DNA from: an uncultured bacterium | GTDB taxonomy: Bacteria > JAGOEH01 | Assembly (NCBI GenBank): GCA_964632485.1 | Contig: CAZWDO010000013.1 | Coordinates: 1 to 64,000 of the forward strand | Reading direction: 5' to 3' | DNA: 64,000 nucleotides | Shown: in pieces, positions 1 to 64,000 of the stretch | Layout of the letters: each line of letters starts with the position of its first letter | Position numbering within the stretch: the stretch's first letter is position 1 | Translations under genes and position numbers: made by a program | Notes under the pieces: model-generated | Databases searched by the model: none | Seen by the model: only the letters and a program-made list of their open reading frames with translations | What the model was told of the DNA's origin: nothing

Positions 1-651
1 CGAACCCGCGGCGGTCAAATCCGGCGCCCGGCCGTAGCGCGGCGAGTCCCACACCCCCGGCGTCAGCCGCTGGGCGCGCGGCGCCTCGCCGCTCCACTCG
101 CCCCACGCCGCCCCTGCCACCACCAGCGCCGCCGCCAGCGCCAGCTTCCGCCACCCCGCGCCCGCGCCGCCGCTCCCGCCGCTCCCGCCGCCCCTCACGC
201 CGTAATCCATACCATCCTCCTTCGGTTTATGTTCTTGTTTTGAAAAATCCACCCGCGCAACCCGCAATCCACCCGCCGCGCCGCAACCCAGCCCCTGCTC
301 AGCCCCGGCGCCGCAGGCGGCAAACCGCCCGCCACACTCACCACGCGCCTCAAGCGCTGCGCGGGCCGCCGCCCCAAGTCCACCCTTCGCCGCGTCGGCG
401 GTGATGCCCGGCGTGCCGGAGGACCACTTGGAGGTCTNNNNNNNNNNCGCCGCGTCGGCGGTGACATTTGCCGCCGCGCTCACATGCGACGCGCAGTCCG
501 CCGCCGCCAATATCCACCGCCCAGCGCCATCCAGCCAGGCCCGCATTTCGCGCGCCGCCGCTCTCCAGCCGCGCGTACGCTCGCCCGGCCTCGCCGCGCC
601 CACTCCGACCGACTCTGTTTGCCAGGTATTCTGTTCTCTCATTCGACGCAT
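1..651 (-). CDS. Partial GC-rich ORF running off the left edge; probable exported protein (alternative start at 210)
   Basis: Not in the ORF track. Frame is open from ATG 651 (GGAGG at 656-660) to base 1, across the N gap. A second in-frame ATG at 210 (GGAGG at 216-220) gives MDYGVRGGGSGGSGGAGAGWRKLALAAALVVAGAAWG-EW..., which is signal-peptide-like. Confidence 0.5.
   Translation of the reverse strand, partial: MRRMREQNTWQTESVGVGAARPGERTRGWRAAAREMRAWLDGAGRWILAAADCASHVSAAANVTADAAXXXXTSKWSSGTPGITADAAKGGLGAAARAALEARGECGGRFAACGAGAEQGLGCGAAGGLRVARVDFSKQEHKPKEDGMDYGVRGGGSGGSGGAGAGWRKLALAAALVVAGAAWGEWSGEAPRAQRLTPGVWDSPRYGRAPDLTAAGS
388..464. other. Scaffold gap (10 N, 438-447) with a 17-bp sequence duplicated on both sides
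   Basis: cgccgcgtcggcggtga occurs at 388-404 and 448-464. Confidence 0.9.
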
Positions 652-710
652 AACGCCTCCATTTTTTGATATTTAAAAGTTAATGGTAAAGTCATAGGTA
701 AGTTTAGCTT

Positions 711-743
711 ACTGGTGGAAGACCCATCGCACTGGTGGAAGAC
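711..743. repeat. 13-bp direct repeat
   Basis: actggtggaagac at 711-723 and 731-743. Confidence 0.7.
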
Positions 744-752
744 ACCCTAACA

Positions 753-808
753 CTGCCCTCTCCCCCCAAAGGGGACGACGCTGAAGTTTGAAGGGGGCGA
801 GGGGAATA
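753..808 (-). repeat. Inverted, interrupted copy of the 44-bp REP-like element
   Basis: ctgccctctccccc (753-766) and tgaagggggcgaggggaata (789-808) match the reverse complement of the 4927/6783 repeat, separated by a 22-bp insertion. Confidence 0.8.
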
Positions 809-1026
809 ATATATTGATTTTCATTATAAATAAGTAAAAAAATTCCCTAAAATGATGAATCCATTGAAAAAATTTATAAGATGTCGCCAAGTCCCCGTTA
901 AACTCAGGAAGCCCCGGAAGCCCCGTTAATCCCATCTTTCCACCATAAACCCACCCAAAATTTCTTAGTTTTAATCATAAATTACCCTTTTTTACGCATT
1001 TTCTACATAGCGCCATACCAAAATAT

Positions 1027-1055
1027 ATAATAATATGGAAATTCTTATTTGTCAA
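1027..1055 (-). promoter_or_regulatory. Sigma70-type promoter facing the left-edge ORF
   Basis: TTGACA-17 bp-TATTAT on the minus strand. Confidence 0.5.
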
Positions 1056-1163
1056 GCAAAAACAAACTTTAATGCAAAATGATAAAATATTTTTTTCTTG
1101 ACTTGTCGATTTTTTTATTAAATTGCTATAAATTGGTCGCGCATTTCCCATCGTATTCATAGA

Positions 1164-1358
1164 TTATTCCAAGCTATTTGAGAACTCCAAAAATATATTA
1201 TGGATCGGCTCTGAAAAAAAACGGCTTGTTATGGACCGGGACCAAAATGGGACTGAATAGAATGCTTCAGTGGCGTATGGCGATTCTGTAGGGAGTACTA
1301 CCCCCTTCCCGCTTCCGCACATCAAGATCAGTAAAATAAGGACAAACGCATGCTTCAT
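1164..1358 (-). CDS. Small hypothetical protein with signal-peptide-like N-terminus
   Basis: MKHAFVLILLILMC...; 64 aa, no other support. Confidence 0.3.
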   Translation of the reverse strand: MKHAFVLILLILMCGSGKGVVLPTESPYATEAFYSVPFWSRSITSRFFSEPIHNIFLEFSNSLE

Positions 1359-1404
1359 TATTTGATTTTATGGCCCGGGAATAAAGATAGTATTTGGGAA
1401 AAAC

Positions 1405-1433
1405 TTGACAATTTGTTCCAAAATCATTATACT
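1405..1433 (+). promoter_or_regulatory. Sigma70-type promoter
   Basis: TTGACA-17 bp-TATACT about 50 bp upstream of ATG 1485. Confidence 0.65.
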
Positions 1434-1484
1434 ATAGGTTTGAGCAGATGCGCCAGAACAGAACTTTAACACCAAGAGGCCCCC

Positions 1485-2729
1485 ATGAAACAAACCATAA
1501 TGGAACACATTGATGACCCGGTATTCCTCGAACAGCTTTACCGCAAGGACAAACAGAATTTCGTCAGCGCTTTTTCAGAAATTCCGGATGACTTTGCCGC
1601 AGATTTAGTCAGATTCTGGAAACTCCGCCTGGCGCCAGAATGTGAAAGTGAAGTCAATCTCTTTTTAAACCGGGACCTGTGGGTTGTGATCGCTCTTTCC
1701 CTGTTCACGGGAATACTGGTCAAACTTCCCAATTTATTTTCAGGCATTCAGGCGGACACATTTTATGCCCGAAATCTGGCCATGATCGTTTTTAATGGAA
1801 TTATTCTCTTTACCTTTTGGCAGTATCGGCTTTTCGAATGGAAAAAATTATTGGTTTATGGGCTGAGCGTCCTGATAGTAGCGCTATTTGTCAATCTGCT
1901 GCCTTTGGCTTCGGGCGATTCGATTATTCTCGCCCTGATGCATCTTCCCCTGCTTATGTGGGGATTGTGGGGTTTGGTTTTTATCCGGTTTGACCACCAT
2001 GCCATGGATCAACGAATCGGATTTATCCGCTTCAACGGCGAATTACTGATTATGACCGGTCTGATCCTGATTGCAGGTGCCATACTGGCAGCGCTGACGT
2101 TGGGTTTATTCTCCGCCATTGACGTCAGTATTGAGGAGTTTTATCTGGAATATGTGGTGGTGTTTGGCAGTGTTGCCGCCCCGATTATCTCATTTTATCT
2201 GATCCAGTTATACCCGACAATCACCAGTCGAATCGCCCCGGTGATCGCCCGAATTTTCACGCCACTGGTGGTGATTACGCTGACGATCTACCTGATCTCT
2301 TTGATAGCCGCGCAAAGTAAAATATTGGAAGACCGGGGTCTATTGCTTCTTTTCAACATCATGCTGCTGGCCGTGATGGCCATCATCGTCTTTTCAATCT
2401 CGCAACTCGATAAAAGCAAAGACAGGAACGTCAATATACTGATTTTATTCCTGTTGGCCGGAATGGCGATTATCGTGAACGGTATTGCCCTGACCGCGAT
2501 TATCACTCGGCTGACACATGGGTTCACACCCAACCGCACGGTCGTTTTAGGCTCGAACCTGCTGATTTTTATCAATTTGATCCTGATAGCCAGAAATTTG
2601 TTTCGCGCTTATTTCCATATAAATCAGCTTGATAGCGTGGAAAAAACGATCGCCCAATATCTACCGGTGTATTTGGCCTGGACCCTTTTTGTGATCTTCG
2701 CGCTTCCCTTTATTTTTGGAATGAAGTGA
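1485..2729 (+). CDS. Polytopic membrane protein, DUF4153-like
   Basis: 414 aa, ~10 hydrophobic segments, GFTPNR motif near the C-terminus, GAGG RBS. Confidence 0.75.
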   Translation: MKQTIMEHIDDPVFLEQLYRKDKQNFVSAFSEIPDDFAADLVRFWKLRLAPECESEVNLFLNRDLWVVIALSLFTGILVKLPNLFSGIQADTFYARNLAMIVFNGIILFTFWQYRLFEWKKLLVYGLSVLIVALFVNLLPLASGDSIILALMHLPLLMWGLWGLVFIRFDHHAMDQRIGFIRFNGELLIMTGLILIAGAILAALTLGLFSAIDVSIEEFYLEYVVVFGSVAAPIISFYLIQLYPTITSRIAPVIARIFTPLVVITLTIYLISLIAAQSKILEDRGLLLLFNIMLLAVMAIIVFSISQLDKSKDRNVNILILFLLAGMAIIVNGIALTAIITRLTHGFTPNRTVVLGSNLLIFINLILIARNLFRAYFHINQLDSVEKTIAQYLPVYLAWTLFVIFALPFIFGMK

Positions 2730-2738
2730 CCTGAAGCG

Positions 2739-2927
2739 TTAAAGAGCATCCACTACGAACGAGATGGTTACGCCATTCGGATCACTGATTCTTAGAATCC
2801 TGGCGCCTCCCGGCAGCTCAATGGGCTGCACGGGCGCCATGCCATTGCTGGCAAGGTATAGTTTGGCATTAGCGATGCGAGTTCGCAGTTCAGTTACGGT
2901 TGGTGGCATTCCCATCAGCCAGTTCAT
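2739..2927 (-). pseudogene. C-terminal fragment of a VOC/glyoxalase-like protein
   Basis: PIELPGGARILRISDPNGVTISF resembles the VOC C-terminal DPxG motif; only 62 aa. Confidence 0.45.
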
Positions 2928-2970
2928 GAATTGAGAACGGAATGTGTTCGTTTTTAACCGGGAATCGCCG

Positions 2971-3408
2971 CTATTTCTCCTTCAGCGGCCCGCGCCGGGT
3001 CAGCGCCCTCCAAATCAGCAGTGTCCATCCGACGATGAGCAGCAGCGCGACTCGCGATTCCAGCGCGATTTCACGGCTCAAAAGGCTTTCCAGTATCCCG
3101 GCGCTAAATGCCGCCGCAAAAAATCCTGCCAGGGGAGCGAGGATTATTCTCAATACCCGTTTAATTCTATGCGCGAGTCTATGAGGTTGCTCTCCGGCCT
3201 GACCGCGACTGATTGGTCTCTGAGGCGCATGTTGTGGAACTGGTTCGCATCGAGCAGGTTCCGGCCGCAAATAATCGGAAGGTGATGAATCTAAGGAAGG
3301 CGCAGGTTCTTCCCGCTTATGACGGGATTTGCGTTCACGCAGTGCCTGCCAAAGTTCCGCCGCGAAAACAATGATCAGCCCAATGGCTAAAAGGTTGAGA
3401 ATATTCAT
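2971..3408 (-). CDS. Hypothetical membrane protein (3 TM)
   Basis: One N-terminal and two C-terminal hydrophobic helices; minus-strand TTGACA-17-TATTCT at 3612-3584. Confidence 0.6.
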   Translation of the reverse strand: MNILNLLAIGLIIVFAAELWQALRERKSRHKREEPAPSLDSSPSDYLRPEPARCEPVPQHAPQRPISRGQAGEQPHRLAHRIKRVLRIILAPLAGFFAAAFSAGILESLLSREIALESRVALLLIVGWTLLIWRALTRRGPLKEK

Positions 3409-3692
3409 CCGTTACAGCTCTATTTCCCTTTTGATCAAATTTTTTAAAAGTTTTTGCAGTATTAACATAAAAACTCCATTTCTTCTAAAAATTTGGTGAA
3501 GCAGACGGCAAATCCATACTAACGCTTGCCAGGCTCTACAGTAGCCACCTGAAAGTAGAACCCCCTAAACTGATGCTATGTATAGAATAATTAATTTCAT
3601 GCTGACTGTCAAGAAATAAATTTTTATTGTAGGCGCAAAGCAGAAACTGACCTATAATTTCTCAATATTATTCGAAAATATTAAAAAAGGCC

Positions 3693-3723
3693 TTGACTTT
3701 TAATGTAACGTTTGTTACATTAA
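3693..3723 (+). promoter_or_regulatory. TetR promoter with overlapping palindromic operator
   Basis: TTGACT(3693)-17-TACATT(3716). Perfect 10-bp inverted repeat ttaatgtaac-gttt-gttacattaa at 3700-3723. Confidence 0.75.
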
Positions 3724-3727
3724 TGGC

Positions 3728-4327
3728 ATGAGCAGACCAATTGATCATCAAATCAAACAGACTATTTTGGATAACGTCTTATCGGCGCTATCCAGAAATG
3801 GGTTAAATAACTTGAGTTTAAGGGATGTGGCCCGTGAAGTGGGGATTAGCGCAAGAATGCTGATCTATCATTTCGGATCGTATGAAAATTTAATAAATTC
3901 AATATTTATTCAATTAAGCAAAAGACACAAGGATATCTTAAAAAAAATAATATCGGAAAATTCAGAGAAAACTCTGGAAGAGGTTTTTCAACTATTCATC
4001 ACGACTCTATTTACCAGCGATTATCGAACCACCTTATTGCTCTTTTTGGAATTATATACCAAGGCGCTGCGGGATGTGAATGACTACGGCGCTTTTTTTG
4101 ATGCGGTTTTGTATGAATGGATAGAGGAAGTGGAAGCGGTTATTTATGAGCTTCATCCGGATAGGTCTCGCATATATGCTCCGATTATCGTTGCGTTTTA
4201 TCGGGGACTTATGCTTGATTGGCTGGTCAGCAATGACAGTAAACGAATCATCGAATGCAGTAATGCCTTTGCCGCATTAATTGCTACTAAATTGAAGTCT
4301 GGTGCATCGGATGTTATTGATGAATGA
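3728..4327 (+). CDS. TetR/AcrR family transcriptional regulator
   Basis: N-terminal HTH SLRDVAREVGISARMLIYHFGS; 199 aa. Confidence 0.92.
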   Translation: MSRPIDHQIKQTILDNVLSALSRNGLNNLSLRDVAREVGISARMLIYHFGSYENLINSIFIQLSKRHKDILKKIISENSEKTLEEVFQLFITTLFTSDYRTTLLLFLELYTKALRDVNDYGAFFDAVLYEWIEEVEAVIYELHPDRSRIYAPIIVAFYRGLMLDWLVSNDSKRIIECSNAFAALIATKLKSGASDVIDE

Positions 4328-4494
4328 GATCGGTAATTTTCCCCGGTGCGTGTATTAAGGTTTATATTGAGAGGAGATTGATCGGCTTCATTGGTTGTTC
4401 TGGAATCGGTATGACGTTTGACGGCGATAATTGATCACGGTGATACGGTTATCGCAAGTACAACATAAACACTAAAGAGAAAAGGAGACATGAA

Positions 4495-4905
4495 ATGACG
4501 CTGACCACAATTTTGCCAGTATTGGCAGGTATTCTCATTGCGATTTTTATGGTGTACACTGCTTATGGAGATGGCATAAATATGAAGAAGCGTTGGATAT
4601 TCCCCGCTGTAGTATCGTTACTATTTTTAGTATTTTCTCTCATGGCTGTGATTTCTGGAGGCGCTTCCGGGTTCTGGGTAGAGCACACCCGTAATTTGTG
4701 GGGCAACCAGATTTGGTTCGACCTGCTATTAGCGGCGGGAATTGGCTGGTTTCTCATTGTGCCGCAGGCTAAGGCTCAAGGCATGCGTCTTCTTCCGTGG
4801 GGGATTTTGATTGTTTGCTCCGGTTGTATTGGATTCACCGCCATGCTTGCCCGCTTGCTTTACTTGCAAGAGCGCTCCGGGTGTTGCGCGCCAGACAAAA
4901 AATGA
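4495..4905 (+). CDS. Small membrane protein (DUF2834-like)
   Basis: Four hydrophobic helices, QIWFDLL motif, AAGGAG RBS. Confidence 0.7.
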   Translation: MTLTTILPVLAGILIAIFMVYTAYGDGINMKKRWIFPAVVSLLFLVFSLMAVISGGASGFWVEHTRNLWGNQIWFDLLLAAGIGWFLIVPQAKAQGMRLLPWGILIVCSGCIGFTAMLARLLYLQERSGCCAPDKK

Positions 4906-4926
4906 TCAAAAAATGGGGAGGGTGCC

Positions 4927-4970
4927 TATTCCCCTCGCCCCCTTCAGGGGGAGAGGGCAGGGTGAGGGGG
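4927..4970 (+). repeat. 44-bp REP-like hairpin element, copy 1
   Basis: tattcccctcgcccccttcagggggagagggcagggtgaggggg, identical to 6783-6826. Confidence 0.9.
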
Positions 4971-4985
4971 AAATAACAAATAAAC

Positions 4986-6662
4986 TCAGACGTTAACCGT
5001 CTCGACCGTGACTTCGCAGCCGAAGAATTGCAGCAGATAGCCGCGTAGTTCCATGCCCGCATGGCGCGGCAAATGCGCCAAATCCCACTTTACCTGCGCG
5101 ATGCCCTCCAGCCGCTGTGCTTCCATTTTGGCCGCGTCCTTCGCCGCTTCCAACGACAGGTATTTCAGTTCGATCGCCGCTTCTACCTTCACCTCCGGAT
5201 TGCGCGCCTTGAGGTAGATATCCGCATAGCGCCGCTCAATCTCATATTCGCTATAGACCATATAGGCAGCGCTCAACATCAGGTAGGCCATCATCACCAT
5301 CTTGATATGCTTCTCATTCAAGCGGATGCTGTCGCGATTGGAGTATTTCGACAAGGCTTCCGATATGATCCGCGCCAATGGCGCGATATCGCCTTCGAGG
5401 CCCAGACTTTTGATGGCCAACTGGATTTTATGCGCATCAATTGTAAATCCATTTTCGCGCATCAGGAGTTGCCGGAAAAAACTGTAGTAGAGTTCGCGAA
5501 TCGCATAGTTCGGCGTTGTATAATACACCATGCCAAAATCCACGTGATCCGCGGTCACAAATCCCAGATAAAAGAGCAAGGATTTGTAGTCTTCCAGGGA
5601 TCGTCCGATTTCCAGATTGAATTCCCGGGTCAGTTGGATCGGCAACGGCTCGCCGGAAAGGAGCTGTTCCAGTATCTCCCGCCGTTCGCCCGTCGGTTGG
5701 AGAATTTGTTCCAGTTTCTTGTGATCCGAGGCGATATTGCTATCCAATACTTCAGCGGGAGCTTTGGCGCCTTTGGCGTATTCCTTGAGATAATATAGCA
5801 CCATATCACTGTTGTAAACCCGCGTTTGCGCATCGGGGGAAAACAGATAACCGTTGTAATAGTCGCGCAGCTCTTCGATCTCGATTGGATAGCTCAGGTC
5901 ATCAATCAGGTATTGAACCTCTTCTTCAGTGAACCCTTGCATCTCGTTGAACAGGGCATCGGTCGTTAAATGCGAGGCAATATTGAAACCGCTGGTGAGG
6001 GAGTCGAGGGTGATCGGCGAGACGCCGGTAATGAAAATGCGCTCCACAAACAGGCTTGCCGCTTCCTTGATCACCTCGTAAAACTTGCGCACAAATCCGG
6101 TCTTGGTGACCACGTTCCGGAACAGCTCATAGTTGAAGCTGAACAGCTCGTTGGCAAAATGGTCGTACTCGTCAATCAGCAGATATATTTTTTTATCGTG
6201 AAGATAGCGTTGGCAATGATTGCAGAATTGGGTCAGAATCGATGACGGCTCATCCGTAGGCGTAAATTCGAGGTTAGGAAGCTGATAATCAGCAAGGAAA
6301 TTATGAAGTGGTCCGGTGATTTTAATTCGGAAATCGTTCTTGAGCGTCGCCTCGTCGCTGGTTTGGATACCGCTGAAATTGAAGCGCAGGATGTAATAGC
6401 TGTTGCGCAATGGAGTGGGATGCTTGCCGATATAGAGATCGCCGAAAAGGCGATCGAAATCATCGGCGCGCCGCGTATCATAGTATGTGGCCAACGTATC
6501 GATCCATAGGGATTTGCCGAACTTGCGCGGTCTCAGGAATACCTGATACCAGCTTTCCTGGTTTTCCAGTTTTTCGATGTATTGAGTTTTATCGATATAA
6601 TAACAGTTTTCAGCGCGAATTTGAGTGAAATTCTGCAAACCGTAGGGAATGCGTTTGGGCAT
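4986..6662 (-). CDS. AAA-ATPase-like domain fused to a PD-(D/E)XK nuclease (PDDEXK_9/DUF1703 type)
   Basis: RPRKFGKS Walker A, LLIDEYD Walker B, FITGVS, YYNGY; C-terminal SEYE..YADI..IELK nuclease motif. Confidence 0.9.
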   Translation of the reverse strand: MPKRIPYGLQNFTQIRAENCYYIDKTQYIEKLENQESWYQVFLRPRKFGKSLWIDTLATYYDTRRADDFDRLFGDLYIGKHPTPLRNSYYILRFNFSGIQTSDEATLKNDFRIKITGPLHNFLADYQLPNLEFTPTDEPSSILTQFCNHCQRYLHDKKIYLLIDEYDHFANELFSFNYELFRNVVTKTGFVRKFYEVIKEAASLFVERIFITGVSPITLDSLTSGFNIASHLTTDALFNEMQGFTEEEVQYLIDDLSYPIEIEELRDYYNGYLFSPDAQTRVYNSDMVLYYLKEYAKGAKAPAEVLDSNIASDHKKLEQILQPTGERREILEQLLSGEPLPIQLTREFNLEIGRSLEDYKSLLFYLGFVTADHVDFGMVYYTTPNYAIRELYYSFFRQLLMRENGFTIDAHKIQLAIKSLGLEGDIAPLARIISEALSKYSNRDSIRLNEKHIKMVMMAYLMLSAAYMVYSEYEIERRYADIYLKARNPEVKVEAAIELKYLSLEAAKDAAKMEAQRLEGIAQVKWDLAHLPRHAGMELRGYLLQFFGCEVTVETVNV

Positions 6663-6782
6663 CGTAAACCTCCCGGTGAAAGATTGAGGGTTTCAATTCC
6701 AATATAATACCGGTAACGATCGAAGTCAAGGAGAAAATACCATGGATAAGCGCCTGCCATTCCTCGCTCGATGCGCCACCCT

Positions 6783-6826
6783 TATTCCCCTCGCCCCCTT
6801 CAGGGGGAGAGGGCAGGGTGAGGGGG
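6783..6826 (+). repeat. 44-bp REP-like hairpin element, copy 2
   Basis: Identical to 4927-4970. Confidence 0.9.
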
Positions 6827-6980
6827 GAGAGAATTTCTCATTACTATAGAAAATTTAAAGATTTATATGTTCGTGTCCTAATCCAGAGAATTGAATCCGT
6901 CATTGGTAAAAAACATGATAGTTGCATGGTGAATAAATTTTTGGTAATTAATGTATTATAAATATGATGTCTTAAATTAT

Positions 6981-7055
6981 TCGGGGCGACTGGATTCGAA
7001 CCAGCGGCCTCCTGCTCCCAAGGCAGGCGCGCTAACCGGGCTGCGCTACGCCCCG
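6981..7055 (-). tRNA. tRNA-Pro(UGG), CCA not encoded
   Basis: Reverse complement CGGGGCGTAGCGCAGCCCGGTTAGCGCG-CCTGC-CTTGGGA-GCAGG-AGGCCGCTGGTTCGAATCCAGTCGCCCCGA folds as a cloverleaf with anticodon TGG. Confidence 0.97.
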
Positions 7056-7094
7056 CATATTTCTTGTTAAATATAGTGTTTTTTTAGCTTTTTG

Positions 7095-8199
7095 TCAACC
7101 CTTTTCTTTGGGTTGCTTTAAAAAGCCTTCAATAAACAGATTAATCTCGCCGTCCATTACGGCCTGTATATTCCCCGTCTCCACTCCCGTTCGGTGGTCT
7201 TTGGCCAGTGTATATGGCATAAACACATAAGAACGTATCTGATTTCCCCAGGATATCTCCTTTTTTTCTCCGGCAATTTCTTCCCGTTTTTTGCGGTCTG
7301 ATTCTCGTTTGAGTTGGTAAAGCCGCGCCCGTAAAATCTTCATGGCGTATTCTTTGTTCTGATGCTGCGAGCGTTCTGATTGACATTGGGCGACGGTATT
7401 GGTCGGTATGTGGGTGATGCGAACCGCCGATTCGGTGCGGTTAACATGCTGTCCTCCGGCGCCGCTGGCCCGAAAGACATCAATCCGTAAATCCTTCTCT
7501 TCAATTTCCAATTCCACGTCTTCATCCATTTCAGGAATCACAGAAACCGAAGTGAACGAAGTATGGCGCCGTTTATTGGCATCAAATGGCGAAATGCGCA
7601 CTAAACGATGCACCCCGCTTTCCCCCCTCAAATACCCATAAGCGTAAGCTCCTGTAATTTCAATTGTTACACTTTTTACTCCTGCTTCTTCCCCGGGTTG
7701 AAAATCGATAACCTTATATTTATAGTTTTCCTTCTCCATCCATCGGATATACATACGCATTAGCATCTGAGCCCAATCCTGCGATTCAGTGCCCCCGGAA
7801 CCGGGATGTATCGAAAGAATGGCATCTTTGGGATCTACCGGGCTGCTCAATAGGCTGCGGATTTCCAGTTGATCAACTTCCTTGGTGAATTTAGTGAACT
7901 CTTGCTGAAATTCCGCTTCCATGCTCTCGTCCGGCTCTTCCTGAATCAGTTCATAGAGTTCCTGAAAATGTTGGAAATTAAGATTGGTCTGTTTGAAATC
8001 TTCATACACCGCTTTCAATCGTTTCAGTTCGGTGATGGTTTTATGAGATTCTTCCTTATTACTCCAAAAGTTGGCAACGCCGATTTTTTCTTCTAACGCG
8101 ACGATGTCTGATTTCAATTGATCGATGTCAAAGATACCTCCGCAGGTCATCCATTTTTTTTGTATACTGCAATACGAGTTGTTCTAATTCATAGGTCAT
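7095..8199 (-). CDS. prfB: Peptide chain release factor 2 with programmed +1 frameshift
   Basis: SPF and GGQ motifs. True start ATG 8199 gives 23 codons ending ...CGG AGG TAT CTT TGA C, then continues DIDQLK in the +1 frame. Confidence 0.97.
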
Positions 8200-8205
8200 A
8201 AAATT

Positions 8206-10239
8206 CTACTCCCTGGCTAAAATACTTTCAATGATAAATAACAGCATGGCAATCCATAATAACATGTAACTCAATTCATTCCCTTGCCACAACTGGTCGA
8301 GCATGTTTTGCAGACGGCTCAACGATGTCAGCTCCATCAGTTCAATTCCGCAGGCCTTAGTGTCGATCATCAGTCCTGATTCGGATTCCAACCGATTCAG
8401 ATTCGCTGAAATTAACTGGTCGTTGTGATCCGCCGAATAGAGGCGGTAATTTCCCGCTTTGCTCAGCGGCAAATTCCAATCCTGTATTTTCTCTTCGGTT
8501 CCGTTAAGATATCCGATTTTTGTGTTCTGATTGATTCCCTGTTTTTTAATCCACTGGGTCAATCGATCACCAGTAAAAAACTCATTCGATTCCGAACCTT
8601 TAGCGCCCTGCAGAATGGTCTGGGTGACAAGGGTTTGAATGAACGGTACGAAAATAGGTTGGAACATCAGATTCGTAGCGTTTTCTTCAAACGGAAAGGC
8701 GAATATGACCATGTTTCCTTCCCCCTGGAGTTGCGTAGAGACGGCCAGCGGGGTTTGGTTCTGGGTATAAAGAAAAAATCGAAATGGTTGTTGTTGTGAA
8801 ATAAATAATTGGAAATAACGATAGAGCTTTGCGTTCTTCCAGTATAATGGATCATTGAGAGCCAGATTTTTCCCGACCACCAACTCCGATTTAAATGAAA
8901 AATATTCATTCGCTTCAGTGGTTGTCAGGGAATGAAACTGCAAGGGAAGTTGGAAAAAATCAAAATACGCGCGGTTGAGCGCGCTGATATCCGACTGAAG
9001 TCCGGGCAGAAAAAAAATGGCGCCGCCCTGATTGATGAATTGACGCAGGTTGCTCATTAAATAATAGGGAAAGGCGCTGAGTTGATTGAGAATGATTCCC
9101 TGATAGCGGTTGAAATTGAGATTCGGAAGGTTTTGCAGGTTGAATGTATCCACCCTAAAAACAGAAGCCGTATCGATGGGATTGATCGCCGCCAGTAAGG
9201 GAAAAGGATTGGCAGAAGTATCCGAAATGCAGAGCAGCCGGATAGTGTCGGGGATGATAAAATTGAAGTAATAGGCATTATCGTTGATAAAATCGTCATC
9301 CTGTAAAACTACTTGTCCGTGATGATTCCCGCCGTTTTTCAGGCTAAAATTGAAACTGGCCAGACTTTTCCCGTTTGATTCCAGGTTGATTAGTTTTTGT
9401 TCGATGCGTTGATTGTCTAAATACAAATCCAGTCCGGCATTGTCGGCTGATGAGGAAGAATGATTGCGAATTCTGACCATCAGCTCGATTTGGCTCCCGA
9501 CAACCATCTGTGGGTTGCTAAAATAAACGGAATCAACGGATAGATTATAGGGTTCTTTTTCTCCGGGTTGGATCAACTGAAAGTTGATGTTGGAAAATTT
9601 TTGCTTGAATTGAAAAAATGCGGTTGAATCCCATCCCCGATTTTGACCGTCACTGATGATCAGCACGCCGGCCAGTGGATGAATCAGATCATCGCAGGTT
9701 CGATTCAACGCGCGGAAGATTTTTCCCCAATCATATTCTAATTCGCTGATTTCAATTTGTTCGACAATCCGCTGCGCATTCATGACCGTTCCGCTTTGCC
9801 GCCATTCTACTTCTCCGCTGAGGGGATCAATCCAGTAATAACGGAATTGGTTGCCTTCCCCGATTTTTTCGCAAATGGCTGAAGCGATTCGTTTACCCAG
9901 TTCCCAACGGCTGCCTTCGGGCGTAAGGGTATTCATTGAAGCGGAGTTGTCCATGAGCAAAATGTAGCTTTGAGCAGAATGACCAAGCTGGAATTGGTTG
10001 TTGCGCAATAAAGGCCGGCTGAATGCCAGAACCAGCATCAACACCAGTAAGGTTCGGATTAAGAGCAACAGCCATTTTTTAAGTTGAAGTTTTTTGGCTT
10101 TTTTGCGATGTAGTTCCGACAGGTAGCGAAGCGTGCTGAATTCAAGTCTTTTTTTCTTCTGGCGATTCAGAAGATGGATGATAATCGGCAGTAATCCGAG
10201 TGTCAGGCCAAATAGAAAGATGCTGTTTAAAAAACTCAT
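8206..10239 (-). CDS. BatA/aerotolerance N-terminal domain + vWA + Ig-like membrane protein
   Basis: MSFLN..LPIIIHLL..FS.LR.L BatA N-terminus, DNSASM MIDAS, ISDGQ, C-terminal TM. Confidence 0.85.
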   Translation of the reverse strand: MSFLNSIFLFGLTLGLLPIIIHLLNRQKKKRLEFSTLRYLSELHRKKAKKLQLKKWLLLLIRTLLVLMLVLAFSRPLLRNNQFQLGHSAQSYILLMDNSASMNTLTPEGSRWELGKRIASAICEKIGEGNQFRYYWIDPLSGEVEWRQSGTVMNAQRIVEQIEISELEYDWGKIFRALNRTCDDLIHPLAGVLIISDGQNRGWDSTAFFQFKQKFSNINFQLIQPGEKEPYNLSVDSVYFSNPQMVVGSQIELMVRIRNHSSSSADNAGLDLYLDNQRIEQKLINLESNGKSLASFNFSLKNGGNHHGQVVLQDDDFINDNAYYFNFIIPDTIRLLCISDTSANPFPLLAAINPIDTASVFRVDTFNLQNLPNLNFNRYQGIILNQLSAFPYYLMSNLRQFINQGGAIFFLPGLQSDISALNRAYFDFFQLPLQFHSLTTTEANEYFSFKSELVVGKNLALNDPLYWKNAKLYRYFQLFISQQQPFRFFLYTQNQTPLAVSTQLQGEGNMVIFAFPFEENATNLMFQPIFVPFIQTLVTQTILQGAKGSESNEFFTGDRLTQWIKKQGINQNTKIGYLNGTEEKIQDWNLPLSKAGNYRLYSADHNDQLISANLNRLESESGLMIDTKACGIELMELTSLSRLQNMLDQLWQGNELSYMLLWIAMLLFIIESILARE

Positions 10240-10242
10240 AGT

Positions 10243-11136
10243 TTAACCCAGTCTCTTTCGTTTTTCGAGGTAGAACAGCAGGGTTTGGTCGTAGGGGACT
10301 TGGGTGTCAAATAGTTGATAATCGATCTGGTCATTGTGGCATTGAGTTTGGTAATACTCGGTCAATTCCTCTATTTTTTGGCAATAATCCTTTTTAATCA
10401 GCCAGGGTTGGGATACCAGTTTTTGTTCGGTTTCCAGGTCGATAAACTCAATATCCTGGCGAAAGTCCAGATCGCGTTCCCGCGGGTCCAGTATATGAAA
10501 AACAAGGACTTCATGTTGCCGGTATCGGAAATTGCGTAATGCCTGCATGACCTGGGCTGGTTCGTCGAACAGATCGGATATAAGAATAATCAGTCCCCGG
10601 CGCTTGATTTTTTCGGCCAGACGGCTCAAGACGGGATAAATCCCGGTAGAATGGGACGGTTCGCACTGTTCAAGCGACTGCAAAAGCGCGCGGAGTTGCG
10701 AAAATCGACTTTTGGGTGGGATATAGTGGGCCAGTTCTTCATGGAAAAGACCCAATCCTACGCCGTCCCGTTGCTTGATCATCAGCCAGGCCAATGCCGC
10801 TGCCAGGGTTTTGCCATATTCCAGCTTGTTGATCCCTCCCGATTGATACCGCATGGAATTGCTGCAATCCAGTAGTATATACGCTTTTAAATTTGTTTCT
10901 TCTTCATATTCCTTTATATAATATTTTCCGGTGCGGCCGTACACACGCCAATCGATATGGCGGATGGCATCGCCAGGGTTGTATGGGCGATGTTCGGCAA
11001 ATTCAACACTAAATCCATGGTAGGGGCTATGATGAAGTCCGGTTAAAAAGCCTTCTACAACTAATCGGGCTTTTAAATCGATTGTTTTCAATCGGCTGAC
11101 CACTTCCGGATCCAAATAAGGGCTCATCTTCTGCAA
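10243..11136 (-). CDS. DUF58 family protein (MoxR-associated, vWA-like)
   Basis: G.HHSPYHGFSVEFAEHRPY.PGD.IRHIDW; DCSNSM. Confidence 0.93.
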   Translation of the reverse strand: MQKMSPYLDPEVVSRLKTIDLKARLVVEGFLTGLHHSPYHGFSVEFAEHRPYNPGDAIRHIDWRVYGRTGKYYIKEYEEETNLKAYILLDCSNSMRYQSGGINKLEYGKTLAAALAWLMIKQRDGVGLGLFHEELAHYIPPKSRFSQLRALLQSLEQCEPSHSTGIYPVLSRLAEKIKRRGLIILISDLFDEPAQVMQALRNFRYRQHEVLVFHILDPRERDLDFRQDIEFIDLETEQKLVSQPWLIKKDYCQKIEELTEYYQTQCHNDQIDYQLFDTQVPYDQTLLFYLEKRKRLG

Positions 11137-11444
11137 AATTGGTCTCCTTTTCTCTAACCGTCCACACTCCCTGCGCGTTTCGTGGGGAATTCGCCCGGGT
11201 TGATCCTCCGGGGATTTTTACACGAGCCCGAGCGGAGAATCAAACCCAAATCGACAAAATCCGCAAGATACTCCAACGGTTGTCAGGCGTTTTATGGCGT
11301 CGAAGCATCTACGAGTTGGGGTCTTTTATTTTCGTTTTATTGAGAGTGTGAACTGTTTACTTTCCGCCAACTTATAAAATAACCGATTTTTCTTGAAAAT
11401 GCAATCGGATTTTTTCAAAAACAGCGCTTTTTTAAAATTTCACC

Positions 11445-11473
11445 TTGACTTATTGAGCTTTTTTTCTTAAAAT
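11445..11473 (+). promoter_or_regulatory. Sigma70-type promoter of the lipoprotein-TPR-c-di-GMP operon
   Basis: TTGACT-17 bp-TAAAAT. Confidence 0.55.
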
Positions 11474-11604
11474 AATGTATTAGTGAGCGCCCCGGTAACG
11501 CTGCCATTTTTCTGTTTCGGTAAAAACCTGAGTTTCCGGGCTGTATCAATTAAGCAATACATCAGCGGGACTACTGTAGAATGAATGTTAAAAAAAGGAT
11601 TTCT

Positions 11605-12021
11605 ATGACTAAATATTTGATGGTGGTAATTTTAATGGCTGGATTGGTTGGGTGCGCATCAACGCGTCAGGATTTAAAAAAAATCGATCAGTTACTGCTG
11701 ACCCGTCAGCAGGCGTATGCATCCAATGATGTCGAAACGATGATGAGTACGTATCATCCTGACTATCGGCAGGGGGAAATGAATTTTTCCTTGAAAATGA
11801 GCTGGTTCAGCGAGTATTTTAAAGAGGGTCAGAGCTATAGTTTTTCATTTTCCAATATCCGCTTCGCCAAACGAAAAAACATATATTATGTGACGTATGA
11901 TTACACATTGGAGAAGAATATGACTCAAGAGGGACGCGGTTTTTCCATGAAAAATACCGACCAGCGACTGACGTTGGTTCCCTTTGAAAATCGATTGGTG
12001 GAGTATGGAGACCATGATTAG
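11605..12021 (+). CDS. Lipoprotein, NTF2/SnoaL-like fold
   Basis: MTKYLMVVILMAGLVG-C lipobox; AY..NDV..MM..YHPDY pattern. Start could also be 11581. Confidence 0.7.
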   Translation: MTKYLMVVILMAGLVGCASTRQDLKKIDQLLLTRQQAYASNDVETMMSTYHPDYRQGEMNFSLKMSWFSEYFKEGQSYSFSFSNIRFAKRKNIYYVTYDYTLEKNMTQEGRGFSMKNTDQRLTLVPFENRLVEYGDHD

Positions 12022-15000
12022 AATCATTGGTTTGGGGTTTATTTTCATCCTTGGCTGGATACAGGTGGTTCTGGCCCAGAATGTTATCGATTTTAAACAG
12101 TTTCAATATGCAAAGACACTATTTCGGGATAAACTTTTTGATCAATCAGCCGTTGAATTCCAAGAATTTTACCAGAAAAACAATCATAATAGTTATGCAG
12201 ACAGCGCGTTATTCATGGCTGCCCTGAGTTATGCCCATGATCAGCAATATTCCCAAGCGCTTTTATTTTTTAACAATTATTTAACATTTTACGGGCAATC
12301 CTACCTTGCGCCCCGCGCTTTACATGAGCTGGGAAGGGTCTATGCCTCCCAGGGCCAGTCGGACGTCGCGGTGGACCTTTGGATGAGTATTCCCAAAAAG
12401 TATCCGGTCAGCGAATGGGCGGAAACCGGAATGATGGCAGCGTTGCAAACCCGGGCTCAAGCTTTGAATATTGAGGAATCATTCGCCATTGCGCAAGCCT
12501 ATCGGGCGCTCTATCCCCGTGGCACTTATCTGCGGCAAATGCAGTTCATCGTCGCCCGGCAACTGAGAATGAACCAACAATATTCTCAGGCTTTAACCGC
12601 TTTGCAGATTGTGCTGCAATCCAGTTCCACAGACAGCCTTTATCTGGGGGCTTTATGGGAAAAAGCCTATATTCTTAAACAGTTAGGCGAATTGAAAACA
12701 GCTCATGCGGATAGCCGTTTGTTGGTAGAACGCTCCAACTCTGATTTGCCAATTCATCGTTCCGCATTAGCGCTTAAAAGCGAACTGGAAATGGATCAGT
12801 ATTTTTTTACCGAGGCGGCGTCCTCTCTTGGGAAATTGATCCGCTTGGACCCTTTCTCTCTGGAAACTGCGCGCGCTTTACATAAAATGGATCGCTACCA
12901 GCAGATCCAACTACTGGCGCCGGCCTGTTCCCCTTTGCCGCCCTTAAAGAATTTCAACGATTTAAATCTGTTTTATCTTGCCAAATCGTTGTTGCTTAAT
13001 CAACGGCCCGATTCGGCGCTGAAAGCGCTTGAGCGGATAGAAGTGAAATCTTTGTTTGAAGAAGAAACCGCTCAGTATCCTTTTATAAAATACGAGGCCT
13101 ATTTAGCGCTGCACCGGCAACTGGAGGCCGAGCAAGCCCTGTGGGAAGGTTTGAACGCTTCTCTGGGCGAAGCTGTTAAATCCCGATTGGCAGGTCAGGC
13201 ACTGGAATTTCAGATCAGCCAGGCGCAACCCCTTCCTATTATAAAAAATACATTACGGTTTTTTGAATCTAATAAAATACCGTTGACGGCGCGCCATTAC
13301 CTGGAGTGCGCCCGATATTGCGAAAAAATGAATGACTGGACGGGCGCGCTGACGTTGTGGCAGACAATCATTGAAAAGTATCCTTACGATCAGACTGTGC
13401 TGACCGCCCGCAGTGCCTTGGCTAAACTTCAATCACTCTATTTGCCCGAATTCATTCCGCCTGAATACTATATGTTGCAGACCCAGAGTCCTTCCTTCGC
13501 CAGAGGTTTGATTGCTTTTTATAACCGGGAATTTAAGATAGCGGCGCAAATCATACGGCCATTGATCAAGGAAAACCTGGACAATCGGTTCATTGCCGAG
13601 CTGATGGTTAAGACGTACACCTATGGCACGCTGAAGAAGAGTTGGACTCTTGAAGAGACGCGGGTCGCCATGGAAGAGTTGGCCGGTTTTTTCCCCGCAT
13701 TCCGGGAGACAATCGATTATTATCGTTTACAAATCGAGCCGAAACAGGAAGATTTTGTAGAATTTTTAGGTCTTTATCCGTCAAGTTCATTTTTGCAGAA
13801 TGTCCGTCTCCAACAGGCTAAGTATTTCTGCGAAAAAAATGAATATCGGGAAGCCTGGTCGGCCATCGCCCCATATTGCAAGACGGCGCCAAGCGGGAGC
13901 ATATCAGCGCAGATTCTTTTATATGGCGCCTTATCGGCTACGCGCAGCGCGAACTATGTGGATGCCCGACGGCTTTGGGAGGGATATCTGCAGTCGCCGG
14001 ATTCGGCCATTGAATATCCTTTTGCTCAGTATGAATATATCTCTTGCTTAATTGCCCTGGATGATCACTCCCGGGCGTATGCCGAAGCTCAGCGTTTTTT
14101 TCCGCGTTATGTGGATGCCGCCGGTATTTCCCAGCGATTAACAGCGCTGAAGATCGAACTGGCCCAAAGCGCTTTAAAAGAGCGCCACTATGATCAAGTT
14201 CGGCTGATCCTCGAAAATTTATCGCTCCATAATCAGTACCAATTATTGATGGGGCGCCTCTATTTGGAGCAGGATATGTATGCGCAATCGATCGAATGCC
14301 TGGCGAAAATCGGAGAAAATGATTCGCTTTATGCCCAGGCCCGCTTTTATCAAGGGTTAGCTTACAGCGCTTCCTTCCTGGAAAACCAGGCGATTGAAGC
14401 TTTTTCCGCTGCTGTGGGGGCTTCCGGTCACAATCCTCGAAGGGTCGATGCCCGTTTAAAATTGGCCGAACTCTATTTGAAAAATGATCTGGAGTTGCTG
14501 GCCTCGAACCAATTGGCCGCACTGGAACAGGATACCCTCTCCGCTGATAACCGCTTTGACGCGACGGTGTTAAAACTTAAGCTCGCTATTTTGAAAAATG
14601 AAGCCGCGAAAGTACAAAAAGAAGTGGCGCAATTGCGCAAGGATTACCCGCAGAAACAAACGGTTTATTACGAACTGATGAATGAAATCTGCGCCGCTTA
14701 TATCAATAAAAAAAATTTAAGCAAAGCGGAGGATATTGTCAAGGACTTACTGGATGATGCGGCGGCTCCCCCCATGGAAAAAATTCGCGCCCAAAAAAAT
14801 AAGGGAGTCATTCTTTTCAATCGTGATAAATTCACCGAATCTGTTTCCACTCTTTTAGCCGCTAAAAACCAGGCGCCTTCTTCCAATTTGTTGGCCGAAA
14901 TTTGCTTTAGCCTTAGTACTGCCTATTACTATGGCGAACCCCGTAATGTGATGGGAACCATTGAAAATTACGAGCAAATCACGCGCTTGCAAAATGTGCA

Positions 15001-15502
15001 TCCCACTATTTTAAGTGAAACCTGGTTTAACCTCGGAACAGTCTATGAAGAAAATAAACAGTTCGCGCAAGCAGTCGTTGCGTACCAAAATTTGATCCGC
15101 GACTTTCCCGATCATCCGCGCGCTGTCCGGGCGCGTTTCCGGATTGGTTACTGCTATTATAGTACCTTCCGTTATCCGGAAGCGATCTCGGTGTACCAGC
15201 AGATGATTCCGTCCGTTAAAGGGGAGGATGCGGCTGAGCTGCATTATTACCTCGGTGATTGCTATTATAAAAACGGGGAGTTCGTTTCAGCGATTCAACA
15301 ATTTCTGATCGTTGCCTATGAATATAATGAGTTCCCTATGTTTGCCGTTACCGCTTTGTATATGACGGGAGAAATTTATCAACGTCATGGAGAGCGAGAT
15401 AAAGCGATTATGATTTACGACAAAATTGTAAAAAAATTCGGCGCTGAAAGTCAATATGGGCAAATGGCTGCTCAGCGACTACTGGAAATGTCCCATGAAT
15501 GA
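12014..15502 (+). CDS. Very large exported TPR protein (BamD/CpoB-like repeats)
   Basis: Signal peptide after ATG 12014 (GGAG RBS); many TPR units with YP/FP turns. Confidence 0.85.
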   Translation: MIRIIGLGFIFILGWIQVVLAQNVIDFKQFQYAKTLFRDKLFDQSAVEFQEFYQKNNHNSYADSALFMAALSYAHDQQYSQALLFFNNYLTFYGQSYLAPRALHELGRVYASQGQSDVAVDLWMSIPKKYPVSEWAETGMMAALQTRAQALNIEESFAIAQAYRALYPRGTYLRQMQFIVARQLRMNQQYSQALTALQIVLQSSSTDSLYLGALWEKAYILKQLGELKTAHADSRLLVERSNSDLPIHRSALALKSELEMDQYFFTEAASSLGKLIRLDPFSLETARALHKMDRYQQIQLLAPACSPLPPLKNFNDLNLFYLAKSLLLNQRPDSALKALERIEVKSLFEEETAQYPFIKYEAYLALHRQLEAEQALWEGLNASLGEAVKSRLAGQALEFQISQAQPLPIIKNTLRFFESNKIPLTARHYLECARYCEKMNDWTGALTLWQTIIEKYPYDQTVLTARSALAKLQSLYLPEFIPPEYYMLQTQSPSFARGLIAFYNREFKIAAQIIRPLIKENLDNRFIAELMVKTYTYGTLKKSWTLEETRVAMEELAGFFPAFRETIDYYRLQIEPKQEDFVEFLGLYPSSSFLQNVRLQQAKYFCEKNEYREAWSAIAPYCKTAPSGSISAQILLYGALSATRSANYVDARRLWEGYLQSPDSAIEYPFAQYEYISCLIALDDHSRAYAEAQRFFPRYVDAAGISQRLTALKIELAQSALKERHYDQVRLILENLSLHNQYQLLMGRLYLEQDMYAQSIECLAKIGENDSLYAQARFYQGLAYSASFLENQAIEAFSAAVGASGHNPRRVDARLKLAELYLKNDLELLASNQLAALEQDTLSADNRFDATVLKLKLAILKNEAAKVQKEVAQLRKDYPQKQTVYYELMNEICAAYINKKNLSKAEDIVKDLLDDAAAPPMEKIRAQKNKGVILFNRDKFTESVSTLLAAKNQAPSSNLLAEICFSLSTAYYYGEPRNVMGTIENYEQITRLQNVHPTILSETWFNLGTVYEENKQFAQAVVAYQNLIRDFPDHPRAVRARFRIGYCYYSTFRYPEAISVYQQMIPSVKGEDAAELHYYLGDCYYKNGEFVSAIQQFLIVAYEYNEFPMFAVTALYMTGEIYQRHGERDKAIMIYDKIVKKFGAESQYGQMAAQRLLEMSHE

Positions 15503-16904
15503 AAATTTTTATGTTCTGATCGTTGACGACGATAGCTCGATTACCGACCAGTTATCTGAATATCTGCATTTAAAATATAATCATTATCGGATCACAACGG
15601 CGGATAATGCGGAAAAAGCGCTCGAATATCTGGAAAATCATGTTTTTGACTTAATTGTCAGTGATATCAATCTCCCCGGTTTGAATGGAAATCAACTTGC
15701 TTCCAGGATTCGCGAAAAAAATCAGGAGAGCGCAATTATCCTCATCACGGGTTTTGCAACGATGCAATCGGTCGTTGAGGCTATCAATATCGGCGTTGAT
15801 TCCTATATTATCAAGCCGTTTACTTTTTCAGATTTCGATCTTAAAATCAATGAAGTGATGCATAAACGTGAGATTGCCCGGTTGAATAACATTAATCAGG
15901 TATTGAAGGATGATCTGGAGTATAAAAACCAATTATCGCAACTGGTGATTTCACTCAGTAGCATCAATCGATTAAAGGATTTTGTCCAGCGCGCCTGCAA
16001 TATATTGCGTGAAATGCTGCCTTTTTCAAATATTTTGGTTTGGTATCGCATTAATCGGCGGGAAGAAGCCTTTTATTTCACGTCATACTCTCATCGAGTC
16101 AATGATCCGTTTCTTGTGGAAACGTTCCGCCAGCTGGGACTTGATCTTGTGCCGGAGCAATGGGCAGATCAAATCGGCAAGCGCCTCGAAACCATTGCCA
16201 TAACTTCTATAGCGACGTCTCAACAACTGAGACAACCGGTTACCAGCCAAAAATTGTATGATAAAAATGGTTGGTTTATATATTTAAGCTATCAGTTTTG
16301 CCAACTGAATGAGAACATCAACACAAAGAACACCATCAATTTGCAGCTCACTTTCGATATTATTCAATTACTGCTTCGTAATGTAATATTAATTGAGGAG
16401 CTGGATTATAATAGTTCGATTGACGGTTTAACGAAGGCCTATAACCATCGGTTTTTTTATGAGTTTCTGGATAAGTCGTTAATCCGGGCCCAGCGGGAAG
16501 ACCACCCCCTCAGTGTGGTGATGTTGGATGTGGATAATTTTAAAATTGTCAATGATAAATTCGGGCATATTGTCGGCGATCAGGTATTAGTTGACCTGGT
16601 ACAAATTATTTTAAAATCGATTCGGCAATCGGATATTCTGGCTCGTTATGGAGGGGATGAATTTGCCATAATTTTTCCGAATTGCGCGGTGGACCATACT
16701 CTGCAGATTTGCCACCGGATACTGGATACTATAAAATTGGCTCCGATTACAAAGCTGGTTGAAAACTTGTTTTCTATTAGTATCGGTATTGCCGAATACC
16801 AGCAAAGCAAGTCTGAATCCTCCCAGGAACTATTGATTAAAGCTGATTCTGCTCTCTATGAAGCCAAGCATTCCGGTAAAAGCAAAATTTTTTATTATGA
16901 ATGA
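15495..16904 (+). CDS. Response regulator-diguanylate cyclase (REC-GGDEF)
   Basis: VDDD/SDINLP/KP receiver motifs; DGLT..N, DVDNFK, RQSD I-site, RYGGDEF. Confidence 0.93.
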   Translation: MNENFYVLIVDDDSSITDQLSEYLHLKYNHYRITTADNAEKALEYLENHVFDLIVSDINLPGLNGNQLASRIREKNQESAIILITGFATMQSVVEAINIGVDSYIIKPFTFSDFDLKINEVMHKREIARLNNINQVLKDDLEYKNQLSQLVISLSSINRLKDFVQRACNILREMLPFSNILVWYRINRREEAFYFTSYSHRVNDPFLVETFRQLGLDLVPEQWADQIGKRLETIAITSIATSQQLRQPVTSQKLYDKNGWFIYLSYQFCQLNENINTKNTINLQLTFDIIQLLLRNVILIEELDYNSSIDGLTKAYNHRFFYEFLDKSLIRAQREDHPLSVVMLDVDNFKIVNDKFGHIVGDQVLVDLVQIILKSIRQSDILARYGGDEFAIIFPNCAVDHTLQICHRILDTIKLAPITKLVENLFSISIGIAEYQQSKSESSQELLIKADSALYEAKHSGKSKIFYYE

Positions 16905-18348
16905 ATTTGCGCAGAAACCCCACATCCTTTTAGTTGATGATGAACAGTCAATCCGGGAAATTTTTAGCGATTATCTGCATTTGAAAGGATACCAGATCAC
17001 CCAGGCCCGTAACGGCAGGGAAGCTCTTGAACGCTTGCACCGAATGACGTTCGATTTGATCATTACCGACTTAAATATGCCGGAAATAAATGGGGTAGAA
17101 CTTATTCAGAAGCTTCGTGAAAAAAATAACTCTATTCCCGTGATCATCATTACCGGATTCCCCTCGCTCGATACTGCTATTCGCGCTTTGAAAGGGGGCG
17201 CTACTGATTATTTGATCAAGCCGATCAACCTCGAAGAAATCTCTTTAAAAATTAAACGAGTTCTTGAAGAAAATCTTATTCGTAAAGAATCGTTTTTACT
17301 AAAACAATTAACACGATTTCTGGATTTTACTTATCGGTTGAGCATGCAATCCAATCTTCATTTGATTTTGCAGGAAGTCACTCATTTTTTAAAGGAAACA
17401 GTTAATTTTGACGGTATTTATCTGTTCACCGATTTTAAAAATGAAAGTGGTCTGGTTTTTCAGCATACACAACATCTCAATCTTCCGTTACCTCAGAATG
17501 AATTCGACCGTTGCATCCATTTGATGAGCAGTTCACTACAGGTTTTAGTGACCTCTTCATCCATAAATTCGGAAATGTCGGATAAATTTTCTTTTACATC
17601 GACCTTCCATCTAGGGCTTATCCCCCTGATCGCTTTTAATCGGCTCTTTGGGGGAATTATCATCAGCAAGGTGAATATCCCGTACACAGACTATTATCAA
17701 CAGATTATGCGCATGTTGGCCAATCATATGCAGACAATTTTGGAAAACTATGTGTTGAACCAGGATATCCGCATCAATTATGTGGCGACTATCCAGGCAT
17801 TAACGGAAGCGGTCGATAAAAAAGATCCCTACACGCATTATCATTCTCAAAATGTGATGAAATTGTCATTGTCTTTAGGAAAAGCCTTCGCGTTATCGGA
17901 CGAAGAACTTGAAATACTCACTTATGCAGCGTTATTGCATGATATAGGTAAAATCGGGATTGCTGATTCGATCTTGAATAAAATTGGGAAGCTGACTGAT
18001 GAAGAATACCAAATTATAAAAATTCACCCGGTGATTGGGGCGGATATCGTGAAAAAAGTTCCGTCGCATCGTAAACTGGTCCCTCATATTCTAAGCCATC
18101 ACGAACGGATTGATGGTAAAGGATACCCTCATGGGTTAAAAAATGGTGAAATTACTCTGTTGGCTAAAATTATCGCCGTCGCGGATACCTTCGAGGCTAT
18201 GTTTTCCAGTCGTGTGTATCGTAACGCCCTCCCGTTGGATTATATCCGCGAAGAATTGATCCATGTGGCGGGAAAACAACTGGATGAAATGGTCGTTCAA
18301 AAAATGATCCATATTATTGATAACAATCAACTTCCAGTATTACAATGA
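16897..18348 (+). CDS. Response regulator-HD-GYP c-di-GMP phosphodiesterase
   Basis: Receiver VDDE/TDLNMP/KP; LLHDIGK, HHERIDGKGYP, VADTF. Confidence 0.93.
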   Translation: MNEFAQKPHILLVDDEQSIREIFSDYLHLKGYQITQARNGREALERLHRMTFDLIITDLNMPEINGVELIQKLREKNNSIPVIIITGFPSLDTAIRALKGGATDYLIKPINLEEISLKIKRVLEENLIRKESFLLKQLTRFLDFTYRLSMQSNLHLILQEVTHFLKETVNFDGIYLFTDFKNESGLVFQHTQHLNLPLPQNEFDRCIHLMSSSLQVLVTSSSINSEMSDKFSFTSTFHLGLIPLIAFNRLFGGIIISKVNIPYTDYYQQIMRMLANHMQTILENYVLNQDIRINYVATIQALTEAVDKKDPYTHYHSQNVMKLSLSLGKAFALSDEELEILTYAALLHDIGKIGIADSILNKIGKLTDEEYQIIKIHPVIGADIVKKVPSHRKLVPHILSHHERIDGKGYPHGLKNGEITLLAKIIAVADTFEAMFSSRVYRNALPLDYIREELIHVAGKQLDEMVVQKMIHIIDNNQLPVLQ

Positions 18349-18752
18349 AAAAAATCAGTGCCCTCCTTATCATCTTTCTAATGGGAATTCTCCCGTTGCG
18401 GGCAGATGTGAAAAACCATCATTCTCCCCGCAAGGCATTTTTACTTTCAACCTTTATACCGGGGGGAGGGCAAATTTATAACCAAAAAAAATGGAAGAGT
18501 CTGGTTATCTCGACCGTTGAAACAACCTGTTTTTCACTGGTCGTATATAATTCCTTGAAATATCGGCACCTCGGCCAGGATAAATATTTGGAACGCCGCA
18601 GCTCATTTCTATTATGTGGGATCGCTACCGGTCTCTATTCCATGGTCGATGCCTATATTGACGCTCATTTTTTCGATTTTGAAAACCAATATACACGACT
18701 TCAGATCGAGCAAGGGGAGATTAAATTTTCCTTTTGCTTCGCTCTCCCTTAG
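18345..18752 (+). CDS. DUF5683-like exported/membrane protein
   Basis: SPRKAFLLS..PGGGQIYN..W and DAYIDAH.F motifs. Confidence 0.8.
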   Translation: MKKISALLIIFLMGILPLRADVKNHHSPRKAFLLSTFIPGGGQIYNQKKWKSLVISTVETTCFSLVVYNSLKYRHLGQDKYLERRSSFLLCGIATGLYSMVDAYIDAHFFDFENQYTRLQIEQGEIKFSFCFALP

Positions 18753-19042
18753 AATCCGATTTTTGGATCTTTCTTAAATAGTTTTATCTCGCCGAATTGG
18801 TCTTCATATTGTTTAATATTGTCGCCTAAGATATTGTAAAAATTTTTAGTATTCTGAGGGTTCAATATGACCCGGGCGTAAACCTTCCCTTTGGGGAGGC
18901 CAGGCATAATTCGAATGAAATCCAGCAGAAATTCTGAATTGTTATGTCCGACCGCAACCATATTGGCATAGATGCCTTCTGCTTCCTTTTCCTGAATTTC
19001 AATATTTATTTGCTGGGGTTGGGGGGTGTGAGTGGTTTCCAT
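18749..19042 (-). CDS. DUF3467 family protein
   Basis: INIE...AEGIYAN...H...EF.LDF...PG.PK..V..RVI..P...YE..FGEI. Confidence 0.88.
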   Translation of the reverse strand: METTHTPQPQQINIEIQEKEAEGIYANMVAVGHNNSEFLLDFIRIMPGLPKGKVYARVILNPQNTKNFYNILGDNIKQYEDQFGEIKLFKKDPKIGF

Positions 19043-19076
19043 TGAGACTCCTTGGCATCGGGTGAAAATTTTGGGT

Positions 19077-19787
19077 TTATTGTGATTGGATTTTATGGGT
19101 CTTGATGCGATACGGCGATTTTTGAATATGGTCTTTTATCATGAACATCCCACCAATCCAAAGCGCGATGAGGAAACAGAGGGCATATAGGGTGGGGTAG
19201 GTAATAGAAATGGTAAAGATAGCATTATAAAAAAAATGGATCAGCATGGCGCATAAAAATCCGACGACCAACCAGAGAATCTCCCGCGACTTCCTTGTCT
19301 GGAAGTGGGCCATTCCCAAAAAATAACCCGCGTAAACCATTGTCAGCACGTGGGTGGGTAAGGCCAACAAGGTGCGGGAAAACATGATATCGACTCCTTC
19401 GCTCATAAAATAGATGACATTTTCTAAAAATGCCAATCCCAGCGCGCCAGATACGCTATAAATAATACCATCATAGGGTTCTTCAAATATGTCAGAATGA
19501 TAGACCCAGATAAAAACTGGCAGCAGTTTGATGAGTTCTTCGGTAAACGAAACACTGAAGAAGAGAAACCCTAACCGATGGTGAAGCGATTCCGCATAGA
19601 GATGCAGAACCGTATAGCGGGAAATCTGTGTCTCCAGCAACATAGCCACAAATCCCAATAAAAAAGCGGTCCAGAAAATGGTATACATCCGGTCGATTGG
19701 AATGCGTTTATAAACATGGCGTTGGTAAAAATACCAGAGCAAGAATAAAACGGGACTGCTGGAGAGTATCAAAATATCGAAAATCAT
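19077..19787 (-). CDS. prsW: PrsW family intramembrane glutamic protease
   Basis: EELIK, DGIIY, ENVIY and conserved His motifs; multiple TM segments. Confidence 0.88.
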   Translation of the reverse strand: MIFDILILSSSPVLFLLWYFYQRHVYKRIPIDRMYTIFWTAFLLGFVAMLLETQISRYTVLHLYAESLHHRLGFLFFSVSFTEELIKLLPVFIWVYHSDIFEEPYDGIIYSVSGALGLAFLENVIYFMSEGVDIMFSRTLLALPTHVLTMVYAGYFLGMAHFQTRKSREILWLVVGFLCAMLIHFFYNAIFTISITYPTLYALCFLIALWIGGMFMIKDHIQKSPYRIKTHKIQSQ

Positions 19788-20899
19788 TCGTTTTTGCTTT
19801 GGATATGGGATAAATATTGGCGGGCGTCATTTAAAAATTCCTGCGGCGCTGCGGGCTGCGGATCATCGAGATAGAGCTGAAAATATTCACCGGCCCTGCT
19901 GAACATTTTGCGATTCAGATAAGTGTAGCCGATAAAAAAGTTGATTGCGTGATTGGACGACTGCATTTTTTTCAGGGTAAACAGGTCTTCCAAAATATAA
20001 TAATAGGTGTTTTCACCCAGTTGGTCCCGATTCAATCGTTGATAACTTTCGTAGGCATCCCAATAATTTTCCATGGCGAGATAGGAGATGGCGATATTGA
20101 AATGGGGAACCCAGTTGGTAGTATCGAGCTCTCTGGCTTTTTTGTTGTATTCCAGGCATTTTTCGAATTCCTGCTTTAAAAAATGATTCCACCCCAAATT
20201 GATATAAAAACCGGAATTGTCGGGAATCAATTTCATCGATTGAGTAAAATAAAATTCGGCCTGGTCCAGTCGTAATTGTTCATGCTCCACATATCCCAGG
20301 TTCTGATAGAATAGAGCTTTCAGTTGAGTGTCTCGCGCGAGTTCAAGCCCCTGGTTGAGTACCTGGATAGAAGTTTTATAGTCTTTATAGCGATAAGCGC
20401 TGATGCCAACTAATAAGAAATAAACGGCATCGTCCTCTGAGCGGTTAAACTCGGAACTGCTTTGATATTGGTTCAACCAATCGTCAAATTGGCGTTGGTT
20501 TTTTTGTTTCGCGTTTTTCATGATATTCTCTAAACTGTCCTGAAAGTTTTCTAAATTGACATTGGGGTTCCAGGGGAGTTTGCCGCCAATCTTTCTCAGA
20601 AATCGTCCGATCTGTTTCTGCTGGTCCTCACTATAATTTGGCTGCCACCAATAGCGCTTGCCGGATTTTTCCCCTTTAAGCTCCGGACGTTTGCGATAAT
20701 CGTTGGTGAAATAACCCAGCGCTTTTTTCCAAAAAGGAATTTGAGTTGGTTCCTGCATGAATTTTCCATCTCCCATCATCTCCTGGTGGAAAATGAATTT
20801 CCGGGCCCAAAGCTGATCATCCCAGAATATCCGAATAATCGCGCTGTAGTAAACAAGGCAAACGACGAAGATGATGAGTAAAATCTTAATGCGGCTCAT
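19784..20899 (-). CDS. Membrane-anchored TPR protein
   Basis: N-terminal TM; NLG-containing TPR repeats. Confidence 0.8.
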   Translation of the reverse strand: MSRIKILLIIFVVCLVYYSAIIRIFWDDQLWARKFIFHQEMMGDGKFMQEPTQIPFWKKALGYFTNDYRKRPELKGEKSGKRYWWQPNYSEDQQKQIGRFLRKIGGKLPWNPNVNLENFQDSLENIMKNAKQKNQRQFDDWLNQYQSSSEFNRSEDDAVYFLLVGISAYRYKDYKTSIQVLNQGLELARDTQLKALFYQNLGYVEHEQLRLDQAEFYFTQSMKLIPDNSGFYINLGWNHFLKQEFEKCLEYNKKARELDTTNWVPHFNIAISYLAMENYWDAYESYQRLNRDQLGENTYYYILEDLFTLKKMQSSNHAINFFIGYTYLNRKMFSRAGEYFQLYLDDPQPAAPQEFLNDARQYLSHIQSKNE

Positions 20900-20908
20900 A
20901 AATCTTTC

Positions 20909-21562
20909 TTACTGCGGCAACAAAGCATTGACAATGCTGTTTCCGCGCGTGAAATAATATGAAATTGGAGCATCATGCTCTACCGGAGTCCAACCGACAT
21001 CATACTTTTTTTCCTGCAGCCAGTTTTTAAACTTGATAAAAGTCTCAAAACTATCTTGCCGTACAAAACAAAAAATGTAAAACTGGTCAGAACTATAATG
21101 CTCCAGAAAAAAGTTTGTACGCGAAGCTGTACCAAACGCTTCGGATAGTGTCTCTCCTTGTAATTTAAGGGGACGCAGGGTAATCGAGTATTCCGGTTCA
21201 TCGGAAAAAAGCTCGAATTCGACAATATATCCATCCATCTCCAATGTTTGTCGGACGCTTTCCGGGTCTTTATTTTGTAAAAGGGCTTTAAAAATTTCCT
21301 GTTCGTCAACCGGGAATATCCGGTTGCCGTCGCAGATGACAATCAGCGATTTTTTATCGCTGTAAAACCGCCAGGGAATTTTAACAACCTGATAGCGCTG
21401 GTGTTTCGAGCTCTGGATTTGGTTGAACAACTGGTTGTTTTTTATGGATATCAATGCAATGACAACGGTGAATATAATCAAAATTCCAACATTGTTGGAA
21501 ACTATATCGGTCAAACTATCAAAGTTAAAGGCAATGGTTCGTTTATCGGTATTAGTTCGCAT
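20909..21562 (-). CDS. Single-TM protein with divergent ExbD/TolR-like N-terminus
   Basis: FDSLTDIVSNNVGILII TM with Asp; C-terminal VGWTP. Confidence 0.6.
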   Translation of the reverse strand: MRTNTDKRTIAFNFDSLTDIVSNNVGILIIFTVVIALISIKNNQLFNQIQSSKHQRYQVVKIPWRFYSDKKSLIVICDGNRIFPVDEQEIFKALLQNKDPESVRQTLEMDGYIVEFELFSDEPEYSITLRPLKLQGETLSEAFGTASRTNFFLEHYSSDQFYIFCFVRQDSFETFIKFKNWLQEKKYDVGWTPVEHDAPISYYFTRGNSIVNALLPQ

Positions 21563-22142
21563 GGGATTGCCTGGACTTCAGATCAGCGATTTTCCAATTT
21601 GGCAGCATGGGTTCAACACCAAAATTTAAAGCGGAATATTGTTGAAGGATTTGCCGCGCTTTCTGATACGTTTCGATACCGCCCGCATAGACGGCAAAAA
21701 TAATATACTCCTGATGATCCTGATAGTTTCTATGGTTTTCTATGTTTGTTTCCTGCAGTTTATATAAATAGGATAAAAATACAAAATACCCCCACTCCTC
21801 TGAAAATGGAATTTCAAGATTGTCATCTATCAGGGTGAGGCCCTCATTCCTGCATAAAATATAATGAGGATAAAGGCTTGCCGGCTTACCGATCAACTGA
21901 AATTCCACTAACACGGTATCACTGGCTGAATCCGCTGGATTCGTCATGGAATTCGCTTCGATCATTGTTTTTTCGGGCGCAGAAAAAAGGAGCGAGAGTC
22001 CGATAAATGCCAATATTCCCATGGTAGCTAACAAGATCGTCAAAAAAGGAAATAAACTGACGGTTGAACGAACTCTGCGTTTTTTAATTGAAAACTCCTC
22101 TGTTTTTTGGGGCTTTATCACCCTGCAGCGGCTGCTCCCCAT
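21552..22142 (-). CDS. Single-TM protein with divergent ExbD-like N-terminus (start uncertain, possibly ATT at 22088)
   Basis: KKRR..VSLFPFL.ILLATMG.L TM; C-terminal FGVEP...W. Confidence 0.6.
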   Translation of the reverse strand: MGSSRCRVIKPQKTEEFSIKKRRVRSTVSLFPFLTILLATMGILAFIGLSLLFSAPEKTMIEANSMTNPADSASDTVLVEFQLIGKPASLYPHYILCRNEGLTLIDDNLEIPFSEEWGYFVFLSYLYKLQETNIENHRNYQDHQEYIIFAVYAGGIETYQKARQILQQYSALNFGVEPMLPNWKIADLKSRQSHAN

Positions 22143-22454
22143 TCATATAGATACCTGCGGCTGCATTCGAATCACTTGCCCTAACAGGTTAAAAACGGCT
22201 ACTTTTGAAGGGTTAAGATAATAAAAAAAATGTAAAAAGTCAAGAGCGGAAAAAAACACTTGCAAAAACATTGATTTGACCCTATTATTCAAATTAGAAG
22301 CTGGATTTTACCGATCCACGCTTCCGGCATGATTTCGGAATCGCAATTGTGATTTTCTGCAGATGGGAGTTGTGTCCCCCTGGGGGTGTTGAATTTGTGA
22401 ACAGGCTCTGTTAAGTGTCAGTATATGGTATGATTAATCTCAAAGGAGTGTTTT

Positions 22455-23720
22455 ATGTTAAATTTTTCAAGCGATGAGCTTCTAAAAATTCGTATGGATG
22501 TCATCGAGCGTTTTGTTCGTTATGTGAAGGTTCATACGACCTCAAGCGAAACGAGTGAGAGTTTTCCCTCAACCGCTACCCAGTTTGATTTGGCCAATCT
22601 GGTTGCTGAAGAGCTTCGACAGATTGGTCTGACTGAGATTGAAGTTGATAAGAATTGTTATGTATATGGGGTATTACCCGCGACGGTTGCGGTGAGTGGA
22701 ATCCCGCTCAGTTTTTGCGCGCATTTGGACACTTCCCCCTCGGTTTCAGGAGAGAATGTGCTGCCTGTGTTTCACGAAAAGTATAATGGCGCCAATTTAA
22801 CGTTTCCCCGCAATCCCGAATTGCTATTAACGCCTGAAGAATGTCCTGAATTGAAACACTTTATCGGTGATACAATTATTACTTCTGCCGGAGACACCTT
22901 GCTGGGCGCCGATGACAAGGCGGGTATTGCTGAAATTATTGCCGGATTGGATTATTTAGTGGCGCATCCTGAGATCGCGCATCCGGAAATCCGAATTTGC
23001 ATCACACCCGATGAAGAACTTGGCCAAGGAACTCGCTACATCCACATGGAAAAATTGGGGAAAGTCTGCTACACTTTTGATGGCGGCTTGATGGGTGAAC
23101 TGGAAAGCGAGTGTTTCGATGCCTGGTACGCTTCTGTCAAATTCAAAGGCCATAATGTGCATCCTGGTGAAGCTAAAAACAAGATGATCAATGCGGGAGC
23201 GATTGCCGGCCGATTTCTTTCCATGCTGCCCGAATGGGAAACCCCGGAGCATACCGAGCTGAAGGAAGGATATATCCACCTGACCCATATTGAAGGTGAT
23301 GAAAGCTCAGCGGAACTTCAATTCATTATCCGCGATTTTGTCAATGAAAAAAATCGTAAGCGGATTGAAATGCTTGAACAGTTGAAGACATTTCTACTGG
23401 CAAAATATCCGGGCCTGCAGATCGATATCCAAACCCGGGAACAGTATCGAAATATGTTGGAAGTTTTAAAAAATTATCCATTGGTAACCGAAGTCGCGCA
23501 GTTTGCGATCGAAGGCTCGGATATTCCGGTCATACATAAAGCCATCCGCGGGGGAACCGATGGCGCGCGTCTTTCCTTTATGGGGATTCCGACTCCGAAT
23601 ATTTTTACCGGTGGGCTGCTTTTTCATTCGAATAAAGAGTGGATTCCCGTCAGCGCCATGGTGAAAGCCGTCGAAGTAATGGTGCGCATCTCAAATGAGT
23701 GGGCTAATCGCTCTCTTTAA
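22455..23720 (+). CDS. pepT: Peptidase T (tripeptide aminopeptidase, M20B)
   Basis: AHLDT, TLLGADDKAG, TPDEE, HPG.AKNKM, IRGGTDGA, FHS..E. Confidence 0.95.
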   Translation: MLNFSSDELLKIRMDVIERFVRYVKVHTTSSETSESFPSTATQFDLANLVAEELRQIGLTEIEVDKNCYVYGVLPATVAVSGIPLSFCAHLDTSPSVSGENVLPVFHEKYNGANLTFPRNPELLLTPEECPELKHFIGDTIITSAGDTLLGADDKAGIAEIIAGLDYLVAHPEIAHPEIRICITPDEELGQGTRYIHMEKLGKVCYTFDGGLMGELESECFDAWYASVKFKGHNVHPGEAKNKMINAGAIAGRFLSMLPEWETPEHTELKEGYIHLTHIEGDESSAELQFIIRDFVNEKNRKRIEMLEQLKTFLLAKYPGLQIDIQTREQYRNMLEVLKNYPLVTEVAQFAIEGSDIPVIHKAIRGGTDGARLSFMGIPTPNIFTGGLLFHSNKEWIPVSAMVKAVEVMVRISNEWANRSL

Positions 23721-23749
23721 TCTTGATTTTGCTTTTCAGTAAATCAGGA
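23721..23749. terminator. Possible hairpin between convergent pepT and the PP2C gene
   Basis: tcttgattt...aaatcagga imperfect stem. Confidence 0.3.
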
Positions 23750-23761
23750 AGGCCTTATTTT

Positions 23762-24925
23762 CTAACCGAAATATTTCAATGTCAGCGCAGTGATGTCGTC
23801 GGATTGTTCCACTCCGGCGGCATGTTCCTTGACCGTTCGTACGATCCGTTCGGTTATGGTTTTCGGCAGTTCCATTCCCAATTTTCCCAATTCAATGGCT
23901 AATCGTTGTTCGGTATATTGATCATCAGTTGCATTCATTGCTTCAGTCACCCCGTCAGTGTACAGGAACAGAGTATCATTGGGTTTAAGTTGAGTAGTAT
24001 GGCTTTGGAAGACAAAATCTTCAAATACTCCCAAGGCAATACCCCCTTTGATTGAAAGCGGCGTAACTTGTCCGTCCGGTGTAATGATAAAGGGCGGGTT
24101 ATGGCCGGCATTCGTATAAATCAGTTCTCCGCTGACGGTATCGAGAATGCCGTAGAAAAGGGTCACAAACATGGTATTGACGTTTTCCTGCGACAGGAGG
24201 GTATTCGTTCGGATGACACACTCATTGGTTGAAAACTGATTGACGGCGTTCGCGCGCATCAGGGTACGGCAGATCGCCATAAAAATCGCGGCAGGAATCC
24301 CTTTTCCGGAAACATCGGCGATGACCACTCCGATATGAGTGGGATCGACTAAAAAAAAGTCGTAAAAATCACCGCCCACCGATTTCGCGGCATCCATAAT
24401 CGCATAGATATCAAAATCGCTGCGATCCGGGAAGGGCGGAAATATTTTTGGCAATATAGATTGCTGCAATTCTCTTGCGACCGAAAGATCCTGCTGGATG
24501 GCAACTAAATGGTCATGTTCGTCCAACATGGAGCGCTGTTGCGCGACATGCTCAATCGTTTTATTGAGGGTGAGTTCTAAATCTTCAAAGCTAATGGGTT
24601 TGGTTACAAAATCAAACGCGCCGCGATTCATTGCTGCCCGTAAATTGTCCATGTCGCCATAGGCTGAAACCATCAACACTTTTAAATCGGTGCGGTCAAG
24701 TTTTTTGATTTTTTCAAGCATGGTCAAGCCATCCATTTCCGGCATATTGATATCGGAGAGCACGACCCCAATTTCCGCAACTTCGCTCAACATATTCAAC
24801 GCTTCCTGAGCGCTGTGAGCGAATACGAAATCAAAAATCCCTTTGCGAATCTGACGTCTGAAATTCATCCGAATTAACGCTTCCATATCCTGTTCATCAT
24901 CAACCGATAGAATGCGGATGCTCAT
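23762..24925 (-). CDS. Response regulator-PP2C/SpoIIE phosphatase (RsbU/RsbP-like)
   Basis: REC (VDDE, SDINMP, TKP); VGGDFYD, IADVSGKG, NAGH, YTDGVTE, SDDIT. Confidence 0.93.
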   Translation of the reverse strand: MSIRILSVDDEQDMEALIRMNFRRQIRKGIFDFVFAHSAQEALNMLSEVAEIGVVLSDINMPEMDGLTMLEKIKKLDRTDLKVLMVSAYGDMDNLRAAMNRGAFDFVTKPISFEDLELTLNKTIEHVAQQRSMLDEHDHLVAIQQDLSVARELQQSILPKIFPPFPDRSDFDIYAIMDAAKSVGGDFYDFFLVDPTHIGVVIADVSGKGIPAAIFMAICRTLMRANAVNQFSTNECVIRTNTLLSQENVNTMFVTLFYGILDTVSGELIYTNAGHNPPFIITPDGQVTPLSIKGGIALGVFEDFVFQSHTTQLKPNDTLFLYTDGVTEAMNATDDQYTEQRLAIELGKLGMELPKTITERIVRTVKEHAAGVEQSDDITALTLKYFG

Positions 24926-24950
24926 CTATAGTCTCCTTTTTGCTTATTAT

Positions 24951-27900
24951 TTAAATCTCTTCCGGGATGGTCAGAATAAATTCAGTCCATTCACCTTCCG
25001 CGGATGATACTTCCATCTTTCCTTTATGGAGTTGGGTAACAATATCATAACTCATGGAAAGCCCCAATCCGGTACCTTTGCCTGTTGGTTTAGTGGTATA
25101 GAATGGTTGAAAAATCTTTTCCCGTACAGATGGAGGCATGCCGGTTCCATTGTCACGAATCCGAATTTCCACAAAGTGTTCAATTTTATGCGTTGATAGT
25201 GTTATTTCCGGGCTAAACTCATTGCCGCTATCGGTGAGGTTTTGTTTTTTTTCATTGATGGCATAGCAGGCATTATTGACGATATTTAGGATTACGCGAC
25301 TGAAATCCTGGGGTACGATACGAATTTTCCCGACATTGGGGTCGAGATCGAATTTAAGGGACACGGTAAAATCCTTGTTATTTGCCCGTGTGCCATGGTA
25401 AGCCAGCGTGGCGTATTCCGAGACCATATTGTTGATTTCATACATCTGAAATTCAGAGGTTTTTCCCCGGGCATGCATCAACATTCCTTTGACGATTCCC
25501 TCGGCGCGCTTGCCATGGTCTTTGATTCGGGTTAGATTGTCTTTGATCATTTCCGCAAGGTCAAGTATTTCATCATAATCATCTTCCTGAAGCAATGTTT
25601 TAAATTTCTCAACATATTCCAATAGCTCGTTGGCCAGGTCAATACTTGGGCCAGAGAAATTGTTGACAAAATTGAGCGGATTTTGGATTTCATGCGCGAT
25701 CCCGGCGGTCAACTGCCCCAATGATGCCAGTTTTTCCGATTGCACCAGTTGCTGCTGAGTTGCCTTCAAATTGTTAAATGTGGCCTGTAAATCTTCCAAT
25801 ATTTTTGTCTTAATGAAGGCGGCGATAATATGTTCCTTCAGATTTTTTAACAAACTCAGGTCACGAAGGCTAAAAGCGTCCTTGCGGCTTAAGTTTTCCA
25901 GGATTAAAAACCCTTCCACTTTTTTTTCGATTTTTGCTACAATCACGACAATGGACGATGAATTTTCATAGCCATCGACCAATGGTTCGGAAGTGGCGGT
26001 TGAAAAGTCCCTGTTGATAAAAATATCTTCATACACTTCTTCGCAGTTTTTTAAATAGCGCGCTTCAGTTTCCTCTAATGTCAATTGGATATCTTCAATC
26101 TGGTTCATGTCATAAAGCAGGCTTGATTTATAGCGATAATAATCGCTACCCTTATCAATGACAAGCGCCGTGGCATTATCGACGGCTTTTACGACCTTCA
26201 TTTTCTCTAAAATTGTGTTCAGCAGATTTGTAAAATTAATCTCGGCATTGATTGATTTGACAATGAGATTAATCTTTTCGAGTTCACTGTTCTTGGATGC
26301 CAGTTCACTTGATTGTTTTTCCAGTTCCTCTTTTTGTTGGACAACTTCTGCCGTTCGATCATGAATAATATTTTCCAGTTCCTTTTTTTCTTTCATCAGT
26401 TTGATGGAGCGCAAACGGATCAATCCGGCAATAGTCAATCCGGCAAGGATTATGTATAGAAAATAGGCCCACCAGGTTCGGTACCAGGGAGGAGTGATGG
26501 TGAACTCGAATTTAACGCTTTCAAATTCAGTTTGATAAATATTTTTAGATTTAACGCGAAATCCATATTTCCCCGGGGGAAGGTTGGTATACTCCTTGGC
26601 GGATGTATTGGTCCAGTTGGACCATACTTTATCAAACCCTTCGAGGTAGTATTGAAAAAGTAATTCGCCTTTGACGTCATAACTGGTGGCGCTGTATTCA
26701 AAGAGAATCGTATTGTCGGAATAGGAGAGAGTTAATGGTTGGTTCTCGTCCGGGGTTTGATTTCCCTCAAACAGTGAAGAATCGTGGCGGATCATCACCC
26801 TACGGATCAGAACGTAAAACGGTTTGCTATAGGGGAATTCGATGGTGGGATTATAAACAAGAATGCCATCGGGGCCCCCGAACCACACTTGGCCACGGAG
26901 GTGGCGCCAAATCGACCAGACGACGAATTCTCGGTGCGGCAAAAAAGGAGTTTGAAATTTTTCATATTCGCCGTCTTTTTGTTTTTTGTACATCGTTATA
27001 TTGGTTTCATCGCCCAGAGTTGTCCAGATGTTCCCCTGTGGGTCTTCGACCATTCGGTAAAGCCATAATTCATGATTCAGTGAATCAAGTTCCAGAAAAT
27101 CATCCTTAATAAAATGATTCTCTTTTTCGTTCCAGTGGAAAATTCCGGTCTTAGCAGTTATCCATATTCCGCTGGCTAATGAATGAATGTGATTGCCGAT
27201 CAGGTCGGGGAGTCCGTTCGATGTATCGATGCGGGTCATTTTCATTGACGGGTCTTTGAGGTTAACACGATAGAGTCCATGAGACGGCGAGATCAACCAT
27301 AATCGGCCGCTTTTATCCTCGATTTGCTCTCTGAATTCAATATCTGCCGGTCCGATTCGTTTCGGATTTATTAATGTTGCACCCTCGAATTGCCAACGGT
27401 AAAACCCGTCTAATTGGCTGATATAGAGATAATTGGGCGTTAGTGGCGAATAATGCAGGTTAAGACTGAAGGATTTTGTCATCGGTGTCACTTTTTGATT
27501 TTCAATGAGGAAAACTCCCTGGCTGGTTGCCGCCCAAAGTTTTTGATTGATGTTCAACAATACCCAGCAGGTCGTTTTAATATCCTGCAATTCTTTAAAT
27601 ATAGCTTGTTCCGGGTCATAATAGCTGACGCCCTTATAAGTCGCGCAATAAATGGTCTGGTTATAGCCAATGATTTGTTGAACTCCGCCGTTGATTCCTC
27701 CGCGATCATTAAAATACATAAAAGGGGAAGGGTATTCCATCAAGGCTAAACCATTGTTAAGAGCCAGCCATATTTCATTGTTTTTGCCCGCAAAAATATA
27801 ATTGACATTATCATCGGCTAATCCTACGGATTTGTTGACGGTTTGTAAAATATGGCCGTCCGGCGCCAGAAAGATCACTCCGTTCCGAATGGTGCCGATG

Positions 27901-28700
27901 GCAATATCTCCATTTTCCAATCGCGTTCCACAGAGAAGGATGTTATCCTTAATTATAGCGGAAGATTCAATTTGCCAAGGGGTAATCGATTGTCCCTGCA
28001 ATGTAAAAAAACCCTGGTTACTAGTTCCGATCAATATTTTTTTATCGTTAATCGCGGTCATGAATGCGACGGGAACTGTTTCGGAAAATCGGTCGCCGCC
28101 GGGTACCGGGATAATTCCAGCGCGGGTGAATTCCACCAATCCCCTGGTTTTTAGCAATAAAAAGAGGCGATGATTAGCCGTAAAGCCTTTGATCAGGGGA
28201 TCCGACAAGGAATAGATTGAGAGTGTGTCGTGATGATAGGTAAATATTTTCTTATCGGACAAAAAGAATACGTTTTCATTGATGATTTCAATAGAAACGA
28301 TATCAGAAAAAACCTGGTTGGAATCGGTCAGATCAGCGGAAAGGTTGAAAAAATCCAAATTGCCAAGTGGATCGGATTTGAGGTAACCAAATTCTCCCCG
28401 GGCGCCGGCATAGATTCTTCCGGTTGAATCTGCGCACAATGAAGATATTTTAGTGATATTGGAACTGGGGATAATGCGCCAGGAAATTCCGTCATACTGG
28501 AGGATTCCGGCGAAATTGGCGACATATAGCATTCCTTGTTTATCAATGGCGATATCGAAGTTCTGACCATGGGCGCGGTACTCGCGGGTGCTGAAATTCA
28601 AAATATAGGGCGCCCCCGTTTGAGCATTCAGAAAAGCGTTTTCAAGAGATAAAAAAATCAGAATCGCTAACACTATTTTCTTGCCGGTATTAACTATCAT
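24951..28700 (-). CDS. Sensor histidine kinase: periplasmic beta-propellers + Y_Y_Y, TM, GAF-like, HisKA/HATPase
   Basis: Signal peptide, propeller repeats, KEYTNLPPGKY.F.V, PPWYRTWWAY, AGIAHEIQNPL, DNGTG, GTGLGL. Confidence 0.93.
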   Translation of the reverse strand: MIVNTGKKIVLAILIFLSLENAFLNAQTGAPYILNFSTREYRAHGQNFDIAIDKQGMLYVANFAGILQYDGISWRIIPSSNITKISSLCADSTGRIYAGARGEFGYLKSDPLGNLDFFNLSADLTDSNQVFSDIVSIEIINENVFFLSDKKIFTYHHDTLSIYSLSDPLIKGFTANHRLFLLLKTRGLVEFTRAGIIPVPGGDRFSETVPVAFMTAINDKKILIGTSNQGFFTLQGQSITPWQIESSAIIKDNILLCGTRLENGDIAIGTIRNGVIFLAPDGHILQTVNKSVGLADDNVNYIFAGKNNEIWLALNNGLALMEYPSPFMYFNDRGGINGGVQQIIGYNQTIYCATYKGVSYYDPEQAIFKELQDIKTTCWVLLNINQKLWAATSQGVFLIENQKVTPMTKSFSLNLHYSPLTPNYLYISQLDGFYRWQFEGATLINPKRIGPADIEFREQIEDKSGRLWLISPSHGLYRVNLKDPSMKMTRIDTSNGLPDLIGNHIHSLASGIWITAKTGIFHWNEKENHFIKDDFLELDSLNHELWLYRMVEDPQGNIWTTLGDETNITMYKKQKDGEYEKFQTPFLPHREFVVWSIWRHLRGQVWFGGPDGILVYNPTIEFPYSKPFYVLIRRVMIRHDSSLFEGNQTPDENQPLTLSYSDNTILFEYSATSYDVKGELLFQYYLEGFDKVWSNWTNTSAKEYTNLPPGKYGFRVKSKNIYQTEFESVKFEFTITPPWYRTWWAYFLYIILAGLTIAGLIRLRSIKLMKEKKELENIIHDRTAEVVQQKEELEKQSSELASKNSELEKINLIVKSINAEINFTNLLNTILEKMKVVKAVDNATALVIDKGSDYYRYKSSLLYDMNQIEDIQLTLEETEARYLKNCEEVYEDIFINRDFSTATSEPLVDGYENSSSIVVIVAKIEKKVEGFLILENLSRKDAFSLRDLSLLKNLKEHIIAAFIKTKILEDLQATFNNLKATQQQLVQSEKLASLGQLTAGIAHEIQNPLNFVNNFSGPSIDLANELLEYVEKFKTLLQEDDYDEILDLAEMIKDNLTRIKDHGKRAEGIVKGMLMHARGKTSEFQMYEINNMVSEYATLAYHGTRANNKDFTVSLKFDLDPNVGKIRIVPQDFSRVILNIVNNACYAINEKKQNLTDSGNEFSPEITLSTHKIEHFVEIRIRDNGTGMPPSVREKIFQPFYTTKPTGKGTGLGLSMSYDIVTQLHKGKMEVSSAEGEWTEFILTIPEEI

Positions 28701-28709
28701 ATAAAACTC

Positions 28710-31700
28710 CTATCTATCTTCATCATTCAATATTTTCTCGGTTATTGAAACATGATCGGCCATGAGGAAATAGAAATATTGGATGGGTAAGGCAATCATG
28801 CGGCTATCGGAGAGGGCTTTGAAATCTCCTTCTAAAAATTTAGCTTGTGAAAAGAAAACTTCTCCTAAACAGCTATAGGGCTGGAATTTTTGGATAGATT
28901 TTCCTTGCAGGTAAAGTTCCAACTCTCCTTCGATTAGGATAAAAAAAGTGGTATGCCACTTTTTTTTATATTCGTAAAAAAACCCTTTTTGCAGTAAAAC
29001 CATCTGTCCATCCCAGCCGAGCTGGATGAGATCGGGTACCGGAACATTTTTAAAGATGGGAAGTTGGGACAAGTGAACTATTCGATCAAACGCCGGCATA
29101 TAATCGCGGCTGGGTGTTTGCAAGTGTTCTAAAAGCATTTTAAATTTATCGGATATTGCTTTGGGAAATCGATTAAGCTGGTTCCCCGCGCGGTCAGGAT
29201 CGATTGTAGCCAGAGAAATGAAAGCGCATTCAGATAGAAATTCATCGGAATGGTAGACCATAGCGGCTAAGCCCCCCAGAGCCTTTCGATCGTTAACTTT
29301 TCCTAAAATATTTAATGCCAATGCTTTAGTCCAATAATTAATTTCGGTAAAATCCTTGGCAACGATATCCAGCAGCCGCTCTACCAGGTTTTTTTTGGGC
29401 TGAGGAAAATTTGCATGATATTTATTCAATCGCTCCTTTAAAGTCAAATCATCAAATATAGGTATCACTAAGTCTTTAATCTCCTGGCTTATAATCATAT
29501 CGCAGATTTCAAGGGCATAGCCACGCGAATCGCTGGAGCCCTGCTCGACGTTTTCACGGATAATACTGATCGTTTGGGAATCATACAATAAAGATAAAAT
29601 TGAAAAAATTTGTTCCCGCTTATTATCCAATTCATATCCCAGAGCCGCTATTAGAGTTTTTGCTCCGGAAAAGTTCTGGATATCCAGTAAACTGGCGATA
29701 ATCCAGACCATAACGGCAATCGAATCTTCCAGGCTCTGCTTGATCAGCGATTGCTCAAGGGGAGTGGCTTTGTAATTCAGGTTTTTTAACGAATGGATTG
29801 CCTGGGCTCGGATTGTTTTATCCGGGTAAGCGAGCTTGTCGCGAATATAATGGATGCTTTGATCGCCGCCAATTCGTTCCCATAGTCTGATGACCCGAAT
29901 CTGAAATGATTTGTTCTTGGAAAATTTATTAAAGTAATGATCCAATTCGGGAATAATTGGGTCTTTGATGATCCGGATGACAGAAGCCGCTTCGTTGCTA
30001 TAATCAGGGATTGCCAGATTTTCAATGACCAGAGGCCATAGTTCCACCCGTTTTATTCGGCTAGCTCCAATCAATGCCGCTTCCCGTACATCGCTATCGC
30101 TGTCTAATAAGAGATTGATAAAAGGGCGAAACGCGTTATACCGCCCGGAATACCCCAACAAAATTGCGGCTCGCTTGCGTTCCTCGGCATCGGTGGATTC
30201 TGACATGATGATCAGGTCTTCTAACGGGATTTGAGATAATTCTCTCAGATAATCGATGATTTCGTTGATTTGTGGGGATTCTTCGTGAATTTTAATCTCC
30301 TTGCTCTCGATCATCGGTAGCAATATGACCAGATTTTTTTTCTGGATCCATTCCAATATTTCTGGAAAGTGGGTCAATCCTTTTTCTTTAAGATAAAAGA
30401 TCAATAAACTGTCGGAATAAGTTGGTGTAACTTGTTCAATGATTTTTAATAGAATAGATATTCGTTCTGGTTGAATATGAGTGATCCGTTCTCGTAATAG
30501 AGCGACGTTGTTTTTTATCAGGCTGGCAGGTCTGATTTCCTCCTGTTCCAGTTTCAGGACTTCACGAAGTTTATTTCGATACTCGCGATACATCCGCCCG
30601 GAAATATAGAACCAGAATAAAGCGATCATTAAAAAAATGGCGTTTATATGGAGCAATGATAAAAAGGGGAGTGAACTGAAGGTTAGTAATAACAGCCCGG
30701 CTAAAATATTGCCGGAGGATTTTGCGGCGCCTTCGGTTTTACTTTGCAAGAGCATCCGTTGATCAACGGGTACCGGTTGATAAAGAATTTGAAATGCCGG
30801 TTCGTAAATAGCGCTGCGAATAGAACGCATGGATAATTTTTCCAGAGCGATAAACGAAAAAACCATTCCTAAAGGGCCGTAGATCAAGCCGACCAGCCCA
30901 GCCAGCGCGGCGCTTCCGGCCAGAGTTGCGGGTAATAATGTCAATCCCAGGCGAATGCCATATTTGGTCAAAAGCTTTCCGGAGAGGAGGGTTTTAATAA
31001 TAAATTCAATAATTGCCATAAAACCAAGAAAAAAACCGAGGAAACTGGTGACCATTTCGGCGTTTTTAAATTCCAGTTTGGTTTGACCCAGAAAAAGATA
31101 ATCGGAAAAACTGATTCCCAGCATAGGCAAAATGGCTAATAAGAAAATCATCAGGTAATAGCGGTCATGAAAAAAGCCCTGAAATCGTCCCTGTTTTTGA
31201 GTCTGGTTTTTATCGTTTAAATTCCCAACCTCGCTGTTTAATGTTTCATGAAAATTGTTGATAATAATAATCAGGGTAATCAGGCAACCCAACAGTCCAA
31301 AAATGGCGAACCAAAGCAAATTTTTAGTAGCTATAAACGATAATAATAGGGGGATTGAGAAAAATCCGATAATATTCGATACCACTTCGCCTGAACTGAC
31401 CAATCCAAATAACCGTTTAGCCTGCCGCAGATTAAACAATTTCCCTGCTAATCCCCAAAATCCGATGGCTGTCAGGAAAAGCAGAATTTTGATCCAAAGA
31501 TAGAGGGAGAAAATGATCCATTTTTCCTGAAAAACGAAATAGACAAGTGATAAAAGGCTGATTGAGAGCAGAAGAAAACTCGAATTGATGAGCAAAAGGC
31601 GGGAAAACGAGAGAATCCGCTGCAATGATGAATAACCCCAGGCGATCAAGTAGCCAATAATACCGCTGGCGATGAGCGCATAGGGGAGCATCCGGGTTGG

Positions 31701-31850
31701 GAAAACAATAATGAAGAGAGCGGTGGCTGCTGTATAATAAAAAGCCCCGGCCAAACCCATAAAGAATGAAAAGATGAGCATTAAAATGATTGGCCGGACC
31801 TCAGTATCGCTGATATTAAGAAAATTCCGGATGAAGGCATTCAATTGCAT
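28710..31850 (-). CDS. Npt1/Npt2 (TLC-like) MFS domain + HEAT repeats + cNMP-binding domain
   Basis: ~12 TM with FNLRQAKRLFGL and LYQP motifs; HEAT units (DSDSDVREAA); C-terminal FFILIEGEL..LGE. Start set at MQLN (31850), just after the upstream stop. Confidence 0.85.
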   Translation of the reverse strand: MQLNAFIRNFLNISDTEVRPIILMLIFSFFMGLAGAFYYTAATALFIIVFPTRMLPYALIASGIIGYLIAWGYSSLQRILSFSRLLLINSSFLLLSISLLSLVYFVFQEKWIIFSLYLWIKILLFLTAIGFWGLAGKLFNLRQAKRLFGLVSSGEVVSNIIGFFSIPLLLSFIATKNLLWFAIFGLLGCLITLIIIINNFHETLNSEVGNLNDKNQTQKQGRFQGFFHDRYYLMIFLLAILPMLGISFSDYLFLGQTKLEFKNAEMVTSFLGFFLGFMAIIEFIIKTLLSGKLLTKYGIRLGLTLLPATLAGSAALAGLVGLIYGPLGMVFSFIALEKLSMRSIRSAIYEPAFQILYQPVPVDQRMLLQSKTEGAAKSSGNILAGLLLLTFSSLPFLSLLHINAIFLMIALFWFYISGRMYREYRNKLREVLKLEQEEIRPASLIKNNVALLRERITHIQPERISILLKIIEQVTPTYSDSLLIFYLKEKGLTHFPEILEWIQKKNLVILLPMIESKEIKIHEESPQINEIIDYLRELSQIPLEDLIIMSESTDAEERKRAAILLGYSGRYNAFRPFINLLLDSDSDVREAALIGASRIKRVELWPLVIENLAIPDYSNEAASVIRIIKDPIIPELDHYFNKFSKNKSFQIRVIRLWERIGGDQSIHYIRDKLAYPDKTIRAQAIHSLKNLNYKATPLEQSLIKQSLEDSIAVMVWIIASLLDIQNFSGAKTLIAALGYELDNKREQIFSILSLLYDSQTISIIRENVEQGSSDSRGYALEICDMIISQEIKDLVIPIFDDLTLKERLNKYHANFPQPKKNLVERLLDIVAKDFTEINYWTKALALNILGKVNDRKALGGLAAMVYHSDEFLSECAFISLATIDPDRAGNQLNRFPKAISDKFKMLLEHLQTPSRDYMPAFDRIVHLSQLPIFKNVPVPDLIQLGWDGQMVLLQKGFFYEYKKKWHTTFFILIEGELELYLQGKSIQKFQPYSCLGEVFFSQAKFLEGDFKALSDSRMIALPIQYFYFLMADHVSITEKILNDEDR

Positions 31851-31854
31851 GAAA

Positions 31855-32688
31855 TTAAACCTGTTCCACTGCCAACCATCTGTTGGCCATCGTAAAATAA
31901 TAATCTTCGGGGTCTTCTGGGGTTGAGCGCAAAATGCCAACCAGCGCAAATTCATCATTGCTTAGATTTATCTCTAAAATATCCGTTCTTGATACGGGGA
32001 TCAATTCAAAATCCAGACCTCGAGTATGGGTTTGTATAAAATGGGCGGTTTTTTCCTTGTCCACCCGGTTCTCAAGGAGTCCGCTTGGAGTGAGGGGCAA
32101 ACAAGCGGTAAAATTGGGTACCAGTCCATCGATATTGGCATAGAAATGATCACAAATCCAGCCGATGCGGTTTAATTGGATATAGAGTTGTTTGATGTTT
32201 TGGCAGTCGATCAGCGCGCGTTTAACCCGAGAGCCGCGTTTCATGGCTAAAAGGCAGCCGTATTGGCTTAGCAATATTCCGATATTGTTGCCGCTCAAGC
32301 CTGGATGCACTAAAAGCCTGACAGAATAGGAGGTGCGGTCCGGAGTGTCATAGCCGATCTCAAACAGGCATGCCTTGATCTGGTTTTGCGCGTCGCAAAT
32401 TAAAATTCCATTGCCAAATTTTGTCATGCGAAAGATGTCATAAACAGTTACCCAGGAGGATTTCGCCAGAGGATAGTGCTCATGAATAAATTGCTGGATC
32501 ATTTTAATATCTTCCACGAACGCCTTTCGAATCACTAACTGAAACTTTTCCAGAGTTCGGTCAATATAATCGATATAGGATTGAATAAACAGATCGCGCG
32601 GCTGCTTAAGCCATTCCTGTTCCATTGTTGTTAACGCTACCGTTATGGCTTTGGGCTTAATATAATTGACTACCATTATCCCATTCAC
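31855..32688 (-). CDS. GNAT-fold-like hypothetical protein
   Basis: VIRKA...D and LLVHPGLSGNNIG..L resemble GNAT motif A. Confidence 0.6.
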   Translation of the reverse strand: MNGIMVVNYIKPKAITVALTTMEQEWLKQPRDLFIQSYIDYIDRTLEKFQLVIRKAFVEDIKMIQQFIHEHYPLAKSSWVTVYDIFRMTKFGNGILICDAQNQIKACLFEIGYDTPDRTSYSVRLLVHPGLSGNNIGILLSQYGCLLAMKRGSRVKRALIDCQNIKQLYIQLNRIGWICDHFYANIDGLVPNFTACLPLTPSGLLENRVDKEKTAHFIQTHTRGLDFELIPVSRTDILEINLSNDEFALVGILRSTPEDPEDYYFTMANRWLAVEQV

Positions 32689-32701
32689 ACTTTCTAAGTT
32701 T

Positions 32702-35350
32702 TTAATTAAATTGATACATGAGTCGTATAATAAAATTACGGTCCTTTTGAGGGGTTCGATAGGCGTAGGAATTGCCGTCGGCTGAGCGAATCCCCGGGTC
32801 AGAATATTCTTTATTGGTGAGGTTGTTGCCGATGAATTGCAAAGTGAATCCCGGGAAAATATTATCGTAGGCGATAGTACCGTTCAGTAAAAATACACCC
32901 GGGAAATTGCCGGGATTGGCGCTGACGGAGGTTTCCGGGCCTACGGGCCGATCGGAATAATAATTCATTCTGAGATGGGTGAGAAGATGTTCCCAAAAAG
33001 TATATTGGACACCGCAATTGATCCGGTGGCTGGAAATATCGCCGATGCGTTGGTATTCTCCGGTTAAATTGCCGTTTTTGTCGAGGATGTTGTTTTGGGG
33101 ATTTGAATAGTTATAATTAGCGTAAAATTGCAGCTTGTCAAATTTCAAAGTCATTGCCGATTCAAGCCCCGAAATTTTCAGCGCTCCAATAGCGCGATTC
33201 TGGCCGGTTGTCCCGCCCTGGTAAGAAACGATGGCCGTTCCGACCACTCCTTCAGGATTTGCATAAGAATACCCGATGCGGCATATCAGTCGGTTACTGA
33301 TCTGATAGGCGATGGAGGCTTCGTAGTTATTGACTTTTTCCGGTGGCAACGTTGGGTTGCTTAGCCGACGCTGGGGAGTAATGGCATATTTAGTCCAGTT
33401 GGAGGCATTTTGGAAAGCGCGGGCATAGATCATTTTAATGATGAAACGGTTCGGGGTGAAGACCATCGCAAAGCGGGGATTTAACTGGGTGCCGTAGCCC
33501 CCGGAGACGCGGATACGGTTATAATCGTAACGGGCGCCAAGGGTAATTTTCCACCAGGGGAAGAGCCGGTAAGTGCCCTGTCCATATCCACCGATATCGT
33601 AAATCGTAAAATCGTTCGCGCCGGGAATCGTATCTCCCGAACTGCTTCCCTGTTCGATAACGCTCAACGTATCGGAATATATTTTGCGGTAATCGCCCTG
33701 GATGGAACTGTTACGGACTTCCAGCCCGGCGATCACGTCCAGCTTGGGAATGGGGTTGAAAGTGATTTTAAATTCGTTGCGGAACTGCCGGGATATCTGG
33801 TACGAATAGTAGGTATCCCATGACCCGGGGATATCTTTAATCAGGCTATCCAGGTTCAACCCTTTATTGGAATAGTTTTTAAGCACGACAGACCCTGTTT
33901 TTTCGCCAAGTTGGATGACGCGGTACTGAGCGAAATTATTCACTGAGAGGTTTTCGCTGATGACTTTATCATATTTAGCGTAAAAAAAATCTTGAATAGG
34001 GATCCATAAAGCGGCATTATCCGCCGCTGCCCGGCGGTTGTCAGGGAAATAATTGGTTGAACCGTTTTCTTCCCACCAGCTTTCGTAACCGATCACCAGA
34101 TCGCTCAGGCGAAGTTTTCCATAATAATATAGCGCATCCAGGCGGTTAGAATAGCGAATCGGCGCTCCGTTCAATTCGCCCTCAAACGCTTGTTTGTCGT
34201 AGGTTCGCGCGATCTCGACTCCGGTTTGGGTCAGACTGATACCCACCGTATCGCCCTGAGTGTTTCGTTCAATGGTATAGTACGGGTGGTTATCCACTAA
34301 ATGATGAGTCCGCGCATAGGTATTCGCCTGGCTGGTTACATTCAGAAGCGCTGCATAATCTATTGAATTGTAGTCGTCCGGATCATAATTGAATTCTTCA
34401 TATTTGGAGAGGTCCATTAAATCGGAATAGAATTTCCGCACAGTTCCGGTAAAGGCCAGGCTTTTGTATTTAGCTGCAATGGTTATGTCGCTGTAGCGCG
34501 TGTCGTAACTTCCATAGCCAAAATTGGCATTTACCCCGACACTGTGATTTCGCGCGATTTCTTCCGGTTCCTTGGTGATGACATTGACTACACCAACCAG
34601 GGCATTCGGACCGTACATTGTGGACGCCGGTCCGTAAACCACTTCAACTCGTTTGACATTTGATATGGGGAACTGTGGCGACCAGAAAATGCCATTGCTC
34701 CAAAAATCATTTTCCTCAACTCCATCCATCAGAAACAGAGTGCGTTCGGTGTTGTTGGAGCGATATCCTCGCTGATAAATATTTGAATAGGTGACCCCAT
34801 AGGTTCGTGAGACATCAAAACCGGGCAAATCGCTGAACAATGCTTCCAGATCAATATATCCACGGGCTTTGATATCCTCTTCGTTGATGATGGTGACGGT
34901 TGCCGGGGCCTCGTAGATATTTTCCGCCTTTTTAGACACTGACGTGATCATGGTTGCGCTGCCGCTTTGTTTGAGTTTATCGATCAGTTGAATATAGCGC
35001 GGCGGATCGAATACGTTTGGCTCATAATTCGGATTGAGCAACAGGAGGCGGACGGCATATTGCTGAGCGGTAACCACCGAATCCAGCGCCTGATAGGTCA
35101 GAATCAACAACCGATATCCCTGCTCCCGTTGTTTGTCCTGGAATCCAGTTTCCACACAGGGTTCCAGTAACTGGATGACCATTTCAAAATTGCCGGTCTG
35201 GTATTCCTTTAAGGCTTCTGTTAACTGTAGTTCTGAGCATTCCTGGGCATAAACGTTACCAGCGAAGAATAAAAAGATTATCATTGCAACAACAAGGGGG
35301 AAAATAACGGCAATAAAACGGTTATGGTAACTGGGGCAGTGTTTTTTCAT
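32702..35350 (-). CDS. TonB-dependent receptor with N-terminal TPR-like domain
   Basis: TSVSKK.E....PA plug start, RVEVVYGPASTMYG.NA..GVVNVITK, NNLTN..Y, terminal YQFN. Confidence 0.92.
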   Translation of the reverse strand: MKKHCPSYHNRFIAVIFPLVVAMIIFLFFAGNVYAQECSELQLTEALKEYQTGNFEMVIQLLEPCVETGFQDKQREQGYRLLILTYQALDSVVTAQQYAVRLLLLNPNYEPNVFDPPRYIQLIDKLKQSGSATMITSVSKKAENIYEAPATVTIINEEDIKARGYIDLEALFSDLPGFDVSRTYGVTYSNIYQRGYRSNNTERTLFLMDGVEENDFWSNGIFWSPQFPISNVKRVEVVYGPASTMYGPNALVGVVNVITKEPEEIARNHSVGVNANFGYGSYDTRYSDITIAAKYKSLAFTGTVRKFYSDLMDLSKYEEFNYDPDDYNSIDYAALLNVTSQANTYARTHHLVDNHPYYTIERNTQGDTVGISLTQTGVEIARTYDKQAFEGELNGAPIRYSNRLDALYYYGKLRLSDLVIGYESWWEENGSTNYFPDNRRAAADNAALWIPIQDFFYAKYDKVISENLSVNNFAQYRVIQLGEKTGSVVLKNYSNKGLNLDSLIKDIPGSWDTYYSYQISRQFRNEFKITFNPIPKLDVIAGLEVRNSSIQGDYRKIYSDTLSVIEQGSSSGDTIPGANDFTIYDIGGYGQGTYRLFPWWKITLGARYDYNRIRVSGGYGTQLNPRFAMVFTPNRFIIKMIYARAFQNASNWTKYAITPQRRLSNPTLPPEKVNNYEASIAYQISNRLICRIGYSYANPEGVVGTAIVSYQGGTTGQNRAIGALKISGLESAMTLKFDKLQFYANYNYSNPQNNILDKNGNLTGEYQRIGDISSHRINCGVQYTFWEHLLTHLRMNYYSDRPVGPETSVSANPGNFPGVFLLNGTIAYDNIFPGFTLQFIGNNLTNKEYSDPGIRSADGNSYAYRTPQKDRNFIIRLMYQFN

Positions 35351-38300
35351 AGGGAACATCCTTACTAATGTACTTATTCCACTCTTCATTGGTTAAATTG
35401 CGGGAAACTTTTTGCTGAATGAGGGGAACGATTTCTGCGCTGGCGGCCGGCCAACGCCGTATGGTCCGATCAGCGGATACTGATAGAAAATAGCGTTGAT
35501 CCGGTGTGAATTCGGTATCATAAACCCATCCATCATGCTCTTTGATCTGAATGGGAGGTTCTTCCGGATTTTTATAGTTCCAAATTCGCAGGGATTGATC
35601 GTTTGATGCGGACAACAGGATATCCTTGTTGGATGAAAAGCGTAAGGCATTGACCGTAGAGAGGTGTCCCATCAGTGGGATAGCTTTGGTATTGCTACTC
35701 TGCCGGTCGAAGAGATAAATAGCGCCCCGGTTGTCGCTAACGGCCAGATAGCGATTGTCGGACGAAATATCGATGGCCATGATCGGTTTTTTTTGGGTAT
35801 CTTGCCAAAAAACAGTTGCCTGGCGGGTATCGGAAATCAGTTTAAATAGGTTTCCATCGGCGCTACCGGCCAGAAAGGCATTCTCATCGCGTAACTCTGT
35901 CAATGAATAAATTCGTTGTGATTGTTGCAGAAGGATCTGTTTCGTTGATTGCTTTGTCGGATTATTCCATAAAAGGACGAGTCCGTCATTTCCCGCGCTG
36001 AGGATCGAGCCTTTACGAGTAAATAGTATTTTATTAATAACCGATTGGTGTCCATTGAGTTGGATTGGGACTTCATTGGGAGCTTGCAGGTTCCAGATAT
36101 AAATTGTCCCGGAAGCTGATCCTGCGGCTAACCACTCTCCCTTCATATCAATATCCAGGCTACGAATTCCATCGGACGAATTTGACGCTTTTTTTAAAAT
36201 TCGGTCCTTTTGACCGGGATTTGACAGGCTCCATTGGCGGATAGACCCGTCATCACTGCCGGTAAAGAACCAGTTTCCATTGGAGTGGATCGCCAGTGAA
36301 CGAATGGCGTCCGTGTGTCCATAATAGACAGGGCGGTTTGGTTCCACAGCGGTTAAGGCCAGATAAATATCGGGTTGGTAGGGGGGGCCGGCATTGTTCA
36401 GATTAAACTGATAAGCTTGCAGTACCATCAAAGCCGCAATATCCCATTGATTGGTGGTTTGCATAACTTTGAGTGATTGGATGGCAATGGTGCGGGCAAC
36501 GGCTAAAAAGCGTAAACGCTGAGCTTTTTGTTCTGATTGCTCGGCTTTTACACGTTCTTTGTCGGCGATTTGCCGCTGAGAAACAGCATCTTTGCGTTGA
36601 TTTTCCGCTTCATCGCGGGCAGAAATTGCTTGCTTTTGCGATACCTCGGCCCGCTGCTTTTGAACCAGCGCTTCCTGACGCTGTGTTAAGGCGTATTGGC
36701 GCTGCTCTTCGGTAATAATTCGCTGTTGCTCGGCGATTTGCTGCTGTTGTTCCGATATCTTTTTCTGAAGAATCGCTTCTTTGCGCTGTTCAGCCGCTTT
36801 ACGACTTTCTGTGGACGCGATTTTCTCTTTTTCTAAGGCAATTTTTTCACTGCTTTCCGCTTTGTAGCGCAAATTGACGGAGATAATCAGAAATAGTAGT
36901 GAGATGATCGACGCAACTCCTAAAATTATGGCGAAACGGCGCGCCCATTGAAGTTGCCTTCTCTGTTGCTCCTCTTTGCGGGCAATTTGCAGTTCATATT
37001 CTTTTTTGCTATATTCCAGAAAATCGATAGCCCGTTCAAAAGCCGGATCATAACGCCGCGCCCATTCTTCATTTGGATGATAATCCTGAAACCAGCGTAA
37101 ACCCAGTTCCAGCTCAGGATTGACCCAAAGACCCGCTTTGCCCTGCTGATAGAGTTCGGCTGAACGTGAGAGCCGTACATAGAGTTGCGCGGATTGGGCT
37201 TCTTCTTCCACCCATTGTTTCAGACGAGTCCAAATCCGCATCAGACTTTCGTGCGAAATGTCGATCATCGTTTGCTCGCTCAAGGGAATTTTGTTGGGTG
37301 GCATGAGAAAGGCTCGACCTACTTCCCGAAACATATCGATAACGGTGATAATATCTTCTAATTGTCCGTTGGCCAGCGAGGTGATTTCCTTCAAACGGGT
37401 CGGGCGGCGGATTGGTTTTTTATCATCTCCCATTTCAGTCAGCGCTTTGAACATTTTTTCCGCATAAAATTTATGTTGGGGATTCGGCAAAGCCAAATAT
37501 ACTTCTTCTGCATGAAGCGATAGCGCCTCTTTAACCGTCCCGACCGCTTCGTAGTGGACAATATCTACCGATTGATTTTCGGAGTGATTGATTTTCCAAT
37601 AATCCCAGGTCCTCATCAACGCGTGCTGAAGTACCGGAAGTTGATCCGGATCATTTGATACATCCAGTAATAACCGTTGGACCAACTGTTCCGTAATTTC
37701 GCCTTCGCAAACCTTGATCGGACCCGTAATGGCTTTTCGCATTTCCTGCGACGTCATCCGGGGTACCAGGTAGTTGCCGTTGTTGATCATTTCGGGCAAA
37801 CCCGGGAAATCGGTGCATTGATCTAAAAAATCGGAACGCATTGTCAGCACGATAAAAATAGGAATCTCTTTTTGGCGCGCGGCATTTAAAAACAGAGTGA
37901 CGAACTGGTCCAGTATCTCTTTAGTATATTCGGGATTTTCAACCTGCTTGAAACGGAATATTTCCTCAAATTGGTCAATAATCACCAGTCGGGGACGCGG
38001 GATATCCGCATTCTGCTCCTTAATCAGGTCGATTAAACCATTTTCACCCAATCGGAGCCTTTCATTGTAAGCCGCTACCGTAATGGGATCATACCCCCCC
38101 ATCCGTTGCATATAGACGGCATCGGAAAAACTGAGCAAATTGAACATGTTGGTCAATTCCTCGCGTAAAGCCGTTTCCTCAGATTTTATAGAGTTGGATA
38201 TCATCTGCGTACTGCGGAATAAGGCTTCGCTAAGATTCCGATAGGGATCATCGCCGGGACGGAAAAGTGTTAATTGCCAGTTGCCGGGATAGCTCTCCAT

Positions 38301-38513
38301 CTTGCCATTGAATAAAGAAGGCACCAGACCGGCACGGACCAAAGAGGATTTTCCGCTTCCGGAAGCCCCTACAACCGCTATAAAGTGAGACTCATTGAGT
38401 TTTTCCACTAATTCCTGAATCTGTTTTTCCCGGCCAAAGAATAAATAGTCTTCCCCGGCCTCATAACTCCTGATTCCAGGGAAAGGGTTCAGATTATGAA
38501 TGATGTTTTCCAT
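35322..38513 (-). CDS. nSTAND1-type NTPase - TM - coiled coil - WD40 propeller
   Basis: NPFPG.RSY...FFGR, GASGSGKSS, IIDQFEE, TMRSDF, LPVLQHAL, ISHESL; TM FAIILGVASIISLLFLII; Q/E/R coiled coil; GH...W WD40 repeats. Confidence 0.93.
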   Translation of the reverse strand: MENIIHNLNPFPGIRSYEAGEDYLFFGREKQIQELVEKLNESHFIAVVGASGSGKSSLVRAGLVPSLFNGKMESYPGNWQLTLFRPGDDPYRNLSEALFRSTQMISNSIKSEETALREELTNMFNLLSFSDAVYMQRMGGYDPITVAAYNERLRLGENGLIDLIKEQNADIPRPRLVIIDQFEEIFRFKQVENPEYTKEILDQFVTLFLNAARQKEIPIFIVLTMRSDFLDQCTDFPGLPEMINNGNYLVPRMTSQEMRKAITGPIKVCEGEITEQLVQRLLLDVSNDPDQLPVLQHALMRTWDYWKINHSENQSVDIVHYEAVGTVKEALSLHAEEVYLALPNPQHKFYAEKMFKALTEMGDDKKPIRRPTRLKEITSLANGQLEDIITVIDMFREVGRAFLMPPNKIPLSEQTMIDISHESLMRIWTRLKQWVEEEAQSAQLYVRLSRSAELYQQGKAGLWVNPELELGLRWFQDYHPNEEWARRYDPAFERAIDFLEYSKKEYELQIARKEEQQRRQLQWARRFAIILGVASIISLLFLIISVNLRYKAESSEKIALEKEKIASTESRKAAEQRKEAILQKKISEQQQQIAEQQRIITEEQRQYALTQRQEALVQKQRAEVSQKQAISARDEAENQRKDAVSQRQIADKERVKAEQSEQKAQRLRFLAVARTIAIQSLKVMQTTNQWDIAALMVLQAYQFNLNNAGPPYQPDIYLALTAVEPNRPVYYGHTDAIRSLAIHSNGNWFFTGSDDGSIRQWSLSNPGQKDRILKKASNSSDGIRSLDIDMKGEWLAAGSASGTIYIWNLQAPNEVPIQLNGHQSVINKILFTRKGSILSAGNDGLVLLWNNPTKQSTKQILLQQSQRIYSLTELRDENAFLAGSADGNLFKLISDTRQATVFWQDTQKKPIMAIDISSDNRYLAVSDNRGAIYLFDRQSSNTKAIPLMGHLSTVNALRFSSNKDILLSASNDQSLRIWNYKNPEEPPIQIKEHDGWVYDTEFTPDQRYFLSVSADRTIRRWPAASAEIVPLIQQKVSRNLTNEEWNKYISKDVPYEKTLPQLP

Positions 38514-38585
38514 AAGCGTGAATCATTCCTTTACAGCCTGAGTGTTGAAGGCCAATACCGGGTAAAAATCCCGATTCTCTATTTG

Positions 38586-38614
38586 ATTATAACGCATCCG
38601 CATCCTTTTGTCAA
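38586..38614 (-). promoter_or_regulatory. Perfect-consensus sigma70 promoter for the nSTAND operon
   Basis: TTGACA-aaaggatgcggatgcgt (17 bp)-TATAAT, ~70 bp upstream of ATG 38513. Confidence 0.8.
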
Positions 38615-38624
38615 GAAAAAAAAA

Positions 38625-40430
38625 TTAATACCGAAAAAGTAGCCCGAACATTAGCCAATTGACTTGTTCCGCCGAAACAGAATAATAGTTTCCGGGCCGA
38701 AAGGCCTCAATTTGCCAAATTCCTTTCACTGATTGAATTAAAGTGTACTCCATTTTCAATATGAAAAGAGTACCTCGGAATTTGCCATTCCCGCCCAATT
38801 CCGTCATTTTATATTGGGGGTTAATGGCGGTGGTTTTTTTATAGCCAACCACCTGGTTTAAATGAATCGGCCATTTTTCAAAAGTCCACATAGGGGTCCA
38901 GCTCAGAGTCAACTCGCAATTTCTGGAAAAATTTAAACGAAGTGAGGAACGGATCATATAGATATTGCTCCACCATGCCGGTCGGGTTTCATGCCATAAA
39001 CTATAGATCAGAAGCTCGCTCCAATTATGGGGCCAGCGGCCGAACAACGGGTCCCATCCCTCATTGCGTAGGGTCGTTGGTTTGTCGCCTGTGAGAGCGA
39101 CGCCTTCTACCGATAGTTCCGGTTTCCAGAGCCATGAAGGCGGCAGATAAAATCCCAGGTTCAACGATCCTGCCATCGCCATAGTTTTGCGATTGATGCC
39201 CTGGTCGTCGAACCATCCCCACTGAAGCGCGGCTTCGCCGTCCAATGACCAACGGCGGGGCACCGCTTCATAGGTAAAACTAGTCCCCATGGTTTGTAAC
39301 CCATGTTCGAGATAGATAGTTCGAATCGTGTCCGGTAGAATCACTCCATTCGTGTCGGCGTAAGTTGTCAGGCGTTGGCTGCTTTTTTTATTCCCTTGTC
39401 GGTATAACCAATATACACTCCAATCGCCATAGAGAAATTTCATGTTTGAAAAAATTCCCAGGGAATGGTATGCTTGTTCGCTTAAGGTCTTTCGGATTTC
39501 TCCTAATAATAATGTATGATAATCGTCCGGCGGCAAGTAAGAATAGAAAAAAGTAAGCTGATGGCGGGAGGCTAACCACCAGTCAAAACGAAGCATATCA
39601 AACCAGATGGCGCGCGAGGCATCCATCGGGGTTCCTTCCATGATCAAAAAGCCATTGCCCATACTCATGTTTTGTCGCCCCACCGAGAGTTTCCAAAGTC
39701 GGGATTGGCCGCCTTGTAGTGATACGTATCCCTGGTCAAGAAAAATTTCGTCCCAATCGGTTAGCTTGGTGATCGGTGAATAATAATCTCTGATTTCATT
39801 GGTGATTTTAAAATGCAGGGTGAAATTAGAAACAGGAGACCAATCAAACCCGAGGCTGGTTCGATATTTCATATAAGTATTGGCGGTTTTTGCCGTATCG
39901 AATGTGATTAAATCGTCATAAGCAATCAAGCGAATCCGTTCCATTAGATTGAACTTGAAACGGGGTTGTCGGATGGTCTGAGGTATCGGTTCGCGGGGAG
40001 CCTGAATCAGGATCAGGCGGTATTCACCCGGTTGGGCGATCAGATCACCCCATAATTCATCAATGCTGTCTAAAATGATTTTAAACCCAATCCGTCCCTC
40101 TTCCAGCAGTGTGATTTCACTCGTTTCACGCTCTAAAGCCTGGTGAAAGATTCGCACAATATCGGTAGGCGAAACCGAGCGGTCCTGTTTGCCGTTGCTC
40201 AGGTTGAAACGGTAAATCAGATCCCAGTATTCTCCGCGCATGGGTTGGTAATACTTGTTTAAGCCTTCACTAATCAGAAAAACGTATTGACTGTTGGGTA
40301 TGCGCTGGCTGCGGTGGGCATCGCATAGCGCTCCGGGGATCGGACGTATCCGCGGGTGCTCAATGCGGGTTTGCGCATAAATCGAAACCCAGAGTAGCAG
40401 TAGAATGGATAAGGATTGAACGCGTTTCAT
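38625..40430 (-). CDS. Alginate-export-family outer-membrane beta-barrel with extra N-terminal domain
   Basis: Signal peptide; ERIR, D..Y, VGRQ....G.G, TGD, WDPLFGRW; terminal aromatic (FRY). Confidence 0.75.
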   Translation of the reverse strand: MKRVQSLSILLLLWVSIYAQTRIEHPRIRPIPGALCDAHRSQRIPNSQYVFLISEGLNKYYQPMRGEYWDLIYRFNLSNGKQDRSVSPTDIVRIFHQALERETSEITLLEEGRIGFKIILDSIDELWGDLIAQPGEYRLILIQAPREPIPQTIRQPRFKFNLMERIRLIAYDDLITFDTAKTANTYMKYRTSLGFDWSPVSNFTLHFKITNEIRDYYSPITKLTDWDEIFLDQGYVSLQGGQSRLWKLSVGRQNMSMGNGFLIMEGTPMDASRAIWFDMLRFDWWLASRHQLTFFYSYLPPDDYHTLLLGEIRKTLSEQAYHSLGIFSNMKFLYGDWSVYWLYRQGNKKSSQRLTTYADTNGVILPDTIRTIYLEHGLQTMGTSFTYEAVPRRWSLDGEAALQWGWFDDQGINRKTMAMAGSLNLGFYLPPSWLWKPELSVEGVALTGDKPTTLRNEGWDPLFGRWPHNWSELLIYSLWHETRPAWWSNIYMIRSSLRLNFSRNCELTLSWTPMWTFEKWPIHLNQVVGYKKTTAINPQYKMTELGGNGKFRGTLFILKMEYTLIQSVKGIWQIEAFRPGNYYSVSAEQVNWLMFGLLFRY

Positions 40431-40464
40431 CGCTGATTCCCGACGATCAATAATTTCATGGAGG

Positions 40465-40901
40465 TTAACCCTTGCGTTCTTCCAGAAATTTTTTCATTGT
40501 CAGTTCATTGCGGTCATCAATACGCTGGTAGTTGACTTCATCCATGATCTGTTTGATCATATAGATACCGAGACCGCCGATTTGGCGTTCTTCCAGCGGC
40601 GCGTCAATATCCGGATCCTCTTTTCCAACGGGTTGTATGAAATGCCCTGGTCGATAATTTTAATAAAGAGCCCTGCCGGGTCATGAAGTTTGTCGCAAAC
40701 CACTTCGATTTTCCCTTCCTGATCCTCTTGATTCTCTCCGTAAGCATAGTTAATGACGTTCATTAAAGCCTCTTCGCAGGCTAAATGGATACGATTGATA
40801 GATTGACTGTGGAACCCGCTATTTTCTGCTTCCTTGCGAATAAAATAGATCATAGTATCCAGATTATCTGCGATAGCGGAAACGATTAACTGATCGGACA
40901 T
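40465..40901 (-). pseudogene. rsbW: RsbW-like anti-sigma factor kinase with a single-base frameshift
   Basis: LACEEALMNVINYAY and IIDQG.SYNPL in frame 1. EDPDIDAPLEERQIGGLGIYMIKQIMDEVNY...KG* continues in the -1 frame after the A4 run at 40621-40624. Confidence 0.85.
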
Positions 40902-40934
40902 AGAATATTCCTTTCCTTAAATGCCTCCGCTCGG

Positions 40935-41270
40935 CTAGGCTTTTAATGCTTCTACCGCGGCTGTAACAGAAGGGTATTCCTGAAAAATATTATTGAATCC
41001 GGTCATCTCGATGACGCTTCGGATCTCTTCCGATAAACCGGTTAAAACGACTTTGCCCTTTTTGGGCGCTAAAGTTTTCGCAACCAGCAACAGCACACGT
41101 AGTCCGGCGCTGGAGACATAACTGCAACGGCTTAAATCCAATACAAATTTTAGTCCCTGGGCAATCGTCGGAAGAATTTTCTGTTGCGCCTGGGAAGCCG
41201 TATTCCCATCAAGTTTGCCGCCGATGCTAATCACCGTAACAGGATCGAATTTTTCAATTTTGATTTCCAT
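40935..41270 (-). CDS. STAS-domain anti-sigma factor antagonist (RsbV/SpoIIAA-like)
   Basis: G.LDG, LDLS...YVSSAGLRVLL (phospho-Ser), MTGF; GGAAGG RBS before ATG 41270. Confidence 0.92.
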   Translation of the reverse strand: MEIKIEKFDPVTVISIGGKLDGNTASQAQQKILPTIAQGLKFVLDLSRCSYVSSAGLRVLLLVAKTLAPKKGKVVLTGLSEEIRSVIEMTGFNNIFQEYPSVTAAVEALKA

Positions 41271-41382
41271 ATCACCTTCCTTTTTAACGGACAATTAAGT
41301 CATTTTACATCTGTCTTACATGAATGCTCGTAAATTCCAATATACAATAAAAAAAGTATCTGTCAAGTTTTTAAAAAAAAAA

Positions 41383-41613
41383 TTATCGACCCATCAAAAA
41401 TAAGGTCGCCCAATAGCAGGAATCTCTAAATTTCGATTCTTCCGCGAATTGGATAACTTTGAGCTTGGCTTTGCGCAGGGCTTGCCTGATATCAACCCAT
41501 TGGGACCCTTACTGATAAAAATAGGAACTTAGGCGAAACGTAGCCTCAGTGTCCACATTCAGCAGACTGGCGATCATGTTTTTGCTGCCGGTCAGGAAAA
41601 AAGCGGTATAGAT
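41383..41613 (-). pseudogene. Remnant of a CHAT (caspase-like) domain C-terminus
   Basis: Manual translation: IYTAFFLTGSKNMIASLLNVDTEATFRLSSYFYQ*GSQWVDIRQALRKAKLKVIQFAEESKFRDSCYWATLFLMGR*, with an internal TAA at 41511-41509. Confidence 0.75.
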
Positions 41614-41679
41614 AGAGATTTTCCTGTTTCAAAAAGTTAAAATTTCCGCCGAGCGCGAATAATGCAATTTTAAGAGCGA

Positions 41680-42138
41680 TTATTTTTGGGAGCTGACTTT
41701 GAATTCCTTTTCGGCGAGCAGGAGGTTGATACTGTGGTGCGGATTGAATCGAATGCGATGTTCCCCGTCACTGAGATAGCTGGCGTAAATGACGCCGGCG
41801 ATAGCCCCGGCCCGCAAGGGCAATTCAATTTGATCGACCTGTTGGCCGGGAACCCATTCCCAGCTCCAATACTCAAAGGCATTGTCCTGATATAAATCGT
41901 TCCATAATTGCTGCCTCTTTTGAAACCACTGCTGGGCAGGCAACTCCAACAGTTTTTTTAAAAATGTTTTATCATAAACATAGATCACATCGACGGCAAA
42001 TGCATGATTCAGATTGGCGTCTTCGGTGATGAACACATGAATATCCATTTTGTCACCAAAAAGTGAGCGGGTTCGAACCCACATGGAACAGGAAATCAGT
42101 AAGAGAAGCGGGATAAATAAATAGAATCTTTTTTTCAT
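41680..42138 (-). CDS. T6SS-associated lipoprotein, TssJ-like
   Basis: MKKRFYLFIPLLLLIS-C lipobox; DAN...AVDV.YVYD, WF..R, WEWVPGQ; adjacent to the T6SS core. Confidence 0.7.
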   Translation of the reverse strand: MKKRFYLFIPLLLLISCSMWVRTRSLFGDKMDIHVFITEDANLNHAFAVDVIYVYDKTFLKKLLELPAQQWFQKRQQLWNDLYQDNAFEYWSWEWVPGQQVDQIELPLRAGAIAGVIYASYLSDGEHRIRFNPHHSINLLLAEKEFKVSSQK

Positions 42139-42151
42139 AAATTTTCCTTTC

Positions 42152-43360
42152 CTATCGATACGAAATCGGTTTTGCCTGTCGTAAAAGGGCAAAGACAATG
42201 CTATTCATATAATAATTATCCGCTTCCAGTTGATGCAGGCGGCGAATAATCTCCTCGGGATCAAAATAACTTTCCCTGATTTCCTGACGCACGGAAATCA
42301 GCCGTTGGGTTAACCCTTCCTTGGGATGCTTCAGTTTCAATAGACCGGCAATTTCAGTATTCATTAAATAGATAATTAGCCAATTTATCTGGGTAGGAGT
42401 ATGCATCCAGCTTATAGATAAAAATTTTTGCGCCAGCTCCAAAACTGTTTTTTTATATTCCTGCAGGGCAATTGTAGTCCATTGCCTCAGCGCTTCTATC
42501 GTATCGACCCGGCGCAGATTGATTAATTCCAATAAAAATTGGTCCAGTTGTTTTTTTTTGTTGCTGGCATCTGGTAGATCAGCGCGCCAAAGCCATTCCT
42601 GAATGCGGTTTTCCAACATTGAAACTGAGGTGATCATATAAGCGTATTCGTTCATGATATCTTTTTTGATTTTTTGAATCAGTTCCAGAATCGCTCTTTT
42701 TACTTCAGCTTTACGGATGATTTTGGCCTCAGTAACCTGGGATTCAATGGCGTCAATTATTTTTAGAAAATCATCCCGGCTATAGGGTTGCTTGGTGATG
42801 ATACGGAGTTCAAGCGGAGTTTTCCATACAGTTTTTCCAGCGCGCAACATGGGGATTTCTTCCAGCATGGGAATTAATTCGCGGTAAGGGTCCCGGTTGA
42901 GGAGTCGCAATATCGCATCACTATCTTCTAAATGTTCGAGGATTTCCTGAAAAAAGGGATGGTTTTGAATGTACAGGATAAGTTCGGGGGTCATTCCCGT
43001 TGTTTCAATGCCGGATTCCATTTGATTGACAATTTGCCGGATCGCTGTTTTAAAAGCGGGAAAATCGGGGATTCGAACGACGATCAGGTTTTTTAAATTG
43101 CTGATAAGCTGGTCGATTTCCCATTGGATAAATGGCGAATAGCCAATATCCTCGTACAATTTCAGGATATCGGCATGGGTTGCTATCAGTTTTCTGAGTT
43201 CCCGTTCGGGATTGATCGTCGGCATCACCGCAGAAAGAGTTCGGACCGCTGGTGATTTCTGCTTATGATATCGGCGAAATAGTACCGCTCCACCGATTAT
43301 TATTGCGGATACCAGCAAAATGACTGCAAACAGCATGTTCATGTGATACGATCGTTTCAA
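42152..43360 (-). CDS. Hypothetical helical protein with N-terminal TM
   Basis: 402 aa, one hydrophobic anchor, 4-nt overlap with the SPOR gene. Confidence 0.7.
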   Translation of the reverse strand: MKRSYHMNMLFAVILLVSAIIIGGAVLFRRYHKQKSPAVRTLSAVMPTINPERELRKLIATHADILKLYEDIGYSPFIQWEIDQLISNLKNLIVVRIPDFPAFKTAIRQIVNQMESGIETTGMTPELILYIQNHPFFQEILEHLEDSDAILRLLNRDPYRELIPMLEEIPMLRAGKTVWKTPLELRIITKQPYSRDDFLKIIDAIESQVTEAKIIRKAEVKRAILELIQKIKKDIMNEYAYMITSVSMLENRIQEWLWRADLPDASNKKKQLDQFLLELINLRRVDTIEALRQWTTIALQEYKKTVLELAQKFLSISWMHTPTQINWLIIYLMNTEIAGLLKLKHPKEGLTQRLISVRQEIRESYFDPEEIIRRLHQLEADNYYMNSIVFALLRQAKPISYR

Positions 43361-44079
43361 AGGTAAATGTATTTAATAATTGCCGGCATTTTTTCTGTTG
43401 CCTGGAATTTTTTTGAGGCGTCGATGGCTTGCTGGCGGGTCTTATATTTACCGATCATGACGCCATACCAAAGTTGCTGTTGCTGGTCGTGGAACACATA
43501 AATCGTCGCTGAAATCCTGGCAGCTTTAATTTCATTGACCAGAGTTTTCGCTTTTTCCCGGGTATTAAACGCGCCGACTTGAACAATATACCAGGCGTCT
43601 GCTTTGGGGGTTGGCTTAGCTGAGGGAACGGGTTGGACGACTTTTTTTTCAGGAGCAGATTCTCTTTTAGCTTCCTTACTCTCAATACTCTCAATCGGTG
43701 GTTCAGATTCGGGGGTGGGCGCTGGCGCTGTTTGAGTTGTTGAAGTATCAGGATGCAATCGCGTCATGTAGTACTCGGTTGAATCGATAATCATGGAATC
43801 CAGCCAGGCCGTTATCGAATCGGGAGAGGGGGTTGTACGAATGTGGGAACTTCTAAGCAGTGAATCCGAGAACTGTGGTACGCTTGTTGTATACTGTGTA
43901 TCAATTACTTCTGGTACGTTTTCTTCAGGTAAAGCAAGTGTGTTGGTGGTTTTGCCGAGATTTAAATTGAACCCCAATAAAAAACCTAAAATAAAAAAAG
44001 AAAAACACAAAAAAACAATCAAAAATAAAAAGCCATAAAAAGCCGGCCGGGTTAATATGAAATCTTGAATAATTGACAC
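43357..44079 (-). CDS. SPOR-domain protein (TM, Pro/Thr linker, SPOR)
   Basis: WYIVQVGAF....A, WY.V.IG.Y.TR..A C-terminal domain. Confidence 0.85.
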   Translation of the reverse strand: MSIIQDFILTRPAFYGFLFLIVFLCFSFFILGFLLGFNLNLGKTTNTLALPEENVPEVIDTQYTTSVPQFSDSLLRSSHIRTTPSPDSITAWLDSMIIDSTEYYMTRLHPDTSTTQTAPAPTPESEPPIESIESKEAKRESAPEKKVVQPVPSAKPTPKADAWYIVQVGAFNTREKAKTLVNEIKAARISATIYVFHDQQQQLWYGVMIGKYKTRQQAIDASKKFQATEKMPAIIKYIYL

Positions 44080-44118
44080 TCCTTCCCAGGAAAACTGAAT
44101 TTTACATTTCTAAATAAA

Positions 44119-44214
44119 AATATATATAGTTGGGTATTAAAAAGCAAGATTTTTTTTTAAAAAAAAAAAAAAATTTTTTTTTCCTTGACTTGTTTAATAA
44201 TACCGATATATTAT
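44119..44214. promoter_or_regulatory. Back-to-back promoters separated by a T9-A15-T9 tract
   Basis: Minus: TTGCTT(44147-44142)-17-TATATT. Plus: TTGACT(44185)-16/18-TATATT/TATTAT. Homopolymers at 44150-44182. Confidence 0.6.
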
Positions 44215-44237
44215 CAATTACAGAACGAGGAGAAAAT

Positions 44238-45572
44238 ATGAGTGATGTTAATCAAATTCCTATGGCAATCAACTGGCATGAGGGGATGATGCTTTTGCCG
44301 CACCATTTCCAACAAAACAATATCCGGACAGAAAATCTGGTTCATTATCAAGCTCAGGCGCTTCATCCATTTCCCTGGGGGGTTTTACTTTTTGAGTACG
44401 ATCGATCGGCGTTGATCAATGGTGTCGTACGAATTTTGGAACTGGAAGCGATTATGCCGGATGGTCTGGAGATTTCGTATGACTATAAAGAGGATGAGCG
44501 TGAATTGAAGCTGGATTTGAATACGCTAACGGATCAGTTTGATAGCAATGAAATCACGGTTCACCTTGCGATTGCAGCGTTTCATAGCGCCCAGGTATCG
44601 ATTGACGGTGAGCTGACCCGTTTTTATTCCATTGAGGGGCAATCGGTAACGGATGATAATACCGGCGATAATGAAGTGCGCATTCCCCGTTTGAAGCCGC
44701 AATTGATTTTGATGGTTAGTGATAATCCGCCTAAAAAATATGTGAGTCTGCCCTTGATCCGCCTGCGTTTGGATGATGAAGCTTTTATCAATGATAATTA
44801 TATTCCACCCTTATTGAGAGTTAAAATGAGTTCCCCTCTGGGTGAAATCGTTAATTCACTGGTTCAGAAACTTAGAGAAAAGGCAATGTATATTGCAGAA
44901 AAAGTCCGCAACTCGTCCGCAATTTCTGATTTAACGCAAATCCTTGATATGAAATTGACGATTCTCGCGCTGACTGCTGAGATTCCATATATTGAATCCA
45001 TACTTTCGTCTAACCGCGTTCATCCCTTTGAACTCTATCAAAGTCTTTGCAGTGTTCTGGGAAAACTCGCAATCATCAGTCCCGGATTGATACCGCCTAT
45101 TCTACCGCCATATCAACATCTGAATATTAAAAAGCAATTTGACCAGCTCCGCGATTATATTAACCATTATATCGAAGAAGGAATCAGCGAGGCATACTCC
45201 CATACTAATTTTAAATTTGACAACGGACTCTTTTTTCATATTTTCTTTGCGGAATGGTTTGGCAAAACTCTGATTTTGGGAATTAAACGTAAAAAGGAAC
45301 AAACCGAGCAGGAAGTTGCCGCCTGGTTGGAACAGAGTTTGATCGGTTCGGAATCCATAATTAAATCGTTGAGGGAGAAACGGATATTGGGTGTTGAGCG
45401 GAAACGGGTAACCCCTACGGACGAATTGATTGGGGCGCGTAATATGATCTATTTTATCATTAAGCCTAAAACTGAATATGTAATTCCCGGAGAACACATT
45501 CAAGTAGTGAATATCAGCGATAAAACCAGCGCTGCACCGGCTGAAATTGTTCTTTTTATTAAAAACAAATGA
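44238..45572 (+). CDS. tssK: T6SS baseplate subunit TssK
   Basis: WHEGM.L.PHHFQQ, WG, PDG, YIPP, HPF.LY, PPY.H; GAGGAG RBS before ATG 44238. Confidence 0.93.
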   Translation: MSDVNQIPMAINWHEGMMLLPHHFQQNNIRTENLVHYQAQALHPFPWGVLLFEYDRSALINGVVRILELEAIMPDGLEISYDYKEDERELKLDLNTLTDQFDSNEITVHLAIAAFHSAQVSIDGELTRFYSIEGQSVTDDNTGDNEVRIPRLKPQLILMVSDNPPKKYVSLPLIRLRLDDEAFINDNYIPPLLRVKMSSPLGEIVNSLVQKLREKAMYIAEKVRNSSAISDLTQILDMKLTILALTAEIPYIESILSSNRVHPFELYQSLCSVLGKLAIISPGLIPPILPPYQHLNIKKQFDQLRDYINHYIEEGISEAYSHTNFKFDNGLFFHIFFAEWFGKTLILGIKRKKEQTEQEVAAWLEQSLIGSESIIKSLREKRILGVERKRVTPTDELIGARNMIYFIIKPKTEYVIPGEHIQVVNISDKTSAAPAEIVLFIKNK

Positions 45573-46336
45573 AGACAATAAGTAACGAATTCCAATTTAA
45601 CGACACCTTTTTAATCGAAAAGTTTTATGAGTTTTATGATCGGGTCATGACGCTCAAGCAAAGAATTATCAATGGTGAATGGATGGTCCATTATGAGACG
45701 ACTAATGGCGCGTCTCAGGAAAAAGATGTGATGAGCCTTCGTATGGAATTGGTAACTTTGTTGGAGAAACAGAAAATTCAGGCGCAGCAAATCAGCCATG
45801 ACTATTGGATTGCCTTGTTTGAAGAGGCGCTTTATATCATGGTTGGTTTGGGCGATGAAATTTTTCTTAATATTGATTGGTTCGGTAAGGATACCTGGAA
45901 TAGCCATCTGCTGGAATCCCATTTCTTCCAATCCCATATTTCCGGCGATCAGTTTTTTGTGAAGCTCGAAAGTTTTCTGGACAATTCCGATCCTATTCGC
46001 ATTGAATTGGCGCGAATTTATCTATTGGCAATTTCGCTGGGATTTGAGGGGAAATATAAGGGCAGCCCGCCACAAGATCAGTTTTTAAACTATAAACAAC
46101 GACTCTTTACATTATTATATAACAAAGAACCGGCCCTGAATACTCGTCATCCTCAGGTTTTTCCGGAAGCTTACATGCATACATTTGAAGAAACCAAAAT
46201 TAAAAAAATTCAAACTAATATTCGCCAATGGTTGATCTATTCTGGAATTGCCATCCTTGTCATGACGATTGTGACCGGTTTGATTTGGTTCCAGCTTCAA
46301 TTGCCATTGATTCGTCTCCTGGAAACACTTAAATAA
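45569..46336 (+). CDS. tssL: T6SS membrane complex TssL (DotU), no OmpA domain
   Basis: Y...GL.DE, W....LE, G..FF, LGFEGKY; C-terminal TM. Confidence 0.9.
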   Translation: MKTISNEFQFNDTFLIEKFYEFYDRVMTLKQRIINGEWMVHYETTNGASQEKDVMSLRMELVTLLEKQKIQAQQISHDYWIALFEEALYIMVGLGDEIFLNIDWFGKDTWNSHLLESHFFQSHISGDQFFVKLESFLDNSDPIRIELARIYLLAISLGFEGKYKGSPPQDQFLNYKQRLFTLLYNKEPALNTRHPQVFPEAYMHTFEETKIKKIQTNIRQWLIYSGIAILVMTIVTGLIWFQLQLPLIRLLETLK

Positions 46337-46351
46337 GCGGCGGTTATTATT

Positions 46352-49300
46352 ATGATGCAGTACAAATTTATTTTAGCCATACTCCCATATACGCTGGCTT
46401 TTGTGATCATTGCCATCATCGTGTTGCTGATTTATATGGTACGATTGATCCGGCAGATGATGAAGAAAAAAGAACCTGAACGCGCTCCCAAAAAAGACGC
46501 TAAAGAAGCCAAGCCAGGTAAGGCTGAAGTAGCGGAAGAGAAATCTCAACCGCAGGCGCCCACTCCGAATTATGCTGATTCAATTCGAAATTCTTTTCAG
46601 GATGTGGAGGGGATTTTAAAGCAGAACGTCACCAGTGGTCGACAAAAATCCTACCAAATCCCTTGTTTCATGATGATGGGCAATGATGCCGTTGGCAAAT
46701 CCACATTGTTGCAGAATTTAAATATTCCTCAGGAATACAGGCGACCCTCAGGGATTTCTCTGTTAGCTCCCTATAGTTTGAATTGGTGGTTTTTCAATCG
46801 CGGAATTGTTATTGATCTGGCGGGTGAATATTTAAACCCGGACGCGCCGGCAAAGGATAAGAACTGGTCGCAGGTGTTGAAGCAATTAGTAAGATACCGC
46901 CCACAGAGGCCTTTGGATGGCGTAATTTTGACAATTAGCGCTGAATTGCTGCTTGCTACGCGCTCGATGAATGACGCTGATAAGGAAAAATTATTCCAGG
47001 CTTCGGAAAAGGTTTACCAGCGTCTTTGGGATATCCAGAAGCAAAGTGGGATGTTTTTCCCTGTTTATATAGTAGTGACCAAAGCCGACCAAATTCCCGG
47101 GTTTGGTTCCCTGGTAAAAAATTTACCCGAAAATATGCGTGATTCCATCTTCGGCTGGTCAAATCCCTATACCGCAGAGGTCACCTACACTCCCGAATGG
47201 ATCGACGACGCGTACCGTTCAATGCTTAAAAATTTACAGCAGATCCAGATGGAGATTTTCGCCCATCAACCGAAAATTATCGGGGAAGATGAGTTATTTA
47301 CGTTTCCTTTTGATTTTCGCTCCCTGAAACCCGCATTGACTCATTATCTCAATACGGTTTTTCGGCAAAGTATCTACCATGAATCTTTTTTTCTCAGGGG
47401 CATCTATTTTGTGGGAAGCGAGGATAGCCATGAGCCCCATTGCCCCATTTTCTCCAAAGACCTGTTCGAACAGCGGATTTTTAAGGAATTCGCGTTGGCG
47501 GAACCGACTCGTACCCGTATCGCCGTTGTCAAAAAAAATGTGATGTTTCTTAAAACCGCTATGGTCGCTTTACTTCTACTCTGGATCGTTGGTTTCAGCA
47601 TCTCCGGGTGCCGTTTTCATTCAAAAGCCCAACGTTTTATGCCCGCGATCGGTCAATTAATCAAGAGTATCAATCTCTATCGTTTCGCTTTGCCCGTTCT
47701 TCGTGAAACGCGGGATAATCAACCGTTTCAAACCTTGATTCACAATATTGATCAGGTCGTCAGCTTTAAACCCGATAATTTCCATTCGGTTTTTGTGCCA
47801 ACGTCCTGGATATATTCCCCGGAATACCGCTTGTACAACACAATCACCTTGGCGTATAACGATATCCTTTATAAGTCGTTTTTTTATCAGCTCCACTATT
47901 TAACATTAAGCACTATCCGGAAAAATTACGCCTTCAACATGGATACTTTATCGGCGCCGATCAAATACCATGAAGAGATTTCCATCTATAATTATGTCAA
48001 TAACATACGTAAACTTGAGCAAGCGATCCTGATATTCAATTCCGCCGAATTACGGGATAAAATTACTAATTTTGATACACTGATGCAATCCATTTTTCTT
48101 ATCAAGCTGCCTGTGCAGATATTAGAGGATGATATTTATTATCCCTATGCGATGAGTAAACTGACCGTGCAAACGTTTCCTTTGAATGATTATCGGGATG
48201 AGGCGACTAAAAAATTGTATCTGCTCTTTAGTTTGCTGAAATATCGGATGAGTGATGCGAATATTCTGGTCAGGACGATTGATCGTCTGAATGGTGTTAT
48301 TGAAAACGTTATTTCCCAGCCCCGTATCGGCATGTTTAAAGAACTGAGAGAATTAATTGATCATATCCAAAATTCACCGGAGAATATATGGCTATTCAGA
48401 ACACGCCGAAGTGGTGGATCCGAATTTCAGGATATGTTGGCCAATATCCGGGAAAGCCAGTTTTTCGGGGAGGAGATGTCTCAAACGATCTCCCGGCTGG
48501 GAGACGATCTTTTCAGAAAGCTTCAATATACGTTTGAAAACATTGAGCTTAAGATGATTGGCAGGGTATTTGTAAAAAATGAGAATGATGAATACTATTC
48601 GCTTTCATCCAAATTGATAGATTTTAAACAGGCGCTGGATCATTTTATGATGATGGATTTTATTGATCCGGTTTTGAATGGTTCTTTACCCGCAATCATT
48701 GGTGATGGCATGAAAGTCCAATGGAATCTGGCCCGGTTGCAGGAAACGCGGCAAATTATGAGCAAGTATCAGTTTTTTGCGGATTCTCAATTAACAATGT
48801 TCCCTCAAGCCGTGCAGGGAGTGGCTCTGCGTATTGCTAAAGACCAGTTATCGAATCGCTTGTTTAATACCCTGTTGCAGTCGTATGATTTAGTCCCCCA
48901 AAAGCGTAAGTTTGGGGCGACGAGGATGGAATCTGACCTCGAAGATGAAATCGATAATTTGCAGCGTTCGGTTGAAAGCCTGCTTTCTCTCTTAAGCTTC
49001 TTCAATCAGAACGAATATTTGGTGAATTATGATCAACTCGCATATTTCCTGGCTCGCCAATTAGGTGATCTGCTACAGGAAATTGATATGATGCTGGAAC
49101 AGGAAACTCTGTACGCCTACAATCATGAAGGACTGCAAAAATGGGATGGGCGCGCCTCTTTGACCAAAGCGCTTTATGGGTATTCCACTCCCACCGAGAA
49201 AAAGGATTTTGTTACCTGGCAACGGGAGCGTTTGAGCGTTTTGGCTCAGAAATATGCGATGCCGTTATTGTCACTCATCGAAAACAGCGGAGTGAAAAAC

Positions 49301-50380
49301 CGGCTCTCTTACAGCGCTTTGCTGGATAAATGGCAAAATATTCTTTGGGAACTTGAGAAATACTCCACAAAAAAGCCCGATGCCGGTTTGGCCATATTGG
49401 AAGATTTTATTGTCAATGGCCTGGATAGAATCAATCTGATGAATTTCCGTGAGGAGATTCCTCCGGATATTCTTCACCGGGAGGGCGATAACTATTTTAT
49501 TCAAAAACGTAATGAGATATTGATCCAGGTTTATGCCCGTTGCGTCTTGCTTTCTGAGAGAGAACAGACGGAGCAATATACCCAACTTGCCGTTTATTTT
49601 AATGAAAATCTGGCCGGACGTTTCCCTTTTGCGTCGTTCTATGATCAGAAACAGCCCAATGAGGCCGATCCGGCTTATATACACGAATTTTTCACATTGT
49701 ACGATCGGTTTGGCCCTTCTTGTATCGAATCCTTTAAAAAAATGGGAAACAAGCAAAAACAGACTCAGGACGCGCTTCATTTCCTTGAAGCAATGGAAAA
49801 AAACCGTGAATTTTTTACATCGGAAGTCGAAAATCCCTTGGGACAAAGGGGTTTGACACTCTCACTCGAGGTGGAATTCAGGGTGAATCAGGAAAAAGAG
49901 ACTAATGCCAATCAAATTATCGATTGGAGTATGAAATCTGGAAGTCAATCTATTAATTTCTTATCTGAAGACAAAAGAGTTGTCTGGAACCTCGGAGACC
50001 CGATTACGGTTAGTTTCCGCTGGGCTAAGAATTCACCTCTTGTTCCCGCCCAGGATGAAACCGACTATACGGAATCTGTACAGGGAGAGATGATTTCGTT
50101 TGTTTTTCATAATACCTGGTCGGTCTTTCAGCTTTTACACAAACAAATAGCCCAGGGGAGCGATTTATCCGGATTTTTTGATCGGGATCCGCACACGCTG
50201 AAATTTATTATGTATAGTGTAAAAAAAGAAACCCAGGTTTTAGGTGATGAAATAACTGCCGAAGAATTATTCCAAACAGTGGTTTTTATCCGATTGCGTC
50301 TTTATTCCGCGGTTTCCAAGAAGCGGATAATTTTGTCTGAACTGCCAAAAATTGCGCCCTATTTGAACGGTAAACCTTAA
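46352..50380 (+). CDS. tssM: T6SS membrane complex TssM (IcmF)
   Basis: GNDAVGKST, WWFF, RPQRPLDGVIL, PVY.VVTK.D..PGF, LRGIYF, GRFPF. Confidence 0.9.
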   Translation: MMQYKFILAILPYTLAFVIIAIIVLLIYMVRLIRQMMKKKEPERAPKKDAKEAKPGKAEVAEEKSQPQAPTPNYADSIRNSFQDVEGILKQNVTSGRQKSYQIPCFMMMGNDAVGKSTLLQNLNIPQEYRRPSGISLLAPYSLNWWFFNRGIVIDLAGEYLNPDAPAKDKNWSQVLKQLVRYRPQRPLDGVILTISAELLLATRSMNDADKEKLFQASEKVYQRLWDIQKQSGMFFPVYIVVTKADQIPGFGSLVKNLPENMRDSIFGWSNPYTAEVTYTPEWIDDAYRSMLKNLQQIQMEIFAHQPKIIGEDELFTFPFDFRSLKPALTHYLNTVFRQSIYHESFFLRGIYFVGSEDSHEPHCPIFSKDLFEQRIFKEFALAEPTRTRIAVVKKNVMFLKTAMVALLLLWIVGFSISGCRFHSKAQRFMPAIGQLIKSINLYRFALPVLRETRDNQPFQTLIHNIDQVVSFKPDNFHSVFVPTSWIYSPEYRLYNTITLAYNDILYKSFFYQLHYLTLSTIRKNYAFNMDTLSAPIKYHEEISIYNYVNNIRKLEQAILIFNSAELRDKITNFDTLMQSIFLIKLPVQILEDDIYYPYAMSKLTVQTFPLNDYRDEATKKLYLLFSLLKYRMSDANILVRTIDRLNGVIENVISQPRIGMFKELRELIDHIQNSPENIWLFRTRRSGGSEFQDMLANIRESQFFGEEMSQTISRLGDDLFRKLQYTFENIELKMIGRVFVKNENDEYYSLSSKLIDFKQALDHFMMMDFIDPVLNGSLPAIIGDGMKVQWNLARLQETRQIMSKYQFFADSQLTMFPQAVQGVALRIAKDQLSNRLFNTLLQSYDLVPQKRKFGATRMESDLEDEIDNLQRSVESLLSLLSFFNQNEYLVNYDQLAYFLARQLGDLLQEIDMMLEQETLYAYNHEGLQKWDGRASLTKALYGYSTPTEKKDFVTWQRERLSVLAQKYAMPLLSLIENSGVKNRLSYSALLDKWQNILWELEKYSTKKPDAGLAILEDFIVNGLDRINLMNFREEIPPDILHREGDNYFIQKRNEILIQVYARCVLLSEREQTEQYTQLAVYFNENLAGRFPFASFYDQKQPNEADPAYIHEFFTLYDRFGPSCIESFKKMGNKQKQTQDALHFLEAMEKNREFFTSEVENPLGQRGLTLSLEVEFRVNQEKETNANQIIDWSMKSGSQSINFLSEDKRVVWNLGDPITVSFRWAKNSPLVPAQDETDYTESVQGEMISFVFHNTWSVFQLLHKQIAQGSDLSGFFDRDPHTLKFIMYSVKKETQVLGDEITAEELFQTVVFIRLRLYSAVSKKRIILSELPKIAPYLNGKP

Positions 50381-50414
50381 TTACAGGGAGACCCGCCTGT
50401 AATAGATTGAGGAT

Positions 50415-51518
50415 GTGAATATGAGTGAGAAAATGACCACTTTTTCATTGGACTTGGAAAAGATATTATTGCCGATATCTTCGCAACAACCTGCTGGTGA
50501 TTATTTAAAATATGAGGGCACGTATGATTTGATAGAAAATGCCCGCCGAGAGGAAGATGCTGATTTACCCATGGGAATTTGGGCATCCCCGGTAAAAAAA
50601 GCCGATTGGGAACAGGTTCGCGATCTGTGTATCGAATCCCTCGAGACCCGTACCAAGGATATTCAAATCGCGTGTTGGTTGTTTGAGGCATTGCTGAAGC
50701 TTTATGGGTATCATGGAATATTGGAAGGCTTGCATTTATTGAAGGCCCTGAGTGAGACGTTTTGGGAAACAATGTATCCTCCGCTGGAAGAGGATAGTTT
50801 TGAATATCGGATATCACCGTTGATATGGCTTAATGATAAAATGACCTTAAAAATAAAGATGATCCCCTTGACCAGACCTGAAACCGATAAAGATTATACA
50901 TATTGTTGGGCGGATTGGGAAAGCGCTTTGTACTATGAGCGATTGAATTTGCAGCGGAAAAAACCCGGTACGGAACCCAAAAATATGATCTCACGGGCGC
51001 GTTTTTTAACCGGGGTGACGTTGACCGGTATTCAATATTATCAGGAATTGGCGGCAATCATTGACCAAATACTGGATGAATTTCGGCAATTGGAGTATCA
51101 ATTGCAGGACAAAATTGGCAATGGCGCCCCGTCATTTCATACCTTTAAATCCATTTTGAATGATATACGTAAGTTTGTCCGGCAAACCCTGGACGAGCGC
51201 CGGGAAGAAATTTCTGAAAACGACGAACCGTCAAGCGAGATGTCAATGGAATCAGATCAAAATGAAATGGTTAGCAGCGGTAAAGAAACTCCTCGTACCT
51301 TCCGCACGATTCGCAGTCGCGCTGATGCGTATCTGGCGCTTTCAGAAGCTGCCGAGTTTTTGCTTCGTACCGAACCGCATAGTCCGGTACCTTATTTAAT
51401 TAAGCGTGCAATTGTGTGGGGAAGTATGCCTTTGTCCGATGTTTTGCATGAATTGGTCGAGACTGAACCTAAGTTGAAGGAAATCTATAAGTTGTTAGGA
51501 ATTAACGAAAGTCGCTAG
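50415..51518 (+). CDS. tssA: T6SS TssA (ImpA)
   Basis: LL.PIS...PAG..L.Y, ADW..V, TKD.QIA.W, FW..MYP; C-terminal RTEPHSPVPYL. Confidence 0.92.
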   Translation: MNMSEKMTTFSLDLEKILLPISSQQPAGDYLKYEGTYDLIENARREEDADLPMGIWASPVKKADWEQVRDLCIESLETRTKDIQIACWLFEALLKLYGYHGILEGLHLLKALSETFWETMYPPLEEDSFEYRISPLIWLNDKMTLKIKMIPLTRPETDKDYTYCWADWESALYYERLNLQRKKPGTEPKNMISRARFLTGVTLTGIQYYQELAAIIDQILDEFRQLEYQLQDKIGNGAPSFHTFKSILNDIRKFVRQTLDERREEISENDEPSSEMSMESDQNEMVSSGKETPRTFRTIRSRADAYLALSEAAEFLLRTEPHSPVPYLIKRAIVWGSMPLSDVLHELVETEPKLKEIYKLLGINESR

Positions 51519-51587
51519 ATTTTTCGCTAAGGCTGTCCACGCCTCACATTTTTTTAAGGTGAACGTTTAACGAAAGGAGTGCGTCTT

Positions 51588-52085
51588 ATGCAAGAAAGCT
51601 TGCAGCACAAATTGGACCGTGTACGTCCCCCACGCGTCCAGATCACCTATGATGTTGAGATCGGTAATGCGATCGAAATGAAAGAATTGCCTTTCATCGT
51701 TGGAGTGATGGCTGATCTTTCGGGTAACCCGTTAGAAGCCTTACCAAAAGTTAAGGATCGGAAGTATGTTTTTATCGATCGTGACAATTTTAACGATGTG
51801 TTAGCTTCTACCGCTCCCAGGCTGACTTTCCGGGTAGATAACAAACTGGCCGATGACAACACCAAATTGAATGTGGAATTAAAATTTAACCATTTAGATG
51901 ATTTCAGCCCCATCAATGTGGTTAAACAGGTCAGTCCGCTATCAAAATTGTATGATGCCCGTCGGCGTTTGCGCGATTTATTGACCAAATTGGATGGCAA
52001 TGATGAATTGGATTCATTGCTCCAGGGCATTGTTGCCGATACGGAAAAACTCAACCAAATCAAAACTGACTTGGGAGGTAATTAA
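51588..52085 (+). CDS. tssB: T6SS sheath small subunit TssB
   Basis: RVRPPRVQITYDVE, ELPF.VGV.ADLSG, IDRDNF. Confidence 0.97.
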   Translation: MQESLQHKLDRVRPPRVQITYDVEIGNAIEMKELPFIVGVMADLSGNPLEALPKVKDRKYVFIDRDNFNDVLASTAPRLTFRVDNKLADDNTKLNVELKFNHLDDFSPINVVKQVSPLSKLYDARRRLRDLLTKLDGNDELDSLLQGIVADTEKLNQIKTDLGGN

Positions 52086-52087
52086 TT

Positions 52088-53563
52088 ATGGCAGAAGATA
52101 TGCCCATCACAGCAGGTGAAAGCGCTGAAAACCTGAGTCTTCTTGAACAAATCGTTAAAGACGGAAAGATGGCGAAGGATACCATTCAGGTACCTTATGC
52201 TAAGGATTTGATTGGCGAATTTGTAAATCAAATCATTGAAAACTCCATGACCGTCAGTAATGATACGGTCGCTATGATTAATCAACGCATCGCTCAAATC
52301 GATGAATTGATCAGCGACCAGTTGAATGAGATCATGCATGAACCCCAATTTCAAAAGATGGAATCGACTTGGCGGGGCCTTAATTATCTGGTCATGAATT
52401 CCGAAACCGGAACTAAATTAAAAATTCGGTTGATGAACATTACGAAAAAAGAATTACTGGATGATCTGGAAAAGGCGACTGAATTCGATCAAAGCGCGTT
52501 TTTTAAGAAAGTTTATGAGGAAGAATACGGTACATTTGGTGGTAATCCGTATAGTGTTCTCCTCGGCGATTACGAATTTAGCCGTCATCCGCAGGATATG
52601 GCTCTGCTGGAAAAAATTTCCAATGTAGCCGCAGCGGCCCATGCGCCTTTTATCTCGGCTGCTAATGCGAAACTTTTTGATTTGGAGGGGTTTACTGATC
52701 TGAGTACCCCCCGCGATCTGAGCAAAATTTTTGAAAGCGCTGAATTGATCAAATGGAAATCGTTCCGCGAGAGCGAAGATTCGCGTTATGTGGCTTTAGT
52801 CTTGCCGCATATCCTGCTTCGTCTGCCCTATGGCCCGGACACGAAACCGGTTGAAGAATTCAATTTTGTTGAAGACGTCAATGGCAAGGTCCATGAGAAA
52901 TACTTATGGGGCAATGCAGCCTGGGCGCTGGGACAACGCATCACCGATGCCTTTTCCAAGTATGGCTGGACAGCGGCGATTCGCGGTGTCGAAGGCGGCG
53001 GTCTGGTACAGGGGCTGCCTACCCATACGTTCAAGACAGATGAAGGTGATATCGCCCTGAAATGCCCGACCGAAATCGCGATTACTGATCGTCGGGAAAA
53101 GGAACTCAGCGATCTCGGTTTTATCGCTCTTTGCCATTGCAAAGGGACCGATTATGCCGCGTTCTTTGGGGGACAGACCACCCAAAAAGCCAAAGTCTAT
53201 GATAAGGCGGAAGCCAATGCCAATGCGAAGCTTTCCGCTCGTTTGCCCTATATTCTGGCAGCATCCCGTTTTGCGCATTATTTGAAAGTGATCGTGCGTG
53301 AAAAAATCGGTAGTTTCCAAACTGCCGATAATGTGCGTAACTATTTGAATCAGTGGATTTCCAACTATGTTATTGCCAAGGATGATGCCGATCAGGTTCT
53401 CAAAGCCAAATACCCGCTGCGGGAAGCCCGGATTGACGTTTTCGATGTTGCCGGCAGCCCTGGCGCATATCGCGCAGTCGTTTTCCTTCGTCCCCATTTC
53501 CAGTTGGAAGAACTTACTACGTCTATTCGTCTGGTTGCGCAATTGCCGCCACCTCCGGCCTAA
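52088..53563 (+). CDS. tssC: T6SS sheath large subunit TssC
   Basis: FQ.MES.WRGL, YEEEYGTFGG.P, AAAAHAPF, YLWGNAA, IRGVEGGG, LRPHFQLEEL. Confidence 0.97.
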   Translation: MAEDMPITAGESAENLSLLEQIVKDGKMAKDTIQVPYAKDLIGEFVNQIIENSMTVSNDTVAMINQRIAQIDELISDQLNEIMHEPQFQKMESTWRGLNYLVMNSETGTKLKIRLMNITKKELLDDLEKATEFDQSAFFKKVYEEEYGTFGGNPYSVLLGDYEFSRHPQDMALLEKISNVAAAAHAPFISAANAKLFDLEGFTDLSTPRDLSKIFESAELIKWKSFRESEDSRYVALVLPHILLRLPYGPDTKPVEEFNFVEDVNGKVHEKYLWGNAAWALGQRITDAFSKYGWTAAIRGVEGGGLVQGLPTHTFKTDEGDIALKCPTEIAITDRREKELSDLGFIALCHCKGTDYAAFFGGQTTQKAKVYDKAEANANAKLSARLPYILAASRFAHYLKVIVREKIGSFQTADNVRNYLNQWISNYVIAKDDADQVLKAKYPLREARIDVFDVAGSPGAYRAVVFLRPHFQLEELTTSIRLVAQLPPPPA

Positions 53564-53608
53564 GCACTCTTTCGCCTGCGGTTAGTTTAAGAACAACACG
53601 ATACCCAT

Positions 53609-53637
53609 CCGGCCCGGATTCAATGTACCCGGGCCGG
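53609..53637. other. GC-rich hairpin between tssC and hcp
   Basis: ccggcccgg (53609-53617) pairs with ccgggccgg (53629-53637). Confidence 0.6.
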
Positions 53638-53671
53638 CATTATAATCTTTTGAATTTTAAGGAGTTTTATT

Positions 53672-54172
53672 ATGGCCAGCAATATGTTTATCAAGTTTGT
53701 CGGCGCTGCTGCCACAATTGAAGGCGATTCAATGGATGCCACTCATGCCAAGGAAATCGAAGTCCTGGGATGGTCCCATGGATTCAGTCAACCGACTTCT
53801 CCTACTCGTTTGGGAGCTGGCGCCGGTACCACCGAACGCGCCAATCACCAGGACTTTTCTTTCAGTAAATACATGGATACTGCTACGGTGAGTCTTTATA
53901 AAACGCTATGGTTGGGCGACATGGTTGCTACGGTAACCATGAGCTGTTACCGCGCTGATCAATCGGCTGTAAAATACCTGGAGGTTATCATGGAAAAGGT
54001 GATTATCTCAAGCATCAGCATCTCGGGAGGTCCCGGGGATATTCCGGTGGAGAGTGTTAGCCTTAATTATGGAAAGGTGACCTATAAATATCTGCCGCAA
54101 ACTATGGCGGACAATACACCGGCGTCGGCTTCGGAAAGCTATCACGATCTGGTTACTAATACCGTTGGTTAA
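53672..54172 (+). CDS. hcp: T6SS tube protein Hcp
   Basis: I.GDS.D..H..EIEVL.WS, FSKYMD, PVESVSLNY. Confidence 0.95.
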   Translation: MASNMFIKFVGAAATIEGDSMDATHAKEIEVLGWSHGFSQPTSPTRLGAGAGTTERANHQDFSFSKYMDTATVSLYKTLWLGDMVATVTMSCYRADQSAVKYLEVIMEKVIISSISISGGPGDIPVESVSLNYGKVTYKYLPQTMADNTPASASESYHDLVTNTVG

Positions 54173-54185
54173 TTAACCCCGGCCA

Positions 54186-54644
54186 ATGAAAGACACAATC
54201 CGCGCCAGCTTTATTGATCGTATTATTGATGAAGCTCCCTTAATTCCTGAAGAACAAGTATCCAGGCGCACTCTGACTTATAACCAGTTTATCTATACGT
54301 TACGCCGGGATTTGGAATGGCTGTTGAATACCCGCAATTCCGTCCCGGCTGAACGTTATTTGGAAACTGACATCAGCGTGCTGGAGTTTGGGCTTCCCGA
54401 TATCACGCGCTTGAGCCCGCAAAATCCCAGCGACCGTTCCCACATCGCATTATTTATTAAAAAAGCGTTGAACTATTATGAACATCGGTTGCAGGAAGTG
54501 GAAGTGATCCCTTTTGTCCCCCCGAATTATGTTCAGTCGATCATTTATGAAATTAAAGGACGATTGGTCTACGATGATATTAATGAACCGATCTCGTTTC
54601 GCACCATCCTCGATCATGAAGCCGGAGAATTTAGAATTATATGA
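54186..54644 (+). CDS. tssE: T6SS baseplate TssE
   Basis: S.IDR, RRDLEWLLNTR, FGLPD, YE.RL. Confidence 0.93.
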   Translation: MKDTIRASFIDRIIDEAPLIPEEQVSRRTLTYNQFIYTLRRDLEWLLNTRNSVPAERYLETDISVLEFGLPDITRLSPQNPSDRSHIALFIKKALNYYEHRLQEVEVIPFVPPNYVQSIIYEIKGRLVYDDINEPISFRTILDHEAGEFRII

Positions 54645-56455
54645 AAATTAATGACTACCAGGATCCCTTGATTTTCTATTTTAATCAGGAATTGAATTAT
54701 CTACGAAAAACAGGGATCGACTTTGCAAAGAAATATCCGAAAATAGCGTCCCGGCTTCAAATCTATCCCGGGATGAGCTCAGACCCGCATATTGAACGCA
54801 TGATCGAATCTTTCGCTTTTCTAACGGCCCGGGTGCAATATAATATTGATAGTGAATTCAGTCAGATACCTACGGCATTCCTGGAGATTTTGTATCCTAA
54901 TTTGATGAATATCATCCCTGCTATGTCAATTGCCGCTTTTGAGATTGACCCGAAGCAGGGTAAACTGACCGATGGATTTCCGATCAACCGTAATTCAACT
55001 CTTTTTGCTTCTTCTAAAAATGGCAAGACCTGCAATTTCTGTACTTGTTACCCACTCACTTTATGGCCCGTTACCGTGGAGGAAGCCCAATTTGAATCGA
55101 ACTATACCTATGATTTTTTAGATCAATACCAGAATGTAGCCGCCGTGATGCGCTTGCGTCTGAAAACTCTGAGTGATCCGCTGCATGAATTGCAATGCAA
55201 TTCCCTGCGCTTTTATCTACAGGGTTCCCCCATGATCACTACAGCCCTCTATGAGCTTCTTTTTACCAATGTCCAGCAAATATTAATTTTGCCTGAATCC
55301 TCTAAAAAGCCGATTCAACTGCCGCTGGATTCTATCAAAGGAGTCGGGTTTTCCCAAGATGAAGCCATGATTCCCCAACCAGAATATGCCTATTCTGCGT
55401 ATCGTATCATCCAGGAATATTTTACCTTCCCTTATAAATTTTTCTTTTTTGATTTGGATAATATTTCTTTTCAGGATAGTTTTGAATTTTGTGACGTTCT
55501 CTTTTTACTGAAAGAGACGCCATCGAAATTTTTATCGATTAATTCAGAAAATTTTATGCTGAATTGCGCTCCAATCATCAATCTTTTTAAAAAAACTACC
55601 GATCCTTTGATTCTGACTCATAAACAAAGCGAATATGATCTGATCCCCGACATTTATAATCTGGATACAGTTGAAATTTATTCCGTGCAACGCGTTTCTT
55701 CCATTGCGGAGACTGAGAATTCCACCAAGGTTTACCAACCCTATTTCTCCTTTTCGCATGAAATGGAGGAATTAGGCCAGGAAGCCTTCTGGTACACTCA
55801 CAAGACCATTTCCAACCGGCCGTCGGCGCCGGGCACTCTGACCCGGATTTCATTTGTCGATGCGGCATTTGATCCCAATATTCCGGAGAGTGAAACGATC
55901 TATGCCAATACAATTTGTACCAATCGGATGCTGGCCGATGAGATTCCCTCCGGCACTTTGTTGAATATCGAGTACTCTGCGCCGGTTCAGAAGATTTATT
56001 GTTTAATAAAACCCTCATTACCTTTATATCCCCAGATGAATCGATCGAATATGTGGAAATTGATTTCTCAATTGTCGCTGAGCTATCTTTCCTTATCCGG
56101 AGATAAATCCAGCTTGAATGCCTTGAGAGAGATTTTGCGGCTCTATGCGATTGTCAACTCCTCTTCCGTTAACCAGCAAATTACTGGCATTGTTGATATG
56201 GATACTCGAAAAATTATCCGCCGGGTCGGCCGTGATGCCTGGCGGGGTTTTTGCCGGGGGACGGAGATAACTATGACCTTTGATGAAGAGAATTTTATCG
56301 GTAGCAGTTCATTTTTGTTTGCCCAGGTCCTTAACCATTTTTTGGGTCTCTATACATCTTTGAATTCATTTACGGAACTAGTCATAAAAAGTAAACAGCG
56401 GGAAGGAATCTGGAAAAAATGGAAGCCACGCGGCGGCGAAAAAGAGATTCTGTAA
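54641..56455 (+). CDS. tssF: T6SS baseplate TssF
   Basis: ELNYLR..G..FA..YPKIA.RL, DPHIER.IE.FAFL, QEYF.FP, CTNR. Confidence 0.95.
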   Translation: MKINDYQDPLIFYFNQELNYLRKTGIDFAKKYPKIASRLQIYPGMSSDPHIERMIESFAFLTARVQYNIDSEFSQIPTAFLEILYPNLMNIIPAMSIAAFEIDPKQGKLTDGFPINRNSTLFASSKNGKTCNFCTCYPLTLWPVTVEEAQFESNYTYDFLDQYQNVAAVMRLRLKTLSDPLHELQCNSLRFYLQGSPMITTALYELLFTNVQQILILPESSKKPIQLPLDSIKGVGFSQDEAMIPQPEYAYSAYRIIQEYFTFPYKFFFFDLDNISFQDSFEFCDVLFLLKETPSKFLSINSENFMLNCAPIINLFKKTTDPLILTHKQSEYDLIPDIYNLDTVEIYSVQRVSSIAETENSTKVYQPYFSFSHEMEELGQEAFWYTHKTISNRPSAPGTLTRISFVDAAFDPNIPESETIYANTICTNRMLADEIPSGTLLNIEYSAPVQKIYCLIKPSLPLYPQMNRSNMWKLISQLSLSYLSLSGDKSSLNALREILRLYAIVNSSSVNQQITGIVDMDTRKIIRRVGRDAWRGFCRGTEITMTFDEENFIGSSSFLFAQVLNHFLGLYTSLNSFTELVIKSKQREGIWKKWKPRGGEKEIL

Positions 56456-57432
56456 TAAATCAACTGATAAAAAATCCATTTGAATTTGGTTTTTATCAAT
56501 TAATGAATGTGTTGACCTTACTATTTCCCAATTATTTCGGCGAAAATTTGGAGATCGGTGATCGCATTAATTTTAGCGCGAACGTGCGGCTGGACTTCCC
56601 CGCCAGTGACGTTGAGGCGCTTGAACTCCCCCAGGAGGATCGGGACTTACTGATTGTTAAAACCAATTTTCTGAATATGGCCGGTATCAATGGCCCTTTG
56701 CCCCATCCCTATACCGATCTTATCATGCAGCGTTCCCGGCGCAAAGATACGGCTTTTAAGGATTTTCTCGATATTTTTAATCATCGCTGCATACAACTTA
56801 TGTACGATCTGCAACGTAAATATAAGGTCATTTTTGGGTATCGATTATCTCATCAAAATGTGTTTTCTCAATATTTCAGATCTTTTTGCGGACTTGGCAC
56901 TTCATATTTGTCTGACCGGTTGAAGGTCAATGATCGCTCGCTATATTATTATACATCAATTTTTATCCACCAGAAACGTTCGGCGTTGGGATTGCAAATT
57001 TTGCTTGCTCATTTTTTTAATGTTTCTGTCCGCATTCATCAATTTATGGGAAGTTGGTTTTCACTTGATCCCGATCAGTTTACGCTGATCGGTACCCAGG
57101 GCCAAAATCATCGGTTGGGCGATGCTACGATTCTTGGAACAAAAGTTTGGTTGCAGGATAAAAAATTCCGGATTACGTTGGGTCCTTTAGCGCTGGAAAA
57201 ATTTGAGGAGTTTCTTCCCCCCTGGGGTGGGTATAAAAAATTGTGCGATTTGGTTCGCTTTTATTGTAATGATGACTTTGAGTTTGATATTGAATTAATA
57301 TTGAACAAAGAACAGATTCCCGATTATGTTTTGGGCTATTTTAGCCTGACTTTTTTGGGGTGGACTTCCATGATTGGAGGAAAAAAGGATCATATCCACT
57401 GTATTCTTCAATCGGATATTACGTTTAATTAG
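56419..57432 (+). CDS. tssG: T6SS baseplate TssG
   Basis: F.FYQ, L.FPASDV, GPLP..YT, FLDIFNHR, LGWTS. Confidence 0.93.
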   Translation: MEATRRRKRDSVINQLIKNPFEFGFYQLMNVLTLLFPNYFGENLEIGDRINFSANVRLDFPASDVEALELPQEDRDLLIVKTNFLNMAGINGPLPHPYTDLIMQRSRRKDTAFKDFLDIFNHRCIQLMYDLQRKYKVIFGYRLSHQNVFSQYFRSFCGLGTSYLSDRLKVNDRSLYYYTSIFIHQKRSALGLQILLAHFFNVSVRIHQFMGSWFSLDPDQFTLIGTQGQNHRLGDATILGTKVWLQDKKFRITLGPLALEKFEEFLPPWGGYKKLCDLVRFYCNDDFEFDIELILNKEQIPDYVLGYFSLTFLGWTSMIGGKKDHIHCILQSDITFN

Positions 57433-57443
57433 AAGAAGGTAAT

Positions 57444-60053
57444 ATGAATATTGATCTTAAGACCCTGATTGAAAAGCTCAACGGGCTTTGCAGGAAGACA
57501 TTGGAAGAAACTGCTGCTCAGGCGATGGGATTGACCCACTTTTCCATTGAAATTGAGCACTATCTGCGGAAACTGCTGGAAAATTCACAGTCCGATTTTT
57601 TTCAATTGCTGCGCTATTATGATGTTTCACAAGACAAAGTTTTGAATGAACTGACGCTGGTGATTGAGGGGTTTAAACGGGGAAATACCCGCAATCCGAC
57701 ATTTTCCCCCCAATTGGTCCAGCTTTTCCAGGAAGCGTATATGATTTCCACTCTGTTGCTGGGCAACCAGAAGATTCGGTCCGGCGCTTTGCTTTTAGCC
57801 TTGTTGGATGTTGATTTGTTGCGGGGGATCGTGGTTGAATCAGCGCCGTCGCTGCTTCGCATCAATAAAGAGACCTTGCGCAATGATTTGAAGGAATTGT
57901 TAAGGACAATGGAAGAAGGCAAGGAGATTGGTGGAACTGGTAGCGGGAAAAAAGCGGACGGATCGCAAAATATGCCGTCATTGGACCAGTTCACAATCGA
58001 TTTGACGGCGCGAGCCCGGGCGGGAGAGATTGATCCGATCCGCGGTAGGGATATGGAAATCCGGCAAATCATGGATATTTTATTGCGCCGTCGTCAGAAC
58101 AATCCCATTCTAACGGGTGAGGCGGGGGTTGGAAAAACCGCAGTAGTGGAAGGCTTTGCCCAACGGGTTGTCGATGGAGATGTCCCGACAGCCTTAAAAA
58201 ATGTCAGTGTACGGATTTTGGATTTGGGATTATTGCAAGCCGGCGCCGGGATCAAAGGCGAATTTGAAAACCGGTTGAAAATGGTGATTAATGAAGTTAA
58301 AAGTTCCCCACAGCCGATTATTATGTTTATTGATGAAGCGCACATGATTATTGGCGCTGGAGGTCCTTCCGGCCAGGCTGATGCTGCCAATCTGCTGAAA
58401 CCGGCATTAGCGCGGGGAGAACTCCGCACGATCGCCGCCACTACCTGGAGCGAATATAAAAAATATTTTGAAAAAGACCCGGCCCTCAGTCGCCGTTTTC
58501 AAGTCGTTAAAATTGAAGAACCGTCAGAGAATGCCGCGATTGATATGGTGCGGGGACTCACGGGGAAGCTGGAGGCGCATCACAAGATTGTCATTCTGGA
58601 TGAAGCCGTAATTGACTCAGTCCGTCTTTCTCATCGCTATATCACCGGACGGCATCTGCCTGACAAAGCGATTGGCGCGCTCGATACCGCCTGCGCACGG
58701 GTGGCTGGCGCGCAAAATACCCGGCCGGCAGAACTGGAAAACCTGCAACGCCGTTTGGAACAGAACCAGATTGAGTATGCAATTTTAAGCCGTGAACATA
58801 AAATTGGAATGTCCCGCCAACGCCGCATAGATACTCTCCTGGCGGAACAGCCCATTCTGGAGGAACAGATTGCCCAATTCGATGCTCGCTGGCAAAAAGA
58901 AGCGGCCCTGGTAAAAGAGTTGCAAAAGTGCCAAGAACAGTTTATCACCGATAGCGCGGAACCTGAATTGCGCGATCATTATCAGTTCATACAGGAACAA
59001 CTCTTACGTTTACAGGATAAAAATCCCCTGGTACCCGTTTTCGTGGATGGCCAAACCATCGCCCGGGTGATTTCTGATTGGACGGGTATCCCCCTGGGTA
59101 AAATGGTTGCCGATGAATTGCGCAATGTAATTAACCTGGAACGGCAGCTACAAAAACGCATTATTGGTCAATCTACAGCCATTGCTTCCATCTATCGCCG
59201 CATCCAAACCTCGCGAGCGGACCTGGTGGATCCAAACAAACCCATCGGGGTTTTTCTACTGGTCGGCCCCAGCGGCGTAGGTAAAACCGAATCCGCTATT
59301 GCGCTGGCAGATATCCTTTACGGTACCAGCCATAACCTTATCACTATCAATATGTCGGAATATAAAGAAGCATATACGATTTCAGGACTTAAAGGATCGC
59401 CCCCCGGATATGTCGGCTATGGCCAGGGAGGAGTGCTCACTGAACCGGTTCGACATAATCCGTATTCCATTGTGCTGCTTGATGAGGTCGAAAAAGCTCA
59501 TCCCGATGTATTGGAACTTTTTTACCAGGTTTTTGATAAAGGAATTCTGGAAGATGCCGAAGGAATTCCAGTAAATTTTAAGAATTGTATCATTATAATG
59601 ACCTCAAATCTATGCTCGCAATTGCTTTCCGATCATTCGCTCGATCTGGAGAGCGAACAGAACCGTGAAACCGTTATGCGGCAGGTTTATCATGAACTGC
59701 GTCGCTTTTTCAAACCCGCTTTTCTGGGCCGCTTGTCGATTGTTCCTTATCTGGCCTTAAATGAACAGGAAATCCGGCAAATCGCCCAATTGAAAATGCA
59801 GCAAGTCGTCGATCGACTTAAAGCCAACCATAAAGCCCTTTTGAAGGTTCAGGAAGAAGTCTATGACCTTATCATTCAGCGCTGCACGGAAGTCGATAGC
59901 GGAGCCCGCAACATCGATCATATTTTAAACAATTCGCTATTGCCGGAACTTTCCGCCACTATCTTGGATCAAATAATCCAGGAGCGGACGTTCAATTCAG
60001 CAATCATCAGTGTCGGTGAAAATCAACAGTTTGTCATTACTTTTCAATCATGA
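57444..60053 (+). CDS. tssH: T6SS AAA+ ATPase ClpV/TssH
   Basis: RRRQNNPILTGEAGVGKT, LQAGA, GPSGVGKT, GSPPGYVGYG.GG.LT. Confidence 0.96.
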   Translation: MNIDLKTLIEKLNGLCRKTLEETAAQAMGLTHFSIEIEHYLRKLLENSQSDFFQLLRYYDVSQDKVLNELTLVIEGFKRGNTRNPTFSPQLVQLFQEAYMISTLLLGNQKIRSGALLLALLDVDLLRGIVVESAPSLLRINKETLRNDLKELLRTMEEGKEIGGTGSGKKADGSQNMPSLDQFTIDLTARARAGEIDPIRGRDMEIRQIMDILLRRRQNNPILTGEAGVGKTAVVEGFAQRVVDGDVPTALKNVSVRILDLGLLQAGAGIKGEFENRLKMVINEVKSSPQPIIMFIDEAHMIIGAGGPSGQADAANLLKPALARGELRTIAATTWSEYKKYFEKDPALSRRFQVVKIEEPSENAAIDMVRGLTGKLEAHHKIVILDEAVIDSVRLSHRYITGRHLPDKAIGALDTACARVAGAQNTRPAELENLQRRLEQNQIEYAILSREHKIGMSRQRRIDTLLAEQPILEEQIAQFDARWQKEAALVKELQKCQEQFITDSAEPELRDHYQFIQEQLLRLQDKNPLVPVFVDGQTIARVISDWTGIPLGKMVADELRNVINLERQLQKRIIGQSTAIASIYRRIQTSRADLVDPNKPIGVFLLVGPSGVGKTESAIALADILYGTSHNLITINMSEYKEAYTISGLKGSPPGYVGYGQGGVLTEPVRHNPYSIVLLDEVEKAHPDVLELFYQVFDKGILEDAEGIPVNFKNCIIIMTSNLCSQLLSDHSLDLESEQNRETVMRQVYHELRRFFKPAFLGRLSIVPYLALNEQEIRQIAQLKMQQVVDRLKANHKALLKVQEEVYDLIIQRCTEVDSGARNIDHILNNSLLPELSATILDQIIQERTFNSAIISVGENQQFVITFQS

Positions 60054-60062
60054 GAGTGTAAG

Positions 60063-62108
60063 ATGAGTTTATCGCAAACCAACATGTATTTAACCGTTGC
60101 TTCGCCTTTCGGCAGTGATGTTCTATTGCTTAAGAGTTTGGAGGGTGAAGAGAAAATATCAACCCCTTTTCATTACCGGCTTTCCTTCCTGGCGGAATCC
60201 GAGAGTTTGAGTTTTACAACTATTGTGGGAGTTGGTGTTACAATCACTATTTTAATCGAAGACCCGTTTAGTGATAAAAAAAAGTATATTCATGGGATAG
60301 TAACTTCATTTCGGCAAGGGGGGACGGATGCCCGGTTGACCCAGTATTATGCCGAGATACGCCCCGGATTTTGGTTGTTGAGCCAAAACCGGGATAGTCG
60401 TATCTATCAGAACAAAAGTGTTCCTGATATCATTGCCGCAGTTTTCGGAGATAAAGGTTACACGGATTATAAATTATCGCTTTCCGGTACATATAATCCC
60501 CGTGAATATTGCGTTCAATATGAAGAAAGTGATTTCAACTTTGTGAGCCGATTAATGGAAGATGAAGGAATTTTCTATTTTTTTGAGCATATTGACGGTA
60601 AACATACCATGGTGATTGCCGACGCCACAAGCGCGCACGTTGCCCTGTCCAATACGAGTGAGATTAGTTATAACCCGCATTACGGACAGTGGGATCAGAA
60701 TATTATTTATGACTGCTGGATTGAACAGAAATTGACATCCACCGGTTCGATTTTAAAGGATTATTTTTTCGAGACGCCCAGTACAGATTTAACGGCGCAA
60801 CAGAATCAGACGGAAACTAAAAAGAATATTTATGAGTTTCATAACAATTATACAGTAAAAGCTCAGGGCGATGCCAAAGGTAAACTTCGGGTGGACGAGT
60901 ACAAATGGCCGGCCAAGCAACTGCATGGCCAGGGCAGTTGTCGGGATATGGTTACGGGATATAAATTTACGCTCGCGGATCACCCGCGAAGCGACGCTAA
61001 TGCGGACTATGTGATTGAATCGTTGCGCATAGACGCAACTCAGGATCGGTTTTACTGCACATTTTCATCCTTTCTGTCCACGGCGACCTATCGTCCGCCG
61101 CGCGTAACCCCCCGGCCTCGTATTCTCAGCGCCCAGACGGCGTTAGTTACCGGGAAGTCCGGCGAGGAAATCTGGACCGATTCCTATGGACGCGTCAAGG
61201 TTTATTTCTATTGGGACCGGTATGGGACCCAAGATGAAAACTCATCCTGCTGGATTCGTGTCAACCAGGGCTGGTCTGGAAAAAAATGGGGGGCTATCTT
61301 TATTCCCCGCATGGGTATGGAAGTGATCGTTTCTTTTATTAACGGCGATCCCGATAAACCCCTGGTTACCGGCGCCGTTTATAATGCGGAACAAACCGTT
61401 CCCTATACATTGCCGACGGATCAGACGAAAAGCACCATTAAGACCAATTCCAGCAAACAAGCTACTGGATATAACGAATTGCGCTTTGAAGACAAAAAAG
61501 CGGAAGAAGAAATCTACGTCCACGCCCAGAAAGATATGAATACAGTAGTCGAAAATGATCAAACAAATAAAATCCTGCATGATCAGACTGATACGATTAC
61601 TAATCATCGGACTACAACCGTCTCAGAGGGCAATGAAACCCTTACTGTGAGTAAAGGGAATCGCTCGCTGGATGTTGCTACGGGGAATGAAACCCATCAT
61701 GTTAAAGGAACGCGTGATCTGACAGTGGAAGGGAATGAAACCCATACCAATAAAATCGATTTCACACAAACTGTCACTGGCAATTATAAATTAACCATCG
61801 ATGGCACATTAACGGTAGAAGTGAAAGGCGCTATTTCCATCAAGTCCACCACCGATAGTATTACTATTGACGCCAGTCAGAACCTGAATACCAAGTCGGG
61901 ACAGAATACAAAAAATGAGGCCGGAATGAATTTCGATAATAAGGCCGGGATGAACCTGACGAATGACGCTGGAATGAAAATGGTAAACAAAGCGGCTTTG
62001 CAAATGGAAAATAAATCATTGGCAATTACAAGCTCCGCTGACGGGATGCATGAAGTCAAAGCCGGTGGAATTTTAACCCTCAAAGGCACTTTAATCAAGG
62101 TCAATTAA
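60063..62108 (+). CDS. vgrG: T6SS spike VgrG (no C-terminal effector domain)
   Basis: REYCVQY.ESD..F..RLME.EGI, EI.TD.YGRVKV.F.WDR, PR.G.EV.V.F..GDPD.P, HAQKDM; beta-helical repeats to the C-terminus. Confidence 0.97.
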   Translation: MSLSQTNMYLTVASPFGSDVLLLKSLEGEEKISTPFHYRLSFLAESESLSFTTIVGVGVTITILIEDPFSDKKKYIHGIVTSFRQGGTDARLTQYYAEIRPGFWLLSQNRDSRIYQNKSVPDIIAAVFGDKGYTDYKLSLSGTYNPREYCVQYEESDFNFVSRLMEDEGIFYFFEHIDGKHTMVIADATSAHVALSNTSEISYNPHYGQWDQNIIYDCWIEQKLTSTGSILKDYFFETPSTDLTAQQNQTETKKNIYEFHNNYTVKAQGDAKGKLRVDEYKWPAKQLHGQGSCRDMVTGYKFTLADHPRSDANADYVIESLRIDATQDRFYCTFSSFLSTATYRPPRVTPRPRILSAQTALVTGKSGEEIWTDSYGRVKVYFYWDRYGTQDENSSCWIRVNQGWSGKKWGAIFIPRMGMEVIVSFINGDPDKPLVTGAVYNAEQTVPYTLPTDQTKSTIKTNSSKQATGYNELRFEDKKAEEEIYVHAQKDMNTVVENDQTNKILHDQTDTITNHRTTTVSEGNETLTVSKGNRSLDVATGNETHHVKGTRDLTVEGNETHTNKIDFTQTVTGNYKLTIDGTLTVEVKGAISIKSTTDSITIDASQNLNTKSGQNTKNEAGMNFDNKAGMNLTNDAGMKMVNKAALQMENKSLAITSSADGMHEVKAGGILTLKGTLIKVN

Positions 62109-62118
62109 GGAATCAATT

Positions 62119-62964
62119 ATGGATAGCCCCGAACCCGTCGAAACTGGTGAAGCTCTGGAAGAAAAACGCATTCTGGATGATGATGGGCATCTCCTTAAGC
62201 ATTTTTTTCTGTTGAATGAACAGATCCATGGCCGTTGTATGCAATACTATCCTCAGGGTAACCTTGAACTAGAATCAAATTTTGAACAAGGTAAGCTTCA
62301 TGGGGAAATGCGGCAATACTCCCCAGAGAACAAATTGGTATTAGTCGCTCATTATATTCAGGGGGTTTTGGAAGGCGAGATGATTGTCTATGGTGAAAAT
62401 GGAAAGTTTTCTCAAAAATCGCAATTTACGCAGGGAAAGCTCAATGGGGAAACTATGATGTATAACCTTGATGGTCAGATGATCCAACGAATTTTTTATG
62501 TGGATGGTAATGTTGAGGGCAGAATGAAAAGCTATAAAAATAATCAGCTTCAGTTGGAAATTGATTATGTGAAAAATGTCCAGGACGGGGAGATGCTAAG
62601 CTATAGCGACAATGGCAATCTCAGCGCTCGGTACCTTTATCGCAAAGGGAAAATGAACGGTCCGGCATCTTTGTATGATAGCGAGGAACGCCTCGTCCGG
62701 GAAATGAATTATGTGAATAATAATCTCGAAGGCGATGTCCGCGATTATTATGAGAACGGTGAACTTCGACAGCTTTCTTTTTATCGCGAAAATCTATTGG
62801 AGGGAGAAATGTTGCTTTATGATGAAGAAGGCTATTTGCGTAAGCGCATTTATTATAAAAAAGGAAAACAGCAGGGAGAGCCTATTGAATATGATCAGGA
62901 AGGGAATGCGCTGAATCAGCCGGAAGATACTCCGAAGAGAAAGAAATGGTTGGGGATTTTCTGA
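62119..62964 (+). CDS. MORN-variant repeat protein (YwqK-like)
   Basis: About ten ~23-aa repeats of G.M..Y..NG.L....Y..G.L; tail KRKKWLGIF. Confidence 0.85.
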   Translation: MDSPEPVETGEALEEKRILDDDGHLLKHFFLLNEQIHGRCMQYYPQGNLELESNFEQGKLHGEMRQYSPENKLVLVAHYIQGVLEGEMIVYGENGKFSQKSQFTQGKLNGETMMYNLDGQMIQRIFYVDGNVEGRMKSYKNNQLQLEIDYVKNVQDGEMLSYSDNGNLSARYLYRKGKMNGPASLYDSEERLVREMNYVNNNLEGDVRDYYENGELRQLSFYRENLLEGEMLLYDEEGYLRKRIYYKKGKQQGEPIEYDQEGNALNQPEDTPKRKKWLGIF

Positions 62965-63110
62965 ATCGGAGCTTGCCGGTGGAGGTTGAAAAAATCGATT
63001 AGCCGTCATGGGTTGCATTTCGCTGATTAGTTCAGGTTTGCGCGATGTTCCTTGAATGTGACTGCGATCGGATACTGTTTTTGATTGTCAATGGGATAGT
63101 TGACACCGAT

Positions 63111-64000
63111 TCAATTGGAATGGGGTATTAAAATTGTTGATATTACTCCCCGCGGCTGACGGTTTTCTACACTAAGCGTTCCCTCAAATTTTGAGATTAA
63201 AATGCGGGTGATGGGCAATCCTAAACCCATGTGGCTCAAATTCGGTTTTGTGGTAAAAAATGGATCGAATATTTTTTCCGGATCACCAGCTAACCCGCAA
63301 CCATTGTCTTCGATTGTGATTCTGAATGTTGAATTCTCCTTGGCGCATCTGATCTGGATGGTTTTAAGATCAGGGGGCTCACTATCGAAGGATTCGATAG
63401 CATTCATGATTAAATTTAAAATTATCTGAATAAAATTTATTTTTGAACCTTTTAATTGGAATTGATATGGTTGGTTGACTGATAATTCGATTTGGCGTTC
63501 CTTAATCTGGATGTCGATTATTTTAAGGGCTTCCGCAATCGCTTCTGTTAGCGGAAATAGCTCTTTTTCCGTATTCATCGCGGTTTGAAATCGGCGCATT
63601 TCGCCGATAATTTGCTGGATTCGCTGGACGGAGATGGTAATATCCGTCAGATAATCACGGACAAAACCGGGTAATCTCCCTCCTTTAAAGTCTTCCCAGT
63701 ATAAAAGACTCTCACTCAGAACACGGATCGCGTTTAGTGGTTGATTGATTTCGTGGGTGATTCCGGCAGCCATGGTGCCGACGGTGGCCAAACGGGTCGC
63801 CTTCTCGATTAATTCCAGATTGGCCTGGTTTTTGCGTTCAAGTTTAATTTTTTGCTGGTAGTTTTGCTCGCGTTCATAAGCGCTCAGAACAAGGGCAGCG
63901 ATGAGCTCGGCTACATTGAGATCGCTTTTTTGCCATGCGTAGGGAGTGTGTTTAAAAAAGAACATTAATCCTACAATTTGATGCTGCCGTTTAAACGGGA
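63111..64000 (-). CDS. Sensor histidine kinase (NtrB-like HisKA), 5'-truncated by the window edge
   Basis: AGITHEINQPL, NL..NA, DNGCG, FDPFFTTK, GLGL; frame stays open upstream of 63965 to the window end. Confidence 0.9.
   Translation of the reverse strand, partial: PFKRQHQIVGLMFFFKHTPYAWQKSDLNVAELIAALVLSAYEREQNYQQKIKLERKNQANLELIEKATRLATVGTMAAGITHEINQPLNAIRVLSESLLYWEDFKGGRLPGFVRDYLTDITISVQRIQQIIGEMRRFQTAMNTEKELFPLTEAIAEALKIIDIQIKERQIELSVNQPYQFQLKGSKINFIQIILNLIMNAIESFDSEPPDLKTIQIRCAKENSTFRITIEDNGCGLAGDPEKIFDPFFTTKPNLSHMGLGLPITRILISKFEGTLSVENRQPRGVISTILIPHSN

Follow-up and report, generated by a model that had tools for sequence, protein, structure and literature searches.

A conserved STAND NTPase and outer-membrane barrel gene cluster that may encode a new kind of cell-surface signalling device

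The window, the whole 64 kb stretch of DNA analysed here, contains six co-oriented ORFs on the minus strand, spanning 23762-38513, as the initial annotation had placed them. The first (gene 1, 35322..38513) encodes a STAND NTPase with nSTAND1, TM, stalk and WD40 regions, assigned by Pfam and topology. It is followed by a TonB-dependent receptor (TBDR) with a TPR-like N-terminal extension (gene 2, 32702..35350; Pfam Plug and TonB barrel), a 277-aa cytoplasmic GNAT-fold protein (gene 3, 31855..32688; predicted structure), a protein with a polytopic NTT/TLC (Npt1)-kind membrane domain, HEAT repeats and a cNBD-like domain (gene 4, 28710..31850), a Reg_prop/Y_Y_Y/HisKA/HATPase_c sensor histidine kinase (gene 5, 24951..28700; Pfam) and a response-regulator receiver fused to a PP2C (SpoIIE-type) phosphatase (REC-PP2C; gene 6, 23762..24925; Pfam). 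The original domain calls for all six genes hold under HMM annotation, with fold added for the GNAT, and the TPR-like extension of the receptor is confirmed. The junctions, a 29-nt overlap followed by gaps of 13, 4, 9 and 25 nt, are exact with the starts that the initial annotation presupposed, M14 for gene 2 (position 35350; longest ORF 32702-35389) and M37 for gene 4 (position 31850; longest ORF 28710-31958). This spacing suggests a single transcript of ~15 kb for the six genes.

A consensus promoter had been claimed ahead of the cluster, and a perfect TTGACA-17-TATAAT match does lie on the minus strand at 38586..38614, 72 nt ahead of the start codon of gene 1; 0.01 such matches are expected in a window of this size (64 kb), and this one has no second. 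This promoter is not conserved in sequence across related loci, whose best matches ahead of the STAND gene reach 7-10 of 12 positions. Three further same-strand genes (STAS, RsbW-like and porin-like; gaps of 33, 34 and 111 nt) lie upstream, behind a second sigma-70-like match (TTGACA-16-TATATT, 11 of 12; minus strand, 41339..41366) that is a possible start of the whole unit. The unit is thus probably larger than first reported and would begin at the STAS gene, with the RsbW-like kinase and porin genes between it and the STAND gene.

The STAS gene (40935..41294, minus strand) encodes a 119-aa anti-sigma-factor antagonist of the RsbV/SpoIIAA type (TIGR00377, E 7.3e-23, 80.5 bits against a cutoff of 53.45; Pfam STAS, E 3.3e-19), with a Ser in a SYVSSAGL stretch that we take to be the usual phosphorylated position. 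The adjoining RsbW-like serine kinase/anti-sigma gene (HATPase_c_2; 40465..40901, minus strand) carries a 1-nt frameshift near 40620-40623 in the window, with an N-terminal ORF at 40557-40901 and a C-terminal part in another frame whose stop is at 40465-40467. Contigs from three public runs (X1, X2 and X3; depth 3-5) have one extra base at this frameshift, which would restore an intact protein of ~145 aa. The third gene (38625..40430, minus strand) encodes a 601-aa exported protein that is probably an outer-membrane barrel (Alginate_exp, E 2.6e-4, 20.3 bits, below the cutoff of 25.2) and has no counterpart in the related loci compared.

The STAND protein contains nSTAND1 at residues 10-458 (Pfam E 6.8e-92), with Walker A (GASGSGKSS) and Walker B (DQFEE) both intact and no N-terminal effector or adaptor domain. 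One TM helix (residues 528-546) is followed by a stalk of ~120 residues (552-671) with Ala at every seventh position and by a WD40 propeller (residues ~727-1041) that is predicted to be periplasmic. Exactly one hydrophobic segment is present in 27 of 29 STAND-family ORFs, flanked by 4-8 K/R on the N-side versus 1-4 on the C-side, and across 19 stalk sequences one heptad register is 83% Ala and the others at most 18%. The placement of a TM helix and periplasmic stalk between the NTPase and the WD40 propeller indicates that the sensor looks outward.

Gene 2 encodes, in order, a signal peptide, the N-terminal extension, a TonB-box-like ITSVS stretch, a Plug and a 22-strand-type barrel. The extension (~95 residues) consists of five TPR-like helices with invariant C38 and C65; the Pfam search gave no match to the STN signalling domain (PF07660), and matches to every characterised NCBIfam receptor fall far below cutoff. 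Full-length STAND-TM-WD40 loci, collapsed at 90% identity, represent 19 lineages, and in all 19 a barrel gene with the same N-domain, behind a signal peptide and with two invariant Cys, lies immediately downstream of the STAND gene. The barrel is a TBDR in 10 lineages and an OMP_b-brl protein in the other 9, the latter ~367 aa long and with only the N-domain in common with the TonB receptor, which suggests that the transport barrel is dispensable and the STAND contact module is not. In a reciprocal search of 401 genomes, 13 of the 14 strongest N-domain matches (E <= 6e-32) adjoin STAND matches, and the fourteenth has a truncated TM-coiled coil-WD40 gene as its neighbour. Judged from these sequence comparisons, the invariant core is a STAND-TM-coiled coil-WD40 protein with an adjoining barrel that carries a two-cysteine TPR-like N-domain.

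A complex model places the receptor N-domain on the WD40 face with a score of 0.83 (best of three controls, 0.00), which is the model's own confidence and not a measurement. In a calibration whose counts hold here only roughly, since our own alignments went into the model, this mark was attained by 58 of the 80 solved complexes and by 2 of the 110 mismatched pairs. Contacts agree between runs at 96% or more, with a partner pLDDT of at least 79. Conserved residues are not enriched at the predicted interface (permutation p 0.16 for the WD40 and 0.42 for the N-domain), and the conserved residues among the contacts, D755, D972 and W996, may have a structural role in the WD repeats. The strict adjacency, the N-domain common to two barrel types and the complex model together favor the physical outer-/inner-membrane link proposed at the outset, and we infer that the STAND WD40 face may hold the receptor N-domain, linking the two membranes.

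Gene 3 has no Pfam or NCBIfam match. Its predicted structure (pLDDT 88.9) matches GNAT acetyltransferases, and a distant homologue in locus L046 matches Pfam GNAT models. The gene 3 family is rare and lacks a Pfam model. Gene 4 matches Pfam HEAT_2 and, weakly, MFS_1 and cNMP_binding; Pfam recognises no TLC domain in it, and TLC, HEAT_2 and cNMP_binding are found in the Atlas clusters nearest to it. The cNBD-like domain is degenerate, being below the Pfam cutoff and without the phosphate-binding Arg. NTT-HEAT-cNBD and STAND proteins co-occur almost perfectly in the 401-genome sample: the 13 NTT-HEAT-type genes (E <= 1e-80) are found in 8 genomes, every one of which has a STAND gene, and for 11 of the 13 the distance to a STAND match is about 7 kb or less.

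Gene 5 combines exported Reg_prop propellers and Y_Y_Y with a TM segment, a linker of ~230 residues, HisKA (H-box AHEIQNPL) and HATPase_c; no receiver and no DNA-binding (AraC) domain was found by Pfam. Gene 6 matches SpoIIE (E 5.3e-50) and Response_reg (E 1.8e-22) in Pfam, and its best NCBIfam match, far below cutoff, is Pseudomonas-type RssB. With the terminal REC-PP2C, the upstream STAS and RsbW-like genes make a complete partner-switching set; no sigma factor or other RsbW target was found in the 64 kb window. The REC-PP2C gene follows the kinase gene in this locus and in L017, L024, L031 and L046, and STAS and/or RsbW genes occur in or beside this locus, the L013 group, L024, L027, L031 and L046. 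The partner-switching output originally suggested for the REC-PP2C protein is strengthened by the STAS/RsbW-like genes here and in L024, L027, L031 and L046.

The STAND-TBDR-GNAT-NTT/HEAT/cNBD-kinase cluster recurs wholly or partly in 10 distinct lineages of Ignavibacteria, Kapaibacteria and Bacteroidales MAGs at 32-47% identity. The same order, STAND-TBDR-GNAT-NTT-kinase, is found in 8 of 10 type I lineages, and STAND, TBDR and gene 3 are adjacent in 13 of 15 loci anchored on gene 3, the other two being short contigs. Gene-neighbourhood comparison bears out the expected co-location in other FCB-type genomes, the cluster being conserved among uncultured relatives of Bacteroidota; no published description of this arrangement was found in the literature searched. 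The distribution is patchy, with STAND matches in 17 of the 401 sampled genomes. STAND, gene 3 and NTT are missing from the two other genomes of the host's small phylum, which argues against a lineage-wide housekeeping system. The modules of the cluster are separable. The Kapaibacterium-type locus consists of STAS-STAND-TBDR-GNAT only, its NTT gene lying on a separate contig without kinase or PP2C; L046 is without NTT, and PP2C was not found in the fetched flanks of L014, L020, L026 and L027.

The observed gene content, order, conservation and co-occurrence of parts are best read as a new kind of cell-surface signalling device. We put at roughly 0.5 the probability that the locus encodes a conserved trans-envelope apparatus resembling cell-surface signalling, with a STAND NTPase in the place of the anti-sigma factor. 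In such an apparatus, the TonB-dependent receptor in the outer membrane would present a disulfide-bridged TPR-like N-domain to the periplasm, and the STAND protein, anchored N-in by its single TM helix, would reach across the periplasm by its alanine-heptad stalk (~120 residues, about 18 nm if continuous) and grip the N-domain with the face of its WD40 propeller. When ligand binding or damage changes the receptor or the outer membrane, the WD40 contact would be altered and the NTPase switch in the cytoplasm would flip; as for other STAND proteins, this flip would involve nucleotide exchange or oligomerisation. The NTT-HEAT-cNBD protein would be a cytoplasmic/inner-membrane partner of the STAND protein, probably via its HEAT scaffold, and the GNAT could serve the same pathway with a small amine or a protein lysine as its substrate. 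In this locus the Y_Y_Y histidine kinase would phosphorylate the REC-PP2C protein, whose phosphatase would dephosphorylate STAS, which would then titrate the RsbW-like kinase off its target. According to the available portions of the papers concerned, signalling from a receptor N-domain to an inner-membrane regulator is established for TonB-dependent transducers (PMC2729926, PMC11637429), and that from a kinase through REC-PP2C to a partner switch for Bacillus cereus RsbK/RsbY (PMC9912610).

It is unlikely that the cluster is instead an NLR-like defence or conflict system comparable to Avs/nSTAND, in which the STAND protein senses an invader or envelope attack and triggers a costly response, either growth arrest via the partner switch or nucleotide loss via the NTT protein. 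Such a role would fit the patchy distribution (17 of 401 genomes, missing in two phylum-mates) and the definition of the nSTAND1 clade in predicted counter-invader systems, as given in the accessible parts of PMC8195603 and PMC10907252. A TIR_2 + DUF4062 gene lies directly upstream of STAND in 11 related loci, one of which (L028) also carries a TBDR, and one copy weakly matches PADLOC ThsB (E 4.6e-6). A type VI secretion cluster begins 3 kb upstream on the opposite strand, but this adjacency is absent from all other loci compared. The cluster itself contains no effector domain (TIR, nuclease, protease, EAD), its PADLOC matches are only weak (mad8 E 1.1e-5, mad3, AriA) and confined to the N-terminal NTPase region, and no flanking mobile-element genes occur within the window. 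In addition, what the sensor propeller is predicted to face is an outer-membrane protein of the cell itself, and gene order is stable over 32-47% identity, unlike that of fast-turnover defence islands. The non-self or threat surveillance suggested by the initial annotation is not supported, there being no meaningful PADLOC match and no effector domain in the cluster. Surveillance is hinted at only by sister loci in which a TIR/DUF4062 gene adjoins that for the STAND protein.

We consider it quite improbable that the locus is a nutrient or cofactor uptake regulon with the STAND protein as an accessory regulator. The TonB receptor would then import a scarce nucleotide-like or amine compound, the NTT carrier would take it across the inner membrane, the GNAT would acetylate it, and the Y_Y_Y kinase and REC-PP2C would tune expression, comparably to Y_Y_Y sensors in Bacteroides polysaccharide loci. 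A TBDR with intact Plug, barrel and TonB-box-like stretch, an inner-membrane carrier-like protein and a small-molecule acetyltransferase fold do all adjoin, and Reg_prop/Y_Y_Y sensors are typical of glycan-sensing regulators. The NTT family includes proven nucleotide and NAD carriers (PMC5381601, in its available part). However, an OMP_b-brl protein of ~367 aa replaces the TonB receptor in 9 sister lineages with the N-domain kept, the TBDR is far below cutoff for every characterised NCBIfam receptor, the kinase lacks both a receiver and an AraC output, and the cluster is without SusD, binding protein, hydrolase or catabolic enzyme. No characterised nutrient-uptake regulon of such content, the match that the initial annotation had named as counting against its proposal, was found in the literature searched. 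Least plausible, and very unlikely, is a juxtaposition on one strand of units that do not work together, namely a STAND-barrel pair, an NTT-HEAT-cNBD gene and an ordinary kinase/REC-PP2C/STAS/RsbW stress pathway. Each unit is found without the others somewhere (L013 group, L046, G043:C49, type II loci), but the five-gene order is shared by most type I lineages at 32-47% identity and the gaps here are -29 to 25 nt. REC-PP2C and STAS/RsbW adjoin the cluster in several lineages, sometimes upstream, sometimes downstream or on the opposite strand, as would be expected if linkage were selected for and not if a single arrangement had been inherited.

The proposed signalling device resembles the TonB-dependent transducers (FecA-FecR-FecI, FpvA/FoxA types) in its receptor with an extra periplasmic N-domain before the TonB-box region, in a neighbouring gene whose product, a single-pass inner-membrane protein, is predicted to bind that N-domain through its periplasmic part, and in its proposed output, the release of a sequestered regulator. 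It differs in that the N-domain is a two-cysteine TPR-like five-helix domain and not STN, the place of the FecR-type anti-sigma factor is taken by a STAND NTPase that bears a coiled-coil stalk and WD40, and the output genes are of the partner-switching type, with no ECF sigma gene here. The Tol-Pal/TonB connectors (TolA stalk, TolB propeller) presumably offer a likeness to gene 1, being anchored in the inner membrane, spanning the periplasm by a long helical stalk and touching an outer-membrane partner with a beta-propeller; here, in contrast, anchor, stalk and propeller belong to a single protein chain that also contains the cytoplasmic STAND NTPase, and the cluster has no ExbBD/TolQR-type motor genes. 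Bacteroides hybrid two-component systems, which we assume to share with gene 5 a Reg_prop/Y_Y_Y periplasmic sensor and a nearby TonB receptor gene, differ by their fused receiver and AraC DNA-binding domain, and their loci by SusD and glycoside hydrolases, all missing here.

As in the B. cereus RsbK-RsbY-RsbV-RsbW system, a histidine kinase, REC-PP2C, STAS antagonist and RsbW-type kinase are encoded together; REC-PP2C relatives include HsbR and RssB. Unlike that system, the set has no sigma-B gene or other visible target here, its kinase has an exported Reg_prop/Y_Y_Y sensor, and it is embedded in an envelope-protein cluster of a diderm FCB-type organism. Gene 4 has the same three-part layout as the NTT-HEAT-cNBD fusions of Major, Embley and Williams (2017, PMC5381601), save that its cNBD is without the phosphate-binding Arg; the available portion of that paper reports the fusions as uncharacterised and mentions no link to STAND or outer-membrane genes. 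A 2020 conflict-system paper (PMC7159879) mentions none of nSTAND, TonB, translocase, DUF4062 or outer membrane. Gene 1 shares with the nSTAND1/STAND conflict NTPases (Kaur, Burroughs, Iyer and Aravind; PMC8195603, as far as its available text goes) an nSTAND1 domain followed by a C-terminal repeat sensor (WD40). Unlike them, it has no N-terminal effector or adaptor and carries a TM helix and stalk between NTPase and sensor, and instead of peptidases or nucleases its conserved partners comprise an outer-membrane barrel and an NTT-HEAT-cNBD protein.

Six open reading frames on the minus strand, from 23762 to 38513, occupy the positions where the initial annotation had placed a trans-envelope STAND operon, and its junctions (a 29-nt overlap followed by gaps of 13, 4, 9 and 25 nt) are reproduced with starts at M14 in gene 2 and M37 in gene 4. 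Both starts give sensible N-termini, the former a signal peptide and the latter a first transmembrane (TM) helix. Five of its six domain descriptions are directly backed by Pfam and NCBIfam models: nSTAND1 and WD40 in gene 1, a TonB-dependent receptor (TBDR) in gene 2, HEAT_2 with sub-threshold MFS_1 and cNMP_binding in gene 4 (NTT-HEAT-cNBD), Reg_prop, Y_Y_Y, HisKA and HATPase_c in gene 5, and Response_reg with SpoIIE/PP2C in gene 6 (REC-PP2C). The promoter ahead of gene 1 (38614..38586) is a perfect TTGACA-17-TATAAT, the sole match in the window against 0.01 expected. It is a feature of this genome only, since 28 related loci, scanned over the 250 nt 5′ of their STAND genes, give matches of just 7–10 of 12 positions at best. 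Inside the cluster, promoter-like sites (47 found, 39.4 ± 6.0 expected) and terminator-like sites (19 found, 20.4 ± 4.4 expected) are at chance level. The gene unit is probably larger than the six genes described. Three further genes lie upstream on the same strand, namely a STAS antagonist (40935-41294; TIGR00377 above cutoff), an RsbW-like HATPase_c_2 gene that is frameshifted in the window (40465-40901) and a 601-residue exported porin-like protein (38625-40430), with spacers of 33, 34 and 111 nt and a second promoter match (11/12) ahead of them at 41366..41339.

On the far side of the STAS gene, minus-strand genes for a SPOR-domain protein, a 402-residue unknown protein and a lipoprotein lead towards it. 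Diverging from these is a T6SS run that starts at 44130 on the plus strand with a gene of the TssK/VasE family (PF05936, E 1e-49) and extends to about 63000 as a string of large co-oriented ORFs, one of them of 1342 residues (46352-50380); no T6SS genes were seen adjoining the related loci. A terminator-like hairpin at 42063-42082 with the tRNA-like core GGTTCGAACCC was considered as an integration site and rejected, as it falls within the ORF of the lipoprotein and shows no match to the tRNA-Pro gene at 6981-7055. At the opposite end, 3′ of a convergent M20 peptidase gene, four tightly packed co-oriented minus-strand genes (19077-22142) encode two proteins without a Pfam match (196 and 217 residues), a TPR protein (371 residues) and a PrsW-family intramembrane protease (236 residues).

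The co-location of these genes in other genomes, on which the operon proposal depended, is borne out. With gene 3 as an anchor, eight loci were retrieved from genomes and seven from metagenomes; in every one of the 13 whose flanks are long enough, homologues of STAND, TBDR and gene 3 are adjacent and in the same order. Where a locus carries an organism title, its MAG is labelled as Ignavibacteria, Kapaibacterium or Bacteroidales, apart from two MAGs that are probably mis-binned. The NTT-HEAT-cNBD and Y_Y_Y kinase genes come next in L014, L017, L019, L020, L024, L026 and L027 (L numbers denote related loci), and L017 and L024 have REC-PP2C after these. Sampling was repeated independently with 401 evenly drawn genomes from the phylum of L020, searched with the N-terminal half of the STAND protein. 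Matches at E <= 1e-40 occur in 17 of these genomes, with open frames of 1030–1087 residues at 13 of the places, in nine genomes; all ORFs of 17 regions taken from STAND matches were clustered. A search of 40 other genomes with gene 1 gave nothing beyond WD40-level matches. The window's phylum is represented by three genomes in the collection, and the cluster, gene 3 and the NTT gene included, is absent from the other two. Gene content, order, conservation and co-occurrence are direct observations.

After collapse at 90% identity, and with six Kapaibacterium-type loci counted as one lineage, 19 lineages harbor full-length STAND-TM-WD40 loci. Ten, including the window, pair the STAND gene with a TBDR (type I) in the order STAND-TBDR-GNAT-NTT-kinase. 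The TBDR is followed by a GNAT in nine of the ten (the gene 3 family in eight, another GNAT in L031), while L028 has a PhzF-like gene in its place; the kinase is present in 8/10, REC-PP2C in 4/10 and a STAS gene within the flanks in 5/10. The remaining nine lineages (L029, L030 and L032-L038, from the Bacteroidota genomes G155, G259, G355, G403 and G423, with two loci each in all of these except G259) carry a small OMP_b-brl barrel next to the STAND gene (type II). Their order is OmpH-like, NTT, TIR_2/DUF4062 (about 475 residues, not in every locus), STAND, OMP_b-brl (about 367), a protein of unknown family (about 430) and a very large protein of 2100–3260 residues. The OmpH-like gene (family c17) is found in 4/9 (L029, L030, L035 and L038), and the one large protein scanned, that of L033 (2394 residues), contains PKD and Por_Secre_tail, a type IX secretion tail. 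The TIR_2/DUF4062 gene is also found directly 5′ of genes for nSTAND1 proteins that end differently at the C-terminus (L039-L043: TPR repeats in L040, and forms of 1019–1432 residues without a WD40 match), which suggests a general pairing of TIR with nSTAND1 in that phylum. In L046 (12509-15744) a gene for a 552-residue WD40 protein without the NTPase half directly follows a Mutator-family transposase gene; the other genes there (TBDR, GNAT, two for kinases, REC-PP2C, RsbW and STAS) are intact. A natural NTPase-less variant was considered here, but with the transposase directly upstream a disrupted copy is more likely.

Gene 1 matches nSTAND1 (PF20703) over residues 10-458 (309.5 bits, cutoff 27.1; E 6.8e-92). 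The Walker A residues G49, G52, G54, K55 and S56 and the Walker B stretch D180-Q-F-E-E184 are invariant in 19 sequences. A single hydrophobic segment lies near residue 490-545 in 27 of 29 STAND-family ORFs, flanked by 4–8 K/R on its N-side and 1–4 on its C-side. With the NTPase necessarily in the cytoplasm, the stalk and WD40 domain beyond this segment should be periplasmic. The stalk (residues 552-671; window 36500-36860) places Ala at every seventh residue through about 17 heptads. Across the 19 orthologues this register is 83% Ala, against 18% or less in the others. At a helix rise of 1.5 Å per residue its ~120 helical residues would span roughly 18 nm. Such unusual regularity, which invites comparison with packing of the alacoil type, may be of structural interest in itself. 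The names attached to STAND homologues at their source ("Hat/HatR carbon uptake", "EcfA2", "FtsN") were dismissed as uninformative transfer annotations.

Gene 2 is a TBDR in both Plug (PF07715, 69.3 bits) and barrel (PF00593, 66.1 bits), each above cutoff. No STN-type signalling domain matches it, and no genes for a FecR-type anti-sigma or ECF sigma factor occur among the ORFs of 19–46 kb. All type I TBDRs instead carry a conserved extension of ~95 residues with two invariant Cys, located between the signal peptide and a TonB-box-like ITSVS. Homology to this extension is also seen at the N-terminal end of the small barrel of type II loci (BLASTP 1e-16 to 1e-12), and C6, G21, C33 and A63 are invariant in an alignment of 20 sequences of the domain, here called the handle. 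Its predicted structure consists of five helices (pLDDT 84.5). The best match among PDB profiles is to a TPR design (E 1.5e-4), and in Foldseek TPR proteins head the list at E >= 0.068, with no match at E <= 0.001. These weak matches, together with the profile match, are consistent in pointing to a weak resemblance between the modelled handle and TPR proteins.

Among the 401 genomes, 40 have handle matches, of which the 14 strongest (E <= 6e-32) stand clearly apart from the rest (E >= 1e-22). Thirteen of the 14 adjoin STAND matches, and the last, in L046, adjoins the 552-residue gene, which encodes a TM segment, coiled coil and WD40. The STAND gene is always followed by the handle, mounted on two unrelated barrel types. 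A weaker tier (E 1e-22 to 1e-12) comprises ORFs of about 200–600 residues in genomes without a STAND match (G172, G348, G352, G397, G160, G300, G404, G408 and G081), with five to six copies each in G172 and G348; these may represent a broader outer-membrane or periplasmic family with a related TPR-like domain.

A complex model, one of the checks proposed in the initial annotation, gives a favorable result for the WD40 domain and the N-terminal domain of the receptor. The WD40 domain (residues 660-1063, 19-row alignment) and the handle (20-row alignment) scored 0.83, against 0.00 for the best of three controls; that mark is reached by 58/80 solved complexes and 2/110 mismatched pairs, counts that are rough here given the custom alignments. 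At least 96% of contacts are common to the runs, with partner pLDDT of at least 79. The predicted contacts include G53, D90 and the D-P motif at 115-116 on the handle (residues 36-130) and the WD40 face around residues 735, 755, 952, 972 and 996. A WD40-handle contact is supported in silico. It is a point against it that conservation at the predicted interface does not significantly exceed that elsewhere in the two domains (p 0.16 for WD40, 0.42 for the handle).

Gene 3 matches no Pfam or NCBIfam family model. Its AlphaFold model, built from ten homologues (pLDDT 88.9), has SpeG, PaiA and other GNATs as top Foldseek matches (E 5e-8 to 1e-6, target TM 0.6–0.78), and its distant homologue in L046 matches Acetyltransf_7 and Acetyltransf_1 in Pfam, so the label GNAT was right. 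The family contains an invariant motif-like stretch, R124...G133-x-N-x-G137, and is rare, with 10 clusters in a search of 5.8 billion proteins. The label Npt1 for gene 4 is plausible: its nearest ESM-Atlas clusters are cNMP/HEAT/TLC proteins (score 0.98–0.99; TLC in 69–97% of members), whereas Pfam gives no TLC match (PF03219) even at E <= 5 and MFS_1 remains below cutoff at 25.4 bits. The cNBD scores 20.9 bits against a cutoff of 27.5. A canonical cAMP or cGMP ligand for this cNBD-like domain is doubtful, because the phosphate-binding Arg (R-[ST]-A after the GE motif) is absent in 13/13 aligned orthologues. NTT-HEAT-type genes (13 at E <= 1e-80) occur in eight of the 401 genomes, all eight of which have the STAND gene, and for 11 of the 13 a STAND match is no more than about 7 kb away. 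In the ninth genome with STAND, the locus contains a shorter NTT-like ORF, and in the Kapaibacterium-type genome the NTT gene is on a separate contig, without kinase or PP2C. The conserved core is defined by three parts: the STAND-TM-stalk-WD40 protein, a handle-bearing barrel and NTT-HEAT-cNBD.

With the STAS and RsbW-like genes and the terminal REC-PP2C (SpoIIE E 5.3e-50), a complete partner-switching trio is encoded in the locus, the RsbU/V/W-type combination of PP2C, STAS and HATPase_c_2 kinase. The N-part of the RsbW-like protein matches HATPase_c_2 with 39.7 bits (cutoff 27.4). Its 1-nt frameshift at 40620-40623 is probably an assembly or consensus error and not a pseudogene. Contigs of three public runs, at low depth (3–5), each supply one extra base, which is a T after 40620 in X1 and a G after 40623 in both X2 and X3; the gene is therefore probably intact in the population, although X1 provides no independent support, because it may be the sample behind the window assembly. 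Among the annotated neighbors there is no sigma-factor domain, one possible target of the RsbW-type protein.

The best reading of the locus, to which we assign a probability of about one half, is a device resembling cell-surface signalling. The receptor handle would be held by the periplasmic WD40 domain of an inner-membrane STAND switch, and a change at the outer membrane would be converted into a change of NTPase state in the cytoplasm, with the NTT-HEAT-cNBD protein and the GNAT acting with the switch. In the window's lineage, the Y_Y_Y kinase, REC-PP2C, STAS and RsbW could supply the output through partner switching, or modulate it. We infer the topology, the phosphotransfer, the dephosphorylation of STAS and any connection of the STAND switch with the kinase branch. 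The strongest argument for physical cooperation between the STAND and barrel proteins is the handle, which on two barrel types is always 3′ of STAND, and a mere juxtaposition of units is improbable.

The initial annotation had gone further and proposed a surveillance pathway for non-self or threat. The conserved core and the in-silico contact uphold its interpretation in part, whereas no effector and no known PADLOC system were found. An NLR-like defence system would be consistent with the patchy distribution and with the TIR/DUF4062 neighbor, present only in sister loci. At this locus, however, none of the nine genes contains a TIR, caspase, trypsin, nuclease or EAD domain, and gene 1 starts with its NTPase. 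PADLOC-DB 2.0 gives nothing meaningful: among seven locus proteins there are only weak matches to mad8 (1.1e-5), mad3 and AriA, all confined to the NTPase part at the N-terminus of gene 1 and none in the other six, and five sister-locus proteins are assigned to no known system. We consider a defence system unlikely. Slightly less probable is an uptake regulon, a reading weakened because the type II loci lose the transport barrel yet keep the handle.

A broader form of the signalling-like reading is that the core represents a previously unrecognised class of NLR-like trans-envelope receptors that monitor the outer membrane. In such receptors an alanine-zipper stalk would span the periplasm and a WD40 "hand" would grip a handle on interchangeable barrels. 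Phage adsorption, contact-dependent attack or ligand capture could break or change the grip and so switch the ATPase. Outputs would be lineage-specific, either TIR/DUF4062 (Bacteroidia-type loci) or, as here, a GNAT with a kinase/REC-PP2C partner switch, and NTT-HEAT-cNBD could be a common nucleotide-handling effector. That all these parts hold jointly is doubtful. STAND/NLR-type switches are known as cytoplasmic sensors, and to our knowledge all known cell-surface signalling relies on FecR-type anti-sigma factors. If the signalling-like reading is right, these loci would be a third design in the FCB group, namely direct sensing of the outer membrane by an NLR-like ATPase. They would also give a first functional context to the widespread, uncharacterised NTT-HEAT-cNBD proteins of free-living bacteria, and to a new handle domain of outer-membrane proteins for which any genome can be searched. 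The reading makes predictions about topology, a defined protein-protein contact and the phosphorylation state of STAS, which bear on the route from envelope events to partner-switching regulators in diderm bacteria. As the system is compact and the carrier genomes in the sample consist of one or few contigs, it may be experimentally tractable.

Precedents exist for each half of the signalling-like model. TonB-dependent transducers (PMC2729926 and PMC11637429) are a precedent for the receptor half, and RsbK/RsbY partner switching (PMC9912610) for the output half. In passages of PMC8195603 and PMC10907252, nSTAND1 is placed in predicted conflict systems with effector domains. The NTT-HEAT-cNBD fusion is described and left uncharacterised in PMC5381601, whose passages on it contain no mention of a STAND or outer-membrane link, and PMC7159879 makes no mention of nSTAND, TonB, translocase, DUF4062 or outer membrane. 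The combination of STAND NTPase, TonB-dependent and WD40 was not found in the main text of open-access papers and preprints. TonB-dependent transducers have an STN domain and FecR/ECF sigma neighbors, whereas here a handle takes the place of the former and neither neighbor is present. The hybrid two-component systems and PULs of Bacteroides share the Reg_prop/Y_Y_Y sensor with the present locus, but its kinase has no fused REC or HTH_AraC output and the locus has no SusD. The families are all known, and for their arrangement no description was found in the open-access literature.
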